A stretch of DNA of 64,000 bases from a virus. Lineage: Duplodnaviria; Caudoviricetes. The stretch covers positions 96,001 to 160,000 of IMG/VR virus record IMGVR_UViG_3300046820_001270; one strand, given 5' to 3'. Numbering within the stretch: position 1 is the stretch's first letter; the number at the start of each line of letters is the position of its first letter. This document shows, one piece after another, positions 1-64,000 of this stretch. The notes below the pieces were generated by a model that did not search any database, was not told where the DNA came from, and saw only the letters and a list, made by a program, of their open reading frames with translations. The position numbers were made by a program, and so were the translations under genes.

Positions 1-2
1 TA

Positions 3-275
3 CATAACTACATATGGTTATGTGAACTTGGTATCCACCTTTGTTATGAATATACCCACAGATATGGGAAGACACATAAGTCCTATGATGTGATCTTGTG
101 GTGTTGTGATAACCACCCTAAAATACCCGATATTAAATTTACCCCACCACCAATGGCTATGCCTGACGAGTATAGAGGGGTGAATACTATACAATCTTAT
201 AGAAATTACTATATGGGTGAGAAAAGATTGTTCTGCACTTGGAAGAATAGAGACATCCCAAGTTGGTTTAATTAA
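3..275 (+). CDS. 5'-truncated pyrimidine-dimer DNA glycosylase / T4 endonuclease V-like phage protein (C-terminal part)
   Basis: Frame is open from base 3 (HNYIWLCELGIHLCYEYTHRYGKTHKSY...PPPMAMPDEYR...YRNYYMGEK...W), upstream of the ORF-track start; motif pattern recalled for this family. Confidence 0.55.
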   Translation, partial: HNYIWLCELGIHLCYEYTHRYGKTHKSYDVILWCCDNHPKIPDIKFTPPPMAMPDEYRGVNTIQSYRNYYMGEKRLFCTWKNRDIPSWFN

Positions 276-286
276 TATAATCGGAG

Positions 287-294
287 TATTTATA
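287..294 (+). promoter_or_regulatory. TATTTATA putative phage late promoter (representative of about 17 copies)
   Basis: TATTTATA, or TATTTAT plus one variant base, lies about 5-30 nt upstream of starts at 316, 5176, 8441, 21481, 22862, 25160(-), 34898, 42162(-), 42540(-), 54812, 55374, 56179, 57016, 57781, 58338, 59600, 62096, 63426. Confidence 0.7.
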
Positions 295-315
295 TAGACA
301 TAGAAGTATACTCAA

Positions 316-1551
316 ATGAAAGAAATATCAAAGAAAGACTTATTAGTTCAATTAAGAGAACAAGGTGAAGTGGATGAGTTCGCTTATTCTAAAAAAGGAA
401 CACAGGACACATCTAATAAACTTGCGGCGTTCAGACCTATTTTTAGAGATGGGAATAATACAGATATACCTGATGGATGGGAACTTAAAAAGTTAAATAC
501 AATTGAAGACCCTAACACAGGTATAAAGAGAAAGGAACTTGTTCCTGGTAGTGAACGTATTTGGATCCCGTTGGATGGTATGGAATTGGAGGCTTTTAAA
601 GAGGCAAACCAAGAATGGTTAGATAGTTTAGCGGATCAATATGGAATGGAACCTGAATTGGTGGCAGCTAAAAAAGTTAAAGATCAACCAAGAAGTGGTA
701 AGGCGGGAACAACATATCAACATTCAGGTAATATTAAACCAGCAACTACTAAAATTAAAATAGAACTTAATCGTACAGTTGAAGAATACTTAGGTAATCC
801 TGAAGTATCGGCTCGTTTAGAAAGATTGAGTATCCCTGAGATTAAATCAAGAGATAGAAAACATTTAAATAGATATGGTAGAGTAGATAATGATCAAATC
901 AATTATCAAACACATACGTTCAATTCATACTTATCGTCAACTCAGTTTTTAAAGTTCGTAACAGCGAGAATTAGTGGTAAGAAATTAGAAGATGAATATA
1001 AATCATATCATTTGGCTCGTCAGTTTAACCAACAATACATGAATTGGGAAGAGACCAAGAAGAATAGCCAACAATATTTGGGTAAAACCCCGTCATATAT
1101 GTTGGACGCTTATGGTTTTGATGAGGCAAATTTGGATGTAACGGTTAGAATGGACTTATCAATTAAAGGACAACTACTTGATAATCAATATCTTTGGACT
1201 GTTAGATTTAAAACTAAATTCGGTAGAAAACTTAAGGAAGACAGATGGGTTAATAATGGTTTGGAATTAGATAGAGATGAAACAATTAGAAAGACCGCAG
1301 AATTGGAACCAGGAACTGAATTTAACGATAAAATGACGGTTATGGATAGTTTACCTATCAAGACCGCACTTATCGAAGCATTGGACGAATTAAAGGACAT
1401 GATTATGACCCAATTCAAACCAGTTGAGATGTTGAAGAAAGCTAACGTTAAACAATACGATATTACCAAGAAAAATAACGTTAATGAAAGTGTTAATGTA
1501 GCAAAACAAGTTATTAATAAAATTAATGATATAAAGAAACCAAAAAAATAA
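316..1551 (+). CDS. hypothetical phage protein (411 aa)
   Basis: Long ORF, TATTTATA upstream, terminator downstream. Confidence 0.85.
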   Translation: MKEISKKDLLVQLREQGEVDEFAYSKKGTQDTSNKLAAFRPIFRDGNNTDIPDGWELKKLNTIEDPNTGIKRKELVPGSERIWIPLDGMELEAFKEANQEWLDSLADQYGMEPELVAAKKVKDQPRSGKAGTTYQHSGNIKPATTKIKIELNRTVEEYLGNPEVSARLERLSIPEIKSRDRKHLNRYGRVDNDQINYQTHTFNSYLSSTQFLKFVTARISGKKLEDEYKSYHLARQFNQQYMNWEETKKNSQQYLGKTPSYMLDAYGFDEANLDVTVRMDLSIKGQLLDNQYLWTVRFKTKFGRKLKEDRWVNNGLELDRDETIRKTAELEPGTEFNDKMTVMDSLPIKTALIEALDELKDMIMTQFKPVEMLKKANVKQYDITKKNNVNESVNVAKQVINKINDIKKPKK

Positions 1552-1606
1552 AGAGCCCCTCCCTGGATAGTATCCTTGGATTGACACACGTACGTGTTTC
1601 GCCCTG

Positions 1607-1635
1607 ATCCCCACATTTCTGTGGGGATTTTTTTT
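1607..1635 (+). terminator. intrinsic terminator
   Basis: ATCCCCAC-ATTTCT-GTGGGGAT hairpin followed by T-tract. Confidence 0.8.
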
Positions 1636-1687
1636 GTACGAATTTTTATTTGTCATTATATTTTGTTATATTTTATTTAATAAATAA

Positions 1688-2503
1688 ATGATAATTAAAA
1701 TGATAAACATTGATACCACATTAATTCACAAAGAAAACTTATTCAATCAATTAGAAGACTCCCTAATTGAAAAGGAAAGTTTTAGTGATCAATATGAAAG
1801 AGTTAGAAAGAAAAGAATATGGGAACAAGAAGAATCTACAGTAAATATTTTAAAAAAATTTATTAATAATGAAATTGACTTATCTGATAAGGAAATTTGG
1901 GATAGTTTAAGGAGTGGAATTTGCAGATATTCTGAACAAAATGATTTAGAACCAATTCAATTTGTTAAAACTTTAATAATAGAATATTATAAAAATATTG
2001 TATCGGCAAAATCACTAATATTAAGTTTAGGTAAGGACCCATCAAGACAAAATCTTTCAGAAGAATTACAAGAACAAACTTGGAAAGAAAATGGAATTAC
2101 TTTAAAAAAATTAACACAGAGTGGTAAAAAAAGTTTACATATTTATAATGGAGAGTGGGTTAAAGGAAAAGATTTAGTAGAAAACGATAAAGGATTAGCC
2201 ACGAAGGCAATGGACTTTAAAGTAGTTAGTTCGTTATATAACATAGTAACATATAATAAATATAATAAATGGATTGGTGGTTCTACTAAAGATGTTTTTA
2301 ATGATGTAAATAAAACCATTGAAGATTTTAATTCAATTAAAAATAATGATACAAAATTATTAATTATTTTAGATGGAAAATATTGGGACGATGGATGTAG
2401 AAATTCTTTAATGAGATATAATAATAAAATGTTAATGATTACTTGTACTGACGATTGTGGATGTCAAGAAGTTATTGATTTTATAGGAATAAAAAAAGAT
2501 TAA
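1688..2503 (+). CDS. putative type II restriction endonuclease
   Basis: Immediately upstream (3 nt gap) of a DNA methyltransferase; C-terminal MDFK...KWIGGSTKDVFNDV...LLIILDGKYW resembles PD-(D/E)xK-type REases. Confidence 0.45.
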   Translation: MIIKMINIDTTLIHKENLFNQLEDSLIEKESFSDQYERVRKKRIWEQEESTVNILKKFINNEIDLSDKEIWDSLRSGICRYSEQNDLEPIQFVKTLIIEYYKNIVSAKSLILSLGKDPSRQNLSEELQEQTWKENGITLKKLTQSGKKSLHIYNGEWVKGKDLVENDKGLATKAMDFKVVSSLYNIVTYNKYNKWIGGSTKDVFNDVNKTIEDFNSIKNNDTKLLIILDGKYWDDGCRNSLMRYNNKMLMITCTDDCGCQEVIDFIGIKKD

Positions 2504-2506
2504 TTA

Positions 2507-3361
2507 ATGATAGAAAGTAATAAAATATACAATGAAAGTTGTTTAGAAACCATGTCAAAAATGGATAATGAATCTATTGATTTGGTACTAACATCACCAC
2601 CTTATGATGATTTAAGAACTTATAATAAATTCGTTACTGGTAATAAAACTGAATTTAACGGATACTCATTTCCATTTGAAGATATTGCTAAGGAATTATA
2701 TCGTATAACCAAACCAGGTGGAGTAGTAGTTTGGGTTGTTGGAGACGCAACAAATAAAGGATCAGAAACGGGAACGTCATTCAGGCAAGCTTTATTTTTT
2801 AAAGAATGTGGATTTGATTTATATGATACTATGATATATCAAAAAACAGGTACACCTTTTCCTCAGAAAGATAGGTACAATCAAATTTTTGAATATATGT
2901 TTGTATTTTCTAAAGGAAAACCAAAAACGTTTAATCCTGTTATGAAGAAAAATGTAACAGCGGGTGCTGTGAGAAATAGTAGAAAATTTAGAAATGCTGA
3001 AGGTGAAATGATTCCTGGTTTTAATGGAAAACCAGTAAATGAATGGGGGGTTGAGAATAATATTTGGGTAATAAGAAACGGTATGTATAAATCTAGTAAA
3101 GATATAGTAGCATTTGAACACCCTGCAATATTTCCCGAAGAATTAGCATTAAAACACATTATAAGTTGGACGACAGAAAATGACTTAGTTTATGATCCTT
3201 TTATGGGTAGTGGAACCACAGCTAAATGTTCAATTCAATTAAATAGAAATTGGATTGGTTCTGAAATTGATAATGATTATTATGAATTGATAAAAAAAAG
3301 AATGTTAAATGTTTCAAATGAAATGATAGATACTTTTATAACTAGAAAAGATTTAAAATAA
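2507..3361 (+). CDS. beta-class N4-C/N6-A DNA methyltransferase
   Basis: Motif IV TSPPY near N-terminus, HPAIFP, motif I YDPFMGSGTT near C-terminus. Confidence 0.92.
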   Translation: MIESNKIYNESCLETMSKMDNESIDLVLTSPPYDDLRTYNKFVTGNKTEFNGYSFPFEDIAKELYRITKPGGVVVWVVGDATNKGSETGTSFRQALFFKECGFDLYDTMIYQKTGTPFPQKDRYNQIFEYMFVFSKGKPKTFNPVMKKNVTAGAVRNSRKFRNAEGEMIPGFNGKPVNEWGVENNIWVIRNGMYKSSKDIVAFEHPAIFPEELALKHIISWTTENDLVYDPFMGSGTTAKCSIQLNRNWIGSEIDNDYYELIKKRMLNVSNEMIDTFITRKDLK

Positions 3362-3362
3362 T

Positions 3363-3393
3363 TTTGTATATTCAAAAACATTTCATATCTTTG
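3363..3393 (+). promoter_or_regulatory. Bacteroidota-type sigma70 promoter (-33 TTTG / -7 TATCTTTG)
   Basis: TTTG-N19-TATCTTTG just upstream of ATG 3399; similar -7 boxes before 5489, 8752, 22334, 25236, 26453, 27269, 38501. Confidence 0.7.
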
Positions 3394-3398
3394 TTGGT

Positions 3399-3812
3399 AT
3401 GAATATATTACTAATAATTTTTATAATATTGGTTTGGGTAACCTCATCTGTATATGTGATGTATTATCATAATAAACATTACACATTAGGTTTGGATATG
3501 GTAATAGGTGCAATATTGTTAGGTCCAATATTGGCTTTAATAGTAGGAAAGGATGTTGAAGAGAAGAAGAAATATTATGGGGTAATGGAACAGGAGAGTA
3601 ATAATAGACATAGAGGATGGTTTAGAACAATGGGGGAAATTAATAGACAACGAATGACAAGTTTTGGTAGATCCATTCCACCTCCACCACCGATATCACG
3701 AATTGCCCAAGCACAATCAGAGAGAGATGAAGCAGTTAGGTCGGCAATAGAAAGAATAGATAAAAATAAATTAAAAGACTTCAAATTTTTGAGGAGTAAT
3801 GTTAAAGATTGA
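3399..3812 (+). CDS. membrane protein with C-terminal DFKFL motif
   Basis: Two hydrophobic N-terminal segments; ends KLKDFKFLRSNVKD. Confidence 0.75.
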   Translation: MNILLIIFIILVWVTSSVYVMYYHNKHYTLGLDMVIGAILLGPILALIVGKDVEEKKKYYGVMEQESNNRHRGWFRTMGEINRQRMTSFGRSIPPPPPISRIAQAQSERDEAVRSAIERIDKNKLKDFKFLRSNVKD

Positions 3813-4452
3813 TAACGATAGAAAAGTATGGGTGACTTCGGACACACACTATTCACACACAAACATATGTCGTGGAATAACTAATTGGAGATTGCCTAAT
3901 GGTGATGTACCAGAGAAACAAACACGCCCATTTGAAACATTGGATAAGATGAATGCGTCAATTGTAAACAACATCAATGAGGTTGTTGGTCAGGATGATG
4001 TGTTGATACATTTTGGCGACTGGTCATTTGGTGGATTTGAAACTATTGAAGAACTTCGTAATAGAATATGGTGTAAAGAAATACATTTAATTTATGGGAA
4101 TCATGACCACCATCTGGTTAACAATAGAGATAACTGTCAGAAACTATTCACATCAACACAATGGTTCTTACAATTGAACTATATGGGTGAGACAATGGAA
4201 TGTATGCACTTTCCTATCCTGTCATGGAATGGACTGGGTAAGGGTCGTATACACCTTCACGGACATTCTCACCTCCCCAATGAAAAGAAAATATCATTTA
4301 GAAGAATGGATGTTGGTATGGATGGACACCCTGAATTTAGACCTTATGATTTACATAGGGAGATAATGAATCCAATGAAGAAACAACCAATAGGTTCTGA
4401 ACTTGGAGCTGACGAACATCATATTGATAAATTGAAAAATGTTGTAGGATAA
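3799..4452 (+). CDS. calcineurin-like metallophosphoesterase
   Basis: SDTH, HFGD, GNHD, GHSH motifs in canonical order. Confidence 0.9.
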   Translation: MLKIDNDRKVWVTSDTHYSHTNICRGITNWRLPNGDVPEKQTRPFETLDKMNASIVNNINEVVGQDDVLIHFGDWSFGGFETIEELRNRIWCKEIHLIYGNHDHHLVNNRDNCQKLFTSTQWFLQLNYMGETMECMHFPILSWNGLGKGRIHLHGHSHLPNEKKISFRRMDVGMDGHPEFRPYDLHREIMNPMKKQPIGSELGADEHHIDKLKNVVG

Positions 4453-4487
4453 TTTTTTTATATCATAATTTTTATTTATATTATACC

Positions 4488-4730
4488 ATGACTTTAGAAG
4501 AAATAATTGAAATGTTTCCTGAAGAGGAGTTCTTAACCGCAGATGGTTTTGATAGTGCTATCGTTGGCGTTGAACCAAATAGTATGAGATTAGTATATAA
4601 TCGTGATAAGATGATTGGTATACTAATTGCGGATGAGGAGATGGAAGAGATTGATGCAATAGAGTATTTGGAATATAATACTTGGAACGCTTATGTCGGT
4701 GAGAAGACACCAATTTTTATTGAAATTTAA
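4488..4730 (+). CDS. conserved hypothetical phage protein
   Basis: ADGFDSAIVGV...A.EY.EYN..AYVGE.TP pattern typical of phage hypotheticals. Confidence 0.75.
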   Translation: MTLEEIIEMFPEEEFLTADGFDSAIVGVEPNSMRLVYNRDKMIGILIADEEMEEIDAIEYLEYNTWNAYVGEKTPIFIEI

Positions 4731-4740
4731 AACAAAGTAT

Positions 4741-5022
4741 ATGGAACTATTTGGAATTATTTTATTGAGTGTCGGTCTTGTCTCAGGAGGGATTTTTTTA
4801 TGGATGGAGATAGGTATAACAAACGATAGACTACGATGGTTAGAAGAAAGATTAACCAAGTTAGAAAAGGATGCGGTTAAGATTACATTTACCCCAAAAC
4901 CAAATCCAAAAAAATTTGATGGAGTTAAAAGTGAAGAACCGTTTGTTAAAACTAGAACCAAACGCAAACCCAAATCAGTAAAAGATTGGGAAGATAATTA
5001 TGATTTAGGAGGACACGAATAA
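4741..5022 (+). CDS. hypothetical membrane-anchored protein
   Basis: Start re-called at MELFGIILL; N-terminal TM then coiled coil. Confidence 0.7.
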   Translation: MELFGIILLSVGLVSGGIFLWMEIGITNDRLRWLEERLTKLEKDAVKITFTPKPNPKKFDGVKSEEPFVKTRTKRKPKSVKDWEDNYDLGGHE

Positions 5023-5048
5023 TGACCATTTTTGTTATATTTAATAAT

Positions 5049-5147
5049 ATGACAAAAAAACAAATTAAAGCCAAAAGTAGACTTAAAATGGGTAAGAAAA
5101 CCCGAAACCAAATGCAAAAAAAGGGAGTTCATATGAAGAAATCCTAA
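5049..5147 (+). CDS. small highly basic peptide (32 aa)
   Basis: MTKKQIKAKSRLKMGKKTRNQMQKKGVHMKKS; below ORF-track cutoff. Confidence 0.5.
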   Translation: MTKKQIKAKSRLKMGKKTRNQMQKKGVHMKKS

Positions 5148-5175
5148 TCCAAAGTATTTATATAAAAAGAAGATT

Positions 5176-5388
5176 ATGTCAAAAGTAGTAAAGATTAAAC
5201 AATCTGATATTGAAACTATCGTTGAAAATATCATTTCAGATAAAATGGACCAAGAGAACTCAATTGCGAAAGAAGAGGAAGTGTCTGAAAATCAAGGAGG
5301 TGGAGAACAATTCATGGTTGCCAAAAGTGAAGATGGAAAGTACGCCGTGATCAATATCAAGACAGGTGAAGTATTAGGAATGAAATAA
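5176..5388 (+). CDS. hypothetical protein with class-A leader
   Basis: MSKVVKIKQSDIETIVENIISD leader; TATTTATA upstream. Confidence 0.75.
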   Translation: MSKVVKIKQSDIETIVENIISDKMDQENSIAKEEEVSENQGGGEQFMVAKSEDGKYAVINIKTGEVLGMK

Positions 5389-5389
5389 G

Positions 5390-5409
5390 TTATCCACATA
5401 TTATACACA
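5390..5409 (+). promoter_or_regulatory. tandem DnaA-box matches
   Basis: TTATCCACA (5390-5398) and TTATACACA (5401-5409). Confidence 0.45.
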
Positions 5410-5414
5410 TTTAG

Positions 5415-5443
5415 AACCCCAAAAAATATTTTGGGGTTTTTTT
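5415..5443 (+). terminator. intrinsic terminator
   Basis: AACCCCAAAA...TTTTGGGGTT hairpin plus T-tract. Confidence 0.75.
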
Positions 5444-5488
5444 ATTATTTTCTTTGATATTCTAAAATATATTTTATATCTTTGTCGA

Positions 5489-5809
5489 ATGAGTTATATT
5501 ATAGGTAGTAAGTGTGTTAGTTGTATTGATGGAGCATGTCTAAAAGTGTGTCCTGTCGATTGTATTAACGGTCCGATCCATCCCGATGGGATGGGTAAAG
5601 AGTCTCTTGGAATGACTGATGAAGAGAAGGTGGGTAAACAGCTATATATTAACCCTGACGTGTGTATTGACTGTGGTGCGTGCGTTCCTGAGTGTCCTGT
5701 GGATGCCATCCACCCAACGGAAGTATGGGCAATAAAGGAAGGTGAGTTGGAATATGTCAATAAGAATTACGAATTTTACGGACAAACTTATAAACCTAGA
5801 ACAAAATGA
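5489..5809 (+). CDS. 4Fe-4S dicluster ferredoxin
   Basis: CVSCIDGACLKVCPVDCI and CIDCGACVPECPVDAI motifs. Confidence 0.92.
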   Translation: MSYIIGSKCVSCIDGACLKVCPVDCINGPIHPDGMGKESLGMTDEEKVGKQLYINPDVCIDCGACVPECPVDAIHPTEVWAIKEGELEYVNKNYEFYGQTYKPRTK

Positions 5810-5994
5810 AACTACTAACTTACTACAAAGGGCCAGAGATATTCTGGTTCCGGATCTTTGGGTATGGATTATCCTTTAGATCCTTTAAACACGGATTTGT
5901 ACCATTTTCAATAAGATATGGATATCGCAAAACATTTAAACTTTTCGGTTATCGAATTGAAATTTTAAAAAGAGACAAATGGCAAAGAGGATAA
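5806..5994 (+). CDS. hypothetical protein
   Basis: Overlapping start/stop with ferredoxin. Confidence 0.6.
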   Translation: MKLLTYYKGPEIFWFRIFGYGLSFRSFKHGFVPFSIRYGYRKTFKLFGYRIEILKRDKWQRG

Positions 5995-6112
5995 TCCAAA
6001 AAAAAATACTATATTACGAAACATTATTGACCGAAACAAAAGGATTTCTTAGGAGATTACAAATAAAGTTTTGGATGTACAATGAAAAGTGTAAATTAAA
6101 AAAATACAAATA

Positions 6113-6364
6113 ATGATTTTTATTTTAATCTATATCGTGGGATTTATCCTAACACTTACATTCCTTAAACTATATGGGAAGAAGATAGGATTTGATTATG
6201 ATCCACCACATGAAGGAGATTATGATGATTGGGAAGACAATGCACAAGCATATACTTTCTTTTCATTCTTTTGGATTGCATTTGTTCCAATGGCATCAAT
6301 TGTTGGATTGATTAGAGGTTTATATAAATTTACTCAATGGTTTTTAAAATACCCAAACGTTTAA
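6113..6364 (+). CDS. hypothetical membrane protein
   Basis: Two hydrophobic segments; operon-like spacing. Confidence 0.7.
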   Translation: MIFILIYIVGFILTLTFLKLYGKKIGFDYDPPHEGDYDDWEDNAQAYTFFSFFWIAFVPMASIVGLIRGLYKFTQWFLKYPNV

Positions 6365-6365
6365 T

Positions 6366-6569
6366 ATGACAATACTATTAATATACTGGATACTAACAAC
6401 AATATACGGAGTGTATTGGTTAGTTAAACACCCATCAGATAGAAGATGCGAGGATGAAAATGAATTTACATTATTGGAAGTTGTTGCTAAAACTGTTCCG
6501 GCGGCGATGATAGCTTGGGCGATCGTCCCAATGCTGTTATTAAATAAAGTTAAATTTAAAAGAAGATAA
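6366..6569 (+). CDS. hypothetical membrane protein
   Basis: Two hydrophobic segments; 1-nt gap to previous gene. Confidence 0.7.
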   Translation: MTILLIYWILTTIYGVYWLVKHPSDRRCEDENEFTLLEVVAKTVPAAMIAWAIVPMLLLNKVKFKRR

Positions 6570-6570
6570 T

Positions 6571-6720
6571 ATGAAAAAATACGAATACTTAGCGAGACCT
6601 TTACTAACACAAGATCATTTAAATACATTAGGTCAAGATGGGTGGGACTTAGTTTGTGTAAATCAAAACATATACATCTTTAAAAGAGAGATAGTTGAAC
6701 CTAAAACTAAAAAGAAATAA
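6571..6720 (+). CDS. DUF4177-like small protein
   Basis: MKKYEY...LNTLGQDGWDLV...YIFKR pattern; missed by ORF track. Confidence 0.65.
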   Translation: MKKYEYLARPLLTQDHLNTLGQDGWDLVCVNQNIYIFKREIVEPKTKKK

Positions 6721-6721
6721 T

Positions 6722-6967
6722 ATGGCAAAGGCAACATTAGAGTTTAATTTAGATGATCATGATGATGTGAAGGCACATTTAAGATGTGTTAAATCTACAA
6801 GTATGGCAATTGCATTATGGGAAATTACCCATAACACAAAGAAAGGATTAGAGTGGTCGATGGAAGGAAAAGAGATTGACAAATACGACGCATTGGAATT
6901 GGTATATGAAAAGATATATGAAATCTTAAACGATCATAACATTAAAACGGATGAATTAATTGATTAA
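6722..6967 (+). CDS. hypothetical phage protein
   Basis: Start re-called at MAKATLEFNLDD. Confidence 0.7.
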   Translation: MAKATLEFNLDDHDDVKAHLRCVKSTSMAIALWEITHNTKKGLEWSMEGKEIDKYDALELVYEKIYEILNDHNIKTDELID

Positions 6968-7018
6968 ATTTGGAATTACAAAAAAAAGTATTTATATTTT
7001 AGAATAAAACAATACACC

Positions 7019-8047
7019 ATGTCAAGAATTAAAGAGTTAAGAACCAACGAAGATTACAATTTAAATATTGTTTCTATTTTAGAAATGTTTAGTCCTGAGG
7101 GTAAATCAAAATATACGGAGACATTACTTCGTATGATGAAGAATACTCCTAATTTGAAAGAACACACTAAAGAAATTAAGTTAGTTCTTATGGAGAAGTT
7201 TCCATTCATGGAGAAGAGTAAGTTAGATATAATGAGCGACGTTCAAATAATGTTGATTTATAAATTTATTGATGGGTTCTTTAATTTCGAAGACTTACAG
7301 AAATATAGAAAGTTTTGTGAATACAACGAAAGAAATTTAATTGAAGAAAATGATTTAACAAAATACAAATCATTCGATCAGATGATTGCTGCGATGGGTG
7401 TTGCAGAGATGAAAGCGGAAGAGAAAGAATTAGAAACACAAGTAATTAAAATACACGAAGATAGTCAGTGGTTATTAATTAGACCATTAACATTTAAATC
7501 ATCTTGTAAGTACGGTGCAAATACTAAATGGTGTACCACTACTGAACATAATCCTGAATACTATAACAAGTATGCTAAAAGAGGAGTGTTAGTTTATTGT
7601 GTTAATAAGAAGAACGGTTATAAAGTTGCGGCGTTTTATTCATTAGATAAGAATGAACCTGAATTTTCATATTGGAATCAAAAAGATACCCGTATCGATT
7701 CAACTGATTCACAATTACCATTAGAATTGATTGGTTTTATTCGTGATTATGTTAAAGACCCTAAGGTAAAATCTAATTGGTCTATGTTAGATAGTAATGA
7801 TAGAAAAAAAGAATCAGGTGGTAGAAAAAGTGCAATTAGTGAGAGAGTAGCATCTGCGGTAAGAAGAGCACAAGAAGAGATTGAAGTACGAGAACCAATG
7901 GTTATGGAAGAATCTGTAATGGAACAACCTGAATTACCATTTTATGATCAAAGAAGTGATGAAACGGAAGAACCTGAAAGTTCAATTGATAGAATGCAAT
8001 GGATATCAACAATTCAAACTACAAACGATGGCGATAGACGCGGTTAA
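7019..8047 (+). CDS. conserved hypothetical phage protein
   Basis: PLTFKSSCKYGANTKWCTT...YY..Y...G.LVY motif common in large-phage hypotheticals. Confidence 0.8.
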   Translation: MSRIKELRTNEDYNLNIVSILEMFSPEGKSKYTETLLRMMKNTPNLKEHTKEIKLVLMEKFPFMEKSKLDIMSDVQIMLIYKFIDGFFNFEDLQKYRKFCEYNERNLIEENDLTKYKSFDQMIAAMGVAEMKAEEKELETQVIKIHEDSQWLLIRPLTFKSSCKYGANTKWCTTTEHNPEYYNKYAKRGVLVYCVNKKNGYKVAAFYSLDKNEPEFSYWNQKDTRIDSTDSQLPLELIGFIRDYVKDPKVKSNWSMLDSNDRKKESGGRKSAISERVASAVRRAQEEIEVREPMVMEESVMEQPELPFYDQRSDETEEPESSIDRMQWISTIQTTNDGDRRG

Positions 8048-8237
8048 GATTGATAAATTACAACAGAAATTAAAAAAACTCAAGGAGGATCTCCACTATT
8101 GGGAAGTGGAGTTCCAACCTTCGGGTAATATGGGTAAATGGGGTCGAAGTGTTCGTTTAAATAGTTTAAATGAAAAGATTGAAAAGACCCAATCTAAAAT
8201 AATGATTGAAATGAAAAAAGGATATTATGGAGAATAA
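8028..8237 (+). CDS. hypothetical coiled-coil protein
   Basis: Start re-called at MAIDAVKI. Confidence 0.6.
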   Translation: MAIDAVKIDKLQQKLKKLKEDLHYWEVEFQPSGNMGKWGRSVRLNSLNEKIEKTQSKIMIEMKKGYYGE

Positions 8238-8424
8238 AAATAAACCATCTAAATTAAAAAGAACAATACAAATTGGGTTTTTTACATTTATCGGAGCTTC
8301 GATAATTGGATACATGTTTTACCCAATTATAACCGGAATATTTGATATATTATTTGTTTGGTTTGTTTTCAAATGGTTAAAAAAAAGAGGGGTCATAGTT
8401 AATTTTCATAAAAAGAATAAATAA
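8227..8424 (+). CDS. hypothetical membrane protein
   Basis: Hydrophobic core; overlapping start. Confidence 0.6.
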   Translation: MENKNKPSKLKRTIQIGFFTFIGASIIGYMFYPIITGIFDILFVWFVFKWLKKRGVIVNFHKKNK

Positions 8425-8440
8425 ACGATATTTATAGACT

Positions 8441-8686
8441 ATGAAGGTTATTTTAACAGAAAGTCAATATACTCGTTTAATTGAAACCCAAAGTGAGGGT
8501 GAATGGGATAGTCAAAAGTTATATGAAAGGGAAAAAGTGGTTAAATTACTTAAAAAAGGACCTAAATACATAAGGGAATATATTAAAAAATTACCTCATA
8601 TTGAGGTACAAAATGACGAGGGAGACGTTAAAATAGCTACTCGTATACCTCAAACCATCCATCAATATTTATTTGGGAATTTCTAA
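8441..8686 (+). CDS. hypothetical protein with class-A leader
   Basis: MKVILTESQY leader; TATTTATA upstream. Confidence 0.75.
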   Translation: MKVILTESQYTRLIETQSEGEWDSQKLYEREKVVKLLKKGPKYIREYIKKLPHIEVQNDEGDVKIATRIPQTIHQYLFGNF

Positions 8687-8751
8687 AATATTTTAAAAAA
8701 TATTTGGAATATTCAAAAACCCCCCATATCTTTGTACCCTAAATTAAAAAT

Positions 8752-9150
8752 ATGGGTAAAAAAACAGTACGTCTTAGTCCTTATGTGTTCCCTGGATTAA
8801 AACTCACACAAAAAGAAAGAGAAGGTCTTAAAAATTCTCAAAGGTCATTAAGATACAAAATGTCTAAAGATGAGATCTTAGAAATCATTGCCGAAGAATG
8901 TTCAATCAAAGTAAGTGATATCGCTTCTAAAACAAGAAAGACAGAAGTGGTTAATGGTCGTTTTATTTTCTGTGGTGTTATGAAAGAATACTTTGGATAC
9001 TCATTAAAAAAGATCGGCGAATTTGTTGGGGGTAGAGATCATACAACTATTATTCATTCAATTAGAGAATATAAAAATAGATATCAAAACGAAGAACATT
9101 ATCGTTATATGGTAAACAACATTTATAACAAAATAGGTTTAACAAAATAA
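8752..9150 (+). CDS. stand-alone DnaA C-terminal (domain IV) helix-turn-helix protein
   Basis: SKTRKTEVVNGRFIF...YSLKKIGEFVGGRDHTTIIHS matches the DnaA signature; no AAA+ domain. Confidence 0.88.
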   Translation: MGKKTVRLSPYVFPGLKLTQKEREGLKNSQRSLRYKMSKDEILEIIAEECSIKVSDIASKTRKTEVVNGRFIFCGVMKEYFGYSLKKIGEFVGGRDHTTIIHSIREYKNRYQNEEHYRYMVNNIYNKIGLTK

Positions 9151-9151
9151 T

Positions 9152-9697
9152 ATGAAAACATTAATCATACATCCTGAGGATTCGAGCACATCCTTTCTTG
9201 ATATTGTATATGCTCCTATCGAAAATAAAACAGTAATAACAGGTGGAATTAGTAAATCTGAAGTCCAACAATTAATCCGTGAACATGATCGAGTGATGAT
9301 GATGGGACACGGCAGTCCTGGTGGATTGTTTAATGTTGGTCGGTTCACTAATTGTGGTGCTTATGTCATAGATCAGCAAATGGTACCACTATTAAAAGAG
9401 AAAGACAATAGTGTATTCATATGGTGTAATGCTGACAAATTTGTTGAGGTATTTGGATTGAAAGGTTTTTATTCGGGAATGTTCATCAGCGAAGTAGGTG
9501 AGGCAAATTATTGTGGTTTACCCGGTATGAGTCAAGAAGTTGTTGACGAATCTAATTATGGATTTTGTAATATTATTGCAAAATATATTAATGACGATAA
9601 AGAACTTATTCATGAAAATGTTAAGAAAGAATATGGTCTTATTGCAGAACAAAATCCAGTTGCATTTTACAACAACAATCGTTTATATAAATTTTAA
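9152..9697 (+). CDS. conserved hypothetical phage protein
   Basis: MMMGHGSPGGLF...FIWCNAD...GMFISE motifs. Confidence 0.75.
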   Translation: MKTLIIHPEDSSTSFLDIVYAPIENKTVITGGISKSEVQQLIREHDRVMMMGHGSPGGLFNVGRFTNCGAYVIDQQMVPLLKEKDNSVFIWCNADKFVEVFGLKGFYSGMFISEVGEANYCGLPGMSQEVVDESNYGFCNIIAKYINDDKELIHENVKKEYGLIAEQNPVAFYNNNRLYKF

Positions 9698-9707
9698 AAA
9701 TAAAAAA

Positions 9708-11018
9708 ATGAAAAATAATTACATGTCGTTTATTAAAAATTTTATGTTAATAACATTATTAACATTTGTAGTATCATGTACTAAAAAAGATATTACGGTT
9801 CCTGAACCAGTTGCGGTACAACCAGCACCAATTGAAGTAACGGACACCCAAAGTCTTAAATTATCTAAAGGACCATTACTTTATAATGAGTTTGTTGAGG
9901 AGATTAGAGTAGAAGATTATTTATCAAAACCAGCAATTGGAAGTAAATTAATTGTTCCGGTTATTGTTATTGATTGGATACCAACTGAAAATAATGTAGT
10001 GTTGCAATCTGTTAAAAATAGTCTTAAAGATTATGGAGATAAAGTAGTTAACGATTTAAATGAAACTGACATTTATAATTGGATGACAAATAACAATTAT
10101 AAAACAAAGTACTCAATCGAAGAAGGATCTAAATTTAGAGGATATAGTAATCCAACGGCAACACCCTATGTTGGTATTCAAGTTGTTAAACATTATAAAG
10201 TACATAAATGGGATTTAGTTAATAGTCCATTAAATGGTAGAAAACAACCAAACTATAAACAAATCTTTGACATGATTAAATTACAAGATTTAGTTGAACA
10301 AAATGGAGTTAAAGAAGTTTGGATTAACTATCCATATTATGTCGATGGATTAATAGTTGAGGAATCTAATATGTCTTCACCAAGAATAAAAAATGAGGGA
10401 TCATCTGCGGATGTATCTAATAGTTATCACATCACGACTGATTTACCCATCTACGATAAAACTTATGTTGTTTATGGTAATGCTGCGGATAGATGGTTTG
10501 CAGAAATGATACATTGTCGTGGACATCAAATTGAAGCTCAAATGGCGAAATTAAACAAAACTTTTTTTTGGAATGATTTTGTTGGATATAAAAGAGATGG
10601 AACCGCATATAAGCAAGAAGGTAGAGCAGGATCCACACATTTTACACCTAATTCAAACGGTGATTATGATTACAATAACCCAACATCAGTTTTATCTGAT
10701 ATCGGTGATTGGAAACCTGATAGAAGTGGAGTTAAAAAAATGGTTAACAACTCAACATGGGTTGGAGAAAGAAAAAATATGCCGTATCCGATTGTATCAA
10801 TACCAAAACATCAAAAATGGAATCAATTAATGAGACAAGGTGTTGGTGGAGACCCACAAAGTGCGTGGATCATATATTGGTATCAATCAATACCAAGTAC
10901 AACTCAAATAAAATACACAGACACAACAACCAAAACAATTAGAACGGTTGAAAATTGGTGGGATTTATTTTACAATTGGGAAAACGCGTTAAGGACAAAT
11001 AAAAATTTATACAAATAA
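9708..11018 (+). CDS. putative lipoprotein, possible zincin-like site
   Basis: Start re-called at 9708; lipobox LLTFVVSC; EMIHCRGHQIE. Confidence 0.7.
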   Translation: MKNNYMSFIKNFMLITLLTFVVSCTKKDITVPEPVAVQPAPIEVTDTQSLKLSKGPLLYNEFVEEIRVEDYLSKPAIGSKLIVPVIVIDWIPTENNVVLQSVKNSLKDYGDKVVNDLNETDIYNWMTNNNYKTKYSIEEGSKFRGYSNPTATPYVGIQVVKHYKVHKWDLVNSPLNGRKQPNYKQIFDMIKLQDLVEQNGVKEVWINYPYYVDGLIVEESNMSSPRIKNEGSSADVSNSYHITTDLPIYDKTYVVYGNAADRWFAEMIHCRGHQIEAQMAKLNKTFFWNDFVGYKRDGTAYKQEGRAGSTHFTPNSNGDYDYNNPTSVLSDIGDWKPDRSGVKKMVNNSTWVGERKNMPYPIVSIPKHQKWNQLMRQGVGGDPQSAWIIYWYQSIPSTTQIKYTDTTTKTIRTVENWWDLFYNWENALRTNKNLYK

Positions 11019-11019
11019 T

Positions 11020-11250
11020 ATGAATAGATACAACTGTTTATTAATTTTACCTGAAGGTACTAAAGATATAACAATATTAGCGGATACGGTACATCCTGAT
11101 TCGACATGTGCAACAAGATTTCAAAAAAAAGTTGAGGTAATAGGTCTTTATGGGACACCTGAAACATCTTTTCAATTAGTGAGTCAATATCCAACAGATA
11201 AATTTGTTATTGAATCTATTGATTACAATGTAATAGATAACGATGAATAA
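11020..11250 (+). CDS. hypothetical protein
   Basis: Operon-like spacing. Confidence 0.6.
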   Translation: MNRYNCLLILPEGTKDITILADTVHPDSTCATRFQKKVEVIGLYGTPETSFQLVSQYPTDKFVIESIDYNVIDNDE

Positions 11251-12640
11251 AATTTTATTTACATTAACTTTATTTGTATTTGTTAGTTGTTCTAAAACGG
11301 CACCAATAATTAAAGAGGTCGTTAATAATCCAATTGATAATAAACCAATTACCACATCACAATTTCAAGGTTATAAAGTACAACCATTTAATAAAAAAGA
11401 TGAAGTTAAATATTGGAGAGATTGTGGTGTGATGTGGGATATAATTGCCGATAAATTTTTGGTTAAAATAGATGGAAAAATTGGTTCATATTTTTTACCA
11501 CAAATAACAGTTGGAGATTTTAATAATGATGGTTGGATCGATATTTTTAATCCAGGTACTGGTTTATTTAAAAATGAAGTTGTAGATAATGTTGGTTGGT
11601 TAATTTGGAATACAACAACTAAAACATTTGATAACAAAAATCTGTTTAATGATAAGACATTAAAATCATTTGGTGGTAATCAAAGAAGAAGTGTTACTTT
11701 AGATTTAAATAAAGATGGATATAGTGATGTTGTCATATTCGATAGTGGAGACGATGTTCCATTGCCAGGAACCATTCCCGAATTACAACCAATAAGAATT
11801 GTTTTGTCAGATGGGAATGGAGGATATTCATTAAATAATATTCAAACTACAAGTACAATACTTTATAATCATTCTGGTGATATTGGAGATTTAAATAATG
11901 ACGGTTATCCCGATTTAGTTTCAGCAACGGGAGGATCACTTTTCATTTCATGGGGAATACCCAATTACCCATATTTTTCAACAAACGTAACGTTATTTGA
12001 TTTATGGAAAAAAACTGATAATGGATTTGGTGAATGGTTTAGAGAAGCCTCAGGTCAAGTTTATAATGTTACAATTGGAGATGTCGATAAGGATGGAAAC
12101 GAAGATATGATTTTGGGTTGTAATGAAATGAAATATCCATCAGCTTATAATTTAAGTGGGTTTGATTTTACAACTAAAATTATACTAAATCAAGGTAGAG
12201 GAGAATTTAGTAAAAGAAGTTTAATTAATTTACCCTATTATACAAAAGACGTTCAAAATTTCTTAGCAAACGATTTTAGAATTGTGGATATTAATAACGA
12301 CGGTCTGAATGATATAATATCAACGGGTAGTGTGAATTATGATGATTGGTCAATTTATACTTATATGCAAACCTCCAAAAATTCATTCTCAATCGATACA
12401 AGTAAATTTATTTATACGATAAACACCAATCGTAAATCAAATTCAATAGGATTATCTTGGAAACCTTGGTTAATATATTATGATTTTAATGGAGACGGTA
12501 AGAAAGATATATCATATATAGATGCTCACGATTTTTGGAATAACTCACTTAAAAGAAAAACTATATTCATTAGGAAAGGAAATAACTTTGAAGAAGAGGA
12601 TTTTTACAAATATGACAATTACATAAACAAACTTAAATAA
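11243..12640 (+). CDS. FG-GAP/VCBS-repeat beta-propeller lipoprotein
   Basis: Lipobox FVFVSC; repeats GDFNNDGWIDI, DLNKDGYSDV, GDLNNDGYPDL, GDVDKDGNEDM, DINNDGLNDI, DFNGDGKKDI. Confidence 0.88.
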   Translation: MNKILFTLTLFVFVSCSKTAPIIKEVVNNPIDNKPITTSQFQGYKVQPFNKKDEVKYWRDCGVMWDIIADKFLVKIDGKIGSYFLPQITVGDFNNDGWIDIFNPGTGLFKNEVVDNVGWLIWNTTTKTFDNKNLFNDKTLKSFGGNQRRSVTLDLNKDGYSDVVIFDSGDDVPLPGTIPELQPIRIVLSDGNGGYSLNNIQTTSTILYNHSGDIGDLNNDGYPDLVSATGGSLFISWGIPNYPYFSTNVTLFDLWKKTDNGFGEWFREASGQVYNVTIGDVDKDGNEDMILGCNEMKYPSAYNLSGFDFTTKIILNQGRGEFSKRSLINLPYYTKDVQNFLANDFRIVDINNDGLNDIISTGSVNYDDWSIYTYMQTSKNSFSIDTSKFIYTINTNRKSNSIGLSWKPWLIYYDFNGDGKKDISYIDAHDFWNNSLKRKTIFIRKGNNFEEEDFYKYDNYINKLK

Positions 12641-12987
12641 TGGATTATAGTAAAATATTTTTAGGTGTTATATTTGGACTAATGGGTCAAGTTGGGACAT
12701 TTATACAATTACAGGGATCATATAAGTACGGTTGGTATGAAAAATACACATGGATGGTCATATTGGCAAGTGTCCCACTTGGTTGGTTATATATTAAATC
12801 CGTAAATTATTTCATTGCAGGGTTCGGTGGTCAGATATGGCCAAGTCGTCTACTTGGATTTTCAGTGGGGATTATAGTTTTTACACTAATGAGCCATTAT
12901 CTATTTAAAGAACCGTTAGATCTTAAAAACGGAATTTGTCTATTATTAGGGTTTAGTATATTAATGATCCAGTTATTTGTTAAATAG
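12640..12987 (+). CDS. small 4-TM membrane protein (DMT/SMR-like)
   Basis: Four hydrophobic helices; ...LFKEPLDLKNGICLLLG C-terminus typical of DMT fold. Confidence 0.6.
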   Translation: MDYSKIFLGVIFGLMGQVGTFIQLQGSYKYGWYEKYTWMVILASVPLGWLYIKSVNYFIAGFGGQIWPSRLLGFSVGIIVFTLMSHYLFKEPLDLKNGICLLLGFSILMIQLFVK

Positions 12988-13037
12988 CCGTAAAAATATC
13001 TAAAATTTATGATACATATCGTAGAATTAGAATATTT

Positions 13038-15977
13038 ATGTTTATGGCAATTACAAACAAAATCAAATACGTAAGCGGTAACACCATTCATAATGGTTCA
13101 ATTACCAATAATAACGTCGCCTTAGGTGTAGATATGGATCTAGATTATGGCGAAACAATCAATACAGGATATTGGGCGGGAGTTAATCCATCCAATAATG
13201 GTTATACCATTTATTATCTTGACGGTACCAATCAACCAAGAATTATGTCGGCAGATGACGACAATGCTCTTATCTTCTTCGCCAACGAATTTGGTGCTTC
13301 AAATGTAACAACCGTAACGGACGCATTACTATACTTCAAAGATAATGCGGGTTATTTCATAACCAACCGTAAAGTTGAATCAATCACAACCTCAGGGATG
13401 ACTTTAATGTACGACCCAGGTTTGGTTCAATCATATCCTAAGTCAGGAACTACAATGAGTAACTTGGGTAGTGTAGGTTTAGGTAATAATGGTCCAGCAA
13501 TGTACTTGTCAGGAACAACTTACAATTCTGAAAAGGGCGGTTCTTTACTTTACTCTAATACGGGTAACACCTTTTCTGAGGCCGCAACAACTGAATTTTT
13601 AACTGATTTCACATATAATATTTGGTTTAAGGCAACAGCATTTGAAACAAATAACATTTTGATGTCACGTGGATATGGTTTATGTAAATTGTCTTTAGGT
13701 AAAAGTCTTGATAACCCAACACTTAGTAGAGTAGAATTTTATGATAACAACACATCGTTAGATATGTATTCGGTAAGTGGTTATACAATTGGACTTGACA
13801 CTTGGACTAACGTTACTGTTAAACATATTGAAGGAACCTCAACACAAGTTTTTGTAAATGGAGCGCTAGTTCTCTCGGACACAACAACAACTAATTTATA
13901 TAACGAAAATATTAGTGATCTTTTTATCGGTGGTGAACGTGGTAGTAATGGTAATGGATTTACTGGTTACATAGGACACGTTGCTTATTATGATAGGGCA
14001 TTAAGTGTTTCTGAGATTGGGAAGAACTACAACGCTTTACGTGATAGATACTACGGTGCATCGGGCGGTGAATCATTCTTTATAATGGCACAAATGCCGG
14101 GTAGTAATAACTTCGGTTATGTTATATTAGAAGCAACAACAGGAACGGCATCTGAAGTAATAGATACAGGTTTAGACCGTGATATATATTATCAAGATGA
14201 AATACTTCAAGTAAATCACGGAGGTTATTCATTATTATTTGGAAATGATGATACCGGTGATAAAAAGGTATTATTCATTGACGCTTTTGGTACTCTTGTT
14301 GATACGTTTGATTTCCCTAATACCAACTGGAATTCTAGTCGTGCTAGTGGTTTTGTAAATATATTTACCGATAATGCGGGTGGTGTAATGAAGTTTTTTG
14401 ACGGAACATCAGTTGGAACATATACTTGGGACCCAAGTTCTGAAGAGGCCAATTTTAACAATAACTGGGATCCGACATCGATAGATAAAACGTTTGCAAT
14501 TTACACAAGAAACACCAATACGAATGTGGTAACTTGGAAACTTGCAAATGCTCAGACAGGTGTTGTAAACTTGAGATCGTACAATGATGCTGATTTTACT
14601 ACTGAACCGATAATTTACACTAGTGGGAATTATGTGATTCTACCATTCCAAGATGATAATACTTTACTACACAGTAGTTTGGAGGTTTATGGTACTGATG
14701 GAACATTAAAACATACACAAAGTTTAACCGGATTAACGTTAAATAGTTGGAATGCTCGAACTTTTGGAACCGGAAAATTCTCAATACTTTATACGAATAA
14801 TAGTGACGAAGATGTCGATTATCATTTATATGCATACATCGAATCCACAAATTCATTTATATCGACAACTCACGCAAGAGGAGCTAATTATCGTAATAAT
14901 GATGTATATTCAGAATCTATAGATTACGTAAGTGAAAACACTAATTGCGAAAGTGTTCATTATGTGTTCCGTTCTGATAGTACCCATAATAATAATGATT
15001 TAAATTATTACGATTACATCGATTACGTTTCCTTATTTGAGGGAGAAAGTAATTTTATAACTAGTGTTTTCGCCAATAATACATCTAAGGGAATAGCCAG
15101 AGAAGGTGATACCACCAAATATTATAATGATCTTGTTAATACTGGTGACAATAAATTAAAATCTATGTTGATTACTCCGTCAGGATTTACATACACAGAA
15201 ATAGTTACGGATGTTACAACGGTTACCTATATTAGTCAAGATTTATTAAATAATGATATACTATATTTATTATATCTTAATGATGTAAACAACGAATATC
15301 ACTATTACGTAATAAATGGTACAACAGGTGCAATAAGAGACACATTAACACATACAACCGTAAATGATTGGAATGATTGGTATAATACAGAATTTGATAC
15401 ATTATACATTAAAAACGTCGACACGGCAGAAGCTTGGTATATGTGTAGAAGTCAATATGAATTTGCACAAACAACAAATTATGAAAGTGACACAAATGCT
15501 AGTGATTTTTACAATGAAGATGGTTGGACTGAAGAACCTGTTTTAGTAATGTATAATGGAGACACCGATGGTAAGTGTAGAGTATTGACACCTGATGGGA
15601 TTTCAGATGAGTTTACATTACCATTGTCTACACAATGGGGATATGATTTAGTACTTGGTAAATCCTTTTTCACTTGGAGATATCATAATGCTGATGGTTT
15701 TCCATCAATGAGAATATACGATTTTAGTGGAAATATACTTAATGATTATGTTAGTCCTTTCTCGGTAGATGTAAATGGGAATTTCCACCAATATGGAACA
15801 ATTGGTAATTTGGCTTATGTTGTTGCGGGTGAAGGATGTCCTGATAATCAATGTGGAACATTGGTACCGACAATCCTTAATACAGACGGAACAACGTCAT
15901 CTCGAACAATATTCTATAATAACATTGGTAGCTACTACACATCGGCAACTGACTACTTCTGGTGGGATAACTGCTAA
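13038..15977 (+). CDS. large LamG/concanavalin-A-like domain protein, probable virion surface protein
   Basis: YDPGLVQSYPKSGT, FTYNIWFK, WTNVTV, FVNG, YYDRALSVSEIGKNYNA (LamG pattern); Thr/Asn-rich beta C-terminus. Confidence 0.75.
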   Translation: MFMAITNKIKYVSGNTIHNGSITNNNVALGVDMDLDYGETINTGYWAGVNPSNNGYTIYYLDGTNQPRIMSADDDNALIFFANEFGASNVTTVTDALLYFKDNAGYFITNRKVESITTSGMTLMYDPGLVQSYPKSGTTMSNLGSVGLGNNGPAMYLSGTTYNSEKGGSLLYSNTGNTFSEAATTEFLTDFTYNIWFKATAFETNNILMSRGYGLCKLSLGKSLDNPTLSRVEFYDNNTSLDMYSVSGYTIGLDTWTNVTVKHIEGTSTQVFVNGALVLSDTTTTNLYNENISDLFIGGERGSNGNGFTGYIGHVAYYDRALSVSEIGKNYNALRDRYYGASGGESFFIMAQMPGSNNFGYVILEATTGTASEVIDTGLDRDIYYQDEILQVNHGGYSLLFGNDDTGDKKVLFIDAFGTLVDTFDFPNTNWNSSRASGFVNIFTDNAGGVMKFFDGTSVGTYTWDPSSEEANFNNNWDPTSIDKTFAIYTRNTNTNVVTWKLANAQTGVVNLRSYNDADFTTEPIIYTSGNYVILPFQDDNTLLHSSLEVYGTDGTLKHTQSLTGLTLNSWNARTFGTGKFSILYTNNSDEDVDYHLYAYIESTNSFISTTHARGANYRNNDVYSESIDYVSENTNCESVHYVFRSDSTHNNNDLNYYDYIDYVSLFEGESNFITSVFANNTSKGIAREGDTTKYYNDLVNTGDNKLKSMLITPSGFTYTEIVTDVTTVTYISQDLLNNDILYLLYLNDVNNEYHYYVINGTTGAIRDTLTHTTVNDWNDWYNTEFDTLYIKNVDTAEAWYMCRSQYEFAQTTNYESDTNASDFYNEDGWTEEPVLVMYNGDTDGKCRVLTPDGISDEFTLPLSTQWGYDLVLGKSFFTWRYHNADGFPSMRIYDFSGNILNDYVSPFSVDVNGNFHQYGTIGNLAYVVAGEGCPDNQCGTLVPTILNTDGTTSSRTIFYNNIGSYYTSATDYFWWDNC

Positions 15978-16023
15978 TAGGTAGATAAATAAATAAATAA
16001 AACAAATTAAATAAAAATAAAAG

Positions 16024-16302
16024 ATGCAATATAATATTAAAATAACCGTAACTAAGGGGTTAGTTGATGTTGAAAAAAGAACTAAAGTAAAAACTATAGA
16101 TAAATTTTTGGTTAATAAGGATTTCCCAAATGTGGCAACAGTTAAAGAAATCAAAGATTTCGGAAAAACAATTCAAATCAAAAATTACACTGACGAGGAG
16201 ATTAACGGAGCGGTTCTAATGTTAGAAGATAAAGTGGCAATTGACGATAATGAATCAGTTAAACAACACGCCAACATCAATTACGTTATTAACTTAAAAT
16301 AA
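16024..16302 (+). CDS. hypothetical protein
   Basis: ORF with plausible start. Confidence 0.65.
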   Translation: MQYNIKITVTKGLVDVEKRTKVKTIDKFLVNKDFPNVATVKEIKDFGKTIQIKNYTDEEINGAVLMLEDKVAIDDNESVKQHANINYVINLK

Positions 16303-16393
16303 GATATAATAAAAATATCATTATACAATATGGGTAATAGAAATATTACCCATTTTTGTTTGTAATATCCAAACAATTTCTTATATTAGATAT

Positions 16394-16750
16394 ATGTTTA
16401 AACAAGGAGACAAATACATACATTTCACCAAATATGGTGGAGTAAATAAAGGTGAGGTTGAATGGTATGGACCAACAATGAATTACGATTATGAAAATGA
16501 GGTAGTTTATGTTTCATACTATATTAAATCAACGGTTGGACATATCATATCCATAGATGGAAGTGATGGTAGAGTTTATAAAATAAACGAAGAGATGGAT
16601 CCCGAAACACTTAGAATGTTAAAGAATTCAACTGATGTAATGGATGAATTAAAGAATAGAAAATCCGTTAATATTGAGAAACCAATAGAACCATTAAGTG
16701 AATCATTAGTAAAAAAGATAAATAAACAAATAGATGAGAGAAGCTTTTGA
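16394..16750 (+). CDS. hypothetical protein
   Basis: ORF with promoter-like upstream sequence. Confidence 0.7.
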   Translation: MFKQGDKYIHFTKYGGVNKGEVEWYGPTMNYDYENEVVYVSYYIKSTVGHIISIDGSDGRVYKINEEMDPETLRMLKNSTDVMDELKNRKSVNIEKPIEPLSESLVKKINKQIDERSF

Positions 16751-16848
16751 TGTAATGAGTGAACACCCATTCCTTACTCTTTTCTTGGGATTTGTGTTGA
16801 TGGTGGTGGTAAGTGAAATAACCGAGATATTTAAGAGAAAGGAGTAAC

Positions 16849-17211
16849 ATGAAAACATTTTTATTTTTCCGCGGATTCGTAGAGAGTCCTTTATTGGATA
16901 TTGATTGGGAAGAAATCAATAGAAGAATGAATACCAATATAATACCAATAACGACATATCCAACTTGGACAGGGACGACTTATACTCCGACATGGGTTGT
17001 AAATCCGGGTTATATTACGTATACACAACCAAATTATTTAGCAACAACCGGTACATTTATAAATCCATATAATAATACCACAACAACTGCAACTAGTTTT
17101 AGTTTGACAACATCAAACCCAAATGGAATAACATATACCACAACAAGAAATGCAGGAACTTTAACAACAGGAACAGATTTATATTCAAGTAGTAGTTTTA
17201 AATTACAATAA
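16849..17211 (+). CDS. Thr-rich hypothetical protein
   Basis: Low-complexity Thr-rich C-terminal half; stop abuts next start. Confidence 0.65.
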   Translation: MKTFLFFRGFVESPLLDIDWEEINRRMNTNIIPITTYPTWTGTTYTPTWVVNPGYITYTQPNYLATTGTFINPYNNTTTTATSFSLTTSNPNGITYTTTRNAGTLTTGTDLYSSSSFKLQ

Positions 17212-18039
17212 ATGAAAAAAATAATTAATTTTACACCAACAGGTACTCAAACTACTCGTGAAAATTCATATGCACCATTATTACCAAATGAAATAATTGA
17301 AGAGGTTCATGAGGCAAATGAATTAGGTATTTCGATTGTTCATTTACACGCAAGAGATGAAGAAACATTAAAGAATACATATAAGAAAGAAGTTTACACT
17401 AAAATTATCGAGGGAATAAAAAAACATTGTCCTGAATTATTAATTTGTGTTTCATTAACAGGTAGAAACTTTCCTGAGTTAGAAAAAAGAACTGAGGTTC
17501 TACAACTACATCCCGATATGGGATCATTAACGATGTCATCATTAAACTTCCCAACAGGTGCGTCGGTTAATGAACCAAATATGATTTTATCATTAATTAA
17601 TGAAATGGAAAAGTATGGAGTTAATCCTGAGATAGAATGTTTTGATTCTGGTATGTTAAACTATACAAATTATTTAATATCAAAAAACATATTAAAAGGT
17701 CCACATTACATCAATGTGATATTGGGGAACATATACAATTCACAATCTGATATTCATACAATTGCATCAATTAAATCTTCATTACCTAAAAACTCTAAAG
17801 TTTGTTTTGGTGGTATTGGTTCGCAACAATTGAGAAGTAATGTTTATGGGTTACTTGAAGCAGATGGAGTTAGAATTGGTTTAGAAGATAACTTATATTA
17901 TAAAGATAAAGAGAAGGCAACCAACACACAATTATTAAAAAGAATTCATAACATTATGAATGACATGGAATTAGAAATTTTATCATCAAAAGAATTAAGA
18001 GATTTAGGATATGGAAACAAAAATATTAGTATTAGGTAA
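17212..18039 (+). CDS. BKACE / 3-keto-5-aminohexanoate cleavage enzyme family (DUF849)
   Basis: FTPTG...PLLPNEI, SIVHLHARD, PDMGSLTMSSLNF, PEIECFDSG, VRIGLEDNL. Confidence 0.9.
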   Translation: MKKIINFTPTGTQTTRENSYAPLLPNEIIEEVHEANELGISIVHLHARDEETLKNTYKKEVYTKIIEGIKKHCPELLICVSLTGRNFPELEKRTEVLQLHPDMGSLTMSSLNFPTGASVNEPNMILSLINEMEKYGVNPEIECFDSGMLNYTNYLISKNILKGPHYINVILGNIYNSQSDIHTIASIKSSLPKNSKVCFGGIGSQQLRSNVYGLLEADGVRIGLEDNLYYKDKEKATNTQLLKRIHNIMNDMELEILSSKELRDLGYGNKNISIR

Positions 18040-18682
18040 GGGAGATAATGTTATCACAATGATATTAGATAATCTATATTCTTACTCTATAGATAGATTA
18101 TTATATTTTGGTAAAGATATTGTTGTGTATAATAATTTAGATTTACCAATTTTAAATTCATTTGACCATGGCAAATTCAATATAGAAGTTTTAAATGAGG
18201 TTAATGTAGATGACTTTAATTTATATATATTAGGAATTTACCAACCTAAAAATAAAATTAAAATTATAGAATCGTTAAATCCTGATAAAAATAAATTCAT
18301 TAATGTTATTCATAAAGGAGAAGATATTTCATATACAAGTACACTTGGTTATGGATTATTAATTAATTCTAAAGTATCAATTGCAGCACATACGACAATC
18401 GGTAATTTTGTTTCAATAAACAGACATGTATCAATCGGTCATCACACAACTATCGGAGACTTCACCTCAATAAATCCAGGTGTCAATATTGCCGGTAATG
18501 TAACTATAGGTAAAGGTTGTCAAATAGGTATCGGTGCAAACATACTTGACGGAATCACAATAGGAGATAACACGGTAATAGGTGCGGGTTCATTAGTCAC
18601 CAAAGACATTCCAAATAATGTGGTTGCCTATGGTAGCCCTTGTAAAATAATAAATCATCAATATGAAACACAATCCATATAA
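18011..18682 (+). CDS. sugar O/N-acetyltransferase, NeuD/PglD family
   Basis: Hexapeptide left-handed beta-helix repeats; IGHH; IGAGSLVTKDIP..VVAYGSPC. Confidence 0.88.
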   Translation: METKILVLGKGDNVITMILDNLYSYSIDRLLYFGKDIVVYNNLDLPILNSFDHGKFNIEVLNEVNVDDFNLYILGIYQPKNKIKIIESLNPDKNKFINVIHKGEDISYTSTLGYGLLINSKVSIAAHTTIGNFVSINRHVSIGHHTTIGDFTSINPGVNIAGNVTIGKGCQIGIGANILDGITIGDNTVIGAGSLVTKDIPNNVVAYGSPCKIINHQYETQSI

Positions 18683-19259
18683 AATAGTTGAAATGTTTGA
18701 GGAGGAGATTGCGGAATATACTGGATCCCCTTACGCAATTGCGTTAGATAATTGTACTGATGCATTATTTCTGTGTTGTGTATATTCAAAGGTAACAGAA
18801 GTAACTATTCCTAAAAAAACGTATCTATCGGTACCACAAGCGATTATGTCTTCAGGTGGTAAAGTAATATTTGAGGATACGGAATGGAAAGGTCTTTATG
18901 AGTTAAAACCATATAAGATATATGATTCGGCAAGAAGATTTACAAGTGGTATGTACATACCAAATAGTTTTATGTGTCTTTCTTTTCATCCTAAAAAAAT
19001 ATTACAAATGAGAAAAGGTGGTATGATATTGACAGATAATGAAGATGCTTATAAATGGTTTAAAAAGGCTAGACACGAGGGGAGAGATGAAATACCATAT
19101 ACACAAGATAATATTAAGTTTTTAGGTTGGAATATGTATATGACACCACCAGATGCTGCCGATGGATTATGGTTGATGTCATCAATGCCAAAACATAACG
19201 AGGATACAATTGAAAATTACCCTGACTTAACAAAAAATGATTTATTCAATAAATTTTAA
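18663..19259 (+). CDS. short DegT/DnrJ/EryC1/StrS-family PLP-dependent aminotransferase
   Basis: FEEEIAEY...AIALDNCTDALFL; IYDSA; SFHPKKIL...GGMILTDN; only 198 aa. Confidence 0.8.
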   Translation: MKHNPYKIVEMFEEEIAEYTGSPYAIALDNCTDALFLCCVYSKVTEVTIPKKTYLSVPQAIMSSGGKVIFEDTEWKGLYELKPYKIYDSARRFTSGMYIPNSFMCLSFHPKKILQMRKGGMILTDNEDAYKWFKKARHEGRDEIPYTQDNIKFLGWNMYMTPPDAADGLWLMSSMPKHNEDTIENYPDLTKNDLFNKF

Positions 19260-20222
19260 ATGATGGAGGATTTAATACTTATAACCGCATATTGCGAAAC
19301 TGAAAAACAAGAAGAGGCATTAAATAGATGTATTGATTCGGTAAGTAAACTCGGATTTCACATTTTACTAATATCTCATTCACATATACCAACATACATA
19401 CAAAAAAAATGTAATTATTATTTTTACGATTATAATAATGACGTTAGTGAGGATCATAATTTATTAGGACATTTTACTTTTAACTTTGATAATAAAAAAA
19501 TAAATTCTAGATTCTTTATTAAAAAATTTTACGGGTTTGCAATATATAGAATGTTTTCAATTGCTAGTCAAATAGCCACAAATTTTGGATATGATAATCT
19601 ACATCATATTGAATATGATTGTGAATTGTTGGATGAAAATTTAATCTTTGAAAATAAAGAAAATCTTAAAAAGTATGATTCAGTAATTTGTACTGACACT
19701 GGCGATAAAAACGGGTGGTTATATGGTTCATTTAAGTCATTCAAAGTTAAATCATTACCAGATAAATTTAAAAATTACGACAGAGATTTTATTGAATCTG
19801 AAATGAAAAATTTAACTAAAACACATTTAGAATTTTTAACAAAAAAATTATTTATTGATGGAGGAAAAACTTTATTTAAAAATGAACCACCTAAGGATAA
19901 GTTTAAAAAGGGAAATATATCCGAACATAGGTATCTACATTTTACACTTTATTTTGACCCTGAAAATGGAACATTGAATATTTTTTATAATGCAATTAAC
20001 TTAAAAAAATCGGAAGAAATAACTGTAATTGTAAATAGAGAAAAGGTAATTAATTTAATAACAAAACCTGGATTTTGGACTACAAGAGAACTGGGTAATT
20101 TTAATCAAATAACACACGTCAGAGTGGATAATAATAAAAAAGTTATTTATGAAATTGCATTTGACGACGATTTTAGAGAAATATTCAAAATAAAATCATA
20201 TATTACCGATAATGATAAATAA
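19260..20222 (+). CDS. hypothetical protein, possibly glycosyltransferase-like
   Basis: LILITAY...ISHSHIP...HHIEYDC pattern; position in sugar cluster. Confidence 0.45.
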   Translation: MMEDLILITAYCETEKQEEALNRCIDSVSKLGFHILLISHSHIPTYIQKKCNYYFYDYNNDVSEDHNLLGHFTFNFDNKKINSRFFIKKFYGFAIYRMFSIASQIATNFGYDNLHHIEYDCELLDENLIFENKENLKKYDSVICTDTGDKNGWLYGSFKSFKVKSLPDKFKNYDRDFIESEMKNLTKTHLEFLTKKLFIDGGKTLFKNEPPKDKFKKGNISEHRYLHFTLYFDPENGTLNIFYNAINLKKSEEITVIVNREKVINLITKPGFWTTRELGNFNQITHVRVDNNKKVIYEIAFDDDFREIFKIKSYITDNDK

Positions 20223-20724
20223 ATTCAAATTTTTCAGAGGGTATATTGGAACGTTAGATATAATGGACGGACAAACATATGCAACAGCATCGTTATATTA
20301 CCCAAGATTAGATTCCAATAATGAAATGGAAAGATATTATGCTGAACATTTCCGAAGTCCTACTTATGGATCTCATATGGAAATGATTAGAGAAAATAGA
20401 CGTTTTGAACAAATGCGTAATCATGGAAGGATTTCACATGAACAATACATGAGAAATAGAGATATGTTGATTGAACAAGAAAGAATAAGAAGATTAGGAA
20501 TGATAAATCATTCAAGAGAAACCGATGAACGAATTAGATTGTTTCAAGCAACAACAACCATAACGGTGAATCCAACACTATGGACTAAAGTTAAAATATT
20601 CGGAACACGAGTTAAATTATTCTTCAAAGAATGTTTTAGACAAGAACCAATTGGTTTAATTTTTGTGACTTTATTGAGTTGTCTGATAACATTCGTCGGG
20701 ATTGCAAAATTATTTGGAGCATGA
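20212..20724 (+). CDS. FKFF-tag protein with C-terminal TM
   Basis: Starts MINKFKFFRG. Confidence 0.75.
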   Translation: MINKFKFFRGYIGTLDIMDGQTYATASLYYPRLDSNNEMERYYAEHFRSPTYGSHMEMIRENRRFEQMRNHGRISHEQYMRNRDMLIEQERIRRLGMINHSRETDERIRLFQATTTITVNPTLWTKVKIFGTRVKLFFKECFRQEPIGLIFVTLLSCLITFVGIAKLFGA

Positions 20725-20999
20725 TAGGAAAATTCAAATTTTTTAGTTCCAATGAAAAAATAACAATGAGATTTAGTCCTCATTGTTGTTATGACAATGC
20801 AAAATATATTCTTGAAAGTTTAATTAGTACTGATGAATGGGAAACAACAGTATTCCCAAAAGAATATCCACATGATCGAGGAACTTGGAGAATTCTTTAT
20901 ATTCAACAAAGAGAAAATAATTATCATTCTGTTGTTTGTTGGGTACCAAGAAATCCAGGATACATAACCGAAAGATTTTTAGTTAATATAGATTTATGA
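20721..20999 (+). CDS. FKFF-tag protein
   Basis: Start re-called at MIGKFKFFSS (ATGA overlap). Confidence 0.7.
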   Translation: MIGKFKFFSSNEKITMRFSPHCCYDNAKYILESLISTDEWETTVFPKEYPHDRGTWRILYIQQRENNYHSVVCWVPRNPGYITERFLVNIDL

Positions 21000-21331
21000 T
21001 TAGAAACTTTAAATTTTTAACGGATAATGATACCAATGAATTAGAATTCGGAGGATTTGTTCATGATCTTCATGACGGATTTGCAAGTTGGATGTGGACA
21101 GGAAGAGACTATTTAGATAGAGACCCAAATTGGGTGGAAGAAGTAATGACCACCACAAGTATTAGAACTTTTTTAATGAACTTTCCTGAACAAATGATAG
21201 TACCAATATTATCTATAACGGGAGATAATATAACGATGACAATAGATAATGACCACGATCCGTGGCCTTTTAATATATTAGGAGGAACACCACTTCGTAT
21301 AACCTTTTTAAGATGGATACCAGAAGTTTAA
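20996..21331 (+). CDS. FKFL-tag protein
   Basis: Starts MIRNFKFLTD. Confidence 0.75.
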   Translation: MIRNFKFLTDNDTNELEFGGFVHDLHDGFASWMWTGRDYLDRDPNWVEEVMTTTSIRTFLMNFPEQMIVPILSITGDNITMTIDNDHDPWPFNILGGTPLRITFLRWIPEV

Positions 21332-21343
21332 ATATTTATTAAT

Positions 21344-21466
21344 ATGAGTTCAAAATTTTTTACTAACCCACAACAATCTAAGATAGATAAAGGGGCAAAG
21401 AAACCAGCAACAACTAAACCAGTCAAAACCAATACCCAAATTAAGAAGACGGGAAGAGGTAAATAG
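21344..21466 (+). CDS. small basic peptide (40 aa)
   Basis: MSSKFFTNPQQSKIDKGAKKPATTKPVKTNTQIKKTGRGK; TATTTATT upstream. Confidence 0.5.
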   Translation: MSSKFFTNPQQSKIDKGAKKPATTKPVKTNTQIKKTGRGK

Positions 21467-21480
21467 GATATTTATATCTA

Positions 21481-22296
21481 ATGAGTGGATTAACAACAAT
21501 TAAATTAAGTAGTGAAGACCTTAAGAAAGAACAAGAACGCCAACGAAAAAGAGGTAGATTGATCTTTAATACCTTTAAAAAAGGTAAGGTTAAGGTTGTA
21601 ATTGGTCGATATGATGAAGACGGAACAGTTCCTGACATTATATTTCAATATCAAATACATGACGCACACTTTAGATCAATTGTAGATTACACTAACGGAG
21701 AAGTAATCTGTGTAATGGATTGTTATTATGATGATATAGATATTCTTAATGAAGACGGTAGTGAAATAACAGAAAAATTACCTCTTTGGTTAGTTTCGGA
21801 AATTGAGAACAAAATTGAAGATAAGTTTGGTGGTTTTAACATCGAACTCCGTTATATGCAACAATCAGACGGGAAAGGAAAGAAAAGTTTGGTTAATGAA
21901 GATGTAAGTGAACATCAGAAAATGATCAACAAGGTTAGGGTAATATATAAAGCACACAGAAACGGACATTATGATTTTAAGTACGGTCCTCAAAAAGACG
22001 AAATAAAACACGTAAGTTGGGTACTCCCACCTAAATTTAGTATTAAAATAAAAGAATATAGTCAAGAAGACAGTGAAAGATTTGGTTATGAAAATTACCC
22101 TATTTTGACGTTGAACACAGAAACTATTAATTTTATTACAGAAGACGGTAAACCTATTCAGAGTGGAGAGAAAATGGTCATTGGTTCAAAAATAACGAGT
22201 ATCTTTAAGAAACATAGAATAACCGTATATTGGACAGGAAATAAGAATACAACGGACGATTACACACAGATAGATATTACCCCAAAATCAAAATAA
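21481..22296 (+). CDS. tandem-module family protein (2 modules)
   Basis: KRGRLIFNTFKKG and LVNE...KVRVIYKAHRNG. Confidence 0.8.
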   Translation: MSGLTTIKLSSEDLKKEQERQRKRGRLIFNTFKKGKVKVVIGRYDEDGTVPDIIFQYQIHDAHFRSIVDYTNGEVICVMDCYYDDIDILNEDGSEITEKLPLWLVSEIENKIEDKFGGFNIELRYMQQSDGKGKKSLVNEDVSEHQKMINKVRVIYKAHRNGHYDFKYGPQKDEIKHVSWVLPPKFSIKIKEYSQEDSERFGYENYPILTLNTETINFITEDGKPIQSGEKMVIGSKITSIFKKHRITVYWTGNKNTTDDYTQIDITPKSK

Positions 22297-22333
22297 ATTT
22301 GGATATTCCAAATGGGGGTTGTATATTTGTTTC

Positions 22334-22510
22334 ATGAAAGTAAAAATAACAGTAAAATACCATATTGAAATTGGTAATGAAGTCATTGAGTGTGAATCAC
22401 TTGAACAGGCTGAACGTAAATTAAAACACATCTCAGAGGTTGAGAGATATCTTATCAAAACCGAATTAAAGGGAGATCAAATCGTTGCTCAGTATTTAAT
22501 AGGTCAATAA
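22334..22510 (+). CDS. hypothetical protein
   Basis: Start re-called after TATATTTG -7 box. Confidence 0.6.
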   Translation: MKVKITVKYHIEIGNEVIECESLEQAERKLKHISEVERYLIKTELKGDQIVAQYLIGQ

Positions 22511-22524
22511 GGTATTTATTATGA

Positions 22525-22848
22525 ATGAACAGAAAAGAGTATAGGAGACTATTACAGGACCCCAAATGGAAGATCAAGGCTTCCTTCATCAGGAAGAGAG
22601 ATAACCACTCCTGCGTCAGATGTGGGAAGAAATCACATAGATTACAGGTTCATCACACCAAATATGAAGATGGTTTAATGCCGTGGGAGTATGATAATGA
22701 TACGTTAGAGTCGTTATGTTCGGGTTGTCATAAGAAAGAACATAACATTAAACCTAAAAGGAGATTTACCCCGAGAAAGAAGAAAGAACCCAAATTACAA
22801 ACAAGGGTGATTAAGATTAAACCAATTGACGATAACTCTTGGAGTTAG
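22525..22848 (+). CDS. HNH endonuclease
   Basis: RDNHSCVRCG...LQVHH...LESLCSGCHKKEH. Confidence 0.88.
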   Translation: MNRKEYRRLLQDPKWKIKASFIRKRDNHSCVRCGKKSHRLQVHHTKYEDGLMPWEYDNDTLESLCSGCHKKEHNIKPKRRFTPRKKKEPKLQTRVIKIKPIDDNSWS

Positions 22849-22861
22849 ATATTTATATACA

Positions 22862-23587
22862 ATGAAGTTCATAGATTTAATAAAAGAAGACGAATATACA
22901 AGACAATACAAGAAAGCTCATACTATCTATAAAGCACTTAGAAAGGGTAAAGCAACTGTTTCGGTAAATGTAGCTTATACCGAAAGAAATGGAATTGAAT
23001 TACACACATTTGAATACATGTTACCAAAAGAGAATTATATAATAAATGTTACTAATTTGTATGGAAGTACCACGACACATATTCGTTGTGAAAAAATGGT
23101 AATAATCGGTAAAAAAATACCAATTATGGACACATTGATTATTGGTGCGGTTAGTAAAAGATTTTCAAAGGATTTTGGAATTGATTTAATTATTAATGAT
23201 GTTGAATATACTGAGGAAGGTGTTAGAAATGATGGTTTATTAAAAGAAGAACCAAACGAACGTGAATTGGAAATAGAAAAAGTTAAAACCAAAACAAAGA
23301 CTGTTTATAAGGCACTTAAAAAAGGAACTTTAAATGTTCGTTATGCACATGGACAACCGGATGTGAAATTTAAATATGAATTACCTGACGAATATAGAAT
23401 AAAAGTATTAGGGAGTACGACAGAAGGATTTAAATCATACATCAAATTAACATGTAATCATGTTAAAATTGAAACATTAGATGGTATTGAACGTGACGAC
23501 AACCAAAAATTTGGGATAGGTTTTCCGGCAATTAAACACAAATTCGGTTCTTTTGATATTGAAATGGATTGTCTTTTTGGTAGTTAA
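22862..23587 (+). CDS. tandem-module family protein (2 modules), class-B leader
   Basis: MKFIDLIKE; KAHTIYKALRKG; LLKE...KTKTVYKALKKG. Confidence 0.8.
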   Translation: MKFIDLIKEDEYTRQYKKAHTIYKALRKGKATVSVNVAYTERNGIELHTFEYMLPKENYIINVTNLYGSTTTHIRCEKMVIIGKKIPIMDTLIIGAVSKRFSKDFGIDLIINDVEYTEEGVRNDGLLKEEPNERELEIEKVKTKTKTVYKALKKGTLNVRYAHGQPDVKFKYELPDEYRIKVLGSTTEGFKSYIKLTCNHVKIETLDGIERDDNQKFGIGFPAIKHKFGSFDIEMDCLFGS

Positions 23588-23687
23588 CAATTCTTGTTTG
23601 GTTTTACCCAAATAAACTTTATGATGTCCAAAAAATTATTTAAATTAATAGTACTTATTTAAGATTAGACAAATACAATTATACATT

Positions 23688-23924
23688 ATGGATATTAATG
23701 AATTATATGAAAGATATATGACGGCGTATAAAATAGAAATCAGGGAATGTGAAACACCATATAGTGTTGATCTATTAAGAGATATAGATATGTTAGAAAA
23801 TTTAACTATCGATGAGTTTAAAGACAAATTAAAAAACCCAACGTTTAATAATAAATGGGGTGATGAGCCAAACAATTCAAGTAACTTTATGTACAACTGG
23901 ATTAGGGATAAGAGCGGTAAATAG
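23688..23924 (+). CDS. hypothetical protein
   Basis: ORF convergent with next gene. Confidence 0.6.
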   Translation: MDINELYERYMTAYKIEIRECETPYSVDLLRDIDMLENLTIDEFKDKLKNPTFNNKWGDEPNNSSNFMYNWIRDKSGK

Positions 23925-23927
23925 TTT

Positions 23928-25160
23928 TTATAATTTAACCCAAGTTCCGTTATGTTTTAAACGAAATTTTGTTGCTCTAAGAATAATGTTCAACCCAAAG
24001 TTGTTAAATTTTTTCTTAACAATATTAAGAATGTCCATTTTAATTGTTTGAATATTATTTAAATTTGGGTTTTCGTCACAGTTAATTTTAATTGATGGTA
24101 TTAAAACTTTGACATTGTAATTATTTTCAAATGGATCTGTCTCAACAATATATACATCACCTAAATCATAATCAAATGTGTATTTTTGTGGGTCAGTTGC
24201 ACCTCGATAAAATAATCTTATTGCATCAACCTCCATTGTTACCTTACCTTTCTTTAAAGCTTTAAAAACAGTTGGTGCTTTTTTAACAAGTGTTTCATGT
24301 TCGTTCTCATTCTCTTCTTTTACAATATGAGTTTCAGTATTTTTAAATGCATCTTTGTATTTGGTGAATATCATATCACAATTAGAATCAAAATTAATAA
24401 ATCTCATTTTAATTTTATGGCGAAACGATTCTAACAATTCAATTTGAACTGCACCATTTTTTGCTTTGAAATCGTATTCAATCTTTACATCTTCAATCGG
24501 AATAAAAAATGATACGGGTCGATTAAAAATGTTATTAAAATCTAATCTTATTCTAAATTTTTTTGGTAATTCGTAATCAGCAACAACCACAACCTGTTCT
24601 CCGTTATTAAATATTGGAGGTACTTTAACTTTAACTTTTCCTTTTCTAAAACTTTTGTAAACTAATTTGGACTTATTAATTATTCTTTGTTTTTCTTGTT
24701 CATCATCAACACTTTCATCAATCATATTTTCATATGCACTTGGAACGTTATGTTTTTTTCTAATACTAAATCTAATTTGTTCACCTTCGTCGAATGTACC
24801 CTTTAATGAATTATTAAATTTACGAGCAAGTTTTCTTAATATATCTTCTCTAATATCAATATCATCAGCAAGAGAAGGATATCTTTCACAGTTTATAGTT
24901 ATACCTGTTATTATCACTTCATAAGCTAACATTTGATTTCCTGACGTTAGATGATATGTGGTAGGTAGTTCATATGTGATAACAACATCTTTATCATCAA
25001 TTATTTCAAATCCAGTCCAAAATGGAACCATATCGGGGAGTAGATTACCAATCTTAAAACCACCTGTTCTTAGTGTCTTATACATAAGTTTAACCTTACG
25101 AGACACCTTACGGTAATCGTCACTTAACTCAGCTTCCCCCAAAATATCCACAAATTTCAT
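23928..25160 (-). CDS. tandem-module family protein (3 modules), class-B leader
   Basis: MKFVDILGE; KVKLMYKTLRTG; IDE...KSKLVYKSFRKG; VKE...KAPTVFKALKKG. Confidence 0.85.
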   Translation of the reverse strand: MKFVDILGEAELSDDYRKVSRKVKLMYKTLRTGGFKIGNLLPDMVPFWTGFEIIDDKDVVITYELPTTYHLTSGNQMLAYEVIITGITINCERYPSLADDIDIREDILRKLARKFNNSLKGTFDEGEQIRFSIRKKHNVPSAYENMIDESVDDEQEKQRIINKSKLVYKSFRKGKVKVKVPPIFNNGEQVVVVADYELPKKFRIRLDFNNIFNRPVSFFIPIEDVKIEYDFKAKNGAVQIELLESFRHKIKMRFINFDSNCDMIFTKYKDAFKNTETHIVKEENENEHETLVKKAPTVFKALKKGKVTMEVDAIRLFYRGATDPQKYTFDYDLGDVYIVETDPFENNYNVKVLIPSIKINCDENPNLNNIQTIKMDILNIVKKKFNNFGLNIILRATKFRLKHNGTWVKL

Positions 25161-25235
25161 ATCTTTATAAATATACCTGAAATTGTTTGGATATTATACT
25201 AAAAACTCTTATATTTGGGTATAAAACTATATATT

Positions 25236-25544
25236 ATGGCAATTGCAAAGAAAGCGGCTAAGAAAGCTGTACCAAAAGTGGTGGAACAACCAAAACAAAT
25301 CGTTTTAACCCAAGATCAGTATGATCAATTGGTTGGTTTTAAATGGGAGGTTAATTCAATTTCACATGAAATTAAAAGTGTTGTGGTTGATGATGATAAG
25401 AATGTTAGAGAGATTTCTTTTGATCTTGGAACTTTACAAGTTAGACTTAATAAACTATATGATGATCTAACTAAAATATCTGATGATGTTGATCCAGACC
25501 CATACGTTTGGGAAGATGATGACAACGATGATGATAACAATTAA
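25236..25544 (+). CDS. hypothetical protein, acidic C-terminus
   Basis: Start re-called at MAIAKKAAKK. Confidence 0.7.
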   Translation: MAIAKKAAKKAVPKVVEQPKQIVLTQDQYDQLVGFKWEVNSISHEIKSVVVDDDKNVREISFDLGTLQVRLNKLYDDLTKISDDVDPDPYVWEDDDNDDDNN

Positions 25545-25547
25545 GTT

Positions 25548-25874
25548 ATGCGTGATTTCAAATTTCTTGCCAAAAACGATATATCAAGTTATAACGGACA
25601 AATGTCTCGTGAGGCTATTGACTATCTATATGATTATAACAATCGTGTAAGGAGTCATGAGAGGACCACAACGATTGCGACATATAAAATGGTGGATTAT
25701 ACCTATGGTGATGGTGATATTGTTGCAGGAACCGTCAATGCATATCCATTAAATGCTTCGAATATAAGAATCACTTTTAGAATAAGAAACGGAGAGATTA
25801 CATCACACACCATAGATATTGACTATTGGAATACGATGGGACAATTAGTAAATGCATTAAGGAGGGAAGATTAG
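25548..25874 (+). CDS. FKFL-tag protein
   Basis: Starts MRDFKFLAK. Confidence 0.75.
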   Translation: MRDFKFLAKNDISSYNGQMSREAIDYLYDYNNRVRSHERTTTIATYKMVDYTYGDGDIVAGTVNAYPLNASNIRITFRIRNGEITSHTIDIDYWNTMGQLVNALRRED

Positions 25875-26347
25875 AGATTAGTTGGTCTTCCCGCACCTCT
25901 ATATGCCGAAATATACTTTGGTTCATTTAAACTACTAACCTTTACACCTTCGTATCTATTTGATGCGTGAACAAATAAAGACTCACCAATATAAGTTCCA
26001 CAGTGCCATCTACTTGGTGATTGTCTACTCCTAAAAAATAATAGATCACCAACCTGTAAACTATCCTTCTTAATTCGCGGAGTTGTTTCCCACTGCAACG
26101 AACAAGTATTCTCAATATTAATTTTAAAAACATCCTGAGCCAATCTTTTATTGAACTGAGAACAATCAATACCTTTCTCCGTTGATCCCCCTAACCTATA
26201 TGGTTTACGTAACCAATTGATTACAAATGTATTGAGAGTACTATCAACGGCAAAACGAGGGATTGAATCTAAATAAACCTTTTTAGTTTGTGATGTTCCT
26301 AATATTGAGATGAACATCAATAATGTAATAATTAAAAATTTCTTCAT
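25871..26347 (-). CDS. NlpC/P60 cell-wall peptidase with signal peptide
   Basis: WLRKPYRLGG...GIDCS; GDLLFF; WHCGTYIG...FVHAS; hydrophobic N-terminus. Confidence 0.92.
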   Translation of the reverse strand: MKKFLIITLLMFISILGTSQTKKVYLDSIPRFAVDSTLNTFVINWLRKPYRLGGSTEKGIDCSQFNKRLAQDVFKINIENTCSLQWETTPRIKKDSLQVGDLLFFRSRQSPSRWHCGTYIGESLFVHASNRYEGVKVSSLNEPKYISAYRGAGRPTNL

Positions 26348-26452
26348 AACTTATATTATACATAAAATATTTGAGAATAGAAAGGTAGGGGTATTTAATA
26401 TATTCACAAAAATATTGTATATTTGTTGTTGGGAATATTAAAAAATTATAAT

Positions 26453-27214
26453 ATGATGTATTTTAAAAAAATTGAAATAAATAATTTAAAAATTGTAGCA
26501 CCATTAAAATGTGGAACAAGATGGTTACATGAAAAATCGGAAAAATCATCATACATAAACATTGAAGATTTAAAGGAGGAAACGGATAGTGAAACTATAT
26601 TTTTATATAGAGAACCTAAAGATCATTTAATATCGGCATTACAAACAGATTATATATTAAATGAATGTGATTTAAATAAAACTTTAAATGATTTATTAAA
26701 TAATAGATCGACACATTGGCGTGGAGATATGTACGAATATACTCACATGGATTGGTGTTATAATAAGTTTAAAATGGTTAACTATTTGAATATTTGCGAT
26801 TTAATAGGTGATTACGATTTTGATAAAAAAAAATATGATTTCTCTAAAGAACCATATCTTTTTACGAAAGAAATGGTGTTAGATTTGGTACCGATTGACG
26901 TTAAAGAAGAATTATTTAAAATGGCGGACAATAATGAATATTGGTTAAAACAAATTCAAGAAAAAAATGATAAAATTGCCTCAAAAATTGTATTGGATAA
27001 ACTAAACGATACTATATTGGAAAATCAAAAAATAGATAAACTAAATCATATTATGTTGGAGTATCAAAAAGTAGATAAAAAAAATATATTTGATCTTGAA
27101 TCCGTAGTTTTAAATAAAGAATCAATAATTTTAAATTACGAATCGGTAATAAAAAAAAATTACATAATCATGGAAGATTATCGTAAAAATTATGTAAAAA
27201 AATCTTTATTATAG
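26453..27214 (+). CDS. hypothetical protein, weak sulfotransferase-like motif
   Basis: APLKCGTRW and FLYREPKDHLISAL resemble PAPS-binding motifs. Confidence 0.4.
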   Translation: MMYFKKIEINNLKIVAPLKCGTRWLHEKSEKSSYINIEDLKEETDSETIFLYREPKDHLISALQTDYILNECDLNKTLNDLLNNRSTHWRGDMYEYTHMDWCYNKFKMVNYLNICDLIGDYDFDKKKYDFSKEPYLFTKEMVLDLVPIDVKEELFKMADNNEYWLKQIQEKNDKIASKIVLDKLNDTILENQKIDKLNHIMLEYQKVDKKNIFDLESVVLNKESIILNYESVIKKNYIIMEDYRKNYVKKSLL

Positions 27215-27268
27215 ATTATTAAAAAATAGAGATATTTTGTATATTCACAAAGATATTGTATATTTGTT

Positions 27269-27817
27269 ATGATGAATCAATTATTCACTTTTTTCCACGG
27301 GATAACTAAGAAAAGTAGGGTTAATACTATTATCACTAATAATAGATTAAGAAGATTACCCAATAGTCAAGTGCCGACTTGTGAAGGATATGATACACCA
27401 GAACTTCGTAGTATATTCTTACAGGGGTGGAGAGCATGTGAAAGAGGTGAGGAAATATATAATAATCCATACGGTCATTTAGAAAATCTACTATATTCAC
27501 TACATAATGCGTGGGAAAGAGGTTATTTTGAATGTTATAACACAAGAAGAACTAATCCATATGTGGCACAAACGAGAGAATTTATTACTGATATGTTTCG
27601 TGATGCACAAACACACGGATTTTGTGCAGGAGTACAAAACACCCGATTAGAATTACATTATGAAGGGGACATGGATGAATTATCCGTTAGGTCGATGTTG
27701 GATGAGTTAATATATAGATATAGAACTTGTGTTTCATTTAGCGATTTTACATTAAATAATATGGAAGATTATTTAAATGAACATTTAAGTGGAACATCAA
27801 CAATAAGATTAGCATGA
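27269..27817 (+). CDS. RMF-like domain plus C-terminal domain shared with 29713..30054
   Basis: FLQGWRACERG...NNPY...AWERGY; GVQNT.LEL.Y.GDMDELSV. Confidence 0.7.
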   Translation: MMNQLFTFFHGITKKSRVNTIITNNRLRRLPNSQVPTCEGYDTPELRSIFLQGWRACERGEEIYNNPYGHLENLLYSLHNAWERGYFECYNTRRTNPYVAQTREFITDMFRDAQTHGFCAGVQNTRLELHYEGDMDELSVRSMLDELIYRYRTCVSFSDFTLNNMEDYLNEHLSGTSTIRLA

Positions 27818-28275
27818 CCGATGCTCAAATAGTAATATCAGTAATTTTTGCTGTGATATTTTTCGTAATTCTTATCTTTAATGTGGTTTCATACCCAAAC
27901 GTGAAATTATATAAAAAGAAATATAATGAGTTGGAACGCGGTGTGTATAAATATGAACCAGCAGAACATAGCGAATCAAATTATTTTTATCTATACAGTT
28001 ATGATATTACTACCTTAACATTTACTCGCACCGATGTTAACATCATATTCTTTCTTGATGGTGATATAAAACTAACAGATAATTTATACATACACAAAAG
28101 TCATTTGTTTATGTCGTTTGTTAAATGGTATTATTGGAGAAAGTTTCAAAAGTTAAAAGATGAGTTGGTTGAGACATATAATATTAGAAATCAAAGAGGT
28201 CGTTATGAACAATCCCATCAGGAACGATATATGAAACAACAGAACAAATTAGATTTTAAATTTTTTAGAGGATGA
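27814..28275 (+). CDS. membrane-anchored protein with C-terminal DFKFFRG
   Basis: N-terminal TM; ends NKLDFKFFRG. Confidence 0.75.
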   Translation: MTDAQIVISVIFAVIFFVILIFNVVSYPNVKLYKKKYNELERGVYKYEPAEHSESNYFYLYSYDITTLTFTRTDVNIIFFLDGDIKLTDNLYIHKSHLFMSFVKWYYWRKFQKLKDELVETYNIRNQRGRYEQSHQERYMKQQNKLDFKFFRG

Positions 28276-28715
28276 TAAAACATTTCAAATTTTTTGAGGG
28301 TCCCGCAAAAAAACAAAGAGTGTTCACAGACTTCATGGATGCGTTGGATGACTATTTTCTCGGTGATATTCCATTAGCTACACACGTGCAAAGAGGACAA
28401 CGAAGAGAAGTACCAGGCCCACGACTTAAACCATTTACATTAAATTTGTTTGCGGAAGTGTTAGGTAGAATACCAACATTTTCAATGGCATTTGAATCAT
28501 CTGATCTTAATACTTATGAAACACTTCGTGGAACAACAATAGGACAATTAACAAGTGGTGAATTAGGTATTCCTTGGTGTTTCACGGAATTACATATAAC
28601 AAGAATATCCGATAATTCACACGTATCAATACATTATGATAATGTAGATGAGATGGATAGAAGAGGATTAATATTTGACCCACAAGATGCAGTAACAATC
28701 TGTTATAAACCGTAA
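28272..28715 (+). CDS. FKFF-tag protein
   Basis: Starts MIKHFKFFEG. Confidence 0.75.
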   Translation: MIKHFKFFEGPAKKQRVFTDFMDALDDYFLGDIPLATHVQRGQRREVPGPRLKPFTLNLFAEVLGRIPTFSMAFESSDLNTYETLRGTTIGQLTSGELGIPWCFTELHITRISDNSHVSIHYDNVDEMDRRGLIFDPQDAVTICYKP

Positions 28716-28719
28716 TGAT

Positions 28720-29010
28720 ATGGCAAAAGAATTAAAAGTTCCTGGTGAATATCAAAGTAGAACACCAAGAAGTAAACAAAACATATTCCCAAAACAAAAA
28801 CAAACTATGAATAGAGAATACACCGAACAGGATTACAAAAACTATATGAAAGTAGTTGAACACGTTATTTGGGAAACCGAAGAAAAATTAAAGTCATATG
28901 AAAAAAATAAAAAAATATTCAGTTTAACATTTGAGCAGTGGGTTCAATGGCAAAACAATGTAATAAGTTTAGATGACATTAAAATAGATAGTGATGATAA
29001 AACCATTTAA
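28720..29010 (+). CDS. hypothetical protein
   Basis: Operon-like spacing. Confidence 0.65.
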   Translation: MAKELKVPGEYQSRTPRSKQNIFPKQKQTMNREYTEQDYKNYMKVVEHVIWETEEKLKSYEKNKKIFSLTFEQWVQWQNNVISLDDIKIDSDDKTI

Positions 29011-29464
29011 ATTTTTTGAAGGTAGAATAAAAAGGTTGTATCATTATAACACTCCGTACATACCACTGCTACGAACTCCGCCAGGTAGTTATTACGATAG
29101 AACAATTAATCCAGATTTGTATGGTGGAGTAAGATTGAGTGAGTTATCAGATAGAGTTCAACAAATAGTGAGAAGTCCAGAATATATACCAGCAGGTTAT
29201 GTTCAAGTGCCAATAACAGAACAACAAAGATATAATAATATGGTTATTCGTTATGTCAGAAGTTTTATGAGAGGAAATACAAATTGGAGAGGATATGAAG
29301 AAGCTTGGATAGATGAAAGAAATGAATATGTAAGATTAAAGATATTGGGTGGTATTAATATCGGTGGGATGATGCATATTACTTATGAAATAACAACACA
29401 CCACACAACGTCACAAAGATATCGTGTAAGTGTCCCATTAGTTAATTTACAAAGAAGAGGATAA
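28991..29464 (+). CDS. FKFF-tag protein
   Basis: Starts MMIKPFKFFEGR. Confidence 0.75.
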   Translation: MMIKPFKFFEGRIKRLYHYNTPYIPLLRTPPGSYYDRTINPDLYGGVRLSELSDRVQQIVRSPEYIPAGYVQVPITEQQRYNNMVIRYVRSFMRGNTNWRGYEEAWIDERNEYVRLKILGGINIGGMMHITYEITTHHTTSQRYRVSVPLVNLQRRG

Positions 29465-29465
29465 T

Positions 29466-29729
29466 ATGGCAAAAGCAAGAAAGATTTTATCAAACACAAT
29501 AAGTGAATTGTTAAAAGAAACATCGTTGGAAACAAGAATTAAAATGTCGTGTTGGTTTATAATTAACAATCTTATTCATGAATCAGGCGCAAGAGAAGAA
29601 GCTGCGTGGGATGAAACAAATCCAAAAGACATTGAGATGATGAAACTATTGGATGATAAAACAAAAGAACTAACGGAAACAATATTAAGAAACATTAAAG
29701 AGTGGGAAGAAGATGGTAAACCAATTTAA
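29466..29729 (+). CDS. hypothetical protein
   Basis: Operon-like spacing. Confidence 0.7.
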   Translation: MAKARKILSNTISELLKETSLETRIKMSCWFIINNLIHESGAREEAAWDETNPKDIEMMKLLDDKTKELTETILRNIKEWEEDGKPI

Positions 29730-30054
29730 ATTTTTTGAGGGGAGACCAAAAAGATTATATCACTACGACCTATTGGTTGGAGGTATACCTGTTGAGGTAA
29801 TAACTTCAAACGAACCACCAACACATTTTTTTTCTAGTCCCACACAACATCTTGGTTTTTATGTGGGAGTTCAAAATACACAATTAGAATTAATTTACGA
29901 TGGTGACATGGACGAATTATCCGTTATGGCAATGGTAGATGAATTAAAATATAGATACGCAAATTATGTTTCAATAAATGAACAGGTAATTGGATTTATG
30001 GAAGATTTTTTAAATGAACATTTAGATGGAACATCCACAATAAGATACGCATGA
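29713..30054 (+). CDS. FKFF-tag protein, paralog of the 27269 C-terminal domain
   Basis: MVNQFKFFEGR; GVQNTQLELIYDGDMDELSV...EDFLNEHLDGTSTIRYA. Confidence 0.8.
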   Translation: MVNQFKFFEGRPKRLYHYDLLVGGIPVEVITSNEPPTHFFSSPTQHLGFYVGVQNTQLELIYDGDMDELSVMAMVDELKYRYANYVSINEQVIGFMEDFLNEHLDGTSTIRYA

Positions 30055-30587
30055 TGAAACCTTTTAAACTACTTAACGGATACACATATAGTGATGAGTA
30101 TACATTACCAGTACGAATAGATCCACCATATGGAATATCGAATCGTCATTGGAATATGTTGCCACAAGATTTAAGAGGTGGAGAACGAGAAGATATGTTA
30201 CTTTATATTGAAGGATGGGAAGCGTCGGCACGTGCTGATTACAATAATCCATATCCCGACCAACTAAGAGGTGAGGTGTGGAATAGAGGATGGCACGCGT
30301 GGTTTGAACGTCGTAATGGAGAAACACATACTGAAAGGGATATGGAACACTATCACGCAGATAGAGAATTTTTCAATAGAAGAACAAGAGTGTATACTGA
30401 AAGGGATATGGAATACTATCACACAGAAGAGTTTTTGTTCTTTGATGTGTCCGAAGAAAGATACGACCCTATTTGGCCGCAACCATATAAAGTTATGTTG
30501 TTTAGAAGTATTGAAGAAGGGAACACAGTGGAAGGACAAACAATTTATCCAGACCACTATATGTATAATTTTCCTGATGTAATTTAA
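30051..30587 (+). CDS. FKLL-tag protein with RMF-like domain and internal duplication
   Basis: MMKPFKLL; YIEGWEAS...NNPY...VWNRGW; TERDME.YH twice. Confidence 0.7.
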   Translation: MMKPFKLLNGYTYSDEYTLPVRIDPPYGISNRHWNMLPQDLRGGEREDMLLYIEGWEASARADYNNPYPDQLRGEVWNRGWHAWFERRNGETHTERDMEHYHADREFFNRRTRVYTERDMEYYHTEEFLFFDVSEERYDPIWPQPYKVMLFRSIEEGNTVEGQTIYPDHYMYNFPDVI

Positions 30588-30606
30588 AATAAAAAACAAA
30601 TAACCT

Positions 30607-30801
30607 ATGAAAACAGCAATGCAAGAATTAATGGAATGGCTTGATGATTCAATACCAGAAACAATTAAAGAAAAATATCTTGAAAAAGAAAAAGAGCAGA
30701 TAATAGATGCTTATGATAAAGGAGGTGATGTAAATGATGATTTACAACCATTATATGGAACACCTGAAGAATACTACAAAACCTATAACCAAAACAATTA
30801 A
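30607..30801 (+). CDS. hypothetical phage protein
   Basis: MKTAMQEL...EKEKEQIIDAY...EEYY pattern typical of Bacteroidota phage hypotheticals. Confidence 0.7.
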   Translation: MKTAMQELMEWLDDSIPETIKEKYLEKEKEQIIDAYDKGGDVNDDLQPLYGTPEEYYKTYNQNN

Positions 30802-30802
30802 T

Positions 30803-31980
30803 ATGAGATTAAACGTAGAACTATTCGCATTTGACTTCTACCGAGTAGGAAGAAGTTGGATTTCTTTTTTAGAAATTAATTATGGTCACCCATTATTTTA
30901 TATAGAATGGGGACAAGGTATGAAAATACAAATCAGTTTCTTATTTGGATTACTTAAAAATTATTAATATGAATACAGTTTATTTTCAACCAGAAGGTAT
31001 TAAACCCGAATACTGCGAAATTGGTATGATTCACGAAACAGACAAAGAACATATTTGGTATTTAAATGAGCCTTGTAAAATATTGATAAGTGAGGTTAAA
31101 ATTATACCAAAAGAAAATGTATTTTATGATGTGAAAAATAAATCATATAAAATAAAATAATATGAAATTTGAAGAAGCGGAAGAAAAATCATTAACTGTA
31201 AAATGGGAAATCGGAACTTGCTCACAAGGAGAAAAATGTTGGTGTAGAACAATTAAACCAATTGAACCCATACTTTTTGATGACGGGGGTCAAGATGAAT
31301 ATTGGATAGTTGGATCTGGTGAGCTACATAAAAATATTGCGGAGTATTTTGTTGAACTTCATAATAAAAATATTGAAAACAAAATTAAATAATATGAAAT
31401 TTAGAAAAACACTCACAGATAAACGTCTTGAAGAATTATCTGATAAGGTAAGAAGAGGAACCCCAATCTTAATGAGTGAGGCGATTGAGGTAGTGGAATA
31501 TCAAGAGATGTTAAAGAAGAATAAACTACCTTTCACAGATAGAATGCTTAATTTCTTTAAAATAAAAAAATAATATGAAAACAACATATATAGACAGAGA
31601 TAGTAAATTATCTGTTCATAATGGTTTTAACTTTAATGGTAAAATAATAGACTTAATTAAAATATTAAATGGTGTTGTTAAAGAACACGGTGAAGATACG
31701 ACTTGTGGAATAGAAGTTATGAGTAGTTTTCCTCATCGTCATAGCACTAATATTGTTTTAACAAATAAAACATTAAACGTATAATATGAATATCTTTGCA
31801 AACCCAAACGATTTATTAAAACACTTATCCTTCTGGCATAACAAAACAGATGACGAGTGTGTTGAAATGGCAACAGGTGAATTTGGTGTTGATGCTGAAC
31901 GAGCATTAATTAATATACTTGAAAGAGATTTCTGTACCAACATTAATAATAATGTAATTGAAAAATTAAAAACATTATGA
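30803..31980 (+). other. run of six small hypothetical ORFs (30803-30967, 30969-31160, 31162-31392, 31394-31573, 31575-31784, 31786-31980)
   Basis: Each start follows the previous stop after 1 nt (TAA-T-ATG), typical phage packing. Confidence 0.7.
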
Positions 31981-32127
31981 CACCAAGAGAAAGAAGATAT
32001 CACATGAACAAACGTCTTCGTAAATTACTTTGGGAAGAAATAACAAGAGTAATTGATGAGGACATTGAAAATCAATTAAATGGTAGAGAACCTAATCCGG
32101 ATATTGAAACATTTGAAACAAAATAAT

Positions 32128-32298
32128 ATGAATGTAACAAAAAACGATATTAAAGAAATTGGAATAAAATATGGTATTTTATTAAGTAATATTCAAATAA
32201 ATAATATCTTTAATGAATACAATAGAGTAGTATTGGATAAAGCAGAGGATTGGGAAGATATAGTTAAAGATTTATTTATTAAACAAATAACAAAATAA
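32128..32298 (+). CDS. hypothetical protein
   Basis: Start re-called at MNVTKND. Confidence 0.6.
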   Translation: MNVTKNDIKEIGIKYGILLSNIQINNIFNEYNRVVLDKAEDWEDIVKDLFIKQITK

Positions 32299-32299
32299 T

Positions 32300-32530
32300 A
32301 TGAAAACATTTAAGTTCCTCTCAAAGAAACAAGTTCCTATACCCAATAGATTTGCCAGTTTAAGTCCTGAGGATAGAAACATATACACAAAAGGATATTA
32401 TGATGCATTTGATTGTTACCGTAATAGTCGTTCATTAGAGTCACCATACAATCCACTTGTGGAAGAATATGAGTATGAATTATGGAGAGAAGGAGTTACG
32501 ATGTATGAACAAAATAATGATGTAGAATGA
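32300..32530 (+). CDS. FKFL-tag protein, RMF-like
   Basis: MKTFKFL; YTKGYYDA...SPY...LWREG. Confidence 0.7.
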   Translation: MKTFKFLSKKQVPIPNRFASLSPEDRNIYTKGYYDAFDCYRNSRSLESPYNPLVEEYEYELWREGVTMYEQNNDVE

Positions 32531-32751
32531 TAAAGGACTTCAAATTTTTTAATCCAGTATTATATCCAAAAGGATATTTGAAAAACGATATTGAAATATC
32601 ATACTATGGTTATGGTTGGACGGCGGGAAAGAATGGATATAATTACGCGTGTGCTGATTATTTCTCACCAAGGATAAAGAAAGTGTGGTTGGCAGGATAT
32701 TACAATTATTTAAGTTATAAAGAGTTCGGTAAAATACCAAGTGGAATATGA
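32527..32751 (+). CDS. FKFF-tag protein, RMF-like
   Basis: MIKDFKFF; GYGWTAGKNG...C..Y...VWLAGY. Confidence 0.7.
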   Translation: MIKDFKFFNPVLYPKGYLKNDIEISYYGYGWTAGKNGYNYACADYFSPRIKKVWLAGYYNYLSYKEFGKIPSGI

Positions 32752-32841
32752 TATAAAAATTCAGTATAAATACTGATGTTTTATTTAAAAAAGTTGTATA
32801 TTTTTGTAATATAAAAACAAATAACCATTAAAATTTAAAAC

Positions 32842-33574
32842 ATGATTTACTTAATTGTTACATTTATTACTATTCTATACATAATAATTGGTCTGGTGCT
32901 ATTCAAAATTGATATTGATTATGGCAGCGTTATCCTAACTACAGGTTGCTTTAATGATAAAGGATTTGAATTATACTTTTTACTTTATGCTTTTTTATGG
33001 CCCGTGTTATTAGCAATAACCATAATAAGATTACCTAAATTAATTGAAATAGTTAAAAACAAATAACTTATGAAAACAGCAAACAAAATAAAATACTATA
33101 ATCAAAAGAAATAACATGAAAACAATAGATTTAATTAAATCAATTTTAAGGCTTGTTTCAAAACAAGAACACAGTATAGATGACGCAACAAAAGATTTAA
33201 AAGAAATTTTACAAGTTGAGAGATTTACATATTTTTTGCGTGGGTTCGTTATTGGAGGTGTTGTTGCACTATTAATTATTAATTTTTTAATAAAATAACC
33301 TATGAAACTAAAAGAATTAAAACTTATCAACCCATTTCATATAGAATTACACCAAAGCGGACACGGTGAATTTCCAGATTCATATAAAATAACCAACGAA
33401 GGTGTGAAAGCAATATTAGATGCAGTTAGTGGTGATGATAAATTGATACAACATATCAGAAAAGAAACGGGAATGAATAAAACCGATATTAAAGATGCAT
33501 TAACTGATAGCAAAGAAGATATTGCAAACGTAATTTCAAATTGGTATAGAACCCACGGTAAAAAAACATCTTAA
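32842..33574 (+). other. three small hypothetical ORFs (32842-33066 membrane, 33116-33298 membrane, 33302-33574)
   Basis: ORF track; hydrophobic segments in the first two. Confidence 0.65.
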
Positions 33575-33577
33575 AAA

Positions 33578-33910
33578 ATGAAAGGATTTAAATTCTTCAA
33601 AGATAACTTAAACGAATTAAACATTTTTTGTTTTAATTCTGAAGAATATGAAGATGTGGTTGCCAATTTAATAGTACAACAAATTGTAAATGGTTCAAAT
33701 GTTACCGATGCATCACTTATCTTCACTGATGTTCTTACCTCACATAATAGTGAAGTAAGAATATTGCAAGTTGAATCTTTGGTTGATTACTTTAGAATTC
33801 ATTATAGAGTATTAGATTTTGTTAGTAGAACATCAACCAGATATATTAACGAATTTGATTATAGAACAATAAATCGTTTAGTGGATGATGCGAGACTTCA
33901 AATTTTTTAG
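33578..33910 (+). CDS. FKFF-tag protein
   Basis: Starts MKGFKFFKD. Confidence 0.75.
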   Translation: MKGFKFFKDNLNELNIFCFNSEEYEDVVANLIVQQIVNGSNVTDASLIFTDVLTSHNSEVRILQVESLVDYFRIHYRVLDFVSRTSTRYINEFDYRTINRLVDDARLQIF

Positions 33911-34328
33911 ACCTAACGAAACAAGAATAAATTGGCAACTAACTGGTTTGTTAGATGATGCAACAAATGTTCCATTATTGATTGGTGTATTAGACATCAC
34001 ATACAAATATATTCAGGATAATAATCTAATGGATAATGACAGGGTTAAAAATATATTGATTATTGTTATGACCAAATTATATAGGGACAAATATAATTCT
34101 TATAGTGATTATGATATTAGACGTAAGATTGATGAGATTGCAACTTATATGAATAGTGTGGCGGTTAGAAGAATGGTTCAGGAAATTCAAGCAAATGCGT
34201 TTATGACAGTTGATATTGAAGCGGAAACAAATCATATTATTTATGAACGATGTAAATGGGATGAAGATACGGTAGGAGAAGTATTCCACACCAACGCTGA
34301 CATAACTTTAACATTTAGAAATGATTAA
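33885..34328 (+). CDS. FKFF-tag protein
   Basis: Starts MMRDFKFFR. Confidence 0.75.
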   Translation: MMRDFKFFRPNETRINWQLTGLLDDATNVPLLIGVLDITYKYIQDNNLMDNDRVKNILIIVMTKLYRDKYNSYSDYDIRRKIDEIATYMNSVAVRRMVQEIQANAFMTVDIEAETNHIIYERCKWDEDTVGEVFHTNADITLTFRND

Positions 34329-34689
34329 ACCATTCAAGTTCTTCCAAAAGAATATAAAGAGAAAATGGTATTTGAGGAGTGATTACCTTGGTCAAATACA
34401 ATGGATGTATAGGCCTGTGGGTGTAATATTCTATATGGAAAATAGATGGGATGGAAATTTTTATACCGAGGAATTAAAGACGATGACGGTGACAGTTACA
34501 AATAGATATATCAATTCATACAATCATTTTATGGAAATGAGTAGAGATAAGATTATATTTGTATATGAATTCGTGGACAACACAAATATAAGTAATATGA
34601 TACATTACAACGAAGATAATTTTGATGACATGCCAAAGGATAGACCACTAATATTCAGAGGAGTAATAAGAGACAATGAAACCATTTAA
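34321..34689 (+). CDS. FKFF-tag protein
   Basis: Starts MIKPFKFFQ. Confidence 0.75.
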   Translation: MIKPFKFFQKNIKRKWYLRSDYLGQIQWMYRPVGVIFYMENRWDGNFYTEELKTMTVTVTNRYINSYNHFMEMSRDKIIFVYEFVDNTNISNMIHYNEDNFDDMPKDRPLIFRGVIRDNETI

Positions 34690-34882
34690 ATTCCTCCAAA
34701 GCGAAAAAGATATACCAACACCACAGGATATAAGGAATAGTCCGTGGTTGAGAGGTGTATTTAGACAGGGATGGAACGCAAGATCACAAGGTATTGATAG
34801 TCCACCACCCGAATATAGAGTTTCCCGTAGAACATTGAATGCGTGGTATCAGGGATATTGGGCCTCACAATATAGAGGTTAG
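34676..34882 (+). CDS. FKFL-tag protein, RMF-like
   Basis: MKPFKFL; FRQGWNARSQG...PPEY...AWYQGY. Confidence 0.75.
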   Translation: MKPFKFLQSEKDIPTPQDIRNSPWLRGVFRQGWNARSQGIDSPPPEYRVSRRTLNAWYQGYWASQYRG

Positions 34883-34897
34883 ACATATTTATATACA

Positions 34898-36022
34898 ATG
34901 AAGTTTTTAGATCTAATAAACGAAGACGAACAATCCGAATGGAACAAATTGTTTAAGAAAACCCAATTGGTTTTTAAAACGTTGAGGAAGGGGAGAATAC
35001 GCACACATTCGAATGTGGTCTTTAGTTATGAAATACCAGAAGATAGTCATATAAGTGTTGCTAGTTCACATGGTAAGGATGACCTCACAGCCTATATTAT
35101 GTGTGAAAAAATTAAGATAAAAGAAGAATCTAAAGAATGTTCTCATGTGTCTTTTGGTAAGTTTGGTGAATTGATTAAAAGAAAGTTTGATCATTTTGGT
35201 ATAATGTTTATTTTTAACGTTTACCCTGAAGATATTGAGAAATACAAACACGAGACCATTAATGAAGTTTTAGACCATCAGGACGAAGAAAGTACAAACT
35301 TAACCGATGACCAATTAAAACAATTAAAGAGAGCTAAAACGGTATACAAAGCTTTAAAGAAAGGAAAGGCCACCTTTAATTTAGCATCTTCATTTGATGA
35401 ACCAGATGAACATACAATAAAATATGAATTAGGTGATCCTTATTATTATTGGATATATGTTGCAGGTACCAATACATTTAGAATAGAAATATCAAAAATT
35501 ACAGTTTATATTGATACTCGTGAATTCTACGAAAGGGCCATTAGTAAAGAAATAATTAAAGGAAGTTATAAAACGATGGAATGGATATTACTTCATAATC
35601 TAATTGCTCCACGTGTTAGAAAGAGATTTGGAAATAATGATATTGAGATAAGAATTGCCGATGCAGATTTAAAGTTTGAATATGTTGAACCACAACCCAT
35701 TAATGAGGACAAAGATAGAAGAATAAAAAGAGCACATACAATATACAAAGCACATAAAAAAGGTTTATTAAACAAAGGTGAACATGGTAATGTTAGATAT
35801 GAATTACCCGATGTATATGATGTTAGATTAAGATCATTAGATGATCAAATGATTATTGAGGTGGGATATGAGGGAGACGATAATGAGGTAAAGTTTTATT
35901 TTGGACCTAATGAAGATGGTAAGTATAAACTTACAAAACCAGGACCAAAATATTATGGACCATTTATAGAGAGATTATCTGATAAGTTTTTTGAACCATA
36001 CGATATAAAATTAATTTTTTAA
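34898..36022 (+). CDS. tandem-module family protein (3 modules), class-B leader
   Basis: MKFLDLINE; KTQLVFKTLRKG; INE...RAKTVYKALKKG; INE...RAHTIYKAHKKG. Confidence 0.85.
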   Translation: MKFLDLINEDEQSEWNKLFKKTQLVFKTLRKGRIRTHSNVVFSYEIPEDSHISVASSHGKDDLTAYIMCEKIKIKEESKECSHVSFGKFGELIKRKFDHFGIMFIFNVYPEDIEKYKHETINEVLDHQDEESTNLTDDQLKQLKRAKTVYKALKKGKATFNLASSFDEPDEHTIKYELGDPYYYWIYVAGTNTFRIEISKITVYIDTREFYERAISKEIIKGSYKTMEWILLHNLIAPRVRKRFGNNDIEIRIADADLKFEYVEPQPINEDKDRRIKRAHTIYKAHKKGLLNKGEHGNVRYELPDVYDVRLRSLDDQMIIEVGYEGDDNEVKFYFGPNEDGKYKLTKPGPKYYGPFIERLSDKFFEPYDIKLIF

Positions 36023-36738
36023 TGAAGTTATTGGATATCATATTAGAAGACGAGAATAAGGAAAAACTTATTAAGAAAGCCAAGACAATATACAAAGGTG
36101 TTAAGACCGGAGTTGTTCGTAAAGGTGTGTTCGGTAAAGTTGTATACGTACTCCCTGATGTATATGATGTTCAAATAGATATACATGATGAGATCTTTAT
36201 TAAGGTTGGAGGTAATAGAACAGAGAATGGAGTTAAATTCTATTATGTGGATGATACAGATGGTGAAATGAAACCATTAAGAGTAAATCCTACAGAATAT
36301 CAATTAAACATAAAAAGAATTGAAAACAAAAAATTTACACCATTCGGAATATATTTGTGGTATGAAGAAAGTGATAATTGGGAGAAACCTGAAGTTGTGA
36401 ATGAAAATGAAGATAGTGATCGTACAAGAAAGAGAGTTAAGAATGTTTATCATGCATTAAAGAAAGGGATTGTACACAGGAATGAAAGTGGTATAATATA
36501 TTACGAACTACCTGATGAATATGATTATAAGGAGAAAGGTTATGGAGATCCTCCTTTTCCTGTGGTGTTTGTGGGAAATCATCATCATGAAAATAGTATA
36601 AGGTTTTTCCAACAAGATTACAACACAAGTAAAGAAGATAGAAGAGAATTAGATATACCGGCATATGAATACAATACATTACTTGCTCGAATAGGTGTGT
36701 TGTTCGATAAATTTAATATAAGTTTCCAAAGATATTAA
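36022..36738 (+). CDS. tandem-module family protein (2 modules), class-B leader
   Basis: MKLLDIILE; KAKTIYKGVKTG; VNE...RVKNVYHALKKG. Confidence 0.85.
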   Translation: MKLLDIILEDENKEKLIKKAKTIYKGVKTGVVRKGVFGKVVYVLPDVYDVQIDIHDEIFIKVGGNRTENGVKFYYVDDTDGEMKPLRVNPTEYQLNIKRIENKKFTPFGIYLWYEESDNWEKPEVVNENEDSDRTRKRVKNVYHALKKGIVHRNESGIIYYELPDEYDYKEKGYGDPPFPVVFVGNHHHENSIRFFQQDYNTSKEDRRELDIPAYEYNTLLARIGVLFDKFNISFQRY

Positions 36739-36739
36739 T

Positions 36740-37144
36740 ATGAAACTATTAGATATAATAAACGAAAACGAAGATAAAAAAAGAAAGAAGATTAGGGCCG
36801 TATTTAAAGCACTTGATAAAAAGGTATTTCGTAAGGTTCACATACGTAAGATATTTTACGTTCTTCCCGATCATTATAAGGTTTTAGGGGACAATGAACC
36901 GGGACTTGACCAATACAAACGTAAAAGACGTTATGGTGATGACGTTATATTTGTTCAAGTGGGGCACGATGGTGAGAATAATCAGGTTAAGTTCTTCTAT
37001 ACAACAGAAGGGGAGGATAAAATAGAAAGGTATATACCAAATAATATTGATCAGTATAGTGCTAATTTATCATTTGTTAATGATAAATTCAAACCATTTA
37101 ATATACGAATGGTTTTTAAACGTCATAATGGTGAATGGGAATAA
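36740..37144 (+). CDS. tandem-module family protein (1 module), class-B leader
   Basis: MKLLDIINE; KIRAVFKALDKK. Confidence 0.8.
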   Translation: MKLLDIINENEDKKRKKIRAVFKALDKKVFRKVHIRKIFYVLPDHYKVLGDNEPGLDQYKRKRRYGDDVIFVQVGHDGENNQVKFFYTTEGEDKIERYIPNNIDQYSANLSFVNDKFKPFNIRMVFKRHNGEWE

Positions 37145-37150
37145 ATTATA

Positions 37151-37177
37151 AAGGGTTCTAATAAGGACCTTTTTTTA
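37151..37177 (+). terminator. intrinsic terminator
   Basis: AAGGGTTCT-AATA-AGGACCTT imperfect hairpin plus T-tract. Confidence 0.6.
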
Positions 37178-37311
37178 TGACCCACCCAACCGCGAACGGG
37201 ACTTCCGGCGCCCGAGATCCAACTATATCTATTTACATATAAATCACTTTATAATATCTTTATTATATCCAAAAACATATAATTTCTAAAGCGACTGGAG
37301 CTCCTCAGTCC
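37178..37311 (+). repeat. intergenic repeat element, copy 1
   Basis: Shares CCG(C/T)GAA(C/T)GGGACTTCCGGCG..GAGATCCAA and 35-bp ATATAATTTCTAAAGCGACTGGAG(C/T)TCCTCAGTCC with 38743-38950. Confidence 0.85.
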
Positions 37312-37349
37312 TTTAATTATATTATCAATTAATGGGATATTTATTTAAG

Positions 37350-38468
37350 ATGAAGTTTATAGACACATTTACTGAGGACGATAGGAAGAAGTTAATCAAG
37401 AAGGCCAAGTTAGTCTTTTCTGTATTAAAGAAAGGAACAATTACCCGTTCAGATGGTGTGTCATTTAGTTACATACTCGGGGATAATATGAAACCAATCG
37501 TAGTAGATGGTGAGATAGAGATTTTTGCATTCATTTCCAAGATAATAGAAAAAACTTATTGTCCATTAAGTATACATGCGATTAAAGAATTAATTATTAA
37601 GAAATTCGAACATTTCAATATCAATGCAGAATTTTATAATACTGACAACACTCAGATAGAGAAATACCAAGGAAAGAAACCGTGGGAGAAGGACGAACTA
37701 AACGAAGAGGGAAGATTAGTTAAGAAGCAGGACCCAAATGAGGAAAAGAGGGTAAAAACCATTTTTAAAGCATTTAGAAAGGGAGTGATAAAGGTTCAAC
37801 ACCCAAGAACAAACGAGATCATCAAGTTTAGATATTATATAAATGATCCTGTATTTTTTACATGGGAATATTATAATATGATGGAACAACAACTTACCAT
37901 TATTACCAACAACTTCCCTGGTGAAGGTATAACCATTTACTGTGATGATAAAGATGTGGTAGACAAATGTACAAACGATATAGAATCCATATCAAAGAAC
38001 CCAACGGGTATCCATCTGAGGGAAATGTTTATGAATAAACTTAAAAGAAAATTCGACAATTTAGATGTTAGTTTTTATATTAATAAAAAAGGTATGAAGT
38101 TTGTTTTAGGTGAACCAACTGAACTAAACGAAGAGAAGGACAACAATCTTACCGAAAAGAACAGGAAGAAGATAGAACTTATCTATGGTTTATTTAAGAC
38201 GGGGAAGTATAAGGTAGATGATTTAATATACACATATGTTCTTCCCGATGACTACTGGACATCAAATGATGATGAATCGGGGGAACTTATTATTGTTCTT
38301 ACCATGAACCCACAACAGAGGATGAAACTATATGCAACGATGGATAATGGTAATCTAAGTATAAGTCCCGGAACGGAAGTGGAAACACAATACCATCATT
38401 TACACAATAATGCAAAGGAAAGGATTAAAAAGAAGTTTGCAAGGTTTGGTATAGATATAATATTTTAG
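37350..38468 (+). CDS. tandem-module family protein (3 modules), class-B leader
   Basis: MKFIDTFTE; KAKLVFSVLKKG; LNE...RVKTIFKAFRKG; LNE...KIELIYGLFKTG. Confidence 0.85.
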   Translation: MKFIDTFTEDDRKKLIKKAKLVFSVLKKGTITRSDGVSFSYILGDNMKPIVVDGEIEIFAFISKIIEKTYCPLSIHAIKELIIKKFEHFNINAEFYNTDNTQIEKYQGKKPWEKDELNEEGRLVKKQDPNEEKRVKTIFKAFRKGVIKVQHPRTNEIIKFRYYINDPVFFTWEYYNMMEQQLTIITNNFPGEGITIYCDDKDVVDKCTNDIESISKNPTGIHLREMFMNKLKRKFDNLDVSFYINKKGMKFVLGEPTELNEEKDNNLTEKNRKKIELIYGLFKTGKYKVDDLIYTYVLPDDYWTSNDDESGELIIVLTMNPQQRMKLYATMDNGNLSISPGTEVETQYHHLHNNAKERIKKKFARFGIDIIF

Positions 38469-38500
38469 GATATTCCAAATCATACTAGTATATTTGTGGT

Positions 38501-38746
38501 ATGAAAATACCTATTCAACTATCATTCAAGTTATTCAACGAGACAACGTCCATTAAGACAACCGTGGAGGACCTCCATATAGGAAAGACGATGGATATGT
38601 ATAAGAACATTATGGTACCCCTATTCGGGGAGGAATCCTATGAAAACACCATACTTCAACTTGCCAATAGAATAAAGGACAAAAGGAATAAGGACCCCTA
38701 TATGTGGAGGTTTTTTAAATGGATGGATAAGTTCTTCAAGGAATGA
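38501..38746 (+). CDS. hypothetical protein
   Basis: TATATTTG -7 box upstream. Confidence 0.7.
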   Translation: MKIPIQLSFKLFNETTSIKTTVEDLHIGKTMDMYKNIMVPLFGEESYENTILQLANRIKDKRNKDPYMWRFFKWMDKFFKE

Positions 38747-38950
38747 CCCCAACCACCGTGAATGGGACTTCCGGCGTCGGAGATCCAATGTAGGATATAT
38801 CATGCACTAACCACAAATAACCATATTAATGCACGAGAAAACCGGCACACGAGATCCAATACTATATGACTTTACATATAATAACCATTATACTTTACAT
38901 ATTATATCCAAATAGATATAATTTCTAAAGCGACTGGAGTTCCTCAGTCC
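38743..38950 (+). repeat. intergenic repeat element, copy 2 (with internal duplication)
   Basis: See copy 1; CCGGC...GAGATCCAAT occurs twice; TGTGGATAA (DnaA box, minus strand) follows at 38968. Confidence 0.85.
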
Positions 38951-39028
38951 GTTAGTGGTATTATATATGTGGATAAGTTTACGGGGGATTGTTTTTATTT
39001 ACAAAATATCTTATCTATACTTAATAAC

Positions 39029-39559
39029 ATGACAAAGTTATGTAAAAAGTGTAATAAAGAGTTCACACCTATCAAAGGGTATGTTAATTATTGTGGACCG
39101 AAATGTAGAAGTGGTAGGGAACAAACCCCTCAGATGTTAGAAAAGAAGAGTATTGCCAATAAGAAACACTGGAAAGATGGTGGGGTATTCAGAAATATGG
39201 ACTGGGATGTGCTAAATAACCGACCTGAGAAGATTAAGGTTACATTAGAGGTATGGTTCCTTAAAGCGGAACAAAGAGTATTAAACGGGGAACAACTCAA
39301 TAATGAGACCACAAAGAAGTATCTAATAGAGAAACACGGTCATAAGTGTTGGGGATGTGGAGCAACTGAATGGCAGGGGGAAAAACTACACTTAGAAATG
39401 GATCATATAGATGGAAATAATAAGAATAATGATATTAACAATATAAGGATACTTTGTCCTAACTGTCATAGTATAACTCCAACATGGAGATATAAGAACA
39501 TTAAGAATAAAAAGGATAACCCTAAAGCTAAAGGTCTAAGGTCAGGATATAATTTATAA
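39029..39559 (+). CDS. HNH endonuclease with N-terminal Zn ribbon
   Basis: CKKCNKEF...YCGPKC; CWGCG...LEMDHIDGNNKNN...LCPNCHS. Confidence 0.88.
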   Translation: MTKLCKKCNKEFTPIKGYVNYCGPKCRSGREQTPQMLEKKSIANKKHWKDGGVFRNMDWDVLNNRPEKIKVTLEVWFLKAEQRVLNGEQLNNETTKKYLIEKHGHKCWGCGATEWQGEKLHLEMDHIDGNNKNNDINNIRILCPNCHSITPTWRYKNIKNKKDNPKAKGLRSGYNL

Positions 39560-39605
39560 GAGTAGACTTCAATATTATATAGGAATATGTTATATTCTAT
39601 ATAAG

Positions 39606-40202
39606 ATGAAAAAGAAAGACATATATAGAAAAGAAGTAGAAGTAGGAAAGAAATATAATAAGCTATTGATTACAGAAATATCACACCATGATAGTAACAA
39701 TATTCTATGGGTATGGACACTATGCGATTGTGGTACTGTAAGGAAGAAAATGGGTATGGCTGTAGTAAATGGAACCACAAAGGATTGTGGATGTAGTAAA
39801 CCAAAACTCACTCGTGAAGAAAAGGAACTACTACCTGACTGTTGGTATGAGATGAAGAACATCATACTCATATATAAGAGACATGCAAGAGATAGGGGAT
39901 ATGAGTTTAACCTTACAGATGAACATGTACTTGATCTTATACAACAAAATTGTTTCTATTGTGGAATACCTCCGAGTAATTTTAGAAAGAGATCTACTAA
40001 GTACGTAAAGAAAGATACGAGTTTTTATTATAACGGAATTGATAGGATAGATGGTGAACCTTTCTATAATGAAGATAACACCGTTACTTGTTGTAGTAAG
40101 TGCAACACTGCCAAGAGTGATATGAACCAGAAGGAGTTCATGGATTGGATTAGTAGGTTAGTTGGACATCAGATTGAGACAGATAATATTGGAGTAATAT
40201 AA
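39606..40202 (+). CDS. HNH-like homing endonuclease
   Basis: W.LCDCG N-terminal domain; CFYCG...YNGIDRID...NTVTCCSKCNTAK. Confidence 0.8.
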   Translation: MKKKDIYRKEVEVGKKYNKLLITEISHHDSNNILWVWTLCDCGTVRKKMGMAVVNGTTKDCGCSKPKLTREEKELLPDCWYEMKNIILIYKRHARDRGYEFNLTDEHVLDLIQQNCFYCGIPPSNFRKRSTKYVKKDTSFYYNGIDRIDGEPFYNEDNTVTCCSKCNTAKSDMNQKEFMDWISRLVGHQIETDNIGVI

Positions 40203-40206
40203 AGAT

Positions 40207-40515
40207 ATGGCAAGGAAACAATTTCAGAAGATGGTTAAGGAATGGAAGGAGTGTGGTCCTAAGGAGGTATTTGAGGGTGTAAGGGATAACTTCATCTTCG
40301 GGTTCTTGGGAGCCATGATCATTGTATTCGTTTCTACCCGTACAGACATCATGGTCCTTGTTGGATATCTATCTTATTACTTCTTCATGGGAAGGATTGT
40401 TAATCGTCCTAAGTATGTTACCGATCTTGGTAAGATGATTGTGTTCCCTATCCCTTCAGCACTCGGAGCCTTCACAGGGTATAAATTGTCCATGATATTA
40501 CAGAGTTTATTGTAG
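40207..40515 (+). CDS. hypothetical membrane protein
   Basis: Three hydrophobic segments. Confidence 0.7.
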   Translation: MARKQFQKMVKEWKECGPKEVFEGVRDNFIFGFLGAMIIVFVSTRTDIMVLVGYLSYYFFMGRIVNRPKYVTDLGKMIVFPIPSALGAFTGYKLSMILQSLL

Positions 40516-40516
40516 T

Positions 40517-41253
40517 ATGTCTCCGACATCCGTGTCGGGAACATCCTGTTTATCCCCCGAAGGACCCGTTAGGGTCCGCAGTAATCGGTACAAATATAGT
40601 ACAAAAATCCCACCTTTAGACCCCTGAAAATTACCCCTAATTTATCCCCGATATTGACCCCTGTAGAGGGGTTTTATTTGTACCTTTTTATCGTAGGGTT
40701 TAAATTGGTCTAATAATCCCACTTTTACTAATATTTATTGATTGTAGATATCCCAGCGTCATTTTGGGGAGAAAGTGGGGAAAAGTGGTAGTATGTGGGG
40801 ATTGACCCTCGACCGAAGTAAGGACCATATCCTAAAAAATTTGAATATATAACTGTAATACGGGGTCCTTCGGACCCCTTCAGGTCTGTCATAGTGTCAT
40901 ATATAGTTATATATAATAACCCTTTATATATGTAATACGGTGATCTGTAATACCTTACATTCTATTTAACATAAAGTACGTTATAGGTTCACAAGTTATC
41001 CACATTACTGACCCTTGTCATACACCCTGAAGGGACGACCGTAGGATCGTCCCGTAATACTTGCCAAACAATATCAGGGAAATTAATGTTTAACCATTTA
41101 AGTGTAATACTTACACAAAACTTGCCAAACAATATTACAGGTCTTTTGGGCCAAACACATTTGTCCGTCATACATCCGTTCGTCTACGGTAATACATAAA
41201 ACCTGAAGGGGACCCTATGGGTCCCCGAAAGTAAGCTTATTATGTAATACGAA
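40517..41253. other. non-coding region with several GC-rich hairpins at a convergent strand junction
   Basis: GGACCC-GTTA-GGGTCC, GGGGTCC-TTC-GGACCCC, GGGACGA...TCGTCCC, GGGGACCC-TAT-GGGTCCCC; DnaA box at 40996. Confidence 0.7.
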
Positions 41254-42162
41254 TTAATATCCTATGTCGAAGTTCTTAAAACGTTTCTTTAGATATTCAC
41301 GGAATTCTTTTTGTTCCTCGTCAGACAGAGGTGATTCCTCGGGGGAGTTCTTTTTACCATCAACAATTTCCCACCCAAAGTTACAGGTGATTTCGAAGTT
41401 AGGATGTAATACCTTATCGGCTCTATTGTAGTTAAACTTATCTTGATGTATCACAAACCCCTTGGACCAATCATGTGGTTCGAACAATTCATATGTATGA
41501 CCTCTCCATGTTCCTCTCTTCAGTGCGTTATACACAGACCTGGCTTTCTTTACCAACTTGGACATTGCCAGAGAATATCCGTCTGAGAAGGTTGGAAGAT
41601 CCCCTTGGGTTAAACTATACGTATTTAACAGATGTGATCTTGAGAACATGATACCACCGAACTTTTGTGGGGACAGAAGTTTCAAGTTATACGTCGGAGT
41701 ATCCATGTAGTCCCTTAGGTGAAGTATACCTTGACCAGGATGGACAGATATATTCTGTAATTTCAAATGATAACAATCAATTAGATCAGGAGGATAGATC
41801 GATGGTTTATTCATTAGATCAGGATTAATCTTAAGTAGACTATCGACGAAGTCAGCTACAGATACCTGTAGGATATTCAAAGGGATCTCAGGATTTGGGT
41901 TCATGTTTGGCATGTAGTCAATTCTAAGATTGATCTCCCCAAGATACTTCTCCTCATTATACCTAACAAAGGTGTATGGTATTTGGTCCAATTGAACTGA
42001 ATAATGTATCTCACCTTCAGGTATTTGGAACTTCCTATAGAACATATGTTCCTTCTTAAACTTCTGCACAGTCTGCACGAATTTTTCACTGGCAAACTTA
42101 AACTTGTCATTAGGGATATTATCCTGTTCCTCCGTTAATCCTTTTAATTTACTTAGTCTCAT
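41254..42162 (-). CDS. tandem-module family protein (one clear and one divergent module)
   Basis: MRLSKLKGLTE leader; KKARSVYNALKRG. Confidence 0.8.
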   Translation of the reverse strand: MRLSKLKGLTEEQDNIPNDKFKFASEKFVQTVQKFKKEHMFYRKFQIPEGEIHYSVQLDQIPYTFVRYNEEKYLGEINLRIDYMPNMNPNPEIPLNILQVSVADFVDSLLKINPDLMNKPSIYPPDLIDCYHLKLQNISVHPGQGILHLRDYMDTPTYNLKLLSPQKFGGIMFSRSHLLNTYSLTQGDLPTFSDGYSLAMSKLVKKARSVYNALKRGTWRGHTYELFEPHDWSKGFVIHQDKFNYNRADKVLHPNFEITCNFGWEIVDGKKNSPEESPLSDEEQKEFREYLKKRFKNFDIGY

Positions 42163-42282
42163 AGTATATAAATATTGCCAAACAACATTGGATCGATCAG
42201 ATCCTGAAGTTCCTGTTGTTCCTAATGTACCATATGTTCCTGATGTTTCTTGCCAAACAATATCAGCATCCTGCGTCTTCGA

Positions 42283-42540
42283 TCAGGATAGTGGTTCTAC
42301 AGATACAGTTCGTCTATTGTTCTTACCAGTCTTGAAGGTCATTATACCATCTGCTGTAGCAAATAGTGTATGATCAGAACCCATACCGACATTGCTGCCA
42401 GGATAGTACTGTGTTCCTCTCTGGCGGATGAGGATGTTACCAGCTCGTGCTGACTGTCCACCGTGGATCTTTAATCCTAATCTTTTGCTGTGTGAATCAC
42501 GACCGTTCTTTACGGACCCTTCACCTTTCTTGTGTGCCAT
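42283..42540 (-). CDS. rpmA: 50S ribosomal protein bL27
   Basis: [22 protein letters not shown]...[10 protein letters not shown]...[12 protein letters not shown], full-length L27 signature. Confidence 0.97.
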
Positions 42541-42623
42541 ATTCTTTTGTTATTTACTGTTTACTATAAATAATAAACCCCCCACAATAGTGGAGGGTCC
42601 ATTATTGTTCGTCTATAATACGA

Positions 42624-42821
42624 TTACGCCGTCTTCAATAATTGGTTACGGAAAGTAATTGCTGTTCTCTTGTTTGAGAAGTTCTTAGAGATCTTATTAC
42701 CGTTAACAGATGCTCTTACGCGGTATGAACTACCGTCGAAATATACATTGTTAGATACTGGTACATAAGTTGTCTTGGTGCGACGAGCTGTACTCTTACG
42801 AGTTGTTGTTGTTTTTTTCAT
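42624..42821 (-). CDS. small basic AP2-like DNA-binding protein
   Basis: Start re-called at MKKTTTTRKS; YRVRASVNGNKISKNFSNKRTAITFRN. Confidence 0.55.
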   Translation of the reverse strand: MKKTTTTRKSTARRTKTTYVPVSNNVYFDGSSYRVRASVNGNKISKNFSNKRTAITFRNQLLKTA

Positions 42822-42946
42822 AATCATTAATTGTTTATAATAAAATATAACACCAATTATTGATAATAAAAAATTTAAGGCAACTTTTTTTTGGATTTCT
42901 CGAAATTTAATTTGCCAAACAACATTCCACAGACTCACTGTCCCGA

Positions 42947-43075
42947 TCAGTACTTCTCCTCTACATGATCATACCACACATCTCCCCACTTACCACACAT
43001 GTAGTTGAAGTGTTCCTCAGTACTCATGAGGTAGTAAAGGATATGTTTGTCCCATATGAACTTAAACTTTGTCAT
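42947..43075 (-). CDS. small FKF-tag peptide (42 aa)
   Basis: MTKFKFIWDKHILYYLMSTEEHFNYMCGKWGDVWYDHVEEKY; missed by ORF track. Confidence 0.5.
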   Translation of the reverse strand: MTKFKFIWDKHILYYLMSTEEHFNYMCGKWGDVWYDHVEEKY

Positions 43076-43560
43076 GGTATTTAATTTCAATGTTAACACT
43101 GTCTAAATTGAAGGTGTCGTAGAAATCTTGTAGGATCTCTATCTTGGCCCTTCCCACCCAAGGCAAGAGAAACCCCGAATCCATCTTTCGTTGGATCTTG
43201 GATATCTGATCCCTAACCCATAGTTTAACTAATTGATCATTCATTTTCTAATATTTTATATTGTTTATCACCAACAGTATCCAAGATATATGCAACCTCT
43301 ACTATATCCTCCAAGTCGTAGGTGGACAAGTCATCGAACTCATCCCCTTCTTGGTTCATACCCGTTAAGTACTGTCCATCGGTCATAGTCTTAACAAGGT
43401 ATGGTACCTTGATCCAATAACCTGACATATCCTCCTCACTGACATAGACATTGAATGGTTGATCAAACTCTATGGTCTGACCAAGTTGGAATAGATTCTC
43501 TATTTCGTTACAAAACTTAATCCTTAAGTTCTTAACTTCTTCTCTTGAGTTGTAGTTCAT
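43062..43560 (-). other. two hypothetical ORFs (43062-43244; 43237-43560)
   Basis: Overlapping start/stop junctions; second start re-called at MNYNSREE. Confidence 0.65.
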
Positions 43561-43561
43561 A

Positions 43562-44149
43562 TTAATCTTCGTTGTTTTCGTTATCAAATTCTTCTTCCTC
43601 ATCTTCATTCTCATCTAAGAGGTCCTCATCGGAGTTCCCAAGATACTCTAATCTAATTCCCACAATCTTATCACCATCCATCATTACATCCATAGGATAT
43701 AGTCCATCACCAATACCTGATGAGGTTACCACACCTGTGTCATACAAACCCCATTGGTTTTCAGATAAGGTAAATCTACACATCTTCTCATACCACTTCT
43801 CTCCACCATCGTCCTTTCTATATTGTCCAAGACTGAAGTCACTCTCGGGTGTTGTAATACCTTCAGACATTTCATCGTTACGATAACTTGTCATACAGAA
43901 GACACCACACTGTCCACTATCAACACCACATTCACTGTGTTGTTCCCAATCACCATCATCTACATAATCCTCGTGGATTACTGTAATACTTGACACTCGG
44001 GTACCCCAACCTGTTCCTTCATCGTGTCTATCTACCTCGACATTGTACTTACCGGGTAATACATTAGTTAATTTAGTTTGACACCAAGTGTCGGGTGTAT
44101 AACAAGGGTCAGACACCATTACATTTTCGGAGAGAGTAATTTGATTCAT
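43562..44149 (-). CDS. DUF4241-like protein
   Basis: VSDPCY; GVDSGQCG; SSGIGDGLYPM. Confidence 0.6.
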   Translation of the reverse strand: MNQITLSENVMVSDPCYTPDTWCQTKLTNVLPGKYNVEVDRHDEGTGWGTRVSSITVIHEDYVDDGDWEQHSECGVDSGQCGVFCMTSYRNDEMSEGITTPESDFSLGQYRKDDGGEKWYEKMCRFTLSENQWGLYDTGVVTSSGIGDGLYPMDVMMDGDKIVGIRLEYLGNSDEDLLDENEDEEEEFDNENNED

Positions 44150-44207
44150 TTTAATTTAGTTTAGTTTATGGGGATAAAGTTAAATTGTTTATTCGAATAT
44201 ACCAAAT

Positions 44208-44926
44208 TTAGTTGGAATATATTTTAGTAAAGTTATCCACATTTTCAATAATAGTTTCTAACATAGATGTCCTTAACTTGTAATACACCTTCTTCATAAA
44301 GTCCTCATTGCCAAACAATATCTGAGGATCCACTGTCATCCCATTCGGGAAGTAGAGGTCTATAGGATCAATTAGAACTCTGAGTTCATTGATGTCATTA
44401 TCGGTTCTGTAGAAATTTGTTCTGGCATAGATGTACTTGTCCTTAACGGTATATAGTTTCACATTGCCAATCAAGTTTGACAGTGATCGGATCTGAAGTA
44501 CTATAACTTCTAAATCAGACAACTCTTGTATATCGGTCTTCATCGCAGTTACTCGTTCCTTGTACAGTTCCACGAATTTTGCCAAACCAATTTCGGGATG
44601 GAGATCCGTCCCGTGGTCATCAGTTATGAATTGTTCCCACTGCGGTATAGTCTCTTGATCACCTACCACTTTAAGGAAAACTCCGTTGTTTAATTTGCCC
44701 ATGATAATGGATTTAAAAAGTTAATAATTTTGCCAAACAAATTCCCACCAGCAGATCTTGTCTGTCCAAGGAAAACTTTTGTGTTAAACACATTGCCTCC
44801 ATAGTATCGTGTGGGTTTAGTGTATCCACTTGCCACACCATATTGGCGGAACCACTCGTCTTGAGTCAGTTGTTTTTCGGGGTAAGTAGTCTTACTCACC
44901 TTCGGTGTCGTCGTCATCTTCGTCAT
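44208..44926 (-). other. two hypothetical ORFs (44208-44702; 44690-44926) containing embedded TGCCAAWCAA motifs
   Basis: ORF track; motif at 44309, 44465, 44731 and a variant at 44580. Confidence 0.65.
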
Positions 44927-45542
44927 TGTTATTAATTGTTTCGTTATAAATTCTTGTTAATTCTACCTTGTCTTCATCTGATACGAAATCGAATTCGGTT
45001 AGGAAGTCCTCTAATGATAGTTCCTCATCTACAATACAATCACTTCTATATTCTACTTCAGACCAAAACTCCTCTCTTGAGTATTTGTATATTCCCTCAA
45101 GATATCCACATTCGTCGTCATATACTTCCAACTCACCATGCACCCAATTAAATGTGGTTTCACCAGCAAACCCTACTCCTCCTTCAGAATAGAACAGGTA
45201 CGCATTCACCTTGTACATCTCACATAAGTTCTGTAGGAATGGAATCGGTGGTGACCAAGCCGTTTCACAACTCAAAGTGATTTCATCTTTACTGAATGTA
45301 AATGAATGTTCCTCATATGAGATGTCCCATTTAGTTCCAAACCATTCAATGTTAGTGTCGTACCATTTCTCCTTGTAATCACCATCAGACATATGTTGAG
45401 GTAATCCTATGAGGGATTGAAACACATTATCACTTGGACCATCATCATCAGATGACTTAAGGGATTTGATAACGGATGTGAGAGTACGAATTGTACCCTC
45501 ATCACCGCTGATTTTAATGTAGTTGTTGCACCAATTTGGCAT
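44892..45542 (-). CDS. DUF1281/YubB ferredoxin-like domain protein
   Basis: MPNWCNN; WFGTKWD; ETAWSPP. Confidence 0.7.
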   Translation of the reverse strand: MPNWCNNYIKISGDEGTIRTLTSVIKSLKSSDDDGPSDNVFQSLIGLPQHMSDGDYKEKWYDTNIEWFGTKWDISYEEHSFTFSKDEITLSCETAWSPPIPFLQNLCEMYKVNAYLFYSEGGVGFAGETTFNWVHGELEVYDDECGYLEGIYKYSREEFWSEVEYRSDCIVDEELSLEDFLTEFDFVSDEDKVELTRIYNETINNNDEDDDDTEGE

Positions 45543-45548
45543 AGTATA

Positions 45549-46145
45549 TTAGTTTTCTTGTTCTTGTTTAAAATCATTTAGGAACTCGTCCTCAAATGGT
45601 AAGTTATTTAACTGATAAGATTTAATCAATTTGATTGGATGATAATCACTACCCTTTTCAGTTAGATTAAAGAACCTATCCTCTATTGTTAGTGGTTCTT
45701 TATTAAAACCCTCGTAAACTTCTAATTTGTTATTATCCAAATCTACAAGATATGCCCACTCACAGAATAAACTATCACCTGCGAAGTCTGTGCTATCGGT
45801 AATCCAAATCTCATCTTCTTCACCATCTCTAATCATTTCGAGAATTCTAGCACCATTATCTCTTGTGAGGTATGGATACTTCTCTTGATATAACTTCGAC
45901 TGGTCTCCTGTCATCCAACCATTCTCACATCCAATAGTCTTTAACCAATTCTGAATTTCTTTCTCTTTGTTTCCGTTTGTAAAGAAAACTTTGTTTAGTT
46001 TGTTTTTAAATTCTTCCAAATTAGTTGTTTGTAAGAACTCTAATACAATAACACCATTACCTGATGGGTATCCATCCCATTGTCCGTATTGTGCTACCTT
46101 TGTTTCTCCATTGGAGATTACCATTGTTAAATTTCTTGTTCCCAT
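45549..46145 (-). CDS. conserved hypothetical phage protein
   Basis: MGTR...YGQWDGYPSG.G...EWAYLVDLD motif set. Confidence 0.8.
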   Translation of the reverse strand: MGTRNLTMVISNGETKVAQYGQWDGYPSGNGVIVLEFLQTTNLEEFKNKLNKVFFTNGNKEKEIQNWLKTIGCENGWMTGDQSKLYQEKYPYLTRDNGARILEMIRDGEEDEIWITDSTDFAGDSLFCEWAYLVDLDNNKLEVYEGFNKEPLTIEDRFFNLTEKGSDYHPIKLIKSYQLNNLPFEDEFLNDFKQEQEN

Positions 46146-46235
46146 AGTTTTATAAGTTTAGGACACAAAGATAAAGTTTATATTTTTATCCAACAAATTT
46201 ATTTCAAAGTTTTTTTTGTTAAAATGTTGTTAAAG
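46146..46235 (-). promoter_or_regulatory. Bacteroidota-type promoter with upstream TTAACA direct repeat (representative)
   Basis: Minus strand TTTAACAacatTTTAACA...TTTG...TATCTTTG; TTAACA pair 11 bp apart also at 48060/48071, 49386/49397, 50473/50484, 51373/51384. Confidence 0.75.
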
Positions 46236-46427
46236 GATTTTACCAGAAAAACTGGTAGGCGCAGCTGGCTGATATTGATTGGCAACATTTGCGCTGTAAA
46301 ATCCAGCAGAGGCGCACAGGGGGAATTTGTTTGGCAAACATAACTCGTTGATAATCAATAAAACTAATTTTGCCAAACAACATCGGTGCTGTGCTGCGCT
46401 AGAAATTTAAATTGCTTCATTAGTGCG

Positions 46428-46460
46428 CAAAAAAATCCCCCGTACTTCTACGAGGGATCG
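46428..46460 (-). terminator. intrinsic terminator for minus-strand cassette (representative)
   Basis: A-tract followed by a CCC...GGG hairpin on the + strand; similar at about 46836, 48418, 49591, 50695, 51487, 52417, 53781. Confidence 0.7.
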
Positions 46461-46487
46461 AACTAAACTTACTAACCCACACCTTCT

Positions 46488-46664
46488 CTATTTACTTTGT
46501 AATACGTCTTTAAATAATTTTAAAGAACCATTTATTATAGTCGTCTCTTTAATCGCATCATCTATTGATTTAAAACTCTTGTGTAATACGAAAGTCTTGC
46601 TATCATTGGAATACCAAACATCATACGTTTTTTTACTTGGAGATAAAATTATCTTCGTGGTCAT
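46488..46664 (-). CDS. hypothetical protein (58 aa)
   Basis: MTTKIILSPSKKTYDVWYSNDSK...; TACCTTTG -7 box upstream; missed by ORF track. Confidence 0.6.
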   Translation of the reverse strand: MTTKIILSPSKKTYDVWYSNDSKTFVLHKSFKSIDDAIKETTIINGSLKLFKDVLQSK

Positions 46665-46903
46665 TGTTATACGGATTTAATGAAGTACAAAGGTAATACA
46701 TATTTTATTACAAACCAACAAATTTTTAAATTTATTTATTTTTTTATTATATGTGAAAGATTTAATCAAAAAAGTTAAACAGATCTTGCCAAACAATATC
46801 TCACCAGGCCCATTACTGGTATTACATCTAATAAAAATGGAGATCCGTAGATCTCCATTGTACAACTAACCAAACACTTAATTATTAAACACTATATAAT
46901 ATA

Positions 46904-48002
46904 CTAAAAATTTTTGACTTGGTCAACTTTATTAGAGAAAACTTCTAATACATCACCTCGACCATTCATGTTGTATATCTCAGCCGTAGATTCACCACCA
47001 TTATCACTTGGTTGTAATACTTCCTTTGTATCCATAATCTCTTCCCAACTAATCTGTTCAAGGTCTCCGTCTTCATACATTTGTTTGGCAATCTTAACTG
47101 CCTCGTTTAAGTCGTTAGCCTTAACTTCAAAGTCGGTTCTCATCCATGTTGTAACCTTTTGGTCTAAAAAGAATTCAAATGTTTTCATATGTTAAAATTT
47201 ATTTCTTACACCCACCTTACGAAACAAATCGTCGTACGGGTCTGTTTTTGGTTTTAGTGATTCATTAATTAGTGTGATATCAGCTTCGGATATTTCATCC
47301 ACAAACTTCTTATCCAAATCGTCGAGATGTCTGCCAGACAATTTGTCGAATCCTCCCATCTGATATTTGGGATAGATAATCTTGGTTTCTGTGTCGATTA
47401 CTGATGCTACGGAGTTTAGTTCTACTATCATGGTAAATCGTTTTCGGTGATTGTTAATATAGTTTCTATATCATATTTAAAACTTATCAAATACTCAAAC
47501 ATCTTCTCATCACTCTCAATAATTTCTTGTTTGGTAATTGGTGAACTATTCCAATTATCGTAGAAATTATTAATCACTGCGTTTCTCAAACCTTTAATGG
47601 TAAAATACATTTCATCTGACGATGTATCTTCCTTATCTTTTAATTTTAAAATATCTATTTTCATATTAATTGTTTTAATTTGTAATTAAATTCTTCTCTC
47701 ATACCTTCTACATCATAAACCTTCTTGGTCTCGTCGTCGTTGGGATGATAGAAACTAATATCCACCTCAATTTTATTACTTGGAAGGATTTGTTTCATAA
47801 GATAATCTACAACCTTACCACCGATAATTTCTTTCACCTCTTCAATCTCTTCCTCGTTCTCCACATCAATAGTGATACCACCTTGAATTAAATTATCAGT
47901 AACCTCCTCAATAAATTCATCACAAGAAATACTTTCGATGAATTGTGTGTGTTTGTCGGCGAATATGTCATTCACCATTTCAGATACAATTTGTTTGTCC
48001 AT
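46904..48002 (-). other. four small hypothetical ORFs (46904-47188, 47192-47431, 47428-47664, 47661-48002)
   Basis: Operon between promoter (about 48003-48080) and terminator (about 46836). Confidence 0.7.
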
Positions 48003-48221
48003 GTTTAATAAGTTTAGACCACGAAGATAATTGTTTTTTCTTTATCAAACAAATTGATTTGTTAAAACTTTGTTAAAGAAATTAACAGATGTATTACCTG
48101 TGATCCGAGCTGTATTATTGTTTGGCAGAAATGTCAAGTTTATTGCGCAGAAAACTTGACAAGTGTTATAGTTTTATATAAAAAGGTAACAAGTGTAATA
48201 CGTTGTTGCCAAACAACTTTG

Positions 48222-48297
48222 GGTACATGAGGAACAAGTGGCACTTCAGGAACATCTTGGAGGAACTTGTGGCACTTCGGGAACTTGAGGAACAGCA
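48222..48297 (+). repeat. 9-bp-period GG(A/C/T)AC-N4 tandem repeat
   Basis: ggtacatga/ggaacaagt/ggcacttca/ggaacatct...ggaacttga/ggaacagca; also 51969-52004 and inverted at 42203-42250. Confidence 0.8.
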
Positions 48298-48469
48298 GAT
48301 CCCAACAATTTGATTGGCAATTGCCAAACAACAATGTAAGCTCACCAGGCGCTAGTATTTGTAATACGATTGCCAAACAACATTCCTCGCCGGCACTGTG
48401 CCTATTTTGATAAAATAAAAAACCCCCTACTTTCGTAGAGGGTCGGGAGGGAAAACACAAACCTAACTA

Positions 48470-49318
48470 TTAAACCATATGAACCAAATCTGAAAATATC
48501 TCTTGTTCTACTTGACCAATACCACCGAACATTTTTGCTTCGGTATTATCGTTCTTACTATAAGAGTGTGTAGTGTATTTTGTTACACCACTAAATAAAC
48601 CCCACATATTATCACCCTTTTGAGACAACTCACCATTTAAGTCAATATAAAATCTTGATAAGTTATTACGTGTTCTCGTTGATAAAGCATCTCCATCATT
48701 TAAATCAACTTCAGGTTTGATGCCAAACAATTTTCGAGTCACCTTCTCCTTCAACAAATCGTCAAAACGTGTTTCACTTAATTCAGTAATGAATCTGAAT
48801 GTTTCCTTCTCTTCTTGCAAAACAATATCCAAACGTCTGCAGATGTCTTCAACTTTTAAAGACATAGACTTTGTGTGTCGAACTTTGTTTTGAAGTCCAC
48901 TCATAACTCTAAAGAACGTGTTCATACAACTGATAGTTGTATTAGAATGACCGAATGCCAATGATGTTGAACCATCAAAAGAATTCACACCCGTTAAGAA
49001 ACCTTCGATGCGGTCATTGCCTAACTTCAAATCATTTCCTTTTAATTGAACGTAGATACGACCACCATCCTTGAACTCACCTCCACGATGAATTTCTAAA
49101 CCCGTTCTACCTGATACTTGATGTAATAAGTCCATCAACTCATAATTCTGATAAGGAACATAACCATCAGAATGCAAACCAACAATCATGTTGTTGTCAT
49201 CTCTAACTATTGCCTTTTTGTTTGGAATACTAATACCACTAATGGTTTGTAATTCCTCTTGGCGAACCGTCCAATTAAGGTTGGTCTTGTCCAATAATGT
49301 TTTTACTTGTTCATTCAT
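48470..49318 (-). CDS. DUF932 / TIGR03299-like phage-plasmid protein
   Basis: KAIVRDD...Y.PYQN...GGRIYVQ...NSFDGSTS...CMNT...HTKS. Confidence 0.85.
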   Translation of the reverse strand: MNEQVKTLLDKTNLNWTVRQEELQTISGISIPNKKAIVRDDNNMIVGLHSDGYVPYQNYELMDLLHQVSGRTGLEIHRGGEFKDGGRIYVQLKGNDLKLGNDRIEGFLTGVNSFDGSTSLAFGHSNTTISCMNTFFRVMSGLQNKVRHTKSMSLKVEDICRRLDIVLQEEKETFRFITELSETRFDDLLKEKVTRKLFGIKPEVDLNDGDALSTRTRNNLSRFYIDLNGELSQKGDNMWGLFSGVTKYTTHSYSKNDNTEAKMFGGIGQVEQEIFSDLVHMV

Positions 49319-49643
49319 ATTAATTTATTTAGAGTGTAAAGGTAGTCTTTTTATATTACCCACCAAATATTATTTAATCTTTTTTTGTTAAAGTTTTGTG
49401 AAAGGATCTGTAATACGAGAATAGGATCTGTGACGCACTGTAAATATTGATTGGCAAATGCCAAACAACATTAACTGAGTAAATTAATCCAAGTCGTGTT
49501 GTCCTGTTTTTTATATAATAAAGTGGACATATGTAATACGAACTTGCCAAACAATATATTTGCATGCGCATGGTAAAATCTGTGGACATAAAAAAAGGGA
49601 TTGTCTTACGACAACCCCCGTTCCTATTATTCACTAACCAAAT

Positions 49644-50390
49644 CTAAAACCTTAAATTAACTTTATTACTTCTCTTGTAATTGTAGATGTCCTCAATCAT
49701 TTCTACATATTGGTCTACCGTACCACAAGCAACTAAATTGTTTGGTCTTAACTTAACTTTGTGTAAGAACTCACTAAACACAAACTCTTTCTTATTTGAA
49801 ACAACTTTGATAAAAGCTCTTACGAAAATAGCTTTAGTGTAATACTTCTCAAAGTAAGGTTTCAACTCTAATATATAACCCGCCCACTCACGAGCTTTTT
49901 TCTCATTCTTAACAACATACTCACCACTTTCAAAAGTATCTCTCTTGATTGTTGATAATGTGTTGTTCAATAACATTGCAACTTCCGTGTATTTAAACAT
50001 TGGAAATTCATTTACGAATTGATTGAAAGTAACGTAGTGTGAATTACCTTTTGTTACAAACTTGTGTAAGTGGTCAAAGGGTGACCAATTTCTTTGTAAG
50101 GTATTCATACTTGTCATTTCATCACTACCTGCACCTTTTGTTACTTTATAACGAATTGGTGTGTTAGCAGACATTGCAGCTTTTACTCTGTGTTGTCCGT
50201 CAATAACTTCACCATTACCATTTAAAGTTACAACTGATGATGATAACCAACCATTTTGTTTCATACGATTAGCTAACTTCTTTACATGATTTTGATTAAC
50301 TAAACGATTGTCGCCACGAAACTTAAAGATTGAATAATCTTTTGTTTCAAAGATTTCACCTACTTTTTTTCCAACTTGAATCTTGTTCAT
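49644..50390 (-). CDS. ParB/Srx N-terminal-domain-like protein
   Basis: NRLVNQNHVKKL...GEVIDGQHRVKA. Confidence 0.7.
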   Translation of the reverse strand: MNKIQVGKKVGEIFETKDYSIFKFRGDNRLVNQNHVKKLANRMKQNGWLSSSVVTLNGNGEVIDGQHRVKAAMSANTPIRYKVTKGAGSDEMTSMNTLQRNWSPFDHLHKFVTKGNSHYVTFNQFVNEFPMFKYTEVAMLLNNTLSTIKRDTFESGEYVVKNEKKAREWAGYILELKPYFEKYYTKAIFVRAFIKVVSNKKEFVFSEFLHKVKLRPNNLVACGTVDQYVEMIEDIYNYKRSNKVNLRF

Positions 50391-50749
50391 TTTAATTATT
50401 TTTTAGATTAATGAATAGAGAACAAAGGTCTATATAATAATTGATATAAACAAATATCTTTTATAATATTTCTGTTAAAGTTTTGTTAAGGTGTAATACG
50501 AAGATTTCCCGTCTGCATCTGTGGTGATGTTGATTGGCAAGATCTCACCAGTTGGTTTCCAGCTCAGGACCAGTGACGATATTGATTGGCAATGCCAAAC
50601 AATAAATGCACGTGCGCTGTTGTCACGGGGGTTAAGTGTAATACGTTTGCCAAACAAGTTCTGAGATGGATCCGAACCAACACTTCTTGTAAATAAAAAA
50701 CCCCCGAATTACTTCGAGGGTCTTCACCTTTTCTCAACCTTATGTATTT

Positions 50750-51316
50750 CTACACAACTTCTTTTTCTTTTTCATATACCGATAATACATTCATACCTTC
50801 ACCTTCACAATCTTCTTCACTAAAGAAACTTCCACAACTTTCAACAATAGACTTGTGTTCATGTCCTTTATCACAAGTTTCAATTTCATAAATTGTGTAT
50901 TGGTAAACATCACCCGTAATGTAATGGTCGTAAGTCTTAACATCACTATCTATAATTTCTTCTAAATTAGTTTCGGTATGTCCACTACTATCACCCGTAA
51001 TGTATTGTAATTGTTTTTCAGTAATGAATACCCAACCAATTTGACCACTATCCCACTGACAACCGAACGGAGTAGTACTAATTGTAATACCCGAGTGGTC
51101 GTACATATACAAAGGTTTAATCATTAATACTTTGTTATCACTTTCGATTTGTTCCTTAAGTTCATCCCAACTACTAAAGTCACTTGACTTGTAGTCGGTC
51201 TTATCACCAAGGTCGTACCTTTTGTGAAAACATATTATTGTAGTAATGTTGTCCCACTCGGTGCGAGGGTTCATTGGGTCGTTGTCTTGTTCAATTTTTA
51301 ATTCGTAAGTTTTCAT
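50750..51316 (-). CDS. conserved hypothetical phage protein
   Basis: DNDPMNPRTEWDN...HKRYDLGD...PLYMYDHSGITIS...WDSGQIGW...Y..GDVY. Confidence 0.8.
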   Translation of the reverse strand: MKTYELKIEQDNDPMNPRTEWDNITTIICFHKRYDLGDKTDYKSSDFSSWDELKEQIESDNKVLMIKPLYMYDHSGITISTTPFGCQWDSGQIGWVFITEKQLQYITGDSSGHTETNLEEIIDSDVKTYDHYITGDVYQYTIYEIETCDKGHEHKSIVESCGSFFSEEDCEGEGMNVLSVYEKEKEVV

Positions 51317-51538
51317 ATCATTTAGTTTAGGGTATAAAGGTAAGTTATTTATATAACATACAGAAATTTATTTGTTAAAATTTTGTTAAAGAAATTTCAT
51401 ACCTGTCGTCCATATTCCATTATTGTTTGGCATTTGCCAAACAACTTCCCACCAGGAAGGAGATCTTACGGGGAAGATGAGGTAATAAAAAACCCCTCGT
51501 ATTTCTACGAGGGGAAACCACAAAATATAAAATCAGAA

Positions 51539-51829
51539 CTATAAACTTATTTCAACTTCTTTGGTATCGTCGTGGTCAAAGTCCCAACTCCAATCTTCTA
51601 CGAAAGGTCGTGTACTAATAAAGTAAGTATTATCTTCTTCTTCATTTAAGATAACCATACCATAAGTTTTTTTCTCACATTCAAATACATTAGTATCCAT
51701 TAATTTTTCTAATACACTAACACATTCTTCTTCAGAAGTATTAGTATCATTTACCATATCCCAATTTTGAACAAACTCAATTTGTCCTAAAGAAACTCCG
51801 AACTCAAAAAATTTAACATTGTTTTTCAT
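51539..51829 (-). CDS. hypothetical acidic protein
   Basis: Own promoter and terminator. Confidence 0.75.
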   Translation of the reverse strand: MKNNVKFFEFGVSLGQIEFVQNWDMVNDTNTSEEECVSVLEKLMDTNVFECEKKTYGMVILNEEEDNTYFISTRPFVEDWSWDFDHDDTKEVEISL

Positions 51830-52477
51830 ATCATTTATTTTAGAGTATAAAGGTAATTCTTTTATTTAATATACACAAATATATTTCATAATAATTTGTT
51901 AAAGAAATTTTCCTGAATCGGATCCGAATATATTGATTGGCAAATGCCAAACAAATTGTCCTGACACGGGAACATAAGGAACATCGGGAACTTGAGGAAC
52001 AGCGCTCAGGTAGATATTGTTTGGCAGTAATACGTGTTCACTAATTCTTCTTGTTCACGGAACGTGAACATCGGTAATACGTGAACATGCCAAACAACAT
52101 TCTCAGTGCATGAGGGTGAATGGTCTAAAGTATTTATCGTTCATTCGTAATACGTTTATCGGTCAAATAGGTGTCAAAATGATCGATAATTGACTTATGT
52201 TTGATCGATAAGTTTCATTTTGACTTGTATTACGATGCCAAACAAATTCTCTACAGTGCCCACAGAATCTATACGAAAGTGTAATATAATACACATTTAC
52301 TTGGAATAATAGGTGTTCTATGGTAAAGTGTAATACGAAAGTGTAATATATTACACATTTAACTGCCAAACAATATTTCCTGGAGACGATTCTACAACGG
52401 AATCTTCATAAAACAAAAACCCCCCGTAAGTAATACGAGGGGAACATGAAAAACACAATATGAACACAAACAAACTT

Positions 52478-52828
52478 TTAATAGTTATAATCTACGAAAT
52501 TATGAGGGTTATAATTTCTTCTCACGGGAGTTCTTTGTCTATGACTAACGGGAGTGTATGACAAAGGTCGGTCTTGGTTGAAGGACTTTTCCATTCGTTG
52601 TTCAATAGTAGGAACTTCGTAGTCCATTTCAGGTGGAATACCATTCTTCACTTGCCAAACCATTTTTTGGATTACATTCAAGGTCTCCTCAACGAAAACA
52701 ATACCATTCGTTGTGGTTATCTTTGTTTGGACTAATCCACTTTTCATATCAGTATCCATATAGATTGATACGATTTGGTCTACATTTACTAATGTGGGTG
52801 TACCACGATGTGTCAGTTTAATTAACAT
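52478..52828 (-). CDS. FlbD-like small protein
   Basis: MLIKLT....LVNVDQIVSI...TKITTTNG..FVEETL.VI pattern. Confidence 0.55.
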   Translation of the reverse strand: MLIKLTHRGTPTLVNVDQIVSIYMDTDMKSGLVQTKITTTNGIVFVEETLNVIQKMVWQVKNGIPPEMDYEVPTIEQRMEKSFNQDRPLSYTPVSHRQRTPVRRNYNPHNFVDYNY

Positions 52829-52994
52829 TTGATTTATTTTTAATGATTACTAATTCCATTCTTGTAGGTATGACAATTGCCAAATTACATTCATCACAAC
52901 ATTCGTCATCTTCATTTTGGGTTTCAATAGGACTTGGGTTATTACCATAACCCTCGACTTCATTACCACATAAACAACATTTAAATTTCTCCAT
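52818..52994 (-). CDS. small Cys-rich (Zn-binding-like) protein
   Basis: MEKFKCCLCGNEVEGYGNNP...ECCDECN; missed by ORF track. Confidence 0.6.
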   Translation of the reverse strand: MEKFKCCLCGNEVEGYGNNPSPIETQNEDDECCDECNLAIVIPTRMELVIIKNKSNVN

Positions 52995-53000
52995 TTTAAT

Positions 53001-53213
53001 TTAATTTAATACTTCAAAAATATCTTTACCAATAATAAGACCTAAGGTACGACCATTATCCCATTTAACATTGACAACATCAAAACCAACATTGTAAACA
53101 ACTCCTTCACGACCAACCAAAATTGGTTGTGGGTCATCTTCCATTGGTTCAATAAGTCTAACTCTTTTACCCATTAATATTTGTGGGTTTACAAGAACAT
53201 CATTTACTATCAT
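53001..53213 (-). CDS. DUF4314-like protein
   Basis: GKRVRLI.PMEDDPQPI..G..GVV...VKWDNGRTLGLI.G.D. Confidence 0.75.
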   Translation of the reverse strand: MIVNDVLVNPQILMGKRVRLIEPMEDDPQPILVGREGVVYNVGFDVVNVKWDNGRTLGLIIGKDIFEVLN

Positions 53214-53214
53214 A

Positions 53215-53364
53215 TTATTTAATTTTAGAGATTTTTAATTTGATACCATAAACAACTAAATTGATTAACGATAAAACGAATAGACAAACACAAATACTCC
53301 AAAAGATAAAGATAAACTTTTGAACTCCCTCTAATTGATTGTAGATTTCTTGATACATAAACAT
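53215..53364 (-). CDS. small membrane peptide
   Basis: MFMYQEIYNQLEGVQKFIFIFWSICVCLFVLSLINLVVYGIKLKISKIK; promoter upstream. Confidence 0.55.
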   Translation of the reverse strand: MFMYQEIYNQLEGVQKFIFIFWSICVCLFVLSLINLVVYGIKLKISKIK

Positions 53365-53829
53365 TTATTTATTTGATTAACTAATATTACACGAAGGTAA
53401 TACAAAGTTTTGATATCACAAATTTATTTAGAATATTTTTTATTTTTTTTCATACCTGTCGTCCACACTCGAATATTGATTGGCATGTATGACAAAACCC
53501 CCAACATCCTGATCGTCGTCCTAAACTTGTTTGGCATATACGATAATATCCGTAGATATCCGAAACCATATCCGAAATTGCCACACAACATTACAAAACA
53601 AGCAGACTCAAGGGGGTTTGTATGACAAAGTTTGCCAAACAACAATTTTCCCGTCGGAGAACCTCCTCTTCAAATTTATTTTGTTAAAGGATTTGCCAAA
53701 CCATATTAGAGATGACGATGACATCTCTTGGTGTATGACAATTGCCAAACAACAATTCCTGGAAGGAGACGAATATGGTCAAAAAAAACCCCCACCTTTC
53801 GGTGAGGGTCGGTTAGTGGGGGAACTAAC

Positions 53830-54387
53830 CTAATCAATAATTGTGTACTCTTGTTTGAGTATTTTAATTCTCTTGATATTGTCTAAACTTAATACCTTAT
53901 AATTTAAGGTATTCTCTAAACCATTTTGATACTTTGAATAGTCGGTCTTTGTATCAATCATATATTGTTGGAACAATAACTTTTCAATACTATTACCCTC
54001 AATCAAATATCTTGTGTCAAGATAACTACTATTGTGGTCTTGATATCTAAAGTAGAATTTAGTCGGGTCGGACTTTAAAAATACTAAAGATTTAGAAACC
54101 AACTGATAAGGACTTTCTTTTTTATCCTCATTCACAATAGGGGTAATTCCCTCTTTCTTATACTTTCGTTCTAATTGTTCATCATAATCAAAACCCGTTT
54201 GGATATTTGATAACTTTTGTTCAATCAAAACCTTATCGTAATAAGGGTTAGGATTTTGTTTACCACTTGTCTTGAAGTCAAGGTACTTGTTCATCTTAAC
54301 TTTTTTTAATGTTGTCAATCCCACATTAGGGACAAAGATATCTATACCTGATAGTATATCTTTTAGTTCAGTTTTAATAATGTTCAT
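53830..54387 (-). CDS. hypothetical phage protein
   Basis: ORF with own promoter (TAACTTTG) and terminator. Confidence 0.8.
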   Translation of the reverse strand: MNIIKTELKDILSGIDIFVPNVGLTTLKKVKMNKYLDFKTSGKQNPNPYYDKVLIEQKLSNIQTGFDYDEQLERKYKKEGITPIVNEDKKESPYQLVSKSLVFLKSDPTKFYFRYQDHNSSYLDTRYLIEGNSIEKLLFQQYMIDTKTDYSKYQNGLENTLNYKVLSLDNIKRIKILKQEYTIID

Positions 54388-54559
54388 ATCTTATTGTTTG
54401 TTCCCACAAAGTTAATGTATATACCAATACAAAGTTAGAATATACAAATAAAGTTATCCACATTCTATTGTTAATAACTTGGGGGTTCACCTTCGGGAAC
54501 TAATGTGGTTTGGCAAACTCTTGAGAACGAACCTTGATGGGATACTCCATTATTGTTTG

Positions 54560-54790
54560 GCAGGTCGGGTAAGGTATTGATAGTCAAAGGGTTAGGGGTA
54601 GGTAGGACTGATAGGGGTGGTGTACCCCCTCCCCCCTCCCGTATCCCCCCTTTATATAGTGTTTTAGGGGGGTCTATAACAGGGGGTCAATGCCACGACT
54701 GAAATTTTTCCAGAAAAAAAGTGAAAAAAGGGTCTTTACCCCTAAAAGTGATTTAAAAATTTTCCAGAATTTTTTGGAAGTAATGAGTAT
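54560..54790. other. G-tract/C-tract element at a divergent strand switch (candidate origin or genome terminus)
   Basis: GGGTTAGGGGTAGGTAGG...GGGGTGG, then CCCCCTCCCCCCTCCCGTATCCCCCC, then G6 and G5 runs; DnaA box at 54454. Confidence 0.55.
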
Positions 54791-54811
54791 TTATATAACA
54801 AAGAACATCAT

Positions 54812-55294
54812 ATGAGTAAAAAAGTAATACGTTTAACGGAATCAGAATTAAAAAGATACATTAATAAAGTTGTGTCTGAACAAGCATCACCAGCACCTAC
54901 AGGTGGTGGACCAAATTTCCAACAATCAACACCAAAAGTACCTGTTGTTGGGGGAACTGCGGCCGAAAAGTTGAAAGAGTTGGTTGGTAAGGCAGTATTA
55001 TGTAGAGCCTCAGATAATAGTGCAATTTACAAATGCGTGATCAGAAGTGTTAGTCAGGGTAAAAATAATGTTGTTTATTTAATGGTAAGTTGTGAAAATG
55101 ACCCTAAGGTTCAGTTTATTAGATATATAGCAGATGGTGATAAAGGATTAGTTGTGGGTGGTAGTACTATGAATTCTACACCTGTAACATGTAAAGGTTT
55201 ATCAGATTGGTTAAATACAAATATTAAACCATATATGGAAAGTTATGACTTCGCTAAAAGTGGAGGTTCTAACATGAACGCAGATTTTTCATAA
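54812..55294 (+). CDS. hypothetical protein with class-A leader
   Basis: MSKKVIRLTESELKRYINKVVSEQ; TATTTATA upstream. Confidence 0.8.
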   Translation: MSKKVIRLTESELKRYINKVVSEQASPAPTGGGPNFQQSTPKVPVVGGTAAEKLKELVGKAVLCRASDNSAIYKCVIRSVSQGKNNVVYLMVSCENDPKVQFIRYIADGDKGLVVGGSTMNSTPVTCKGLSDWLNTNIKPYMESYDFAKSGGSNMNADFS

Positions 55295-55319
55295 ATGATT
55301 TGATGAAAAGATATAAAAA

Positions 55320-55347
55320 AACCCTCCTATACGGAGGGTTTTTTTAT
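55320..55347 (+). terminator. intrinsic terminator ACCCTCC-N-GGAGGGT (also about 59541 and 63369)
   Basis: Hairpin plus T-tract; three similar copies. Confidence 0.8.
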
Positions 55348-55373
55348 TTATATGGAAACACTATTTATATACA

Positions 55374-56084
55374 ATGAAAATAATCATATCTGAATCACAG
55401 TTAAGAAATATTATTAATGAGAGTGAGATAGATCGTATCTTGGACAAAATCAATGAGAAGGGAATGAAATCCCTTACTCCACAAGAAAAACGTATTCTTC
55501 AAGGTAAAGAGAAAGAAAAGGAGGAAGATCCTACGGGTTTAAACAAGGATCAACAAAAATACCAAGTAATGTTTTATATTGATGTTCCCCGTTTCGAAAG
55601 TTTTGATAATGACGTAAAGGAGATTAAACATATCCTAACTATGGGAGGAATAGATTGTGATGTGGATTATCACATTAGTTTCCCTTTCAGTTATTATATA
55701 GTTTATTTTGAACATGAGTTCCAAGGTAATAAGATTCTTTCTTTATTGAGTGATGACAGTTATGTTCCCGTTGGTTCACCAACGGAGACTGGAAAAGAGG
55801 AGATCGAGTTAAAAAGAAAGGTAATCGATAGTCTTATTAAACAAAACGCAGATTTGGTATTGAGACCTAATCATGAATATAAACTATCTAAGTTTTTGGA
55901 AATTAAACGTATTGAAGATATTATCCAATCCGTTGGTATTCCTTATCATCGTCATGCAACTACGTCCGATGATGACGGCACATATATTGTTGCTTTGGGT
56001 GTAACTAAATTTATGGTCAATAAGTTAATAGTAAGTTTGGAGAATTATGGGTATGAGGTTTCAAGATACGATAACGCATATTAG
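55374..56084 (+). CDS. hypothetical protein with class-A leader
   Basis: MKIIISESQLRNIINE; IDRILDKINEKGMKSLTPQEK motif. Confidence 0.8.
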   Translation: MKIIISESQLRNIINESEIDRILDKINEKGMKSLTPQEKRILQGKEKEKEEDPTGLNKDQQKYQVMFYIDVPRFESFDNDVKEIKHILTMGGIDCDVDYHISFPFSYYIVYFEHEFQGNKILSLLSDDSYVPVGSPTETGKEEIELKRKVIDSLIKQNADLVLRPNHEYKLSKFLEIKRIEDIIQSVGIPYHRHATTSDDDGTYIVALGVTKFMVNKLIVSLENYGYEVSRYDNAY

Positions 56085-56178
56085 AAATATATTTCCAATT
56101 CCTTTAAATAACCCTATATATCGGGAGACAATATCCCTATATTAGAAATATAGTTCCAATTATGAGTATTTATATCAT

Positions 56179-56385
56179 ATGAAAATCATCCTTACAGAAT
56201 CTCAGTTAGAGAAAGTTATTAATAAAACCCATAAGGTTAGATACTTTGAGGGTGAGGAGTATGATATCCCCGAACAAATTGATTGGTTAATCATGCAGAA
56301 AGAGTTTATCTACTTGGGACAAGGATCAGGACATAAGTTAAAGTTAATTAACAACATTATACATAATCTACAGAAGCTACAATAA
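56179..56385 (+). CDS. hypothetical protein with class-A leader
   Basis: MKIILTESQL. Confidence 0.75.
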   Translation: MKIILTESQLEKVINKTHKVRYFEGEEYDIPEQIDWLIMQKEFIYLGQGSGHKLKLINNIIHNLQKLQ

Positions 56386-56386
56386 G

Positions 56387-56902
56387 ATGAGAGTTATCAT
56401 AACAGAACAACAATTAAAGAGTATCATTAAAGGTCAACAGAAAGGTGCAATACTAATTGGTGGTTTGGATGATAGAACGGACAAAGACGGAAAACTTATC
56501 GATAAAACAATTGACCAACAAATATCCCTATTAAAAACTGCAAGTGGGTTCAGTAATATCATAGGTCTTAGATATAGTACCTCAGATGGTGATATAATGA
56601 AAACCATATTAAATAACCCTAATTTTCCTGTTGTATTATTCAGTGCAGGTTGTCAGAAGGCTGACGTGGTTTTAAATACTAATGGTGTTAACCCTAATAA
56701 AGTATTCCTTATACAACCATGGGCTGCAAGTAAAAAAAGAATGGATTATTATAACGGATTATCCATGCCAAAGAACCAAATATATGTCGGTAAATTTTCA
56801 AGTACCGGTAATGGTATACGTGGTGCAACCCGTTGTCCCGAAGGAATGGATCATTGGGGTTCCCTTCCCGCAATCGGTGGAATGGTTTTAAAATTGAGAT
56901 AA
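56387..56902 (+). CDS. class-A leader protein, possible minimal alpha/beta-hydrolase
   Basis: MRVIITEQQL; VVLFSAG nucleophile-elbow-like; C-terminal DHW. Confidence 0.45.
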   Translation: MRVIITEQQLKSIIKGQQKGAILIGGLDDRTDKDGKLIDKTIDQQISLLKTASGFSNIIGLRYSTSDGDIMKTILNNPNFPVVLFSAGCQKADVVLNTNGVNPNKVFLIQPWAASKKRMDYYNGLSMPKNQIYVGKFSSTGNGIRGATRCPEGMDHWGSLPAIGGMVLKLR

Positions 56903-57015
56903 TACATAAAGATACCTCGGGTTTGAAGACCCGACTTAGGACCGGGACTAGTTACATAGTACCGTTGGGGCACGAATTCGCTACTCGTGTCCTTTTTTTA
57001 ATATATTTATATAAC

Positions 57016-57738
57016 ATGAAACTTATTATTACCGAACAACAATTAAAAAGTATCGTTAAAGAACAGGGAATGGGTTGGGATTATACCAGTAAAACCGAAT
57101 GGGAAAGATATTTGGAGATTAGCGATGACAAATATCATGAAACATATCTTCACGCAACAAATCAAGGTCCGGGTGACTTACCTAAGGGTAAAGCCGTAAT
57201 GATTCCATGTTATTTTTATGATAACGATAAAGGTAACTACCATGAAGATAAAAACTGTAAAAAGATATTAAATTATTCATCCTCAGATACTTTGGCGATT
57301 TATAAAAACGGTCGTGTAACTGTTAATGATAAAACAACCGGTAAAATGAAAAAGAAGGGTACATTGAATTTATTGGATAATGATCATATTAGAATTGATT
57401 GGGACGGTGGAGGTTCATTGGAGAAAAAGAGAGATTATAATAAATTATCGAAAATTGATTCCCCTAAGAATTCCGATACAATATGTGCAACCTCATTGGA
57501 TCAGTTGAAGAAAGGTAGTGGTAAAGTTTTACAGAAAGGTTGTAAATCAGAAACTGTTAAAGAGTTACAAAAAATGTTGGGTATGGAACAAAAATATCAT
57601 ACAGGATTTTTTGGTGATATCACAAAAGCTAAGGTTATTGAATATCAGAAAACACATAAAGACGTTAATGGTGTGAAATTGGTACAAGATGGTATTGTTG
57701 GTGAGAAAACATATAACTCATTAAAATCTAACAAATAA
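57016..57738 (+). CDS. class-A leader protein with C-terminal peptidoglycan-binding domain
   Basis: LQKGCKSETVKELQKML...FFGDITKAKVIEYQK...DGIVGEKTYNSL. Confidence 0.8.
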   Translation: MKLIITEQQLKSIVKEQGMGWDYTSKTEWERYLEISDDKYHETYLHATNQGPGDLPKGKAVMIPCYFYDNDKGNYHEDKNCKKILNYSSSDTLAIYKNGRVTVNDKTTGKMKKKGTLNLLDNDHIRIDWDGGGSLEKKRDYNKLSKIDSPKNSDTICATSLDQLKKGSGKVLQKGCKSETVKELQKMLGMEQKYHTGFFGDITKAKVIEYQKTHKDVNGVKLVQDGIVGEKTYNSLKSNK

Positions 57739-57780
57739 TACCACCATAGGAGATCTTGGTATATAATATATTTATACATA

Positions 57781-58221
57781 ATGAAACTAATCGACCTGTT
57801 AACTGAGGATACTAATGAACCAAGAGTTGTGTATTTTAATACTCCACATGGTTATAATGGTTCACCAGAAGATCATAAGATGATTAAGAAGATGATAAAT
57901 GTCTATAAGGCCCTGTCTAAGGGTCGTGGCTTGGTTCAGATATATCAGGGTGATAATTACCCTCCCCTTGATGTATCCTACGAATTACCCCCTTTAAACA
58001 CCGTTGCAATCCTAATTGACTATCCCAGTAAGAAAGCACTTAAAAATGGTGGTGAGATTGATTATACGTTTGATGTTGTTGGTAAGGTGAAATATACCCT
58101 TCATAACTTTGAAACACAATATGATACCGACATTGATAGATTTATGATGCATAAGGGACATGAAATATCATTTGTCTATAAAAAGAGATTTGAGAACTTT
58201 GGTATTAATATCAGTTCTTAA
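57781..58221 (+). CDS. tandem-module family protein (1 module), class-B leader
   Basis: MKLIDLLTE; KKMINVYKALSKG. Confidence 0.8.
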   Translation: MKLIDLLTEDTNEPRVVYFNTPHGYNGSPEDHKMIKKMINVYKALSKGRGLVQIYQGDNYPPLDVSYELPPLNTVAILIDYPSKKALKNGGEIDYTFDVVGKVKYTLHNFETQYDTDIDRFMMHKGHEISFVYKKRFENFGINISS

Positions 58222-58337
58222 TTTCTAACCTCCGATAACCCCGTTCACGACTTTCCGACGCCGGAACCCCCGTTCGAAATTTTTATGTCTTTCTATTTTT
58301 GTGTCCGTTAATAATAGTGGGATATTTATATGTGTAT

Positions 58338-59528
58338 ATGAAATTAATTGATATTATATTTGAGTCGGTTATTGATATGGGTGAGGTTCATGGTCAGAAA
58401 TTAACCGATGCCGATTTTATTAATAGATCTAAAAAAATATGGGGAGATAGGTATGACTATGGTAATGTAAACTATTATGGTAGTCATATACCTGTTAAAA
58501 TTAAATGTTTAAAACATAATAACGAATTTGAACAAAGGCCCGCAAATCATTTAAACGGATCACAAGGTTGTAAGTATTGTGTTGAAAAACCTGACAGGTC
58601 TTTAACATTATCTGATTTTGTTAAAAAATCACATGATGTTCATGGTAACAAATATGACTATGATAAAGTAGTAATGGGTAAAAAGAATACACATAAAGTT
58701 GTTATCACTTGTCCTAAACATGGAGATTTTTTACAATCTGTTGCATCTCATTTAAAAGGTAACGGTTGTAAAGTATGTGACCTTGAAAATCGTAGTTTGG
58801 ACACAGATGAGTTCATCAAAAAGTCAAAAGAAAAACATGGAGATAAATACGATTATAGTAAAGTAAATTACGTTAATAATAAAACACCCGTACATATTAT
58901 ATGTCCAATACATGGGGATTTTTTACAAATACCTCATAGACATTTAATAGGAAACGAATGTCCTAAATGTGGTAATAGTAAAAAAGGTCAACGTTCAATG
59001 ACACGTGATGAATTTATATCACGAGCAAAAGAAAAACATGGTGACAAATATAGTTATGATAATGTAATAATGGGTAAAAGAGTTCACGATGATAAAGTAT
59101 GGATTACATGTCCCAAACATGGTGATTTTTTACAATCCCCATGGAATCATATCAATTCGGCAGGTTGTCCCGTTTGTCTTGAACCGAGAGGAGAATCTAA
59201 AATAAGAAATATATTAAAATCATTGAATGTTGATTTTTCTAAAGAACACGTATTTGATGATTGTGTGAACACAACTAGCGGTAAAAAAAGATGTAAAAAA
59301 TTACAATTTGATTTTTATATCCCATCTAAAAATATTGCTATCGAATATGATGGAATACAACATTTTAAACCAGTTAAAAGATTTGGGGGTATTGAAGTGT
59401 TCAATACTCAAAAAATTAACGATAAAATTAAAGATGAGTATTGTGAAAAAATGGGTATTAAATTAGTTCGTATTCCATATACCGAATTTAAAAATCTTGA
59501 AGAAATATTAAAAACGTTATTAGTTTAA
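58338..59528 (+). CDS. DUF723-like Zn-repeat protein with C-terminal PD-(D/E)xK (DUF559/Vsr-like) nuclease, class-B leader
   Basis: Four repeats FIxKSxxxHGxKYDYxKVxY...IxCPxHGxFxQxxxxHLxGxGCxxC; FDFYIPSKNIAIEYDGIQHF. Confidence 0.85.
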   Translation: MKLIDIIFESVIDMGEVHGQKLTDADFINRSKKIWGDRYDYGNVNYYGSHIPVKIKCLKHNNEFEQRPANHLNGSQGCKYCVEKPDRSLTLSDFVKKSHDVHGNKYDYDKVVMGKKNTHKVVITCPKHGDFLQSVASHLKGNGCKVCDLENRSLDTDEFIKKSKEKHGDKYDYSKVNYVNNKTPVHIICPIHGDFLQIPHRHLIGNECPKCGNSKKGQRSMTRDEFISRAKEKHGDKYSYDNVIMGKRVHDDKVWITCPKHGDFLQSPWNHINSAGCPVCLEPRGESKIRNILKSLNVDFSKEHVFDDCVNTTSGKKRCKKLQFDFYIPSKNIAIEYDGIQHFKPVKRFGGIEVFNTQKINDKIKDEYCEKMGIKLVRIPYTEFKNLEEILKTLLV

Positions 59529-59599
59529 TTAAATAAGATTAACCCTCCATAATGGAGGGTTTTTTATTTAATATTATATTGGGATATTTATATGTGTAT

Positions 59600-62050
59600 A
59601 TGAAACTATTAGATATTATATTGGAGAATGAATTCCCGTTATCGTTAAGTGAGAAAACTGAAGCTAGAACTAAGGAAGATTTCTTATTAAAAATGAAAAA
59701 TCTGTTTCCTTATCGTAATGGTTGTCTTTATGATTTTGGTAATCAAGAAGTTTTTACAAAAAACTCGACGGTAGATGTCCAATGTAAAAAACATGGAGTT
59801 AGTTTCCCAACAAAGGTTGAGTATCTATTAAAAGGTCGTATTGGACCAAACGGATGTGAGGGATGTAAAAAAGAAGGTAGTTTAAATCAAACTAAATCAA
59901 CTAAAAATGATTTTTACAGTTATGTGAAAAACATATGGAAGGATGAGAATGGAAATCCTTTATATATCTACGATAGACCGGGTTTAAAAAGATATACAAG
60001 TATTAATAACGAATTTGATTTTTATTGTCCAAAAATTGGATCAGATGGAAAACCTCATGGTAAACAAAACATAGCAAACGCACAACTTCATAAATACCAA
60101 AATGTTGGGTGTAGAAAATGTAAAGAAGAACAAGGTGTGGTTAACCAACAACCAACCAATCTTTCTCGTGCGGAGTTTATACGGAAAGTTAAAGAAAGAA
60201 TGAAATTATACCATATTCCAATAAGTTGGTATGATTGGAAGGGAATGGAATATTCAAATCCATCGAGAAACTCTAAAATAAAATGTTTAAAACATAACGA
60301 AGAAGTCACGAGAGTGAAGGGTAAATATTTTTACACCGGTGTACCTTTATGTTCAGAATGTAATAGAATTGCGGTTAAAGAAACAGAATTTATGGATAAA
60401 GTCCGTAAACTCTACAATGATAGATTTGTTTTATTATCAGATTATATTGGAGGAACTTCACCCGTTACTCTCGGTTGTAAATTACATGGAAAAATACCAT
60501 ATCCGGTTGTAGTTGCACACCCCTCATCAATTTGGGGTTCTACTGAAAATTATGGTTCAATTGAATGTAAAGAATGTAAAAGAGTTAATAGTTTAAATAA
60601 TTACAAAAGAACATTTGAAACCGCTCAGTCTAATAGATCAACTGAATATACTTACCCAAATATTGATAAAGAATTTATTAATGGAAACACAAAAATACCT
60701 ATTGAGTGTCATGTAAAAGGATCTAACGATAGAGAACATGGAATGTTTTGGCAAACACCAGCAAATCATTCCACAGGTCAAGGTTGTCCAAAATGTCAAG
60801 AATCAAGAAATGAAAGACATATTCAAAATTTATTAAGTAAAAAGGATATAAAATTTGAAACCCAAAAGAAATTTGATGAACTTGGAGATCAAAAATTTGA
60901 TTTTTATTTACCTGAATACAATGTTCTTATTGAATATGATGGAAAACAACATTTTGAACCTACATTTGGTAAATCAGAATATACTAGACAATTGAATTAT
61001 AATATATTATATGAAAGTGATAATTTAAAAAACAAATTTATTAAAACTAATAATTACGGTTTGGGGTTGATCCGTATTCCACATACCCTTAAAGAAGGTC
61101 AATATGATAAATTATTAGAGAACGCATTACAAAGAGTTGAAAAAAATAAAATAGATCCTCTCGGTGATTATCCAGAAAGACAACTACCTAAAGAACCGAA
61201 ACACAAAGATAAAATAAATGAATCCAAATTATCGTTGATTGATGTAATTAATGGTGTTATTAAAGAACAATCTTCAAATGGTAAAGACCAATTGAAGTGG
61301 TTAAGATCATATGTTGCGTCACCAATGTATTTGGAAAGATTGAAAAAGGAGTTCCCTGGTAAATCTGATGAGTTTATTCAGAACGAAAGAAACACTCGTT
61401 TGAATAATTTGAACAACATGGAAAACAAAACTCATTATGTGAATAGTATTGGTAGAGAACCTCAGTATATTTCGGGTAAAATGATTCCACAAAAAGATGA
61501 AGGTGAATTTTATAATATTAAAACCGGTAAATGGGAACCTGACGTATTAAAGAAAAGTCCTAAGGGTATTGATAAACGAGGTCATGTCTATTTTGAAAAG
61601 GAATACCAACCAAATAGTTGGTACCCATCTAAGGGATTTGAAACAATACCAACTCATGAATATGGTCATATTGTGGATGACGGCGGACAAAGAATTCCTA
61701 AATTAACAAAACAAAAGATTTTCAATTATACAAACCAAAAAAAAGATCAATTAATGTATAGGAGTGATGGTATGGCATTTGATTATCTTTCTACACCCTC
61801 TGAGTTTATTAATAGACTCCAATCAGTTAGATATTTGTTAAATAAAGTAAAGATTTATAATCCATCAACAAATAAGTTTACCGAAAAAGAGTATAACTTA
61901 ATGATTAACAATCCCACCATAAAAGATAATCAACACTATCAGGATATTATGAATACATTAAAAGGTAACGAAAACGACAAAAAGAAATACTTCATTGACC
62001 TTATGAATAGTGTTGCACAAACAAACGGAACTAATTCTACGTCAGTATAA
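59600..62050 (+). CDS. fusion: class-B leader, Zn-repeat nuclease, then HEXXH metallopeptidase-like domain
   Basis: MKLLDIILE; CxxHG...GCxxC repeats; FDFYLPEYNVLIEYDGKQHF; linker INESKLSLIDVINGVIKEQ; THEYGH. Confidence 0.8.
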   Translation: MKLLDIILENEFPLSLSEKTEARTKEDFLLKMKNLFPYRNGCLYDFGNQEVFTKNSTVDVQCKKHGVSFPTKVEYLLKGRIGPNGCEGCKKEGSLNQTKSTKNDFYSYVKNIWKDENGNPLYIYDRPGLKRYTSINNEFDFYCPKIGSDGKPHGKQNIANAQLHKYQNVGCRKCKEEQGVVNQQPTNLSRAEFIRKVKERMKLYHIPISWYDWKGMEYSNPSRNSKIKCLKHNEEVTRVKGKYFYTGVPLCSECNRIAVKETEFMDKVRKLYNDRFVLLSDYIGGTSPVTLGCKLHGKIPYPVVVAHPSSIWGSTENYGSIECKECKRVNSLNNYKRTFETAQSNRSTEYTYPNIDKEFINGNTKIPIECHVKGSNDREHGMFWQTPANHSTGQGCPKCQESRNERHIQNLLSKKDIKFETQKKFDELGDQKFDFYLPEYNVLIEYDGKQHFEPTFGKSEYTRQLNYNILYESDNLKNKFIKTNNYGLGLIRIPHTLKEGQYDKLLENALQRVEKNKIDPLGDYPERQLPKEPKHKDKINESKLSLIDVINGVIKEQSSNGKDQLKWLRSYVASPMYLERLKKEFPGKSDEFIQNERNTRLNNLNNMENKTHYVNSIGREPQYISGKMIPQKDEGEFYNIKTGKWEPDVLKKSPKGIDKRGHVYFEKEYQPNSWYPSKGFETIPTHEYGHIVDDGGQRIPKLTKQKIFNYTNQKKDQLMYRSDGMAFDYLSTPSEFINRLQSVRYLLNKVKIYNPSTNKFTEKEYNLMINNPTIKDNQHYQDIMNTLKGNENDKKKYFIDLMNSVAQTNGTNSTSV
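61476..61562 (+). repeat. 87-bp direct repeat, copy 1 (copy 2 at 62202-62288)
   Basis: Identical except one A/T; encodes KMIPQKDEGEFYNI(K/I)TGKWEPDVLKKSP in two adjacent genes. Confidence 0.92.
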
Positions 62051-62095
62051 AGTGTTTTCTCCCTTTTATAATATTTATATGATATATTTATACAT

Positions 62096-63364
62096 ATGAG
62101 TAAAAGAATTATTAAATTATCAGAATCTGATATTAAGAAACACATACAAAATGTAATTTCAGAACAACCAACTAACATACAACGAGATGCTAGTAGACAA
62201 AGTAAAATGATTCCACAAAAAGATGAAGGTGAATTTTATAATATTATAACCGGTAAATGGGAACCTGACGTATTAAAGAAAAGTCCTAGAGGTCAAGGAC
62301 AGACACCTCCACCACAAAACCAGACACCACCTCCACAAAAAGGACCTAAATTACCAATTGACCCTAAATTAGACGTTGCACAGAATATTCAAAAATTAGA
62401 ACGTATAATGAGAAGACAATTAACACCACAAGAAATTAATAAATTGACATTCGATTTGGGTCAATTAAAAAAAACACCTAAACGTTCATCAACTCCTTCT
62501 GTTGATAAAAACGATTTAACTGGTGATAATAAAGGTGAGGGAGTTAATTTGTATGGTAATGAAGGTCAAACAGTATTACAATATTCTGCAACAATAGATA
62601 AAATTGTAAAAAGTGGTTCAGGATTTGACATATTTGTTAGTGGTGATTATGATCTTACTGATAAATATTTTCATTGGGATTCCAACGCACCTTATTTTCA
62701 GGCATTTTTAAAATCAACACGTAAACCATTAACATGGGAATATAATGGTAAAACAAGAACACAAAAATTACACAATAAAGAATTTTCAGGTGTTTTACAA
62801 AAAATGCTTTCGAGTGTTGTAGAAAAAGGGATTGCACCTGTTTCATCAACAAATAATGCTAAGTGGGATTTCACATCACCAATGAATGAACAAAGTGAAA
62901 AAATTGGTTCGGTTACCGACGGATTTGGTACTATAAAAGAAATTATTGGATTACCGGTAATGTTCTTTGCTGATAAAGAAGGGAAGATACCATACGGTAA
63001 TAAAATGACGATTTCAAAAGTTGACAAGGACCCAATTTATTCAAGAAAATTTAGAATTTATTTTAAAGAACTTGGAAATGACTATTGTACATTTGAATGT
63101 GGAATGAAAGCGTTTCTTATGAAGAGTAAGGGAGAATGGGTATATAACACCCAATTATTACACGCATTATCATTACCTCTTTGCAATTCTGAATTGAGTA
63201 ATGATGGTAAGGTAAAATCGGTTCCTAATGTGAAATATGCTAAAAACGACTCACAAGGAGCTCCGAGTCAAACTGATAATCAAACTTTAGCGGAATCAAA
63301 ACAAAAACCTTTAAACGAAGGTCAGGAAATACTGAAAGATGTGTTTAAGAGTTTATTAAAATAA
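62096..63364 (+). CDS. hypothetical protein with class-A leader
   Basis: MSKRIIKLSESDIKKHIQNVISEQ; internal PMNEQ; C-terminal PLNEGQEILKDVF. Confidence 0.8.
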   Translation: MSKRIIKLSESDIKKHIQNVISEQPTNIQRDASRQSKMIPQKDEGEFYNIITGKWEPDVLKKSPRGQGQTPPPQNQTPPPQKGPKLPIDPKLDVAQNIQKLERIMRRQLTPQEINKLTFDLGQLKKTPKRSSTPSVDKNDLTGDNKGEGVNLYGNEGQTVLQYSATIDKIVKSGSGFDIFVSGDYDLTDKYFHWDSNAPYFQAFLKSTRKPLTWEYNGKTRTQKLHNKEFSGVLQKMLSSVVEKGIAPVSSTNNAKWDFTSPMNEQSEKIGSVTDGFGTIKEIIGLPVMFFADKEGKIPYGNKMTISKVDKDPIYSRKFRIYFKELGNDYCTFECGMKAFLMKSKGEWVYNTQLLHALSLPLCNSELSNDGKVKSVPNVKYAKNDSQGAPSQTDNQTLAESKQKPLNEGQEILKDVFKSLLK

Positions 63365-63425
63365 CATAAACCCTCCATTGTGGAGGGTTTTTTATTTACT
63401 ATTATTAGGATATTTATATAGTATT

Positions 63426-64000
63426 ATGAAAAAAGTTATCAAAATGACCGAGAGTCAACTTAAGAAAATGGTTTTACTAACCATTAATGAACAGGTATCA
63501 ACCGATTATTTCAATGTTTTGGTAAATGCTGGTGATACTGTAAATCCAGATAAAGACGGCGAAACAGATTATAGGAATGTACCTTGGGGAGATAATTCAA
63601 CATTAAGAATTCGTGATGACGGACAATTTGTTTTATATACTAAAAACACGCCAGATTTTAAACCTGCTTGGTTTGGGAAAATGGTTATTATAAGTGATAA
63701 ATCATATAAATTGATGTATGACAATGGAGACGTATATAGAAGTGATATAAATAAAGAACAATCTAATGATAATAAATTATACTCAAACTGTGCTGAGTCA
63801 TTAGATAACATAAAGGAAGATAATTTTGAAATCCTTAAATACGGTTGTAAAAACGAAGCGGTAAAAGAATTACAGAAACTATTGGGTATGGAAGAAAAAT
63901 ATCATACCGGTTATTTTGGTAAAATTACAAGAGGAAAAGTTATTGAATTTCAAAAAACACATAAAGATTCCACAGGTGCTAATTTAAAACCAGACGGTAT
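63426..64000 (+). CDS. 3'-truncated class-A leader protein with peptidoglycan-binding domain (paralog of 57016)
   Basis: MKKVIKMTESQL...LKYGCKNEAVKELQKLLGMEEKYHTGYFGKITRGKVIEFQKTHKD; runs off the window. Confidence 0.8.
   Translation, partial: MKKVIKMTESQLKKMVLLTINEQVSTDYFNVLVNAGDTVNPDKDGETDYRNVPWGDNSTLRIRDDGQFVLYTKNTPDFKPAWFGKMVIISDKSYKLMYDNGDVYRSDINKEQSNDNKLYSNCAESLDNIKEDNFEILKYGCKNEAVKELQKLLGMEEKYHTGYFGKITRGKVIEFQKTHKDSTGANLKPDG

Follow-up and report, generated by a model that had tools for sequence, protein, structure and literature searches.

The tetrapeptide FKF[FL] is a portable tag, conserved at the protein level, on many small early proteins encoded in the 64,000-nt stretch of phage DNA analysed here (the window) and in its relatives. 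It is placed at one terminus or the other according to membrane topology, is predicted to be disordered and is accompanied by early rather than late expression signals. We consider it an even chance that the tag is a docking label for one cytoplasmic partner; we infer that such a reader exists and is a single one, and likewise what its binding would achieve.

The observation of an earlier note, made from the letters of the window alone, proved real. All 13 N-terminal sites that it had described as M-x(1-4)-FKF[FL] were present when the coordinates were rechecked, in the form M-x(2-4)-FKF[FL], as were its variants FKLL (30051), FTFF (27269) and FKFI (43075) and two C-terminal tags, DFKFFRG on 27814 and KDFKFLRSNVKD on 3399. 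A fourth variant, MKTFLFF at 16849, was missing from its list (Table 1). The enrichment that it had proposed as a check is strong: among the 110 genes of at least 60 aa, FKF[FL] occurs anywhere 14 times compared to 0.55 expected from amino-acid composition, and 12 times at residues 3–6 compared to 0.02 expected from the N-terminal composition of untagged genes. When residues 2–12 were shuffled within each protein, the count averaged 0.13 and never exceeded 3 in 2000 trials.

Table 1 Tagged genes and early promoters in the window.
Feature	Position	Strand	Basis or remark
Early promoter, host-type; 5 nt before 3399 ATG	3363..3393	+	motif match
Membrane protein, two hydrophobic segments, C-terminal KDFKFLRSNVKD, FKFL 3780-3791	3399..3812	+	sequence check
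Tagged gene, variant FLFF, codons 16858-16869	16849..17211	+	homologues with FKFF or FVFF
Tagged gene, N-terminal FKFF 20224-20235 and C-terminal hydrophobic tail anchor	20212..20724	+	TM-like C-terminal segment in 12/12 family members
Tagged gene, FKFF 20733-20744	20721..20999	+	sequence check
Tagged gene, FKFL 21008-21019	20996..21331	+	sequence check
Early promoter, host-type (Bacteroidota-like), TTTG-N20-TAnnTTTG	25186..25217	+	upstream of unit containing tagged 25548
Tagged gene, FKFL 25557-25568	25548..25874	+	sequence check
Early promoter, host-type; 2 nt before 27269 ATG	27236..27266	+	heads 27269-30587 array
Tagged gene, variant FTFF 27284-27295, RMF-like module	27269..27817	+	L006 orthologue has FKFF
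Membrane protein, N-terminal anchor, C-terminal FKFFRG (FKFF 28255-28266)	27814..28275	+	FKF[FL]RG-type tail in 119/120 homologues
Tagged gene, FKFF 28284-28295	28272..28715	+	sequence check
Tagged gene, FKFF 29006-29017	28994..29464	+	ATG at 28994; 28991 is GTG one codon upstream
Tagged gene, FKFF 29725-29736	29713..30054	+	C-terminal module in common with 27269
Tagged gene, variant FKLL 30063-30074, RMF-like module	30051..30587	+	FKFF or FNFF in relatives
Tagged gene, FKFL 32309-32320, RMF-like body	32300..32530	+	AlphaFold pLDDT 86, residues 1-7 <50
Tagged gene, FKFF 32539-32550, RMF-like body	32527..32751	+	sequence check
Tagged gene, FKFF 33587-33598	33578..33910	+	sequence check
Tagged gene, FKFF 33897-33908, five-helix body	33888..34328 (alternative start 33885)	+	AlphaFold: residues 1-5 pLDDT <50, 1-15 coil
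Tagged gene, FKFF 34333-34344 (TTC AAG TTC TTC)	34321..34689	+	sequence check
Tagged gene, FKFL 34685-34696, RMF-like body	34676..34882	+	sequence check
42-aa ORF, N-terminal FKFI 43066-43055, outside arrays	42947..43075	-	conserved in L002 with FKFF

The data support selection on the peptide and not on AT-rich start regions, the bias that the earlier note had named as a possible refutation. In the ORFs of the window and six relatives, 88 of the TTN-AAN-TTN triplets at codons 3–7 encode FKF and ~10 encode anything else; third positions obey the genetic code, and codon usage is the genome average (TTC 28–35% and AAG 22% in the tag, 28% and 29% genome-wide). Across 664 within-family pairs, tag codons differ synonymously in 24–31% of pairs and non-synonymously in 0–12%, compared to non-synonymous differences in 54–74% of pairs at the flanking codons. 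This synonymous drift around constant residues, as the note had argued, places the selection on the peptide. Being kept at the protein level, the tag therefore looks like an address label.

The bodies behind the tag are diverse. The ~20 related IMG/VR contigs carry 2–17 tagged genes per locus, and the 159 distinct tagged proteins fall into 36 BLAST clusters; with the tag removed, only 2 of 276 profile–profile pairs reached a probability of at least 70%. The description "mostly unrelated" was nevertheless too strong, as five window proteins (27269, 30051, 32300, 32527 and 34676) have an RMF/CrpP-like module in common and several others are mosaics of common modules. Untagged Rmf/CrpP-like domains are common elsewhere; the tag precedes the domain in 48 of the best 150 metagenomic matches, with a linker of variable length. 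Bodies homologous to tagged ones almost never lack the tag. Among the tagged proteins of relatives are pieces of the major capsid protein of the phage itself.

The tag usually lies in the context M-[IVK]-[KR]-[PDE]-FKF[FL]-[QRTS]-[GKN], preceded by Pro or an acidic residue. Phe at positions 1 and 3 is almost never replaced by Leu, Ile or Tyr, although each is a single base change away; Trp is likewise avoided and Lys is rarely replaced by Arg. By contrast, position 4 is Leu in one third of cases. This combination of strictness and tolerance points to a defined pocket, as judged from residue preferences, rather than to general hydrophobicity. We propose that FKF[FL], on the flexible cytoplasm-facing end of many small early proteins, would be recognized through its two invariant Phe residues and the Lys by a common reader in the cytoplasm of the infected cell, which would handle the whole tagged set as one group. 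The reader might belong to the host, as a hub or machine, or be a conserved protein of the phage, and new effectors may arise by recombination of bodies and modules behind the tag. Because the tag does not vary across the clade, a co-variation signal towards the partner is absent. Weighing against docking, more than 20 different clients in each genome would have to share a single site, a competition that only an abundant reader or one that turns over would relieve, and the tight placement 2–5 residues from Met could instead reflect how the genes were built, by recombination at their starts, or a function during translation. The docking-motif interpretation of the earlier note is supported in part.

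Docking peptides of this kind have precedents. The β-clamp motif (QL[SD]LF type) and the PIP box are extreme-terminal pentapeptides on many unrelated clients that dock in one hydrophobic cleft of a hub. The sequence x-F-K-F-[FL] agrees with the β-clamp motif at its hydrophobic positions (2, 4 and 5); however, just 10 of the 159 tagged proteins have Gln before the tag, Lys is atypical at position 3, and a rationale for ~20 early effectors riding on the clamp is so far absent. Encapsulin and bacterial microcompartment cargo peptides also bring unrelated proteins to one shell by a short N- or C-terminal peptide, but these are longer (helical or ~10 residues) and are found together with a shell gene, whereas the tagged arrays are linked to no gene for a shell or compartment.

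A reader that destroys its clients would resolve the many-clients problem. The exposed aromatic-basic tag would then be a putative degron for a host protease (Lon, ClpXP) or a phage-encoded one, and early proteins would be cleared later in infection, including the capsid-protein fragments, which could poison assembly; we regard this as unlikely. The flexible terminal location, the early class of the tagged genes and the capsid fragments in relatives favor it. Terminal degrons and adaptor tails (ssrA, ClpX N-motifs, the SspB XB peptide), which one machine reads, are likewise short exposed ends on unrelated proteins. Lon takes aromatic-rich tags at either terminus, and Flynn and colleagues reportedly described, in 2003, hydrophobic-Lys-hydrophobic-hydrophobic at residues 5–8 of the lambda O and Dps N-termini. 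Yet strict F-K-F conservation is unusual given the loose specificity of Lon, and terminal degrons are host-defined with differing N- and C-terminal classes, as are the known ClpX signals, whereas here the same sequence serves at both ends.

The tag is found at the N-terminus in 216 cases, at the C-terminus in 11 and internally in 6. As the earlier note had noticed, it shifts to the C-terminus where the N-terminus is a membrane anchor: 119 of 120 homologues of the N-terminally anchored proteins carry a C-terminal tag, behind variable residues. In the tail-anchored 20212 family, the tag stays N-terminal. These, with the families of 27814 and 3399, make three tagged membrane families. In the two confident AlphaFold models, the tag is disordered and outside the fold. 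Selection on the peptide, terminal position, the topology rule and predicted disorder are consistent with a short docking motif that would be read in the cytoplasm. Alternatively, three Phe and a Lys might insert into the inner-membrane surface with no protein reader, which is decidedly unlikely. The synthetic peptide (KFF)3K is membrane-active, and both the aromatic and cationic composition and the restriction to termini would suit such an anchor. The bactofilin membrane-targeting sequence (consensus MFSKKKK) is a comparably short, unstructured N-terminal peptide of eight residues with hydrophobic residues and Lys (PMC12448750), but it belongs to a single protein family and binds lipid. The tag, by contrast, occurs on many families, three of them already integral in the membrane; it does not tolerate conservative hydrophobic swaps, usually follows Pro or an acidic residue, and neither model predicts an amphipathic helix at it.

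The tagged arrays lie directly downstream of host-type early promoters, and the late motif was found at none of 158 tagged genes, compared to 10 of 16 genes with an MK[LFI][LIV]D...E leader. These data bear on a head-loading role, in which binding of the tag to the scaffolding core would let its carriers be packaged and injected; we judge this very unlikely. In its favor, the phage has a Gp23-family capsid protein and is T4-like, the tagged arrays adjoin genes with a CTS-like leader, and the internal proteins of T4 are built alike, with varied bodies behind one conserved N-terminal peptide, the capsid-targeting sequence (CTS) (PMC3012670). The note's "no described equivalent" was therefore conceptually wrong, the CTS being the closest analogue: like the tagged proteins, IPI, IPII, IPIII and Alt are diverse, fast-changing small proteins from variable loci that conserve nothing but a short N-terminal peptide, which in T4 acts as an address label (PMC3012670). 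However, the two share no sequence likeness, no conserved L/I-x-E cleavage site lies downstream of the tag, the tag also occurs at the C-terminus, and membrane-integrated members cannot be packaged. As a CTS, the tag fails every feature tested. A separate and better candidate, the CTS-like leader MK[LF][LIV]D..E, is already present on late paralogues. Among the partners that the note had suggested, a phage scaffold is the least likely, given the missing late motif and the three tagged families of membrane proteins.

The gene arrangement raises a role in cis of similarly low probability, whereby the nascent peptide or its A/U-rich codons would aid (re-)initiation in tightly overlapping genes that lack SD sequences. 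Indeed, the ORF upstream runs into 65% of tagged genes, and its stop is a TAA inside the TTT-AAA of the tag in 48 of 157 (ATGA overlaps in 32); the tag amino acids are those having A/U-only codons, and C-terminal copies lie 10–20 nt upstream of the next start. The third positions and average codon usage described above argue against this, as do the untagged genes that lie between tagged ones in the same operons and with the same kind of overlap. So does the conservation of the C-terminal peptide among diverged paralogues, since untagged genes come next after two of them.

Pairing of tags as short β-strands is highly improbable; it would draw tagged proteins into joint assemblies, perhaps seeded at the membrane by the anchored proteins, which bear the same tag. 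The alternating aromatic pattern favors strands, three window tags read FKFFE, and KFFE is a minimal fibril-forming peptide, but four residues afford little specificity and the models contain no strand. That the peptide has no function, reflecting common ancestry or junction sequence kept by gene conversion or cassette recombination, is barely credible: junction DNA is 74–81% alike over 31–60 nt within the window, modules are visibly shuffled among tagged genes and G003 has three identical 20-nt starts, but synonymous drift with constant amino acids is the opposite of a gene-conversion outcome, flanking residues vary freely and the C-terminal copies are retained.

The carriers form one clade of uncultured ~300-kb T4-like phages from freshwater (lakes). 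Related large contigs without the array are only 75–76% complete; a complete 335-kb relative has 29 pattern matches, 20 of them inside 14 kb.

Thirteen proteins encoded in the window start with M-x(2-4)-FKF[FL], and all of the coordinates listed for the tag in the earlier note proved correct on rechecking; a protein carrying the variant FLFF was added to that list. In the 110 larger genes of the window, FKF[FL] occurs 14 times at any position as against 0.55 expected from composition, and 12 times at residues 3–6 as against 0.02. Shuffling residues 2–12 of each protein yielded at most three tag sites in any trial, an enrichment that bears out the motif as first described.

Coordinates of tag variants, promoters, leader families, modules and neighboring genes (window coordinates unless stated; G001, complete relative IMGVR_UViG_3300042391_000634; L005, the related locus from that record; L083, a further related locus)
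Feature	Coordinates	Remarks
Variant tag FKLL	30051	
Variant tag FTFF	27269	
Variant tag FKFI	43075, minus strand	42-aa ORF
Variant tag FLFF	16849	member of the tagged set
C-terminal motif	3399	membrane protein; 8 residues before the C-terminus
C-terminal motif	27814	membrane protein; 2 residues before the C-terminus
Upstream ORFs stopping in the tag	e.g. 28991-29010, 29713-29729, 34676-34689	
Host-type promoters	3363, 5453, 8703, 22298, 25186, 26395, 27236, 38465	extended consensus TTTGnATATTC ... TATAT(C)TTTG
Late-type motif TATTTATA	21469, 22850, 34886, 57769, 25173(-), 42174(-), others	
Paralogous MK[LF][LIV]D..E family	21481, 22826, 23928-, 34898, 36022, 36740, 37332, 41254-, 57781, 58338, 59600	
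Second leader class ..I.LTESQL..[VI]I..	8441, 54812, 55374, 56179, 62096	TATTTATA directly upstream of each
RMF-signature module in tagged proteins	27269-27817, 30051-30587, 32300-32530, 32527-32751, 34676-34882	
Capsid-fragment tagged ORFs	G001 13016-13273 (= L005 11280-11750); L083 (G001 ~302.9-303.2 kb, minus strand)	
C-terminal end module	33888-34328	also on relatives
Untagged array proteins	29466-29729, 31162-31392, 31310-31573	94-100% identity among relatives, above tagged neighbors
bL27 gene	42283-42540 (-)	
DnaA domain IV protein	8752-9150	
BKACE, hexapeptide-transferase and DegT-aminotransferase genes	17212-19259	
NlpC/P60 peptidase	25871-26347 (-)	

The tag recurs in related phages. 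Six related loci in IMG/VR, found with one tagged protein as query, contain 5–21 tagged genes per 10–20 kb. A DNA pattern for M-I-K-x-FKFF matched 75 stretches and identified about 20 contigs with 2–17 tags per locus, the remaining matches being isolated ones due to chance, most of which resemble signal peptides. Of the 29 pattern hits in the complete relative, 20 lie within 3.7–17.2 kb; the reversed control pattern gave 0–1. Relatives of the capsid gene are present on 548 contigs, and four large capsid-related contigs showed tags in two cases and background only in the other two, although, with these four 70–81% complete and arrays situated close to contig ends, background only does not equal absence. 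The complete relative, of 335,630 bp, encodes a Gp23-family major capsid protein, the G+C content of the window is ~31%, and megablast of its 27–35 kb region gave no match among GenBank phages. Judged from sequence, the genome fits a large T4-like phage with a putative Bacteroidota-type host.

It had been proposed that the codons of the tag drift synonymously while its residues are kept, and a comparison of 664 homologue pairs, grouped by body (the protein minus its tag), agrees: the three core tag codons differ synonymously in 24–31% of pairs versus non-synonymously in 0–12%. In the flanking codons non-synonymous differences are found in 54–74% of pairs and synonymous ones in 4–10% (24% at the Gly position). 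At codons 3–7 of ORFs of the window and six relatives, TTN-AAN-TTN encodes FKF 88 times and other tripeptides about 10 times, several of the latter being recognizable tag variants such as FNFF, while TTC and AAG are as frequent in the tag as in the genome. The same overlapping operons also contain untagged genes. AT-rich bias at translation starts, the refuting explanation named at the outset, is thus ruled out as the cause by triplet coding, codon usage and pairwise codon differences. The tag DNA also takes part in gene overlaps: an overlap with the upstream neighbor is seen in 65% of tagged genes, an ATGA overlap being present in 32 of 157 and a TAA within the TTT-AAA of the tag ending the upstream ORF in 48 of 157. 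Because these ORFs stop at that TAA, C-termini such as ..NETI and ..DKTI recur upstream of tags. TTT-AAA is not above the frequency predicted by codon usage, and the upstream stop is a side effect of the tag sequence.

Across the loci of the clade, FKF[FL] is N-terminal in 216 cases, within 14 residues of the C-terminus in 11 and internal in 6. The C-terminal cases comprise the 27814 family of membrane proteins, two paralogues of 27814 at the related locus L030 (26% and 40% identity), membrane protein 3399 and a single protein of 61 aa. FKF[FL] plus two residues, almost always RG, closes 119 of 120 database homologues of 27814, and the four residues before the tag vary; retention in these homologues and in the paralogues rules out that the C-terminal copies are decaying fossils of a downstream gene start. 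The N-terminal anchor of the 27814 family is followed by a lysine-rich stretch, from which, by the positive-inside rule, we infer that the C-terminal domain is cytoplasmic. In the tail-anchored 20212 family, each of the 12 members closes with a hydrophobic tail and carries the tag N-terminally. The tag would thus always lie on the free cytoplasmic end, and the claim that its position switches with membrane topology stands. This placement argues against mechanisms that need a free α-amino group or act only during initiation. AlphaFold predicts the 33888 family as a five-helix bundle (pLDDT 80–93) in which residues 1–15 are coil and residues 1–5 fall below 50, and the 32300 family as a two-helix hairpin (pLDDT 92–95) with residues 1–7 below 50; both models leave the tag loose and outside the predicted fold.

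After removal of the tag, the 159 distinct tagged proteins (median 110 aa) fell into 36 BLAST clusters, and only 2 of 276 profile–profile comparisons among the 24 larger clusters, likewise without the tag, reached a probability of at least 70%. Divergent paralogy is thereby ruled out as the cause of the shared tag. Homologous bodies lacking the tag are almost absent, the exceptions having variant tags (FNFF, FRFF, FVFF, FTFF, FLFF, FKLL, YKFF) or GTG/TTG starts. The earlier description of the bodies as mostly unrelated holds for these clusters and profiles but has to be qualified, since a 40-residue module with a ribosome modulation factor (RMF) signature recurs in six clusters, among whose members are five window proteins with bodies that align on the RMF/CrpP-like motif G-[YW]-x-A...G...N-P-Y...W-x-x-G-[YW]. 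The top hits of the module profile were three solved ribosome modulation factors (E 2–3e-3); its Pfam and NCBIfam matches lie below curated cut-offs. When searched widely, a profile of tag and module together returned 233 proteins, and among the best 150 of these the tag is at the start of 48 and the other 102 are untagged Rmf/CrpP-like domains. As such untagged domains are common, the tag is an add-on to a pre-existing domain; the linker between tag and module varies in length, and further modules are shuffled among tagged genes. Small RMF/CrpP-like proteins number dozens in the phage clade. Tagged bodies gave nothing at usable thresholds in Pfam or PHROGs, 28994 had no usable hit in the ESM Atlas, and Foldseek against the PDB with both AlphaFold models and a wide VIA-align search with that of the RMF-like 32300 family found no specific match, which is uninformative on folds.

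In the complete relative, pieces of its own Gp23-type capsid protein turn up inside small tagged proteins. One of these, an ORF of ~80 aa with an FRFF tag, matches positions 135–194 of Pfam Gp23 (E 1.7e-13), and a 157-aa FKFF protein matches positions 8–89 (E 2.3e-4) and is 38% identical to the capsid protein over 29 aa. A phmmer search of the PDB with a capsid-fragment tagged protein gave no capsid hit, though the Pfam Gp23 model detects the fragment. Such proteins might act as decoys or modulate assembly. The C-terminal 20 residues of 33888 and its relatives form a second portable end module, ..GEVFHTNADITLTFRND, which is found on different bodies; it is disordered in the 33888-family model (pLDDT ~31). 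Similar ends, ..TSTIRYA and ..TLTFTPN, are found on other tagged proteins.

Several operons lie behind TTTG-N17-21-TAnnTTTG boxes ending 2–18 nt before the start codon, a spacing from which the early mRNAs are probably leaderless or nearly so, and such host-type promoters stand directly before the arrays of tagged genes at 25548 and 27269–30587 and before gene 3399. The late-type motif TATTTATA starts 11–13 nt upstream and ends ~4 nt before the ATG, again implying near-leaderless mRNAs. No Shine–Dalgarno sequences were found before the genes of the window. The products of TATTTATA genes start with MK[LFI][LIV]D...E or ...TESQL..., and the MK[LF][LIV]D..E start looks like a leader of the type of the T4 capsid-targeting sequence (CTS), with a putative protease site. 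The late motif lies within 30 nt upstream of 10 of 16 MK[LFI][LIV]D-leader genes versus none of 158 tagged genes, and promoter type would assign the tagged genes to the early class.

On these data the peptide itself must have a function, one exerted on an exposed cytoplasmic end at either terminus. We rank first a common docking reader for the tag, to which we give about an even chance, because F1 and F3 are near-invariant and the tag is found on integral membrane proteins. The first of these features holds even though single-base changes would give Leu, Ile or Tyr and although position 4 accepts Leu; both features would favor a macromolecular reader with a defined pocket rather than binding to lipid. 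With ~20 clients per genome, an abundant target such as the ribosome, or a turnover machine such as a protease or chaperone, seems more natural as the reader than a scarce hub, and the RMF-like bodies might point to the translation machinery. Candidate readers are the untagged array proteins 29466, 31162 and 31310, the one pointer being their conservation in relatives; the cytosolic domain of the 27814 family is a further candidate. A more specific form of docking, which we regard as possible but unlikely, would have the tag serve as the plug in a modular system of effectors: a single dedicated reader, either the host ribosome or translation apparatus, as the RMF-like bodies might suggest, or a structure or turnover machine built by the phage, would collect more than 35 unrelated early proteins (RMF-like modules, capsid-protein fragments and membrane proteins among them) by a four-residue terminal peptide, and new effectors would arise whenever recombination places a body, of whatever kind, behind the tag.

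Somewhat less probable again is a degron read by a protease of the Lon or ClpXP type, which would use an exposed unstructured terminus such as the tag, with pLDDT below 50 in two otherwise confident models, appears to provide. That the tag is a lipid anchor at the membrane is improbable: like an anchor, it is terminal and combines hydrophobic with cationic residues, but residue identity is selected, with F1 and F3 nearly invariant and K rarely replaced by R, and families already anchored by transmembrane segments or tails also carry it.

We consider head loading of the T4 type very unlikely. The T4 CTS, a conserved N-terminal peptide on diverse phage proteins, is the nearest described system and shares the logic that this peptide is the sole conserved part of unrelated small proteins (PMC3012670). 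The CTS ends in the prohead-protease site L/I-x-E, whereas the FKFF tag is followed by Q/R/T/S and then G/K/N, with no conserved x-E, and also occurs as C-terminal copies. CTS cargo is soluble and resides in the head, whereas three FKFF-tagged families are membrane-integrated, which argues against head loading; this phage moreover has a separate CTS-like leader. Loading at prohead assembly would be expected to go with a late promoter, which the tagged genes lack, although this is a weak criterion. T4 internal protein genes are also transcribed early. We hold a cis effect on translation to be just as unlikely, as the C-terminal copies argue against action at the start only. Assembly by tag–tag contacts deserves still less weight, and a tag without function the least of all.

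Among other known peptides, the β-clamp-binding motif is a pentapeptide of the Q-L-[SD]-L-F kind, at a terminus or in a loop, that binds a hydrophobic cleft of the clamp. Its hydrophobic positions (2, 4 and 5) are compatible with x-F-K-F-[FL], but only 10 of 159 tags have Gln before them; clamp-binding motifs, encapsulation peptides, the bactofilin membrane peptide (PMC12448750) and terminal degrons may be viewed as functional analogues. Phrase searches of the literature found no paper describing an FKFF tag in phage, but the view that the tag has no described equivalent is wrong in concept, as the T4 CTS shares its logic. Shared address peptides on sets of early, host-directed phage proteins are not known to have been described, in contrast to T4 head loading. 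If one reader handles all FKFF proteins, a four-residue peptide would give experimental access to the whole effector set of these uncultured Bacteroidota jumbo phages, would show how new phage effectors are created through module shuffling and would be a minimal portable tag for protein targeting in these hosts. The RMF-like modules and capsid-protein fragments among the tagged bodies are candidates for host-translation and anti-defense functions.

No tRNA genes or Rfam families were found in the window. Its other genes include an intact bL27 ribosomal protein gene (Pfam E 4.9e-35), preceded by the late-type motif, and one for a stand-alone DnaA domain IV protein, preceded by an early promoter. 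An NlpC/P60 peptidase bearing a signal peptide is also encoded, as is, just upstream of a tag array, a trio comprising BKACE, a hexapeptide transferase and a DegT aminotransferase.

Follow-up and report, generated by a model that had tools for sequence, protein, structure and literature searches.

Nine genes of an uncultured freshwater phage probably encode capsid-targeted polyproteins from which the prohead protease releases internal head proteins. The genes lie within a window of 64,000 nucleotides on a 334-kb contig (Ga0451736_0000008) with a G+C content of about 30%. Together they hold 18 copies of one module (2+2+3+3+2+1+3+1+1 for genes A to I), a number on which a motif regex, a MAFFT alignment and a profile HMM built from 143 modules agree. 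An earlier note, made from the letters of the DNA, had described a family of about 18 modules, with one to three in each of nine ORFs: all nine ORFs are present where it had placed them and the HMM finds exactly 18 modules. Neither in the remainder of the window nor in the 75 kb downstream did the HMM find any further module (139 kb of the 334-kb contig were searched). The genes, their cut sites and the elements in front of them are:

21481..22296, plus strand: gene A; two modules with LVNE between them (Glu codon 21898-21900); TATTTATA upstream, with 5 nt from its end to the ATG
22850, plus strand: promoter-like TATTTATA of gene B
22862..23587, plus strand: gene B; leader MKFIDLIKE; two modules; site LLKE (Glu codon 23246-23248)
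23928..25160, minus strand: gene C; leader MKFVDILGE; three modules; sites MIDE (24714-24716) and IVKE (24315-24317)
25173, minus strand: promoter-like TATTTATA of gene C
34886, plus strand: promoter-like TATTTATA of gene D
34898..36022, plus strand: gene D; leader MKFLDLINE; three modules; sites TINE (35264-35266) and PINE (35705-35707)
36022..36738, plus strand: gene E; leader MKLLDIILE; two modules; site VVNE (36403-36405)
36740..37144, plus strand: gene F; leader MKLLDIINE; one module
37338, plus strand: TATTTAT upstream of gene G
37350..38468, plus strand: gene G; leader MKFIDTFTE; three modules; two ELNE sites (37704-37706 and 38130-38132)
41254..42162, minus strand: gene H; variant leader MRLSKLKGLTE; about 190 aa of unrelated N-terminal sequence followed by one C-terminal module
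42174, minus strand: promoter-like TATTTATA of gene H
57769, plus strand: promoter-like TATTTATA of gene I
57781..58221, plus strand: gene I; leader MKLIDLLTE; a spacer of about 30 aa; one module
58338-59528 and 59600-62050, plus strand: two nuclease-like genes with the leaders MKLIDIIFE and MKLLDIILE on unrelated cargo

Genes B and G start at the ATGs at 22862 and 37350, respectively; longer TTG/ATG ORFs from a mechanical list were rejected. Genes D, E and F form an operon with D as the first gene, and the start of E overlaps the stop of D.

Seven of the nine genes open with the leader M-K-[FL]-x-D-x-x-x-E. A leader of this kind had been described in the earlier note; it does not fit gene A, whose atypical N-terminus (MSGLTTIKLSSE, ending …KLSSE) has no match to [ILV]-x-E, and is replaced by a variant in gene H. 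The two nuclease-like genes share the 9-residue leader on unrelated cargo, which shows the leader to be a portable tag. Among the relatives of the family, 111 of 150 start with MK[FLI], mostly within the consensus M-K-[FL]-[LI]-D-[IL]-[IL]-N-E, which has the same N-E ending as the linkers between modules; some relatives carry the phage's second leader class instead.

All nine internal junctions of the window contain [ILV]-x-E (LVNE, LLKE, MIDE, IVKE, TINE, PINE, VVNE, ELNE and ELNE), exactly as had been read before. For statistics we used about 150 independent relatives, which are cluster representatives at 50% identity: [ILVM]xE is present in 133 of 133 linkers (mean 73 and maximum 91 in shuffled sequences) and [ILVM]NE in 109 of 133 (shuffled mean 9.6, maximum 19). 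Per 100 aa, linkers contain 3.1 copies of the motif, compared with 0.11 for module bodies and 0.19 for the remaining ORFs of the phage, which corresponds to a 16- to 30-fold enrichment in linkers over other protein sequence. The pattern of linker sites is beyond chance. The short [ILVM]xE is itself frequent, with 1.8 occurrences per 100 aa of other ORFs, and copies of it are also found inside the modules, where folding would have to shield them from cutting. Synonymous codons vary at the sites, indicating that conservation acts at the protein level.

The contig encodes a T4-type head cassette with TerL, Portal_T4, Peptidase_S77, a scaffold protein and Gp23. The protease (L010:16623-17306) matches PF03420 (Peptidase_S77) with an E-value of 1.8e-21 and is flanked by Portal_T4, scaffold and Gp23; it is 33% identical to T4 gp21 and has kept the ELNHP and G-[IV]-S-S-R-G blocks. 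Maturation of T4 gp23 takes off exactly 65 residues (PMC9546572): the capsid protein of the freshwater phage has I-N-E60|A in the same alignment column as the T4 gp23 cut site L-T-E65|A, and in two related phages this column is filled by V-S-E|A and L-K-E|A. The scaffold protein has three [ILM]-N-E sites.

An alternative is that the chains are never cut and are beads-on-a-string repeat proteins (decoration, fibre-like or cytoplasmic), in which [IL]-N-E is conserved in the linker for structure or interaction. Conserved linkers are a common feature of tandem-repeat proteins, and the motif has only a few residues. We nevertheless consider this decidedly unlikely: the motif of the linkers is also the end of the leader and the maturation site of the capsid protein, and its Glu is kept in 133 of 133 linkers. 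The predicted structures point in the same direction. In the AlphaFold (AF2) model of full-length E, pLDDT falls below 50 in the linker WEKPEVVNE (residues 120-128) and nowhere else, which places the motif in a predicted disordered segment, and the modules do not pack against each other; pTM drops to 0.54. Module E1, modelled alone, folds on its own with a pLDDT of 91.6 and a pTM of 0.81. The models suggest that the modules are stable, autonomously folding alpha/beta domains.

The same module is found in about 190 metagenomic cluster representatives, with one to six modules per protein, and both the copy number and the order of modules differ between relatives. The relative with six modules (P0007) is encoded on a 5.9-kb contig, and its context is uninformative. 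For 52 modules in first position there is an internal counterpart with at least 45% identity; these pairs are 52% identical directly past the Glu, compared with 5% ahead of the motif. Module B2 has a stand-alone relative (P0075) with a leader in place of the upstream module and the switch lies exactly at the Glu; stand-alone or first-position relatives exist for modules G2 and G3, too. Judged from these sequences, the boundary of module shuffling is exactly at the Glu. It could partly come from recombination at a conserved motif rather than from cleavage. The existence of single-module genes, with the leader replacing the upstream module precisely at this residue, also speaks against proteins that are never cut.

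By sequence comparison the modules constitute a new domain family. Against Pfam and PHROG, the nine proteins returned noise only, and a Pfam scan of the 143 modules returned no recurrent family and no effector domain. PF12699, the giant-phage head paralog family A, was unmatched in the nine proteins and in the 143 modules. Searches of 50,697 phage records by megablast and by tblastn with the gene D protein did not find the family, and a single-protein search of IMG/VR found no relative. The module was also absent, by profile search, from the Flavobacterium phage immuto and from the 484-kb uncultured phage LR756508, which are nearest by capsid protein, an empty result that weighs little. Structural searches gave a similar picture: Foldseek found nothing convincing in PDB, BFVD and AFDB clusters (best E-values 0.02-0.06), and VIA-align against 48,161 chains reached a best Z of 5.7, with a best Z of 7-8 being typical for models without clear match. 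The only match with a TM above 0.5 was an all-viral Atlas cluster that possibly consists of relatives of the same family. A protein-atlas language model gave SRA-like scores of 0.82-0.88, which is below the 0.9 level; SRA, AspBHI_N and ScoMcrA had no Pfam match in the 143 modules and there was no SRA chain among the structural matches.

A further possibility is that the modules are targeted and cut as proposed but are architectural, either as parts of a core or inner body that give order to the inside of the prohead or to the packed 334-kb DNA, or as filler destined for degradation and expulsion. The first helix is rich in Lys in every module, and the lack of effector-like domains in the Pfam and PHROG scans also fits with such a role. 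However, the modules are stable and well folded in the models, in contrast to scaffold proteins that end up as peptides, and the net charge of the mature pieces is not consistently basic (pI 5.2-9.6). Moreover, the divergence within one genome (14-42% identity to module E1) and the variable copy number and order suit accessory cargo better than fixed architecture. We regard an architectural role as rather unlikely.

TATTTAT is present just upstream of seven of the nine family genes and likewise upstream of the terL, portal, protease and scaffold genes; in these genes it ends 4-8 nt ahead of the ATG. Given this shared upstream motif, the nine genes are probably late genes. With so short a distance the first codons could matter for initiation, and the conserved N-terminus might serve the translation of near-leaderless late mRNAs, or some other sorting to membrane or secretion, instead of capsid targeting. 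We judge this very improbable: leader codons vary freely between synonyms, the operon-internal genes E and F retain the leader, and the same tripeptide is found at internal junctions, a long way from the 5' end of any mRNA. Furthermore, judged from the sequence, an acidic leader of nine residues with no hydrophobic core does not resemble a Sec or Tat signal.

In the capsid-targeting model that we favour, the 9-residue leader M-K-[FL]-[LI]-D-[IL]-[IL]-N-E would bring each precursor into the core of the assembling prohead; gene H would enter via its variant leader and gene A (MSGLTTIKLSSE) is off-pattern. Once the shell is closed, the gp21-type serine protease (Peptidase_S77) would make one cut behind the leader's Glu and one behind the Glu in every exposed linker site ([ILV]-x-E, mostly [IL]-N-E), and free about 18 separate proteins of 12-17 kDa with one new alpha/beta fold. 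The module of gene H (HMM E-value 8.9e-10) is not separated by any site from the N-terminal region, and this gene would therefore yield a single product of about 34 kDa. The tandem layout would allow one leader to load two to three cargo modules (up to six in relatives) in a fixed ratio. T4 internal proteins remain with the packaged DNA and accompany it into the host; the freed modules would do the same. The earlier note had already suggested leader-tagged polyproteins. In silico there is now strong support for chains with leaders that a T4-like prohead protease would cut behind the Glu of [ILV]-x-E: the gp21 homologue, I-N-E|A in the capsid protein, the disordered linkers, the autonomous fold and the boundary at the Glu. 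That the modules are in fact cleaved, packaged and ejected is what we infer from this. A role in anti-defence or host takeover is speculative, as the only grounds for it are the analogy with T4 IPI* and the diversity of the family.

The capsid-targeting leader of T4 and its processing by gp21 are textbook knowledge. T4 gp21 cuts after the Glu in L/I-X-E, a change of this Glu to Asp blocks the cut, and a leader of ten residues is enough for capsid targeting (PMC9026906). Like IPI, IPII, IPIII and Alt of T4, the proteins of the freshwater phage have a short M-K leader that ends on hydrophobic-x-Glu (MKTYQEFIAE in T4 IPII/IPIII, MKFIDLINE here), with a conserved tag ahead of diverse, non-conserved cargo (PMC3012670, PMC9026906), and both phages have a gp21-family protease and a homologous cut site in the capsid protein. 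In contrast to T4, the P2 position of the site is strongly Asn, and the nine proteins have no sequence similarity to T4 internal proteins (no PHROG or Pfam match). T-even internal proteins are described as basic (PMC9026906); the inconsistent charge of the mature pieces here (pI 5.2-9.6) counts against the model. T4 internal proteins are single units that lose only the leader (PMC9958956), whereas here one expanded domain family is arranged with two to six units per precursor and internal cut sites. T4 gp22, gp67 and gp68 also have multiple gp21 sites per polypeptide, but are broken down into small peptides, which then leave the head (PMC9958956), while the pieces predicted here are autonomous folded domains.

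The giant phages phiKZ, 201phi2-1 and SPN3US have large, copy-number-variable families of head-internal paralogs, matured by a gp21-related protease with cleavage behind Glu (PMC5694885, PMC9026906), features that are predicted for the freshwater phage. Their sites are S/A-X-E or A-X-E, however, their propeptides often exceed 100 residues and their families are unrelated (for example pfam12699); here, there is no Pfam family, the leader is short and T4-like, and the precursors are tandems of the same fold. Polyvalent proteins of phages and conjugative elements (Iyer et al. 2017, PMC5512222) likewise have several domains and are predicted to accompany the DNA on its way into the new host; some undergo proteolytic processing, and there is extensive shuffling of their domains. 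They differ in combining distinct, recognisable effector domains, often with a peptidase of their own, whereas the family described here has one repeated domain with no Pfam effector, and its linkers would be processed by the prohead protease.

The family is new, and so is the polyprotein layout of a T4 internal-protein system: in the literature cited here, leader and gp21 processing are described for single cargo proteins only, and the same logic is here extended to polyproteins. A wider reading, which we put forward tentatively and hold to be somewhat short of an even chance, is that of a true polyprotein strategy, in which one 9-residue tag carries up to six modules of a relative-less fold that the protease would release as a reshuffled, hypervariable arsenal injected with the DNA; tag and [IL]-N-E would then be a portable and programmable packaging-and-release system for jumbo T4-type phages. 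The relatives, about 190 sequence clusters, point to a whole lineage of uncultured freshwater phages. If the capsid-targeted polyprotein model is true, one tag delivers several cargo units that are then separated by the head protease, and the polyprotein layout joins the known ways of capsid cargo loading in tailed phages. The modules would be a large new family, probably injected and with a fold without relatives, and thus candidates for host takeover or counter-defence. The phages would have a compact grammar of tag and linker to load and release multiple proteins inside their heads, and a sequence rule, [IL]-N-E in disordered segments, would make it possible to predict from metagenomes alone what cargo the virions of this lineage carry.

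The nine window ORFs that the earlier note had described as carrying tandem modules (genes A to I) are all present, and their translations have one module of about 100-140 residues in common. The first helix of the module is Lys-rich (K-x-x-K-K-x-K-x-[VI]-[YF]-K-A-L-K-K-G); Y-x-L-P-D-x-Y is its strand motif, and I-x-x-K-F-x-x-F-x-I lies at the C-terminus. The estimate of about 18 copies agrees with an HMM built from 143 modules, which gives 18, as 2, 2, 3, 3, 2, 1, 3, 1 and 1 across genes A to I, and detects none in the rest of the window or in the 75 kb that follow it on the contig. The nine internal junctions are also as reported: LVNE, LLKE, MIDE, IVKE, TINE, PINE, VVNE, ELNE and ELNE. As the leader, a short N-terminal sequence ending in Glu, M-K-[FL]-x-D-x-x-x-E is found in seven genes, while gene A (MSGLTTIKLSSE) falls outside this pattern and gene H starts with MRLSKLKGLTE. 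Further observations on gene H and on the ribosomal protein gene next to it are:

Window 41254-42162, minus strand: gene H; residues 12-200 are about 190 N-terminal residues ahead of the single module, from which no cut site separates them; this part has no match to the module HMM or to any Pfam family, and residues 25-50, approximately, bear a loose likeness to the module start.
Window 42283-42540, minus strand: ribosomal protein L27 gene (PF01016), adjoining gene H; a TATTTAT lies 25 nt ahead of the L27 start.

Scans of the family proteins found the module in neither Pfam nor PHROGs, and searches of 50,697 phage records gave no match among sequenced phages. When 1.84 billion cluster representatives were searched with a profile (E ≤ 0.001), 190 proteins with one to six modules each were identified; the relatives examined are all metagenomic and annotated as "hypothetical proteins". 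They are at most 50% identical to one another, and the motifs can be tested on them fairly independently. An MK[FLI] start is present in 111 of 150 relatives, most commonly as M-K-[FL]-[LI]-D-[IL]-[IL]-N-E, and every scorable linker between modules (133/133) contains [ILVM]-x-E. The stricter [ILVM]-N-E occurs in 109 of the 133 linkers (per-linker shuffling: mean 9.6, never more than 19), at a density per 100 residues of 3.1 in linkers, compared with 0.11 within module bodies and 0.19 across the other ORFs of the phage. The codons of the sites differ synonymously, so it is the protein that is constrained. That these are simply repeat proteins that stay uncleaved, with up to six modules in one chain, appears less likely than processing at such sites. 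One distant member (P0023) lies on another freshwater metagenome contig (L016) with a gene neighbourhood as around genes A-C:

Window 17212-20724, plus strand: BKACE enzyme, hexapeptide transferase and aminotransferase-like genes, directly upstream of genes A-C.
L016:6250-9761: the syntenic set on the contig with P0023.

With the 143-module alignment as input, the first module of gene E alone is predicted by AlphaFold2 with a mean pLDDT of 91.6 and a pTM of 0.81, as a helix, six strands, a helix and a strand, followed by an unstructured C-terminal linker. The model of full-length gene E has two confident modules, and the sole stretch with pLDDT below 50 is W-E-K-P-E-V-V-N-E (residues 120-128), with the Glu of the predicted site as its last residue; the mutual placement of the two modules is not confident, because the pTM falls to 0.54. 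Obligate multi-domain folding, which the earlier note had held to speak against processing, is thus not seen in silico: the module folds alone and the linker is disordered. Foldseek searches of PDB, BFVD and AFDB clusters returned no convincing fold relative (best E 0.02-0.06), and the best matches of an exhaustive structural aligner (Z up to 5.7) were to generic two-layer alpha/beta domains, rated as background. A language-model lead to SRA-like domains had a score below 0.9, and other searches did not back it.

The window belongs to a 334,429-bp contig (JGI metagenome 3300043419) that has a T4-type head cassette about 70 kb beyond the window, in the order TerL, Portal_T4, two small proteins, Peptidase_S77, scaffold (426 residues, very acidic) and Gp23-family capsid protein. 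Its capsid protein is closest to those of a 484-kb uncultured phage (LR756508), Flavobacterium phage immuto, a Microcystis phage and Rhodothermus phage RM378. The Peptidase_S77 is 33% identical to T4 gp21 and retains the E-L-N-H-P and G-[IV]-S-S-R-G blocks, which we take to be the sites of the catalytic His and Ser. Further genes in and near the cassette, on contig piece L010, are:

L010:15126-15872 and 16159-16584, plus strand: the two small proteins between portal and protease genes, at the place of gp67 and gp68 in T4; the one of 248 residues is rich in [LIT]-x-E motifs.
L010:15865-16056, minus strand: ribosomal protein S21 gene (PF01165), on the opposite strand between portal and protease genes, flanked by the two small proteins.
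L010:2971-4983 (minus), 5162-5518 (plus) and 769-1839 (minus), jointly: ClpB-like AAA+ chaperone, HSP20 small heat-shock protein and T4-type RNA ligase genes.

T4 gp21 cleaves after Glu in L/I-X-E (PMC9026906) and takes 65 residues off gp23 (PMC9546572); residue 65 is the last of F-L-T-E in the T4 record. In the capsid protein alignment, the T4 cut-site column reads I-N-E|A here, V-S-E|A in immuto, L-K-E|A in LR756508 and L-T-E|A in T4; at the site homologous to this maturation cut, the phage's own capsid protein therefore carries the linker motif. The scaffold has three further [ILM]-N-E sites.

In T4, ten residues are enough for capsid targeting, the final ones directing processing (PMC9026906). 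The leader described here has the same build as that of T4 IPII and IPIII (MKTYQEFIAE) and is one residue shorter. It is portable in two ways: nuclease-like genes carry it, and some module relatives have a second leader class instead. The nuclease-like genes, which have the family's 9-residue leader and near-identical upstream DNA, are possibly packaged nucleases or selfish elements borrowing the tag:

Window 58338-59528, plus strand: DUF723/HNH-type nuclease gene.
Window 59600-62050, plus strand: DUF723/HNH-type nuclease gene.

The second class is longer (M-K-[IV]-I-L-T-E-S-Q-L … [ILV]-x-E, then usually Q) and precedes unrelated cargo on many late genes as well as the modules of P0115, P0122, P0127, P0128 and P0143:

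Window 8441, 54812, 55374, 56179, 57016, 62096 and 63426: second leader class.
Beyond the window (numbering continued) 67882, 70126, 75299 (minus), 89533 and 91703: second leader class.

A role of the leader other than targeting is the less likely reading. The strongest comparative result comes from module positions: 52 first-position modules have an internal counterpart in another protein that is at least 45% identical (for example B2, the second module of gene B, and P0075; G3 and P0081; the second module of P0002 and the first of P0001). In these pairs the tail just after the Glu is 52% identical and the sequence before the motif 5%, with a leader on one side and the end of the preceding module on the other. 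The similarity boundary lies at the Glu, and the evolutionarily moved unit therefore begins exactly at the predicted new N-terminus.

Seven family genes have a TATTTAT(A) that ends 5-6 nt ahead of the ATG; genes E and F are downstream of D in one operon. TATTTAT, a putative promoter motif, also stands before terL and the genes for portal, protease and scaffold, which fits co-expression of the family with head genes. Over the window and contig pieces L003-L010, 139 kb in all, the element has 59 ORF-linked copies, and many start codons have it at a distance of 4-8 nt upstream; such spacing implies that the presumed late mRNAs have very short 5' leaders or none.

Capsid-targeting leaders, L/I-X-E processing and variable internal proteins are already known, as are the paralog families that giant phages have among their head proteins (PMC9026906, PMC5694885) and the concept that multi-domain proteins can be delivered together with DNA (PMC5512222). 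To judge from the literature searched, the module domain family is new, and so are its confinement to one lineage of uncultured freshwater jumbo phages of T4 type and the polyprotein layout, with protease sites between folded cargo units of the same fold. The earlier note had suggested an anti-defence function; nothing in the evidence gathered points to a target of the modules, which are not uniformly basic, and the main rival reading is that their role is architectural. In their divergence and shuffling the modules resemble the variable T-even internal-protein loci that are linked to restriction evasion (PMC3012670). We consider it likely that the family consists of capsid-targeted polyproteins: the precursor would dock in the prohead core via its leader, the S77 protease would then remove the leader and cut at each exposed linker, and the freed modules of 12-17 kDa would be retained in the head and leave together with the DNA. 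Thanks to the tandem layout, one tag would be able to load several cargo units.

Follow-up and report, generated by a model that had tools for sequence, protein, structure and literature searches.

Ribosomal protein genes in viral genomes make the boundary between viruses and cells less sharp, and reveal the parts of the ribosome that limit translation during infection. Mizuno et al. 2019 described 14 viral ribosomal proteins, including bS21, bL12, bL9, bL31, bL33, bS6, uS9, uS15 and HPF; bL27 and bL21 are not among them (PMC6375957). Viral bS21 and bL12 can enter host ribosomes (PMC6375957). In addition, the Microcystis jumbo cyanophage PhiMa05/MaAM05 (MW495066) harbours genes for bS1, bL21, bL27, bL33, uL11 and uL1 (PMC13157829, ISME J 2026). 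The preliminary description of the locus studied here had stated that viral ribosomal proteins are mostly bS21, bL12 and HPF-like, which holds for the 2019 set but not for PhiMa05, whose bL27 and bL21 were reported in 2025/2026. Cells that lose bL27 are barely viable, and tmRNA-SmpB then disturbs elongation; it is the tail of bL27 that protects elongating ribosomes against such interference by tmRNA-SmpB (PMC13450312).

We analysed a stretch of 64 kb of viral DNA (hereafter the window) that contains a bL27 gene (rpmA). A phage bL27 is already known from PhiMa05, and the gene of the window is an independent further instance. Within the literature searched, it would be the second case in which a phage lineage independently captured bL27, here from a different host phylum (Bacteroidota). 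Both are jumbo tailed phages with a full-length bL27 of cellular origin, bL21 is present in some relatives of the window phage, and the role proposed for PhiMa05, the replacement of host proteins in ribosomes, is also the one proposed here. However, the two bL27 proteins are 56% identical, and the donors appear to be Vampirovibrio-like for PhiMa05 and freshwater Chitinophagaceae for the window phage. In MaAM05, rpsA, rplU and rpmA are adjacent amid other cell-like genes, whereas rpmA of the window stands alone between phage ORFans. Unlike in MaAM05, bL21 in the relatives of the window was probably captured separately and later, and a DUF932 gene lies between bL21 and rpmA. A further point of difference from PhiMa05 is that presence or absence of bL27 is polymorphic among close relatives in the window phage group. 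Like the proteins of the 2019 set, which are enriched in aquatic viruses, the bL27 of the window appears to be host-derived and under purifying selection, occurs in aquatic viruses and behaves as an auxiliary gene. Unlike the loosely bound, exchangeable and peripheral proteins emphasised in that set, it has a tail that reaches the catalytic centre.

The bL27 gene and its phage surroundings

The bL27 ORF (Table 1) has 85 codons and an ATG start. Its product matches PF01016 (E 4.9e-35, 119.9 bits at a cut-off of 20.5), with residues 2-81 aligned to positions 1-79 of the 79 in the profile, as well as the equivalog TIGR00062 'L27' (117.7 bits at a cut-off of 90.35). It also aligns over its whole length to bL27 chains from solved ribosomes. 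The motif G-x-[LIVM]2-x-R-Q-R-G-x5-G, which we take to be the core bL27 signature, is present at residues 34-48, and this region aligns with the solved chains. The two family matches and the end-to-end structure alignment bear out the earlier claim of a full-length rpmA. With respect to composition, the gene has a GC content of 45% and a GC3 of 37%, compared to a window mean of 32%.

Table 1. Features of the bL27 locus and of related phage genomes. Positions are those of the window unless a genome is named.
Feature	Position	Strand	Basis or remark
bL27 (rpmA) CDS, 85 aa, full length	42283-42540	minus	Pfam, TIGR00062 and solved chains
Presence/absence indel versus L097, L099 and one X3 contig	~42272-42553		almost exactly the bL27 ORF
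65-aa phage ORFan, upstream of bL27	42624-42821	minus	homologue in L001-type phages
302-aa phage ORFan, downstream of bL27	41254-42162	minus	common to L005-L007, L097 and L099
A/U-rich 24-nt leader, from hairpin to ATG	42541-42564	minus	homologue in bL27-less L099
17-bp stem-loop followed by U-rich tract	42569-42606	minus	folding, -26.5 kcal/mol, z -5.2
TATTTATA	42565-42572	minus	24 nt upstream of bL27 ATG
TTGTTTGGCAA, copy 22 nt past the bL27 stop codon	42250-42260	minus	regional motif
TTGTTTGGCAA, second copy, 12 nt before the start codon of the 302-aa gene	42175-42185	minus	regional motif
TTGTTTGGCAA, further flanking copy	42912-42922		
9-bp periodic repeat (GTWCCNNNN)n, between bL27 and the 302-aa gene	42200-42249	plus	
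tmRNA (L119)	G001:C1:86274-86679		
tmRNA (L120)	G002:C1:215469-215870		
tmRNA (L121)	G003:C1:2880-3280		
tmRNA (L122)	G004:C1:19431-19832		

In cellular loci, rplU was found about 50 bp upstream of rpmA in 80 out of 80 cases, and most loci contained a divergent 184-aa gene. In the window, both the upstream rplU and the chromosomal neighbours of the rplU-rpmA(-obg) operon are absent. When the entire 64-kb window was searched by tblastn, no bL21 homologue was found, and neither the 65-aa nor the 302-aa flanking ORF matched a Pfam family, hence neither of them is Obg. Moreover, the flanks consist of phage genes, as judged from collinearity with IMG/VR records, and harbour motif copies (TTGTTTGGCAA and a 9-bp array). 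The surroundings are therefore as first described, with no rplU or obgE neighbour and with phage genes and motif copies on both sides. The window gene resembles rpmA of Chitinophagaceae in length (85 versus 84-92 aa), in its first 22 residues, which are identical, and in the RQRG core. It differs from it in the lack of rplU and of the divergent 184-aa neighbour, in an identity of at most 77-78%, in the phage intergenic motifs of its locus, and in Y46, S/N49, M53, H57 and a short C-terminus. The window encodes a bona fide viral ribosomal protein.

When IMG/VR was scanned directly for bL27, neither a protein query nor an alignment query gave a copy that was confirmed; by these scans, the bL27-bearing lineages are absent from this collection. 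A megablast search of 14 kb of the window against GenBank phages gave no match. Relatives were reached via the DUF932 gene located 6 kb from bL27, which led to 14 IMG/VR contigs. One of these, the 66.9-kb contig L097, is collinear with the window between 38.9 and 54.5 kb at ~87% nucleotide identity, while L099, which lies in G001, is collinear at ~72% identity. G001 is an IMG/VR record of 335,630 bp that is 100% complete according to CheckV. The first 20 kb of the window (1-20 kb) are collinear with G001 as well (75-92% identity), and the window is also collinear with G003. Genes for a large terminase (matched by Terminase_6N; Terminase_6C gave no match in the relatives), a 977-aa tail sheath and a baseplate J protein are present in both G001 and G002. 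Because of the collinearity with G001 and of these genes in G001 and G002, we assign the window to a jumbo myophage; its own structural genes would fall outside the 64 kb, the myophage type being read from the relatives. Window positions 16719-19993 map across the ends of G001 (335265-335580, then 11-3082), so that the ends of this 'linear' record are probably arbitrary, the genome being circularly permuted or terminally redundant.

About 25 large ORFs of the window were compared to PHROGs and Pfam. Most gave no match and nearly all are ORFans; the sole matches were to HNH endonucleases, Laminin_G_3, FG-GAP, PG_binding, DUF1281_C and, weakly, DUF4241. No tRNAs were found within the window. Two HNH/homing-endonuclease genes are located in tandem near the window end (58299-59528 and 59552-62050), and a third, 3 kb away from the bL27 block, at 38969-39559. 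The HNH genes match phrog_559 (E 9e-79 and 6e-40) as well as Pfam HNH. The 65-aa ORF upstream of bL27 shows 80% identity over 46 aa to the 65-aa gene of the L001-type phages, and the same gene is also located upstream of bL27 in L005.

An assembly chimera or cellular contamination could have joined a bacterial rpmA to phage DNA, and the junctions had been named as the place to look for this. Such hybrids do exist (L012, see below), and cellular rpmA transcripts match the conserved 5′ coding stretch. However, in three other assemblies from JGI and Logan (L005-L007), a 96%-identical bL27 adjoins the 302-aa gene as it does in the window. Moreover, a single contig of 2,134 bp from an unrelated lake metagenome (X8) spans the 302-aa gene, bL27 and the 65-aa gene; the short repeat array at 42203-42250 is the sole point at which this contig departs from the window. 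In addition, homologues of the leader and trailer of the gene are present at the empty site in relatives. The junctions thus recur in four independent assemblies and are not chimeric, and we regard the chance that the locus is an artefact as close to nil.

Origin and distribution of the phage bL27

The nearest named homologues of the window bL27 are from freshwater Chitinophagaceae (69-77% identity), and no cellular bL27 was above 77-78% identity. A maximum-likelihood tree was built from 110 bL27 sequences, 76 of them from named genomes. It took in all context-checked phage homologues (L001, L005, L008, L013 and L015), and L012 was left out. The 11 phage-type bL27s formed one clade (99/99) on a stem of 0.6, nested in a 99/98 clade together with six freshwater Chitinophagaceae or Bacteroidota MAGs. 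Because a single phage clade is nested among Chitinophagaceae, the tree indicates that a phage ancestor probably captured rpmA once and long ago, from a freshwater Chitinophagaceae lineage. The phylogeny, which had been suggested as a check on the gene, also yields a host prediction, namely freshwater Chitinophagaceae, for an uncultured phage group of ~335 kb. The window lineage itself is on a long branch (0.61).

L012 (ENA KRAE22-1 scaffold_54139, 1-1573), in which rplU directly precedes a phage-type rpmA, was placed at the base of the phage clade in the first tree. It was considered as the ancestral captured operon and rejected, since it is a hybrid whose breakpoint falls within rpmA. The left part of L012 is cellular, with the 184-aa chromosomal neighbour and an rplU that is 92.7% identical to that of a MAG. 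In its rpmA, roughly the first 44 codons are cell-like and the remainder is identical to that of phage L008, and the 219 bp past rpmA are 99% identical to the L008 spacer. L012 would therefore have arisen either by chimeric assembly or by natural host/phage recombination within rpmA; when retained, it distorts trees. Also rejected was 'Acinetobacter phage MD-2021a' (L118, CAKLQH020000002.1 214159-222413) as a phage precedent. This record is bacterial chromosome, because its rplU-rpmA genes sit among ispB, lolA, serS and cysG. Further rpmA matches were to short unannotated 'Bacteriophage sp.' and similar fragments.

Members of the phage bL27-type clade were present on numerous lake contigs, which came from several assembly sources. 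The sister lineage (L001, L008, L013 and L015 types; contigs of 25-62 kb) has its bL27 at another site, between a 76/85-aa gene and DUF932, and has ~19 genes in common with the window, in shuffled order. The L001 subtype, to which L002-L004 also belong, harbours in addition a 99-aa bL21 right after DUF932 (L001:11551-11850). In a bL21 tree, the L001-type bL21 was placed on a short branch in another, Sediminibacterium-like Chitinophagaceae group (98/98). Because of this short branch in a different group, bL21 appears to be a separate, later capture. Separate captures of bL21 and bL27 from one host operon would point to the products of this operon as a bottleneck.

Neither bL27 nor bL21 was found anywhere in the complete G001 or in three other relatives, and ten further IMG/VR lineages had no bL27 near DUF932. 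Because the gene is missing from the 100%-complete G001 and three more relatives, bL27 is predicted to be a dispensable accessory gene in this phage group. The empty site measures ~75 bp in L097 and L099, compared to ~370 bp for the same site in the window. Compared with L099, the indel (Table 1) is nearly ORF-precise, since homologues of the 24-nt leader and of the 19-nt trailer are present at the empty site. In run X3, bL27-bearing contigs occurred alongside one contig in which 42272 is joined to 42553, with a shorter side of 30 letters, which gives a weak hint that bL27-plus and bL27-minus forms co-occur in X3. Related phages with and without bL27 may share lakes in this way, and would then provide natural isogenic-like pairs.

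Hairpin, repeated motifs and transcription of the locus

The stem-loop upstream of bL27 is conserved in L097, L099 and L005. Because it is kept in relatives that have no bL27, it is best read as a putative terminator of the upstream 65-aa gene. It had been proposed that bL27 stands behind a phage-type promoter represented by TATTTATA. This motif is indeed present upstream of the gene on the minus strand, but the promoter reading fails: the motif is marginally enriched in the window (28 copies versus 18.1 expected), and the copy in question overlaps the 3′ arm of the terminator-like hairpin and its U-tract, which are retained in bL27-less relatives. No promoter of its own was recognisable for bL27, which directly follows the strong hairpin. 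A scan for sigma-70-type promoters gave 7 sites versus 4.5 expected, and the same scan missed the hairpin that was confirmed by folding. In a search of Rfam over 40-55 kb no ribosomal-protein leader was found; a match to BSnc120 (24.9 bits versus a threshold of 114) was below threshold and taken as chance. The gene would be transcribed either by read-through of the hairpin or from a start within its A/T-rich tail.

In the RNA library X22, contigs covered 41700-42417 at a depth of ~5.5, for which DNA carry-over is possible. This cover joins the 3′ half of bL27 to the next gene, whereas the high-depth pieces are cellular rpmA, and 42546-42860 was without cover. In X23, cellular rpmA alone was found over 42481-42540, plus one low-depth piece on the upstream gene.

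The regional motif TTGTTTGGCAA (reverse complement TTGCCAAACAA) occurs in 45 copies versus 2.2 expected. All of them lie within 41061-54563, a minus-strand block of 13.5 kb, and some are inside ORFs. The motif often precedes GTATTACA or makes tight palindromes, and it looks like an operator or promoter that a dedicated regulator or polymerase would use. At bL27, its copies sit downstream of the gene and not directly upstream. The second type of motif, (GTWCCNNNN)n, gave 10 matches in intergenic spacers versus 0.02 expected, also at 48222-48293 and 51969-52000. Every phage-type locus contained it, whereas the 80 cellular loci had no copy, and in the L001-type phages an array is located ~130 bp past bL27. 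L005 does not have the array at 42200-42249, and runs X8 and X22 have 15 other letters instead.

T4-type phages are reported to possess hyperplastic regions with mobile terminator/promoter cassettes, the PeSL elements (reportedly Arbiol et al. 2010). The window locus resembles such regions in having a small accessory ORF amid repeated motifs and a stem-loop, and in gain, loss and reshuffling at the level of single ORFs. The motifs of the window are nevertheless unrelated in sequence to those of PeSL elements, and exchange mediated by the motifs is a lead only. A 466-bp spacer without genes follows DUF932 (48003-48469) and is crowded with both motif types. In the L001-type phages, DUF932 instead has bL27 upstream and bL21 downstream; tblastn found no remnant of bL27 or bL21 in the window spacer.

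Selection on the protein and its possible role in infection

Pairwise dN/dS values among the phage bL27s ranged from 0.05 to 0.23, with dS near saturation, and the globular body had a dN/dS of ~0.1. These ratios argue that the phage bL27 is kept by purifying selection. Residues 1-22 (the AHKK...NGRDS tail) were invariant in 11 out of 11 phage copies and identical to those of the nearest Chitinophagaceae bL27s. At the codon level, 11 of the 22 positions showed synonymous variation, with up to 10 nt per pair and not a single amino-acid change. The N-terminus had been described as different from the E. coli type; it is, but it is not unusual, as these 22 residues are the ordinary form of Bacteroidota and Chitinophagaceae. 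A tail that stays frozen despite synonymous turnover is hard to explain unless the protein docks in the ribosome.

These data also bear on the idea that bL27 is a neutral passenger, recently acquired host DNA with no role in the phage. Its patchy distribution, the ORF-precise indel among close relatives and a GC content (45%, GC3 37%) above the phage background would all fit this. However, the phage copies are synonymously saturated relative to each other and yet have dN/dS values of 0.05-0.23. Moreover, no cellular sequence exceeds 77-78% identity and the clade is spread over many lake contigs. A passenger is largely refuted by dN/dS, the tree and the tail codons, and we consider it highly improbable.

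The clade-typical changes are found in the globular body and comprise Y46, S/N49, M53, H57 and a shorter C-terminus. Position 46 is His in 75 of the 76 cellular sequences and position 49 is Lys in cells; Y46 was fixed in 12 out of 12 members of the clade as first built, the hybrid L012 included. The residues of the window bL27 that were not seen in the 76 cellular homologues are L23, H26, R32, Y46, M67 and T71, and the extra changes of the window lineage are L23, H26, R32, M67 and T71. M53, H57 and R32 are found in bL27 of solved ribosomes, whereas Y46 was not seen there. Because they occur in ordinary ribosomal bL27s, M53, H57 and R32 are no sign of a new function. The unusual residues of the window lineage and its fast branch could reflect either altered function or relaxed constraint.

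From the pattern of selection and published work, we infer that the phage bL27 is probably made during infection, takes the place of the normal bL27 in the host 50S subunit and sustains translation. An ancestor of these freshwater jumbo myophages would have captured rpmA once from its freshwater Chitinophagaceae host lineage, and the gene would have been kept intact, with moves and losses inside a hyperplastic block of small phage genes. During infection, the protein would dock at the normal bL27 site of host 50S particles that are newly assembled or short of bL27. There, its host-identical tail would reach the peptidyl-transferase centre, position tRNA 3′ ends and bar tmRNA-SmpB from elongating ribosomes, so that translation capacity would be held up while host ribosomal-protein synthesis drops. 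The earlier suggestion that the phage supplies bL27 is thus retained in part: the gene is intact, phage-borne, outside the rplU-rpmA-obg context and apparently selected, but the phage-type promoter has to be given up, and the timing late in infection that had been suggested finds no support in these data. Several observations do not fit easily with this role. bL27 is outside the loosely bound, exchangeable proteins that are enriched in viruses (PMC6375957), which makes a swap in mature ribosomes less obvious. In addition, the gene appears dispensable and has no recognisable promoter of its own, the regional TTGTTTGGCAA motif lying downstream, and the window lineage evolves fast, with residues absent from the 76 cellular homologues.

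Alternatively, the phage protein might act off the ribosome or antagonistically, as a decoy or regulator and not as a structural ribosomal protein. For instance, it could sequester a host factor by which bL27 is bound or modified, exert feedback on the host rplU-rpmA(-obg) operon, or blunt a host defence that works through bL27. Accessory status is typical of counter-defence or fitness cargo, and the long stem, the fast window branch and the substitutions at positions invariant in cells, including Y46, would suit such a function. The separate capture of bL21 from the same operon likewise hints that the operon products matter. On the other hand, the tail is absolutely conserved under synonymous turnover, the body has a dN/dS of ~0.1, most clade-typical residues are normal in ribosomal bL27s, and no partner gene travels with bL27. 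We therefore consider an off-ribosome function unlikely and favour incorporation into host 50S subunits.

A functional tie between bL27 and the phage tmRNA, by which lineages that have acquired bL27, and in one case bL21 as well, would keep ribosomes replete with bL27, was considered because tmRNA is present in all sampled relatives and the bL27 tail blocks interference by tmRNA-SmpB (PMC13450312). Abundant phage tmRNA would then hit only truly stalled ribosomes and spare phage mRNAs. We give such a tie little credence; if it held, the natural bL27-plus and bL27-minus variants would be a ready-made experiment. The tmRNA was full-length in 4 out of 4 sampled IMG/VR relatives (Table 1), with 85-93 bits versus a gathering score of 47; judged by gene content, tmRNA is a predicted core gene and bL27 an accessory gene in this phage group.
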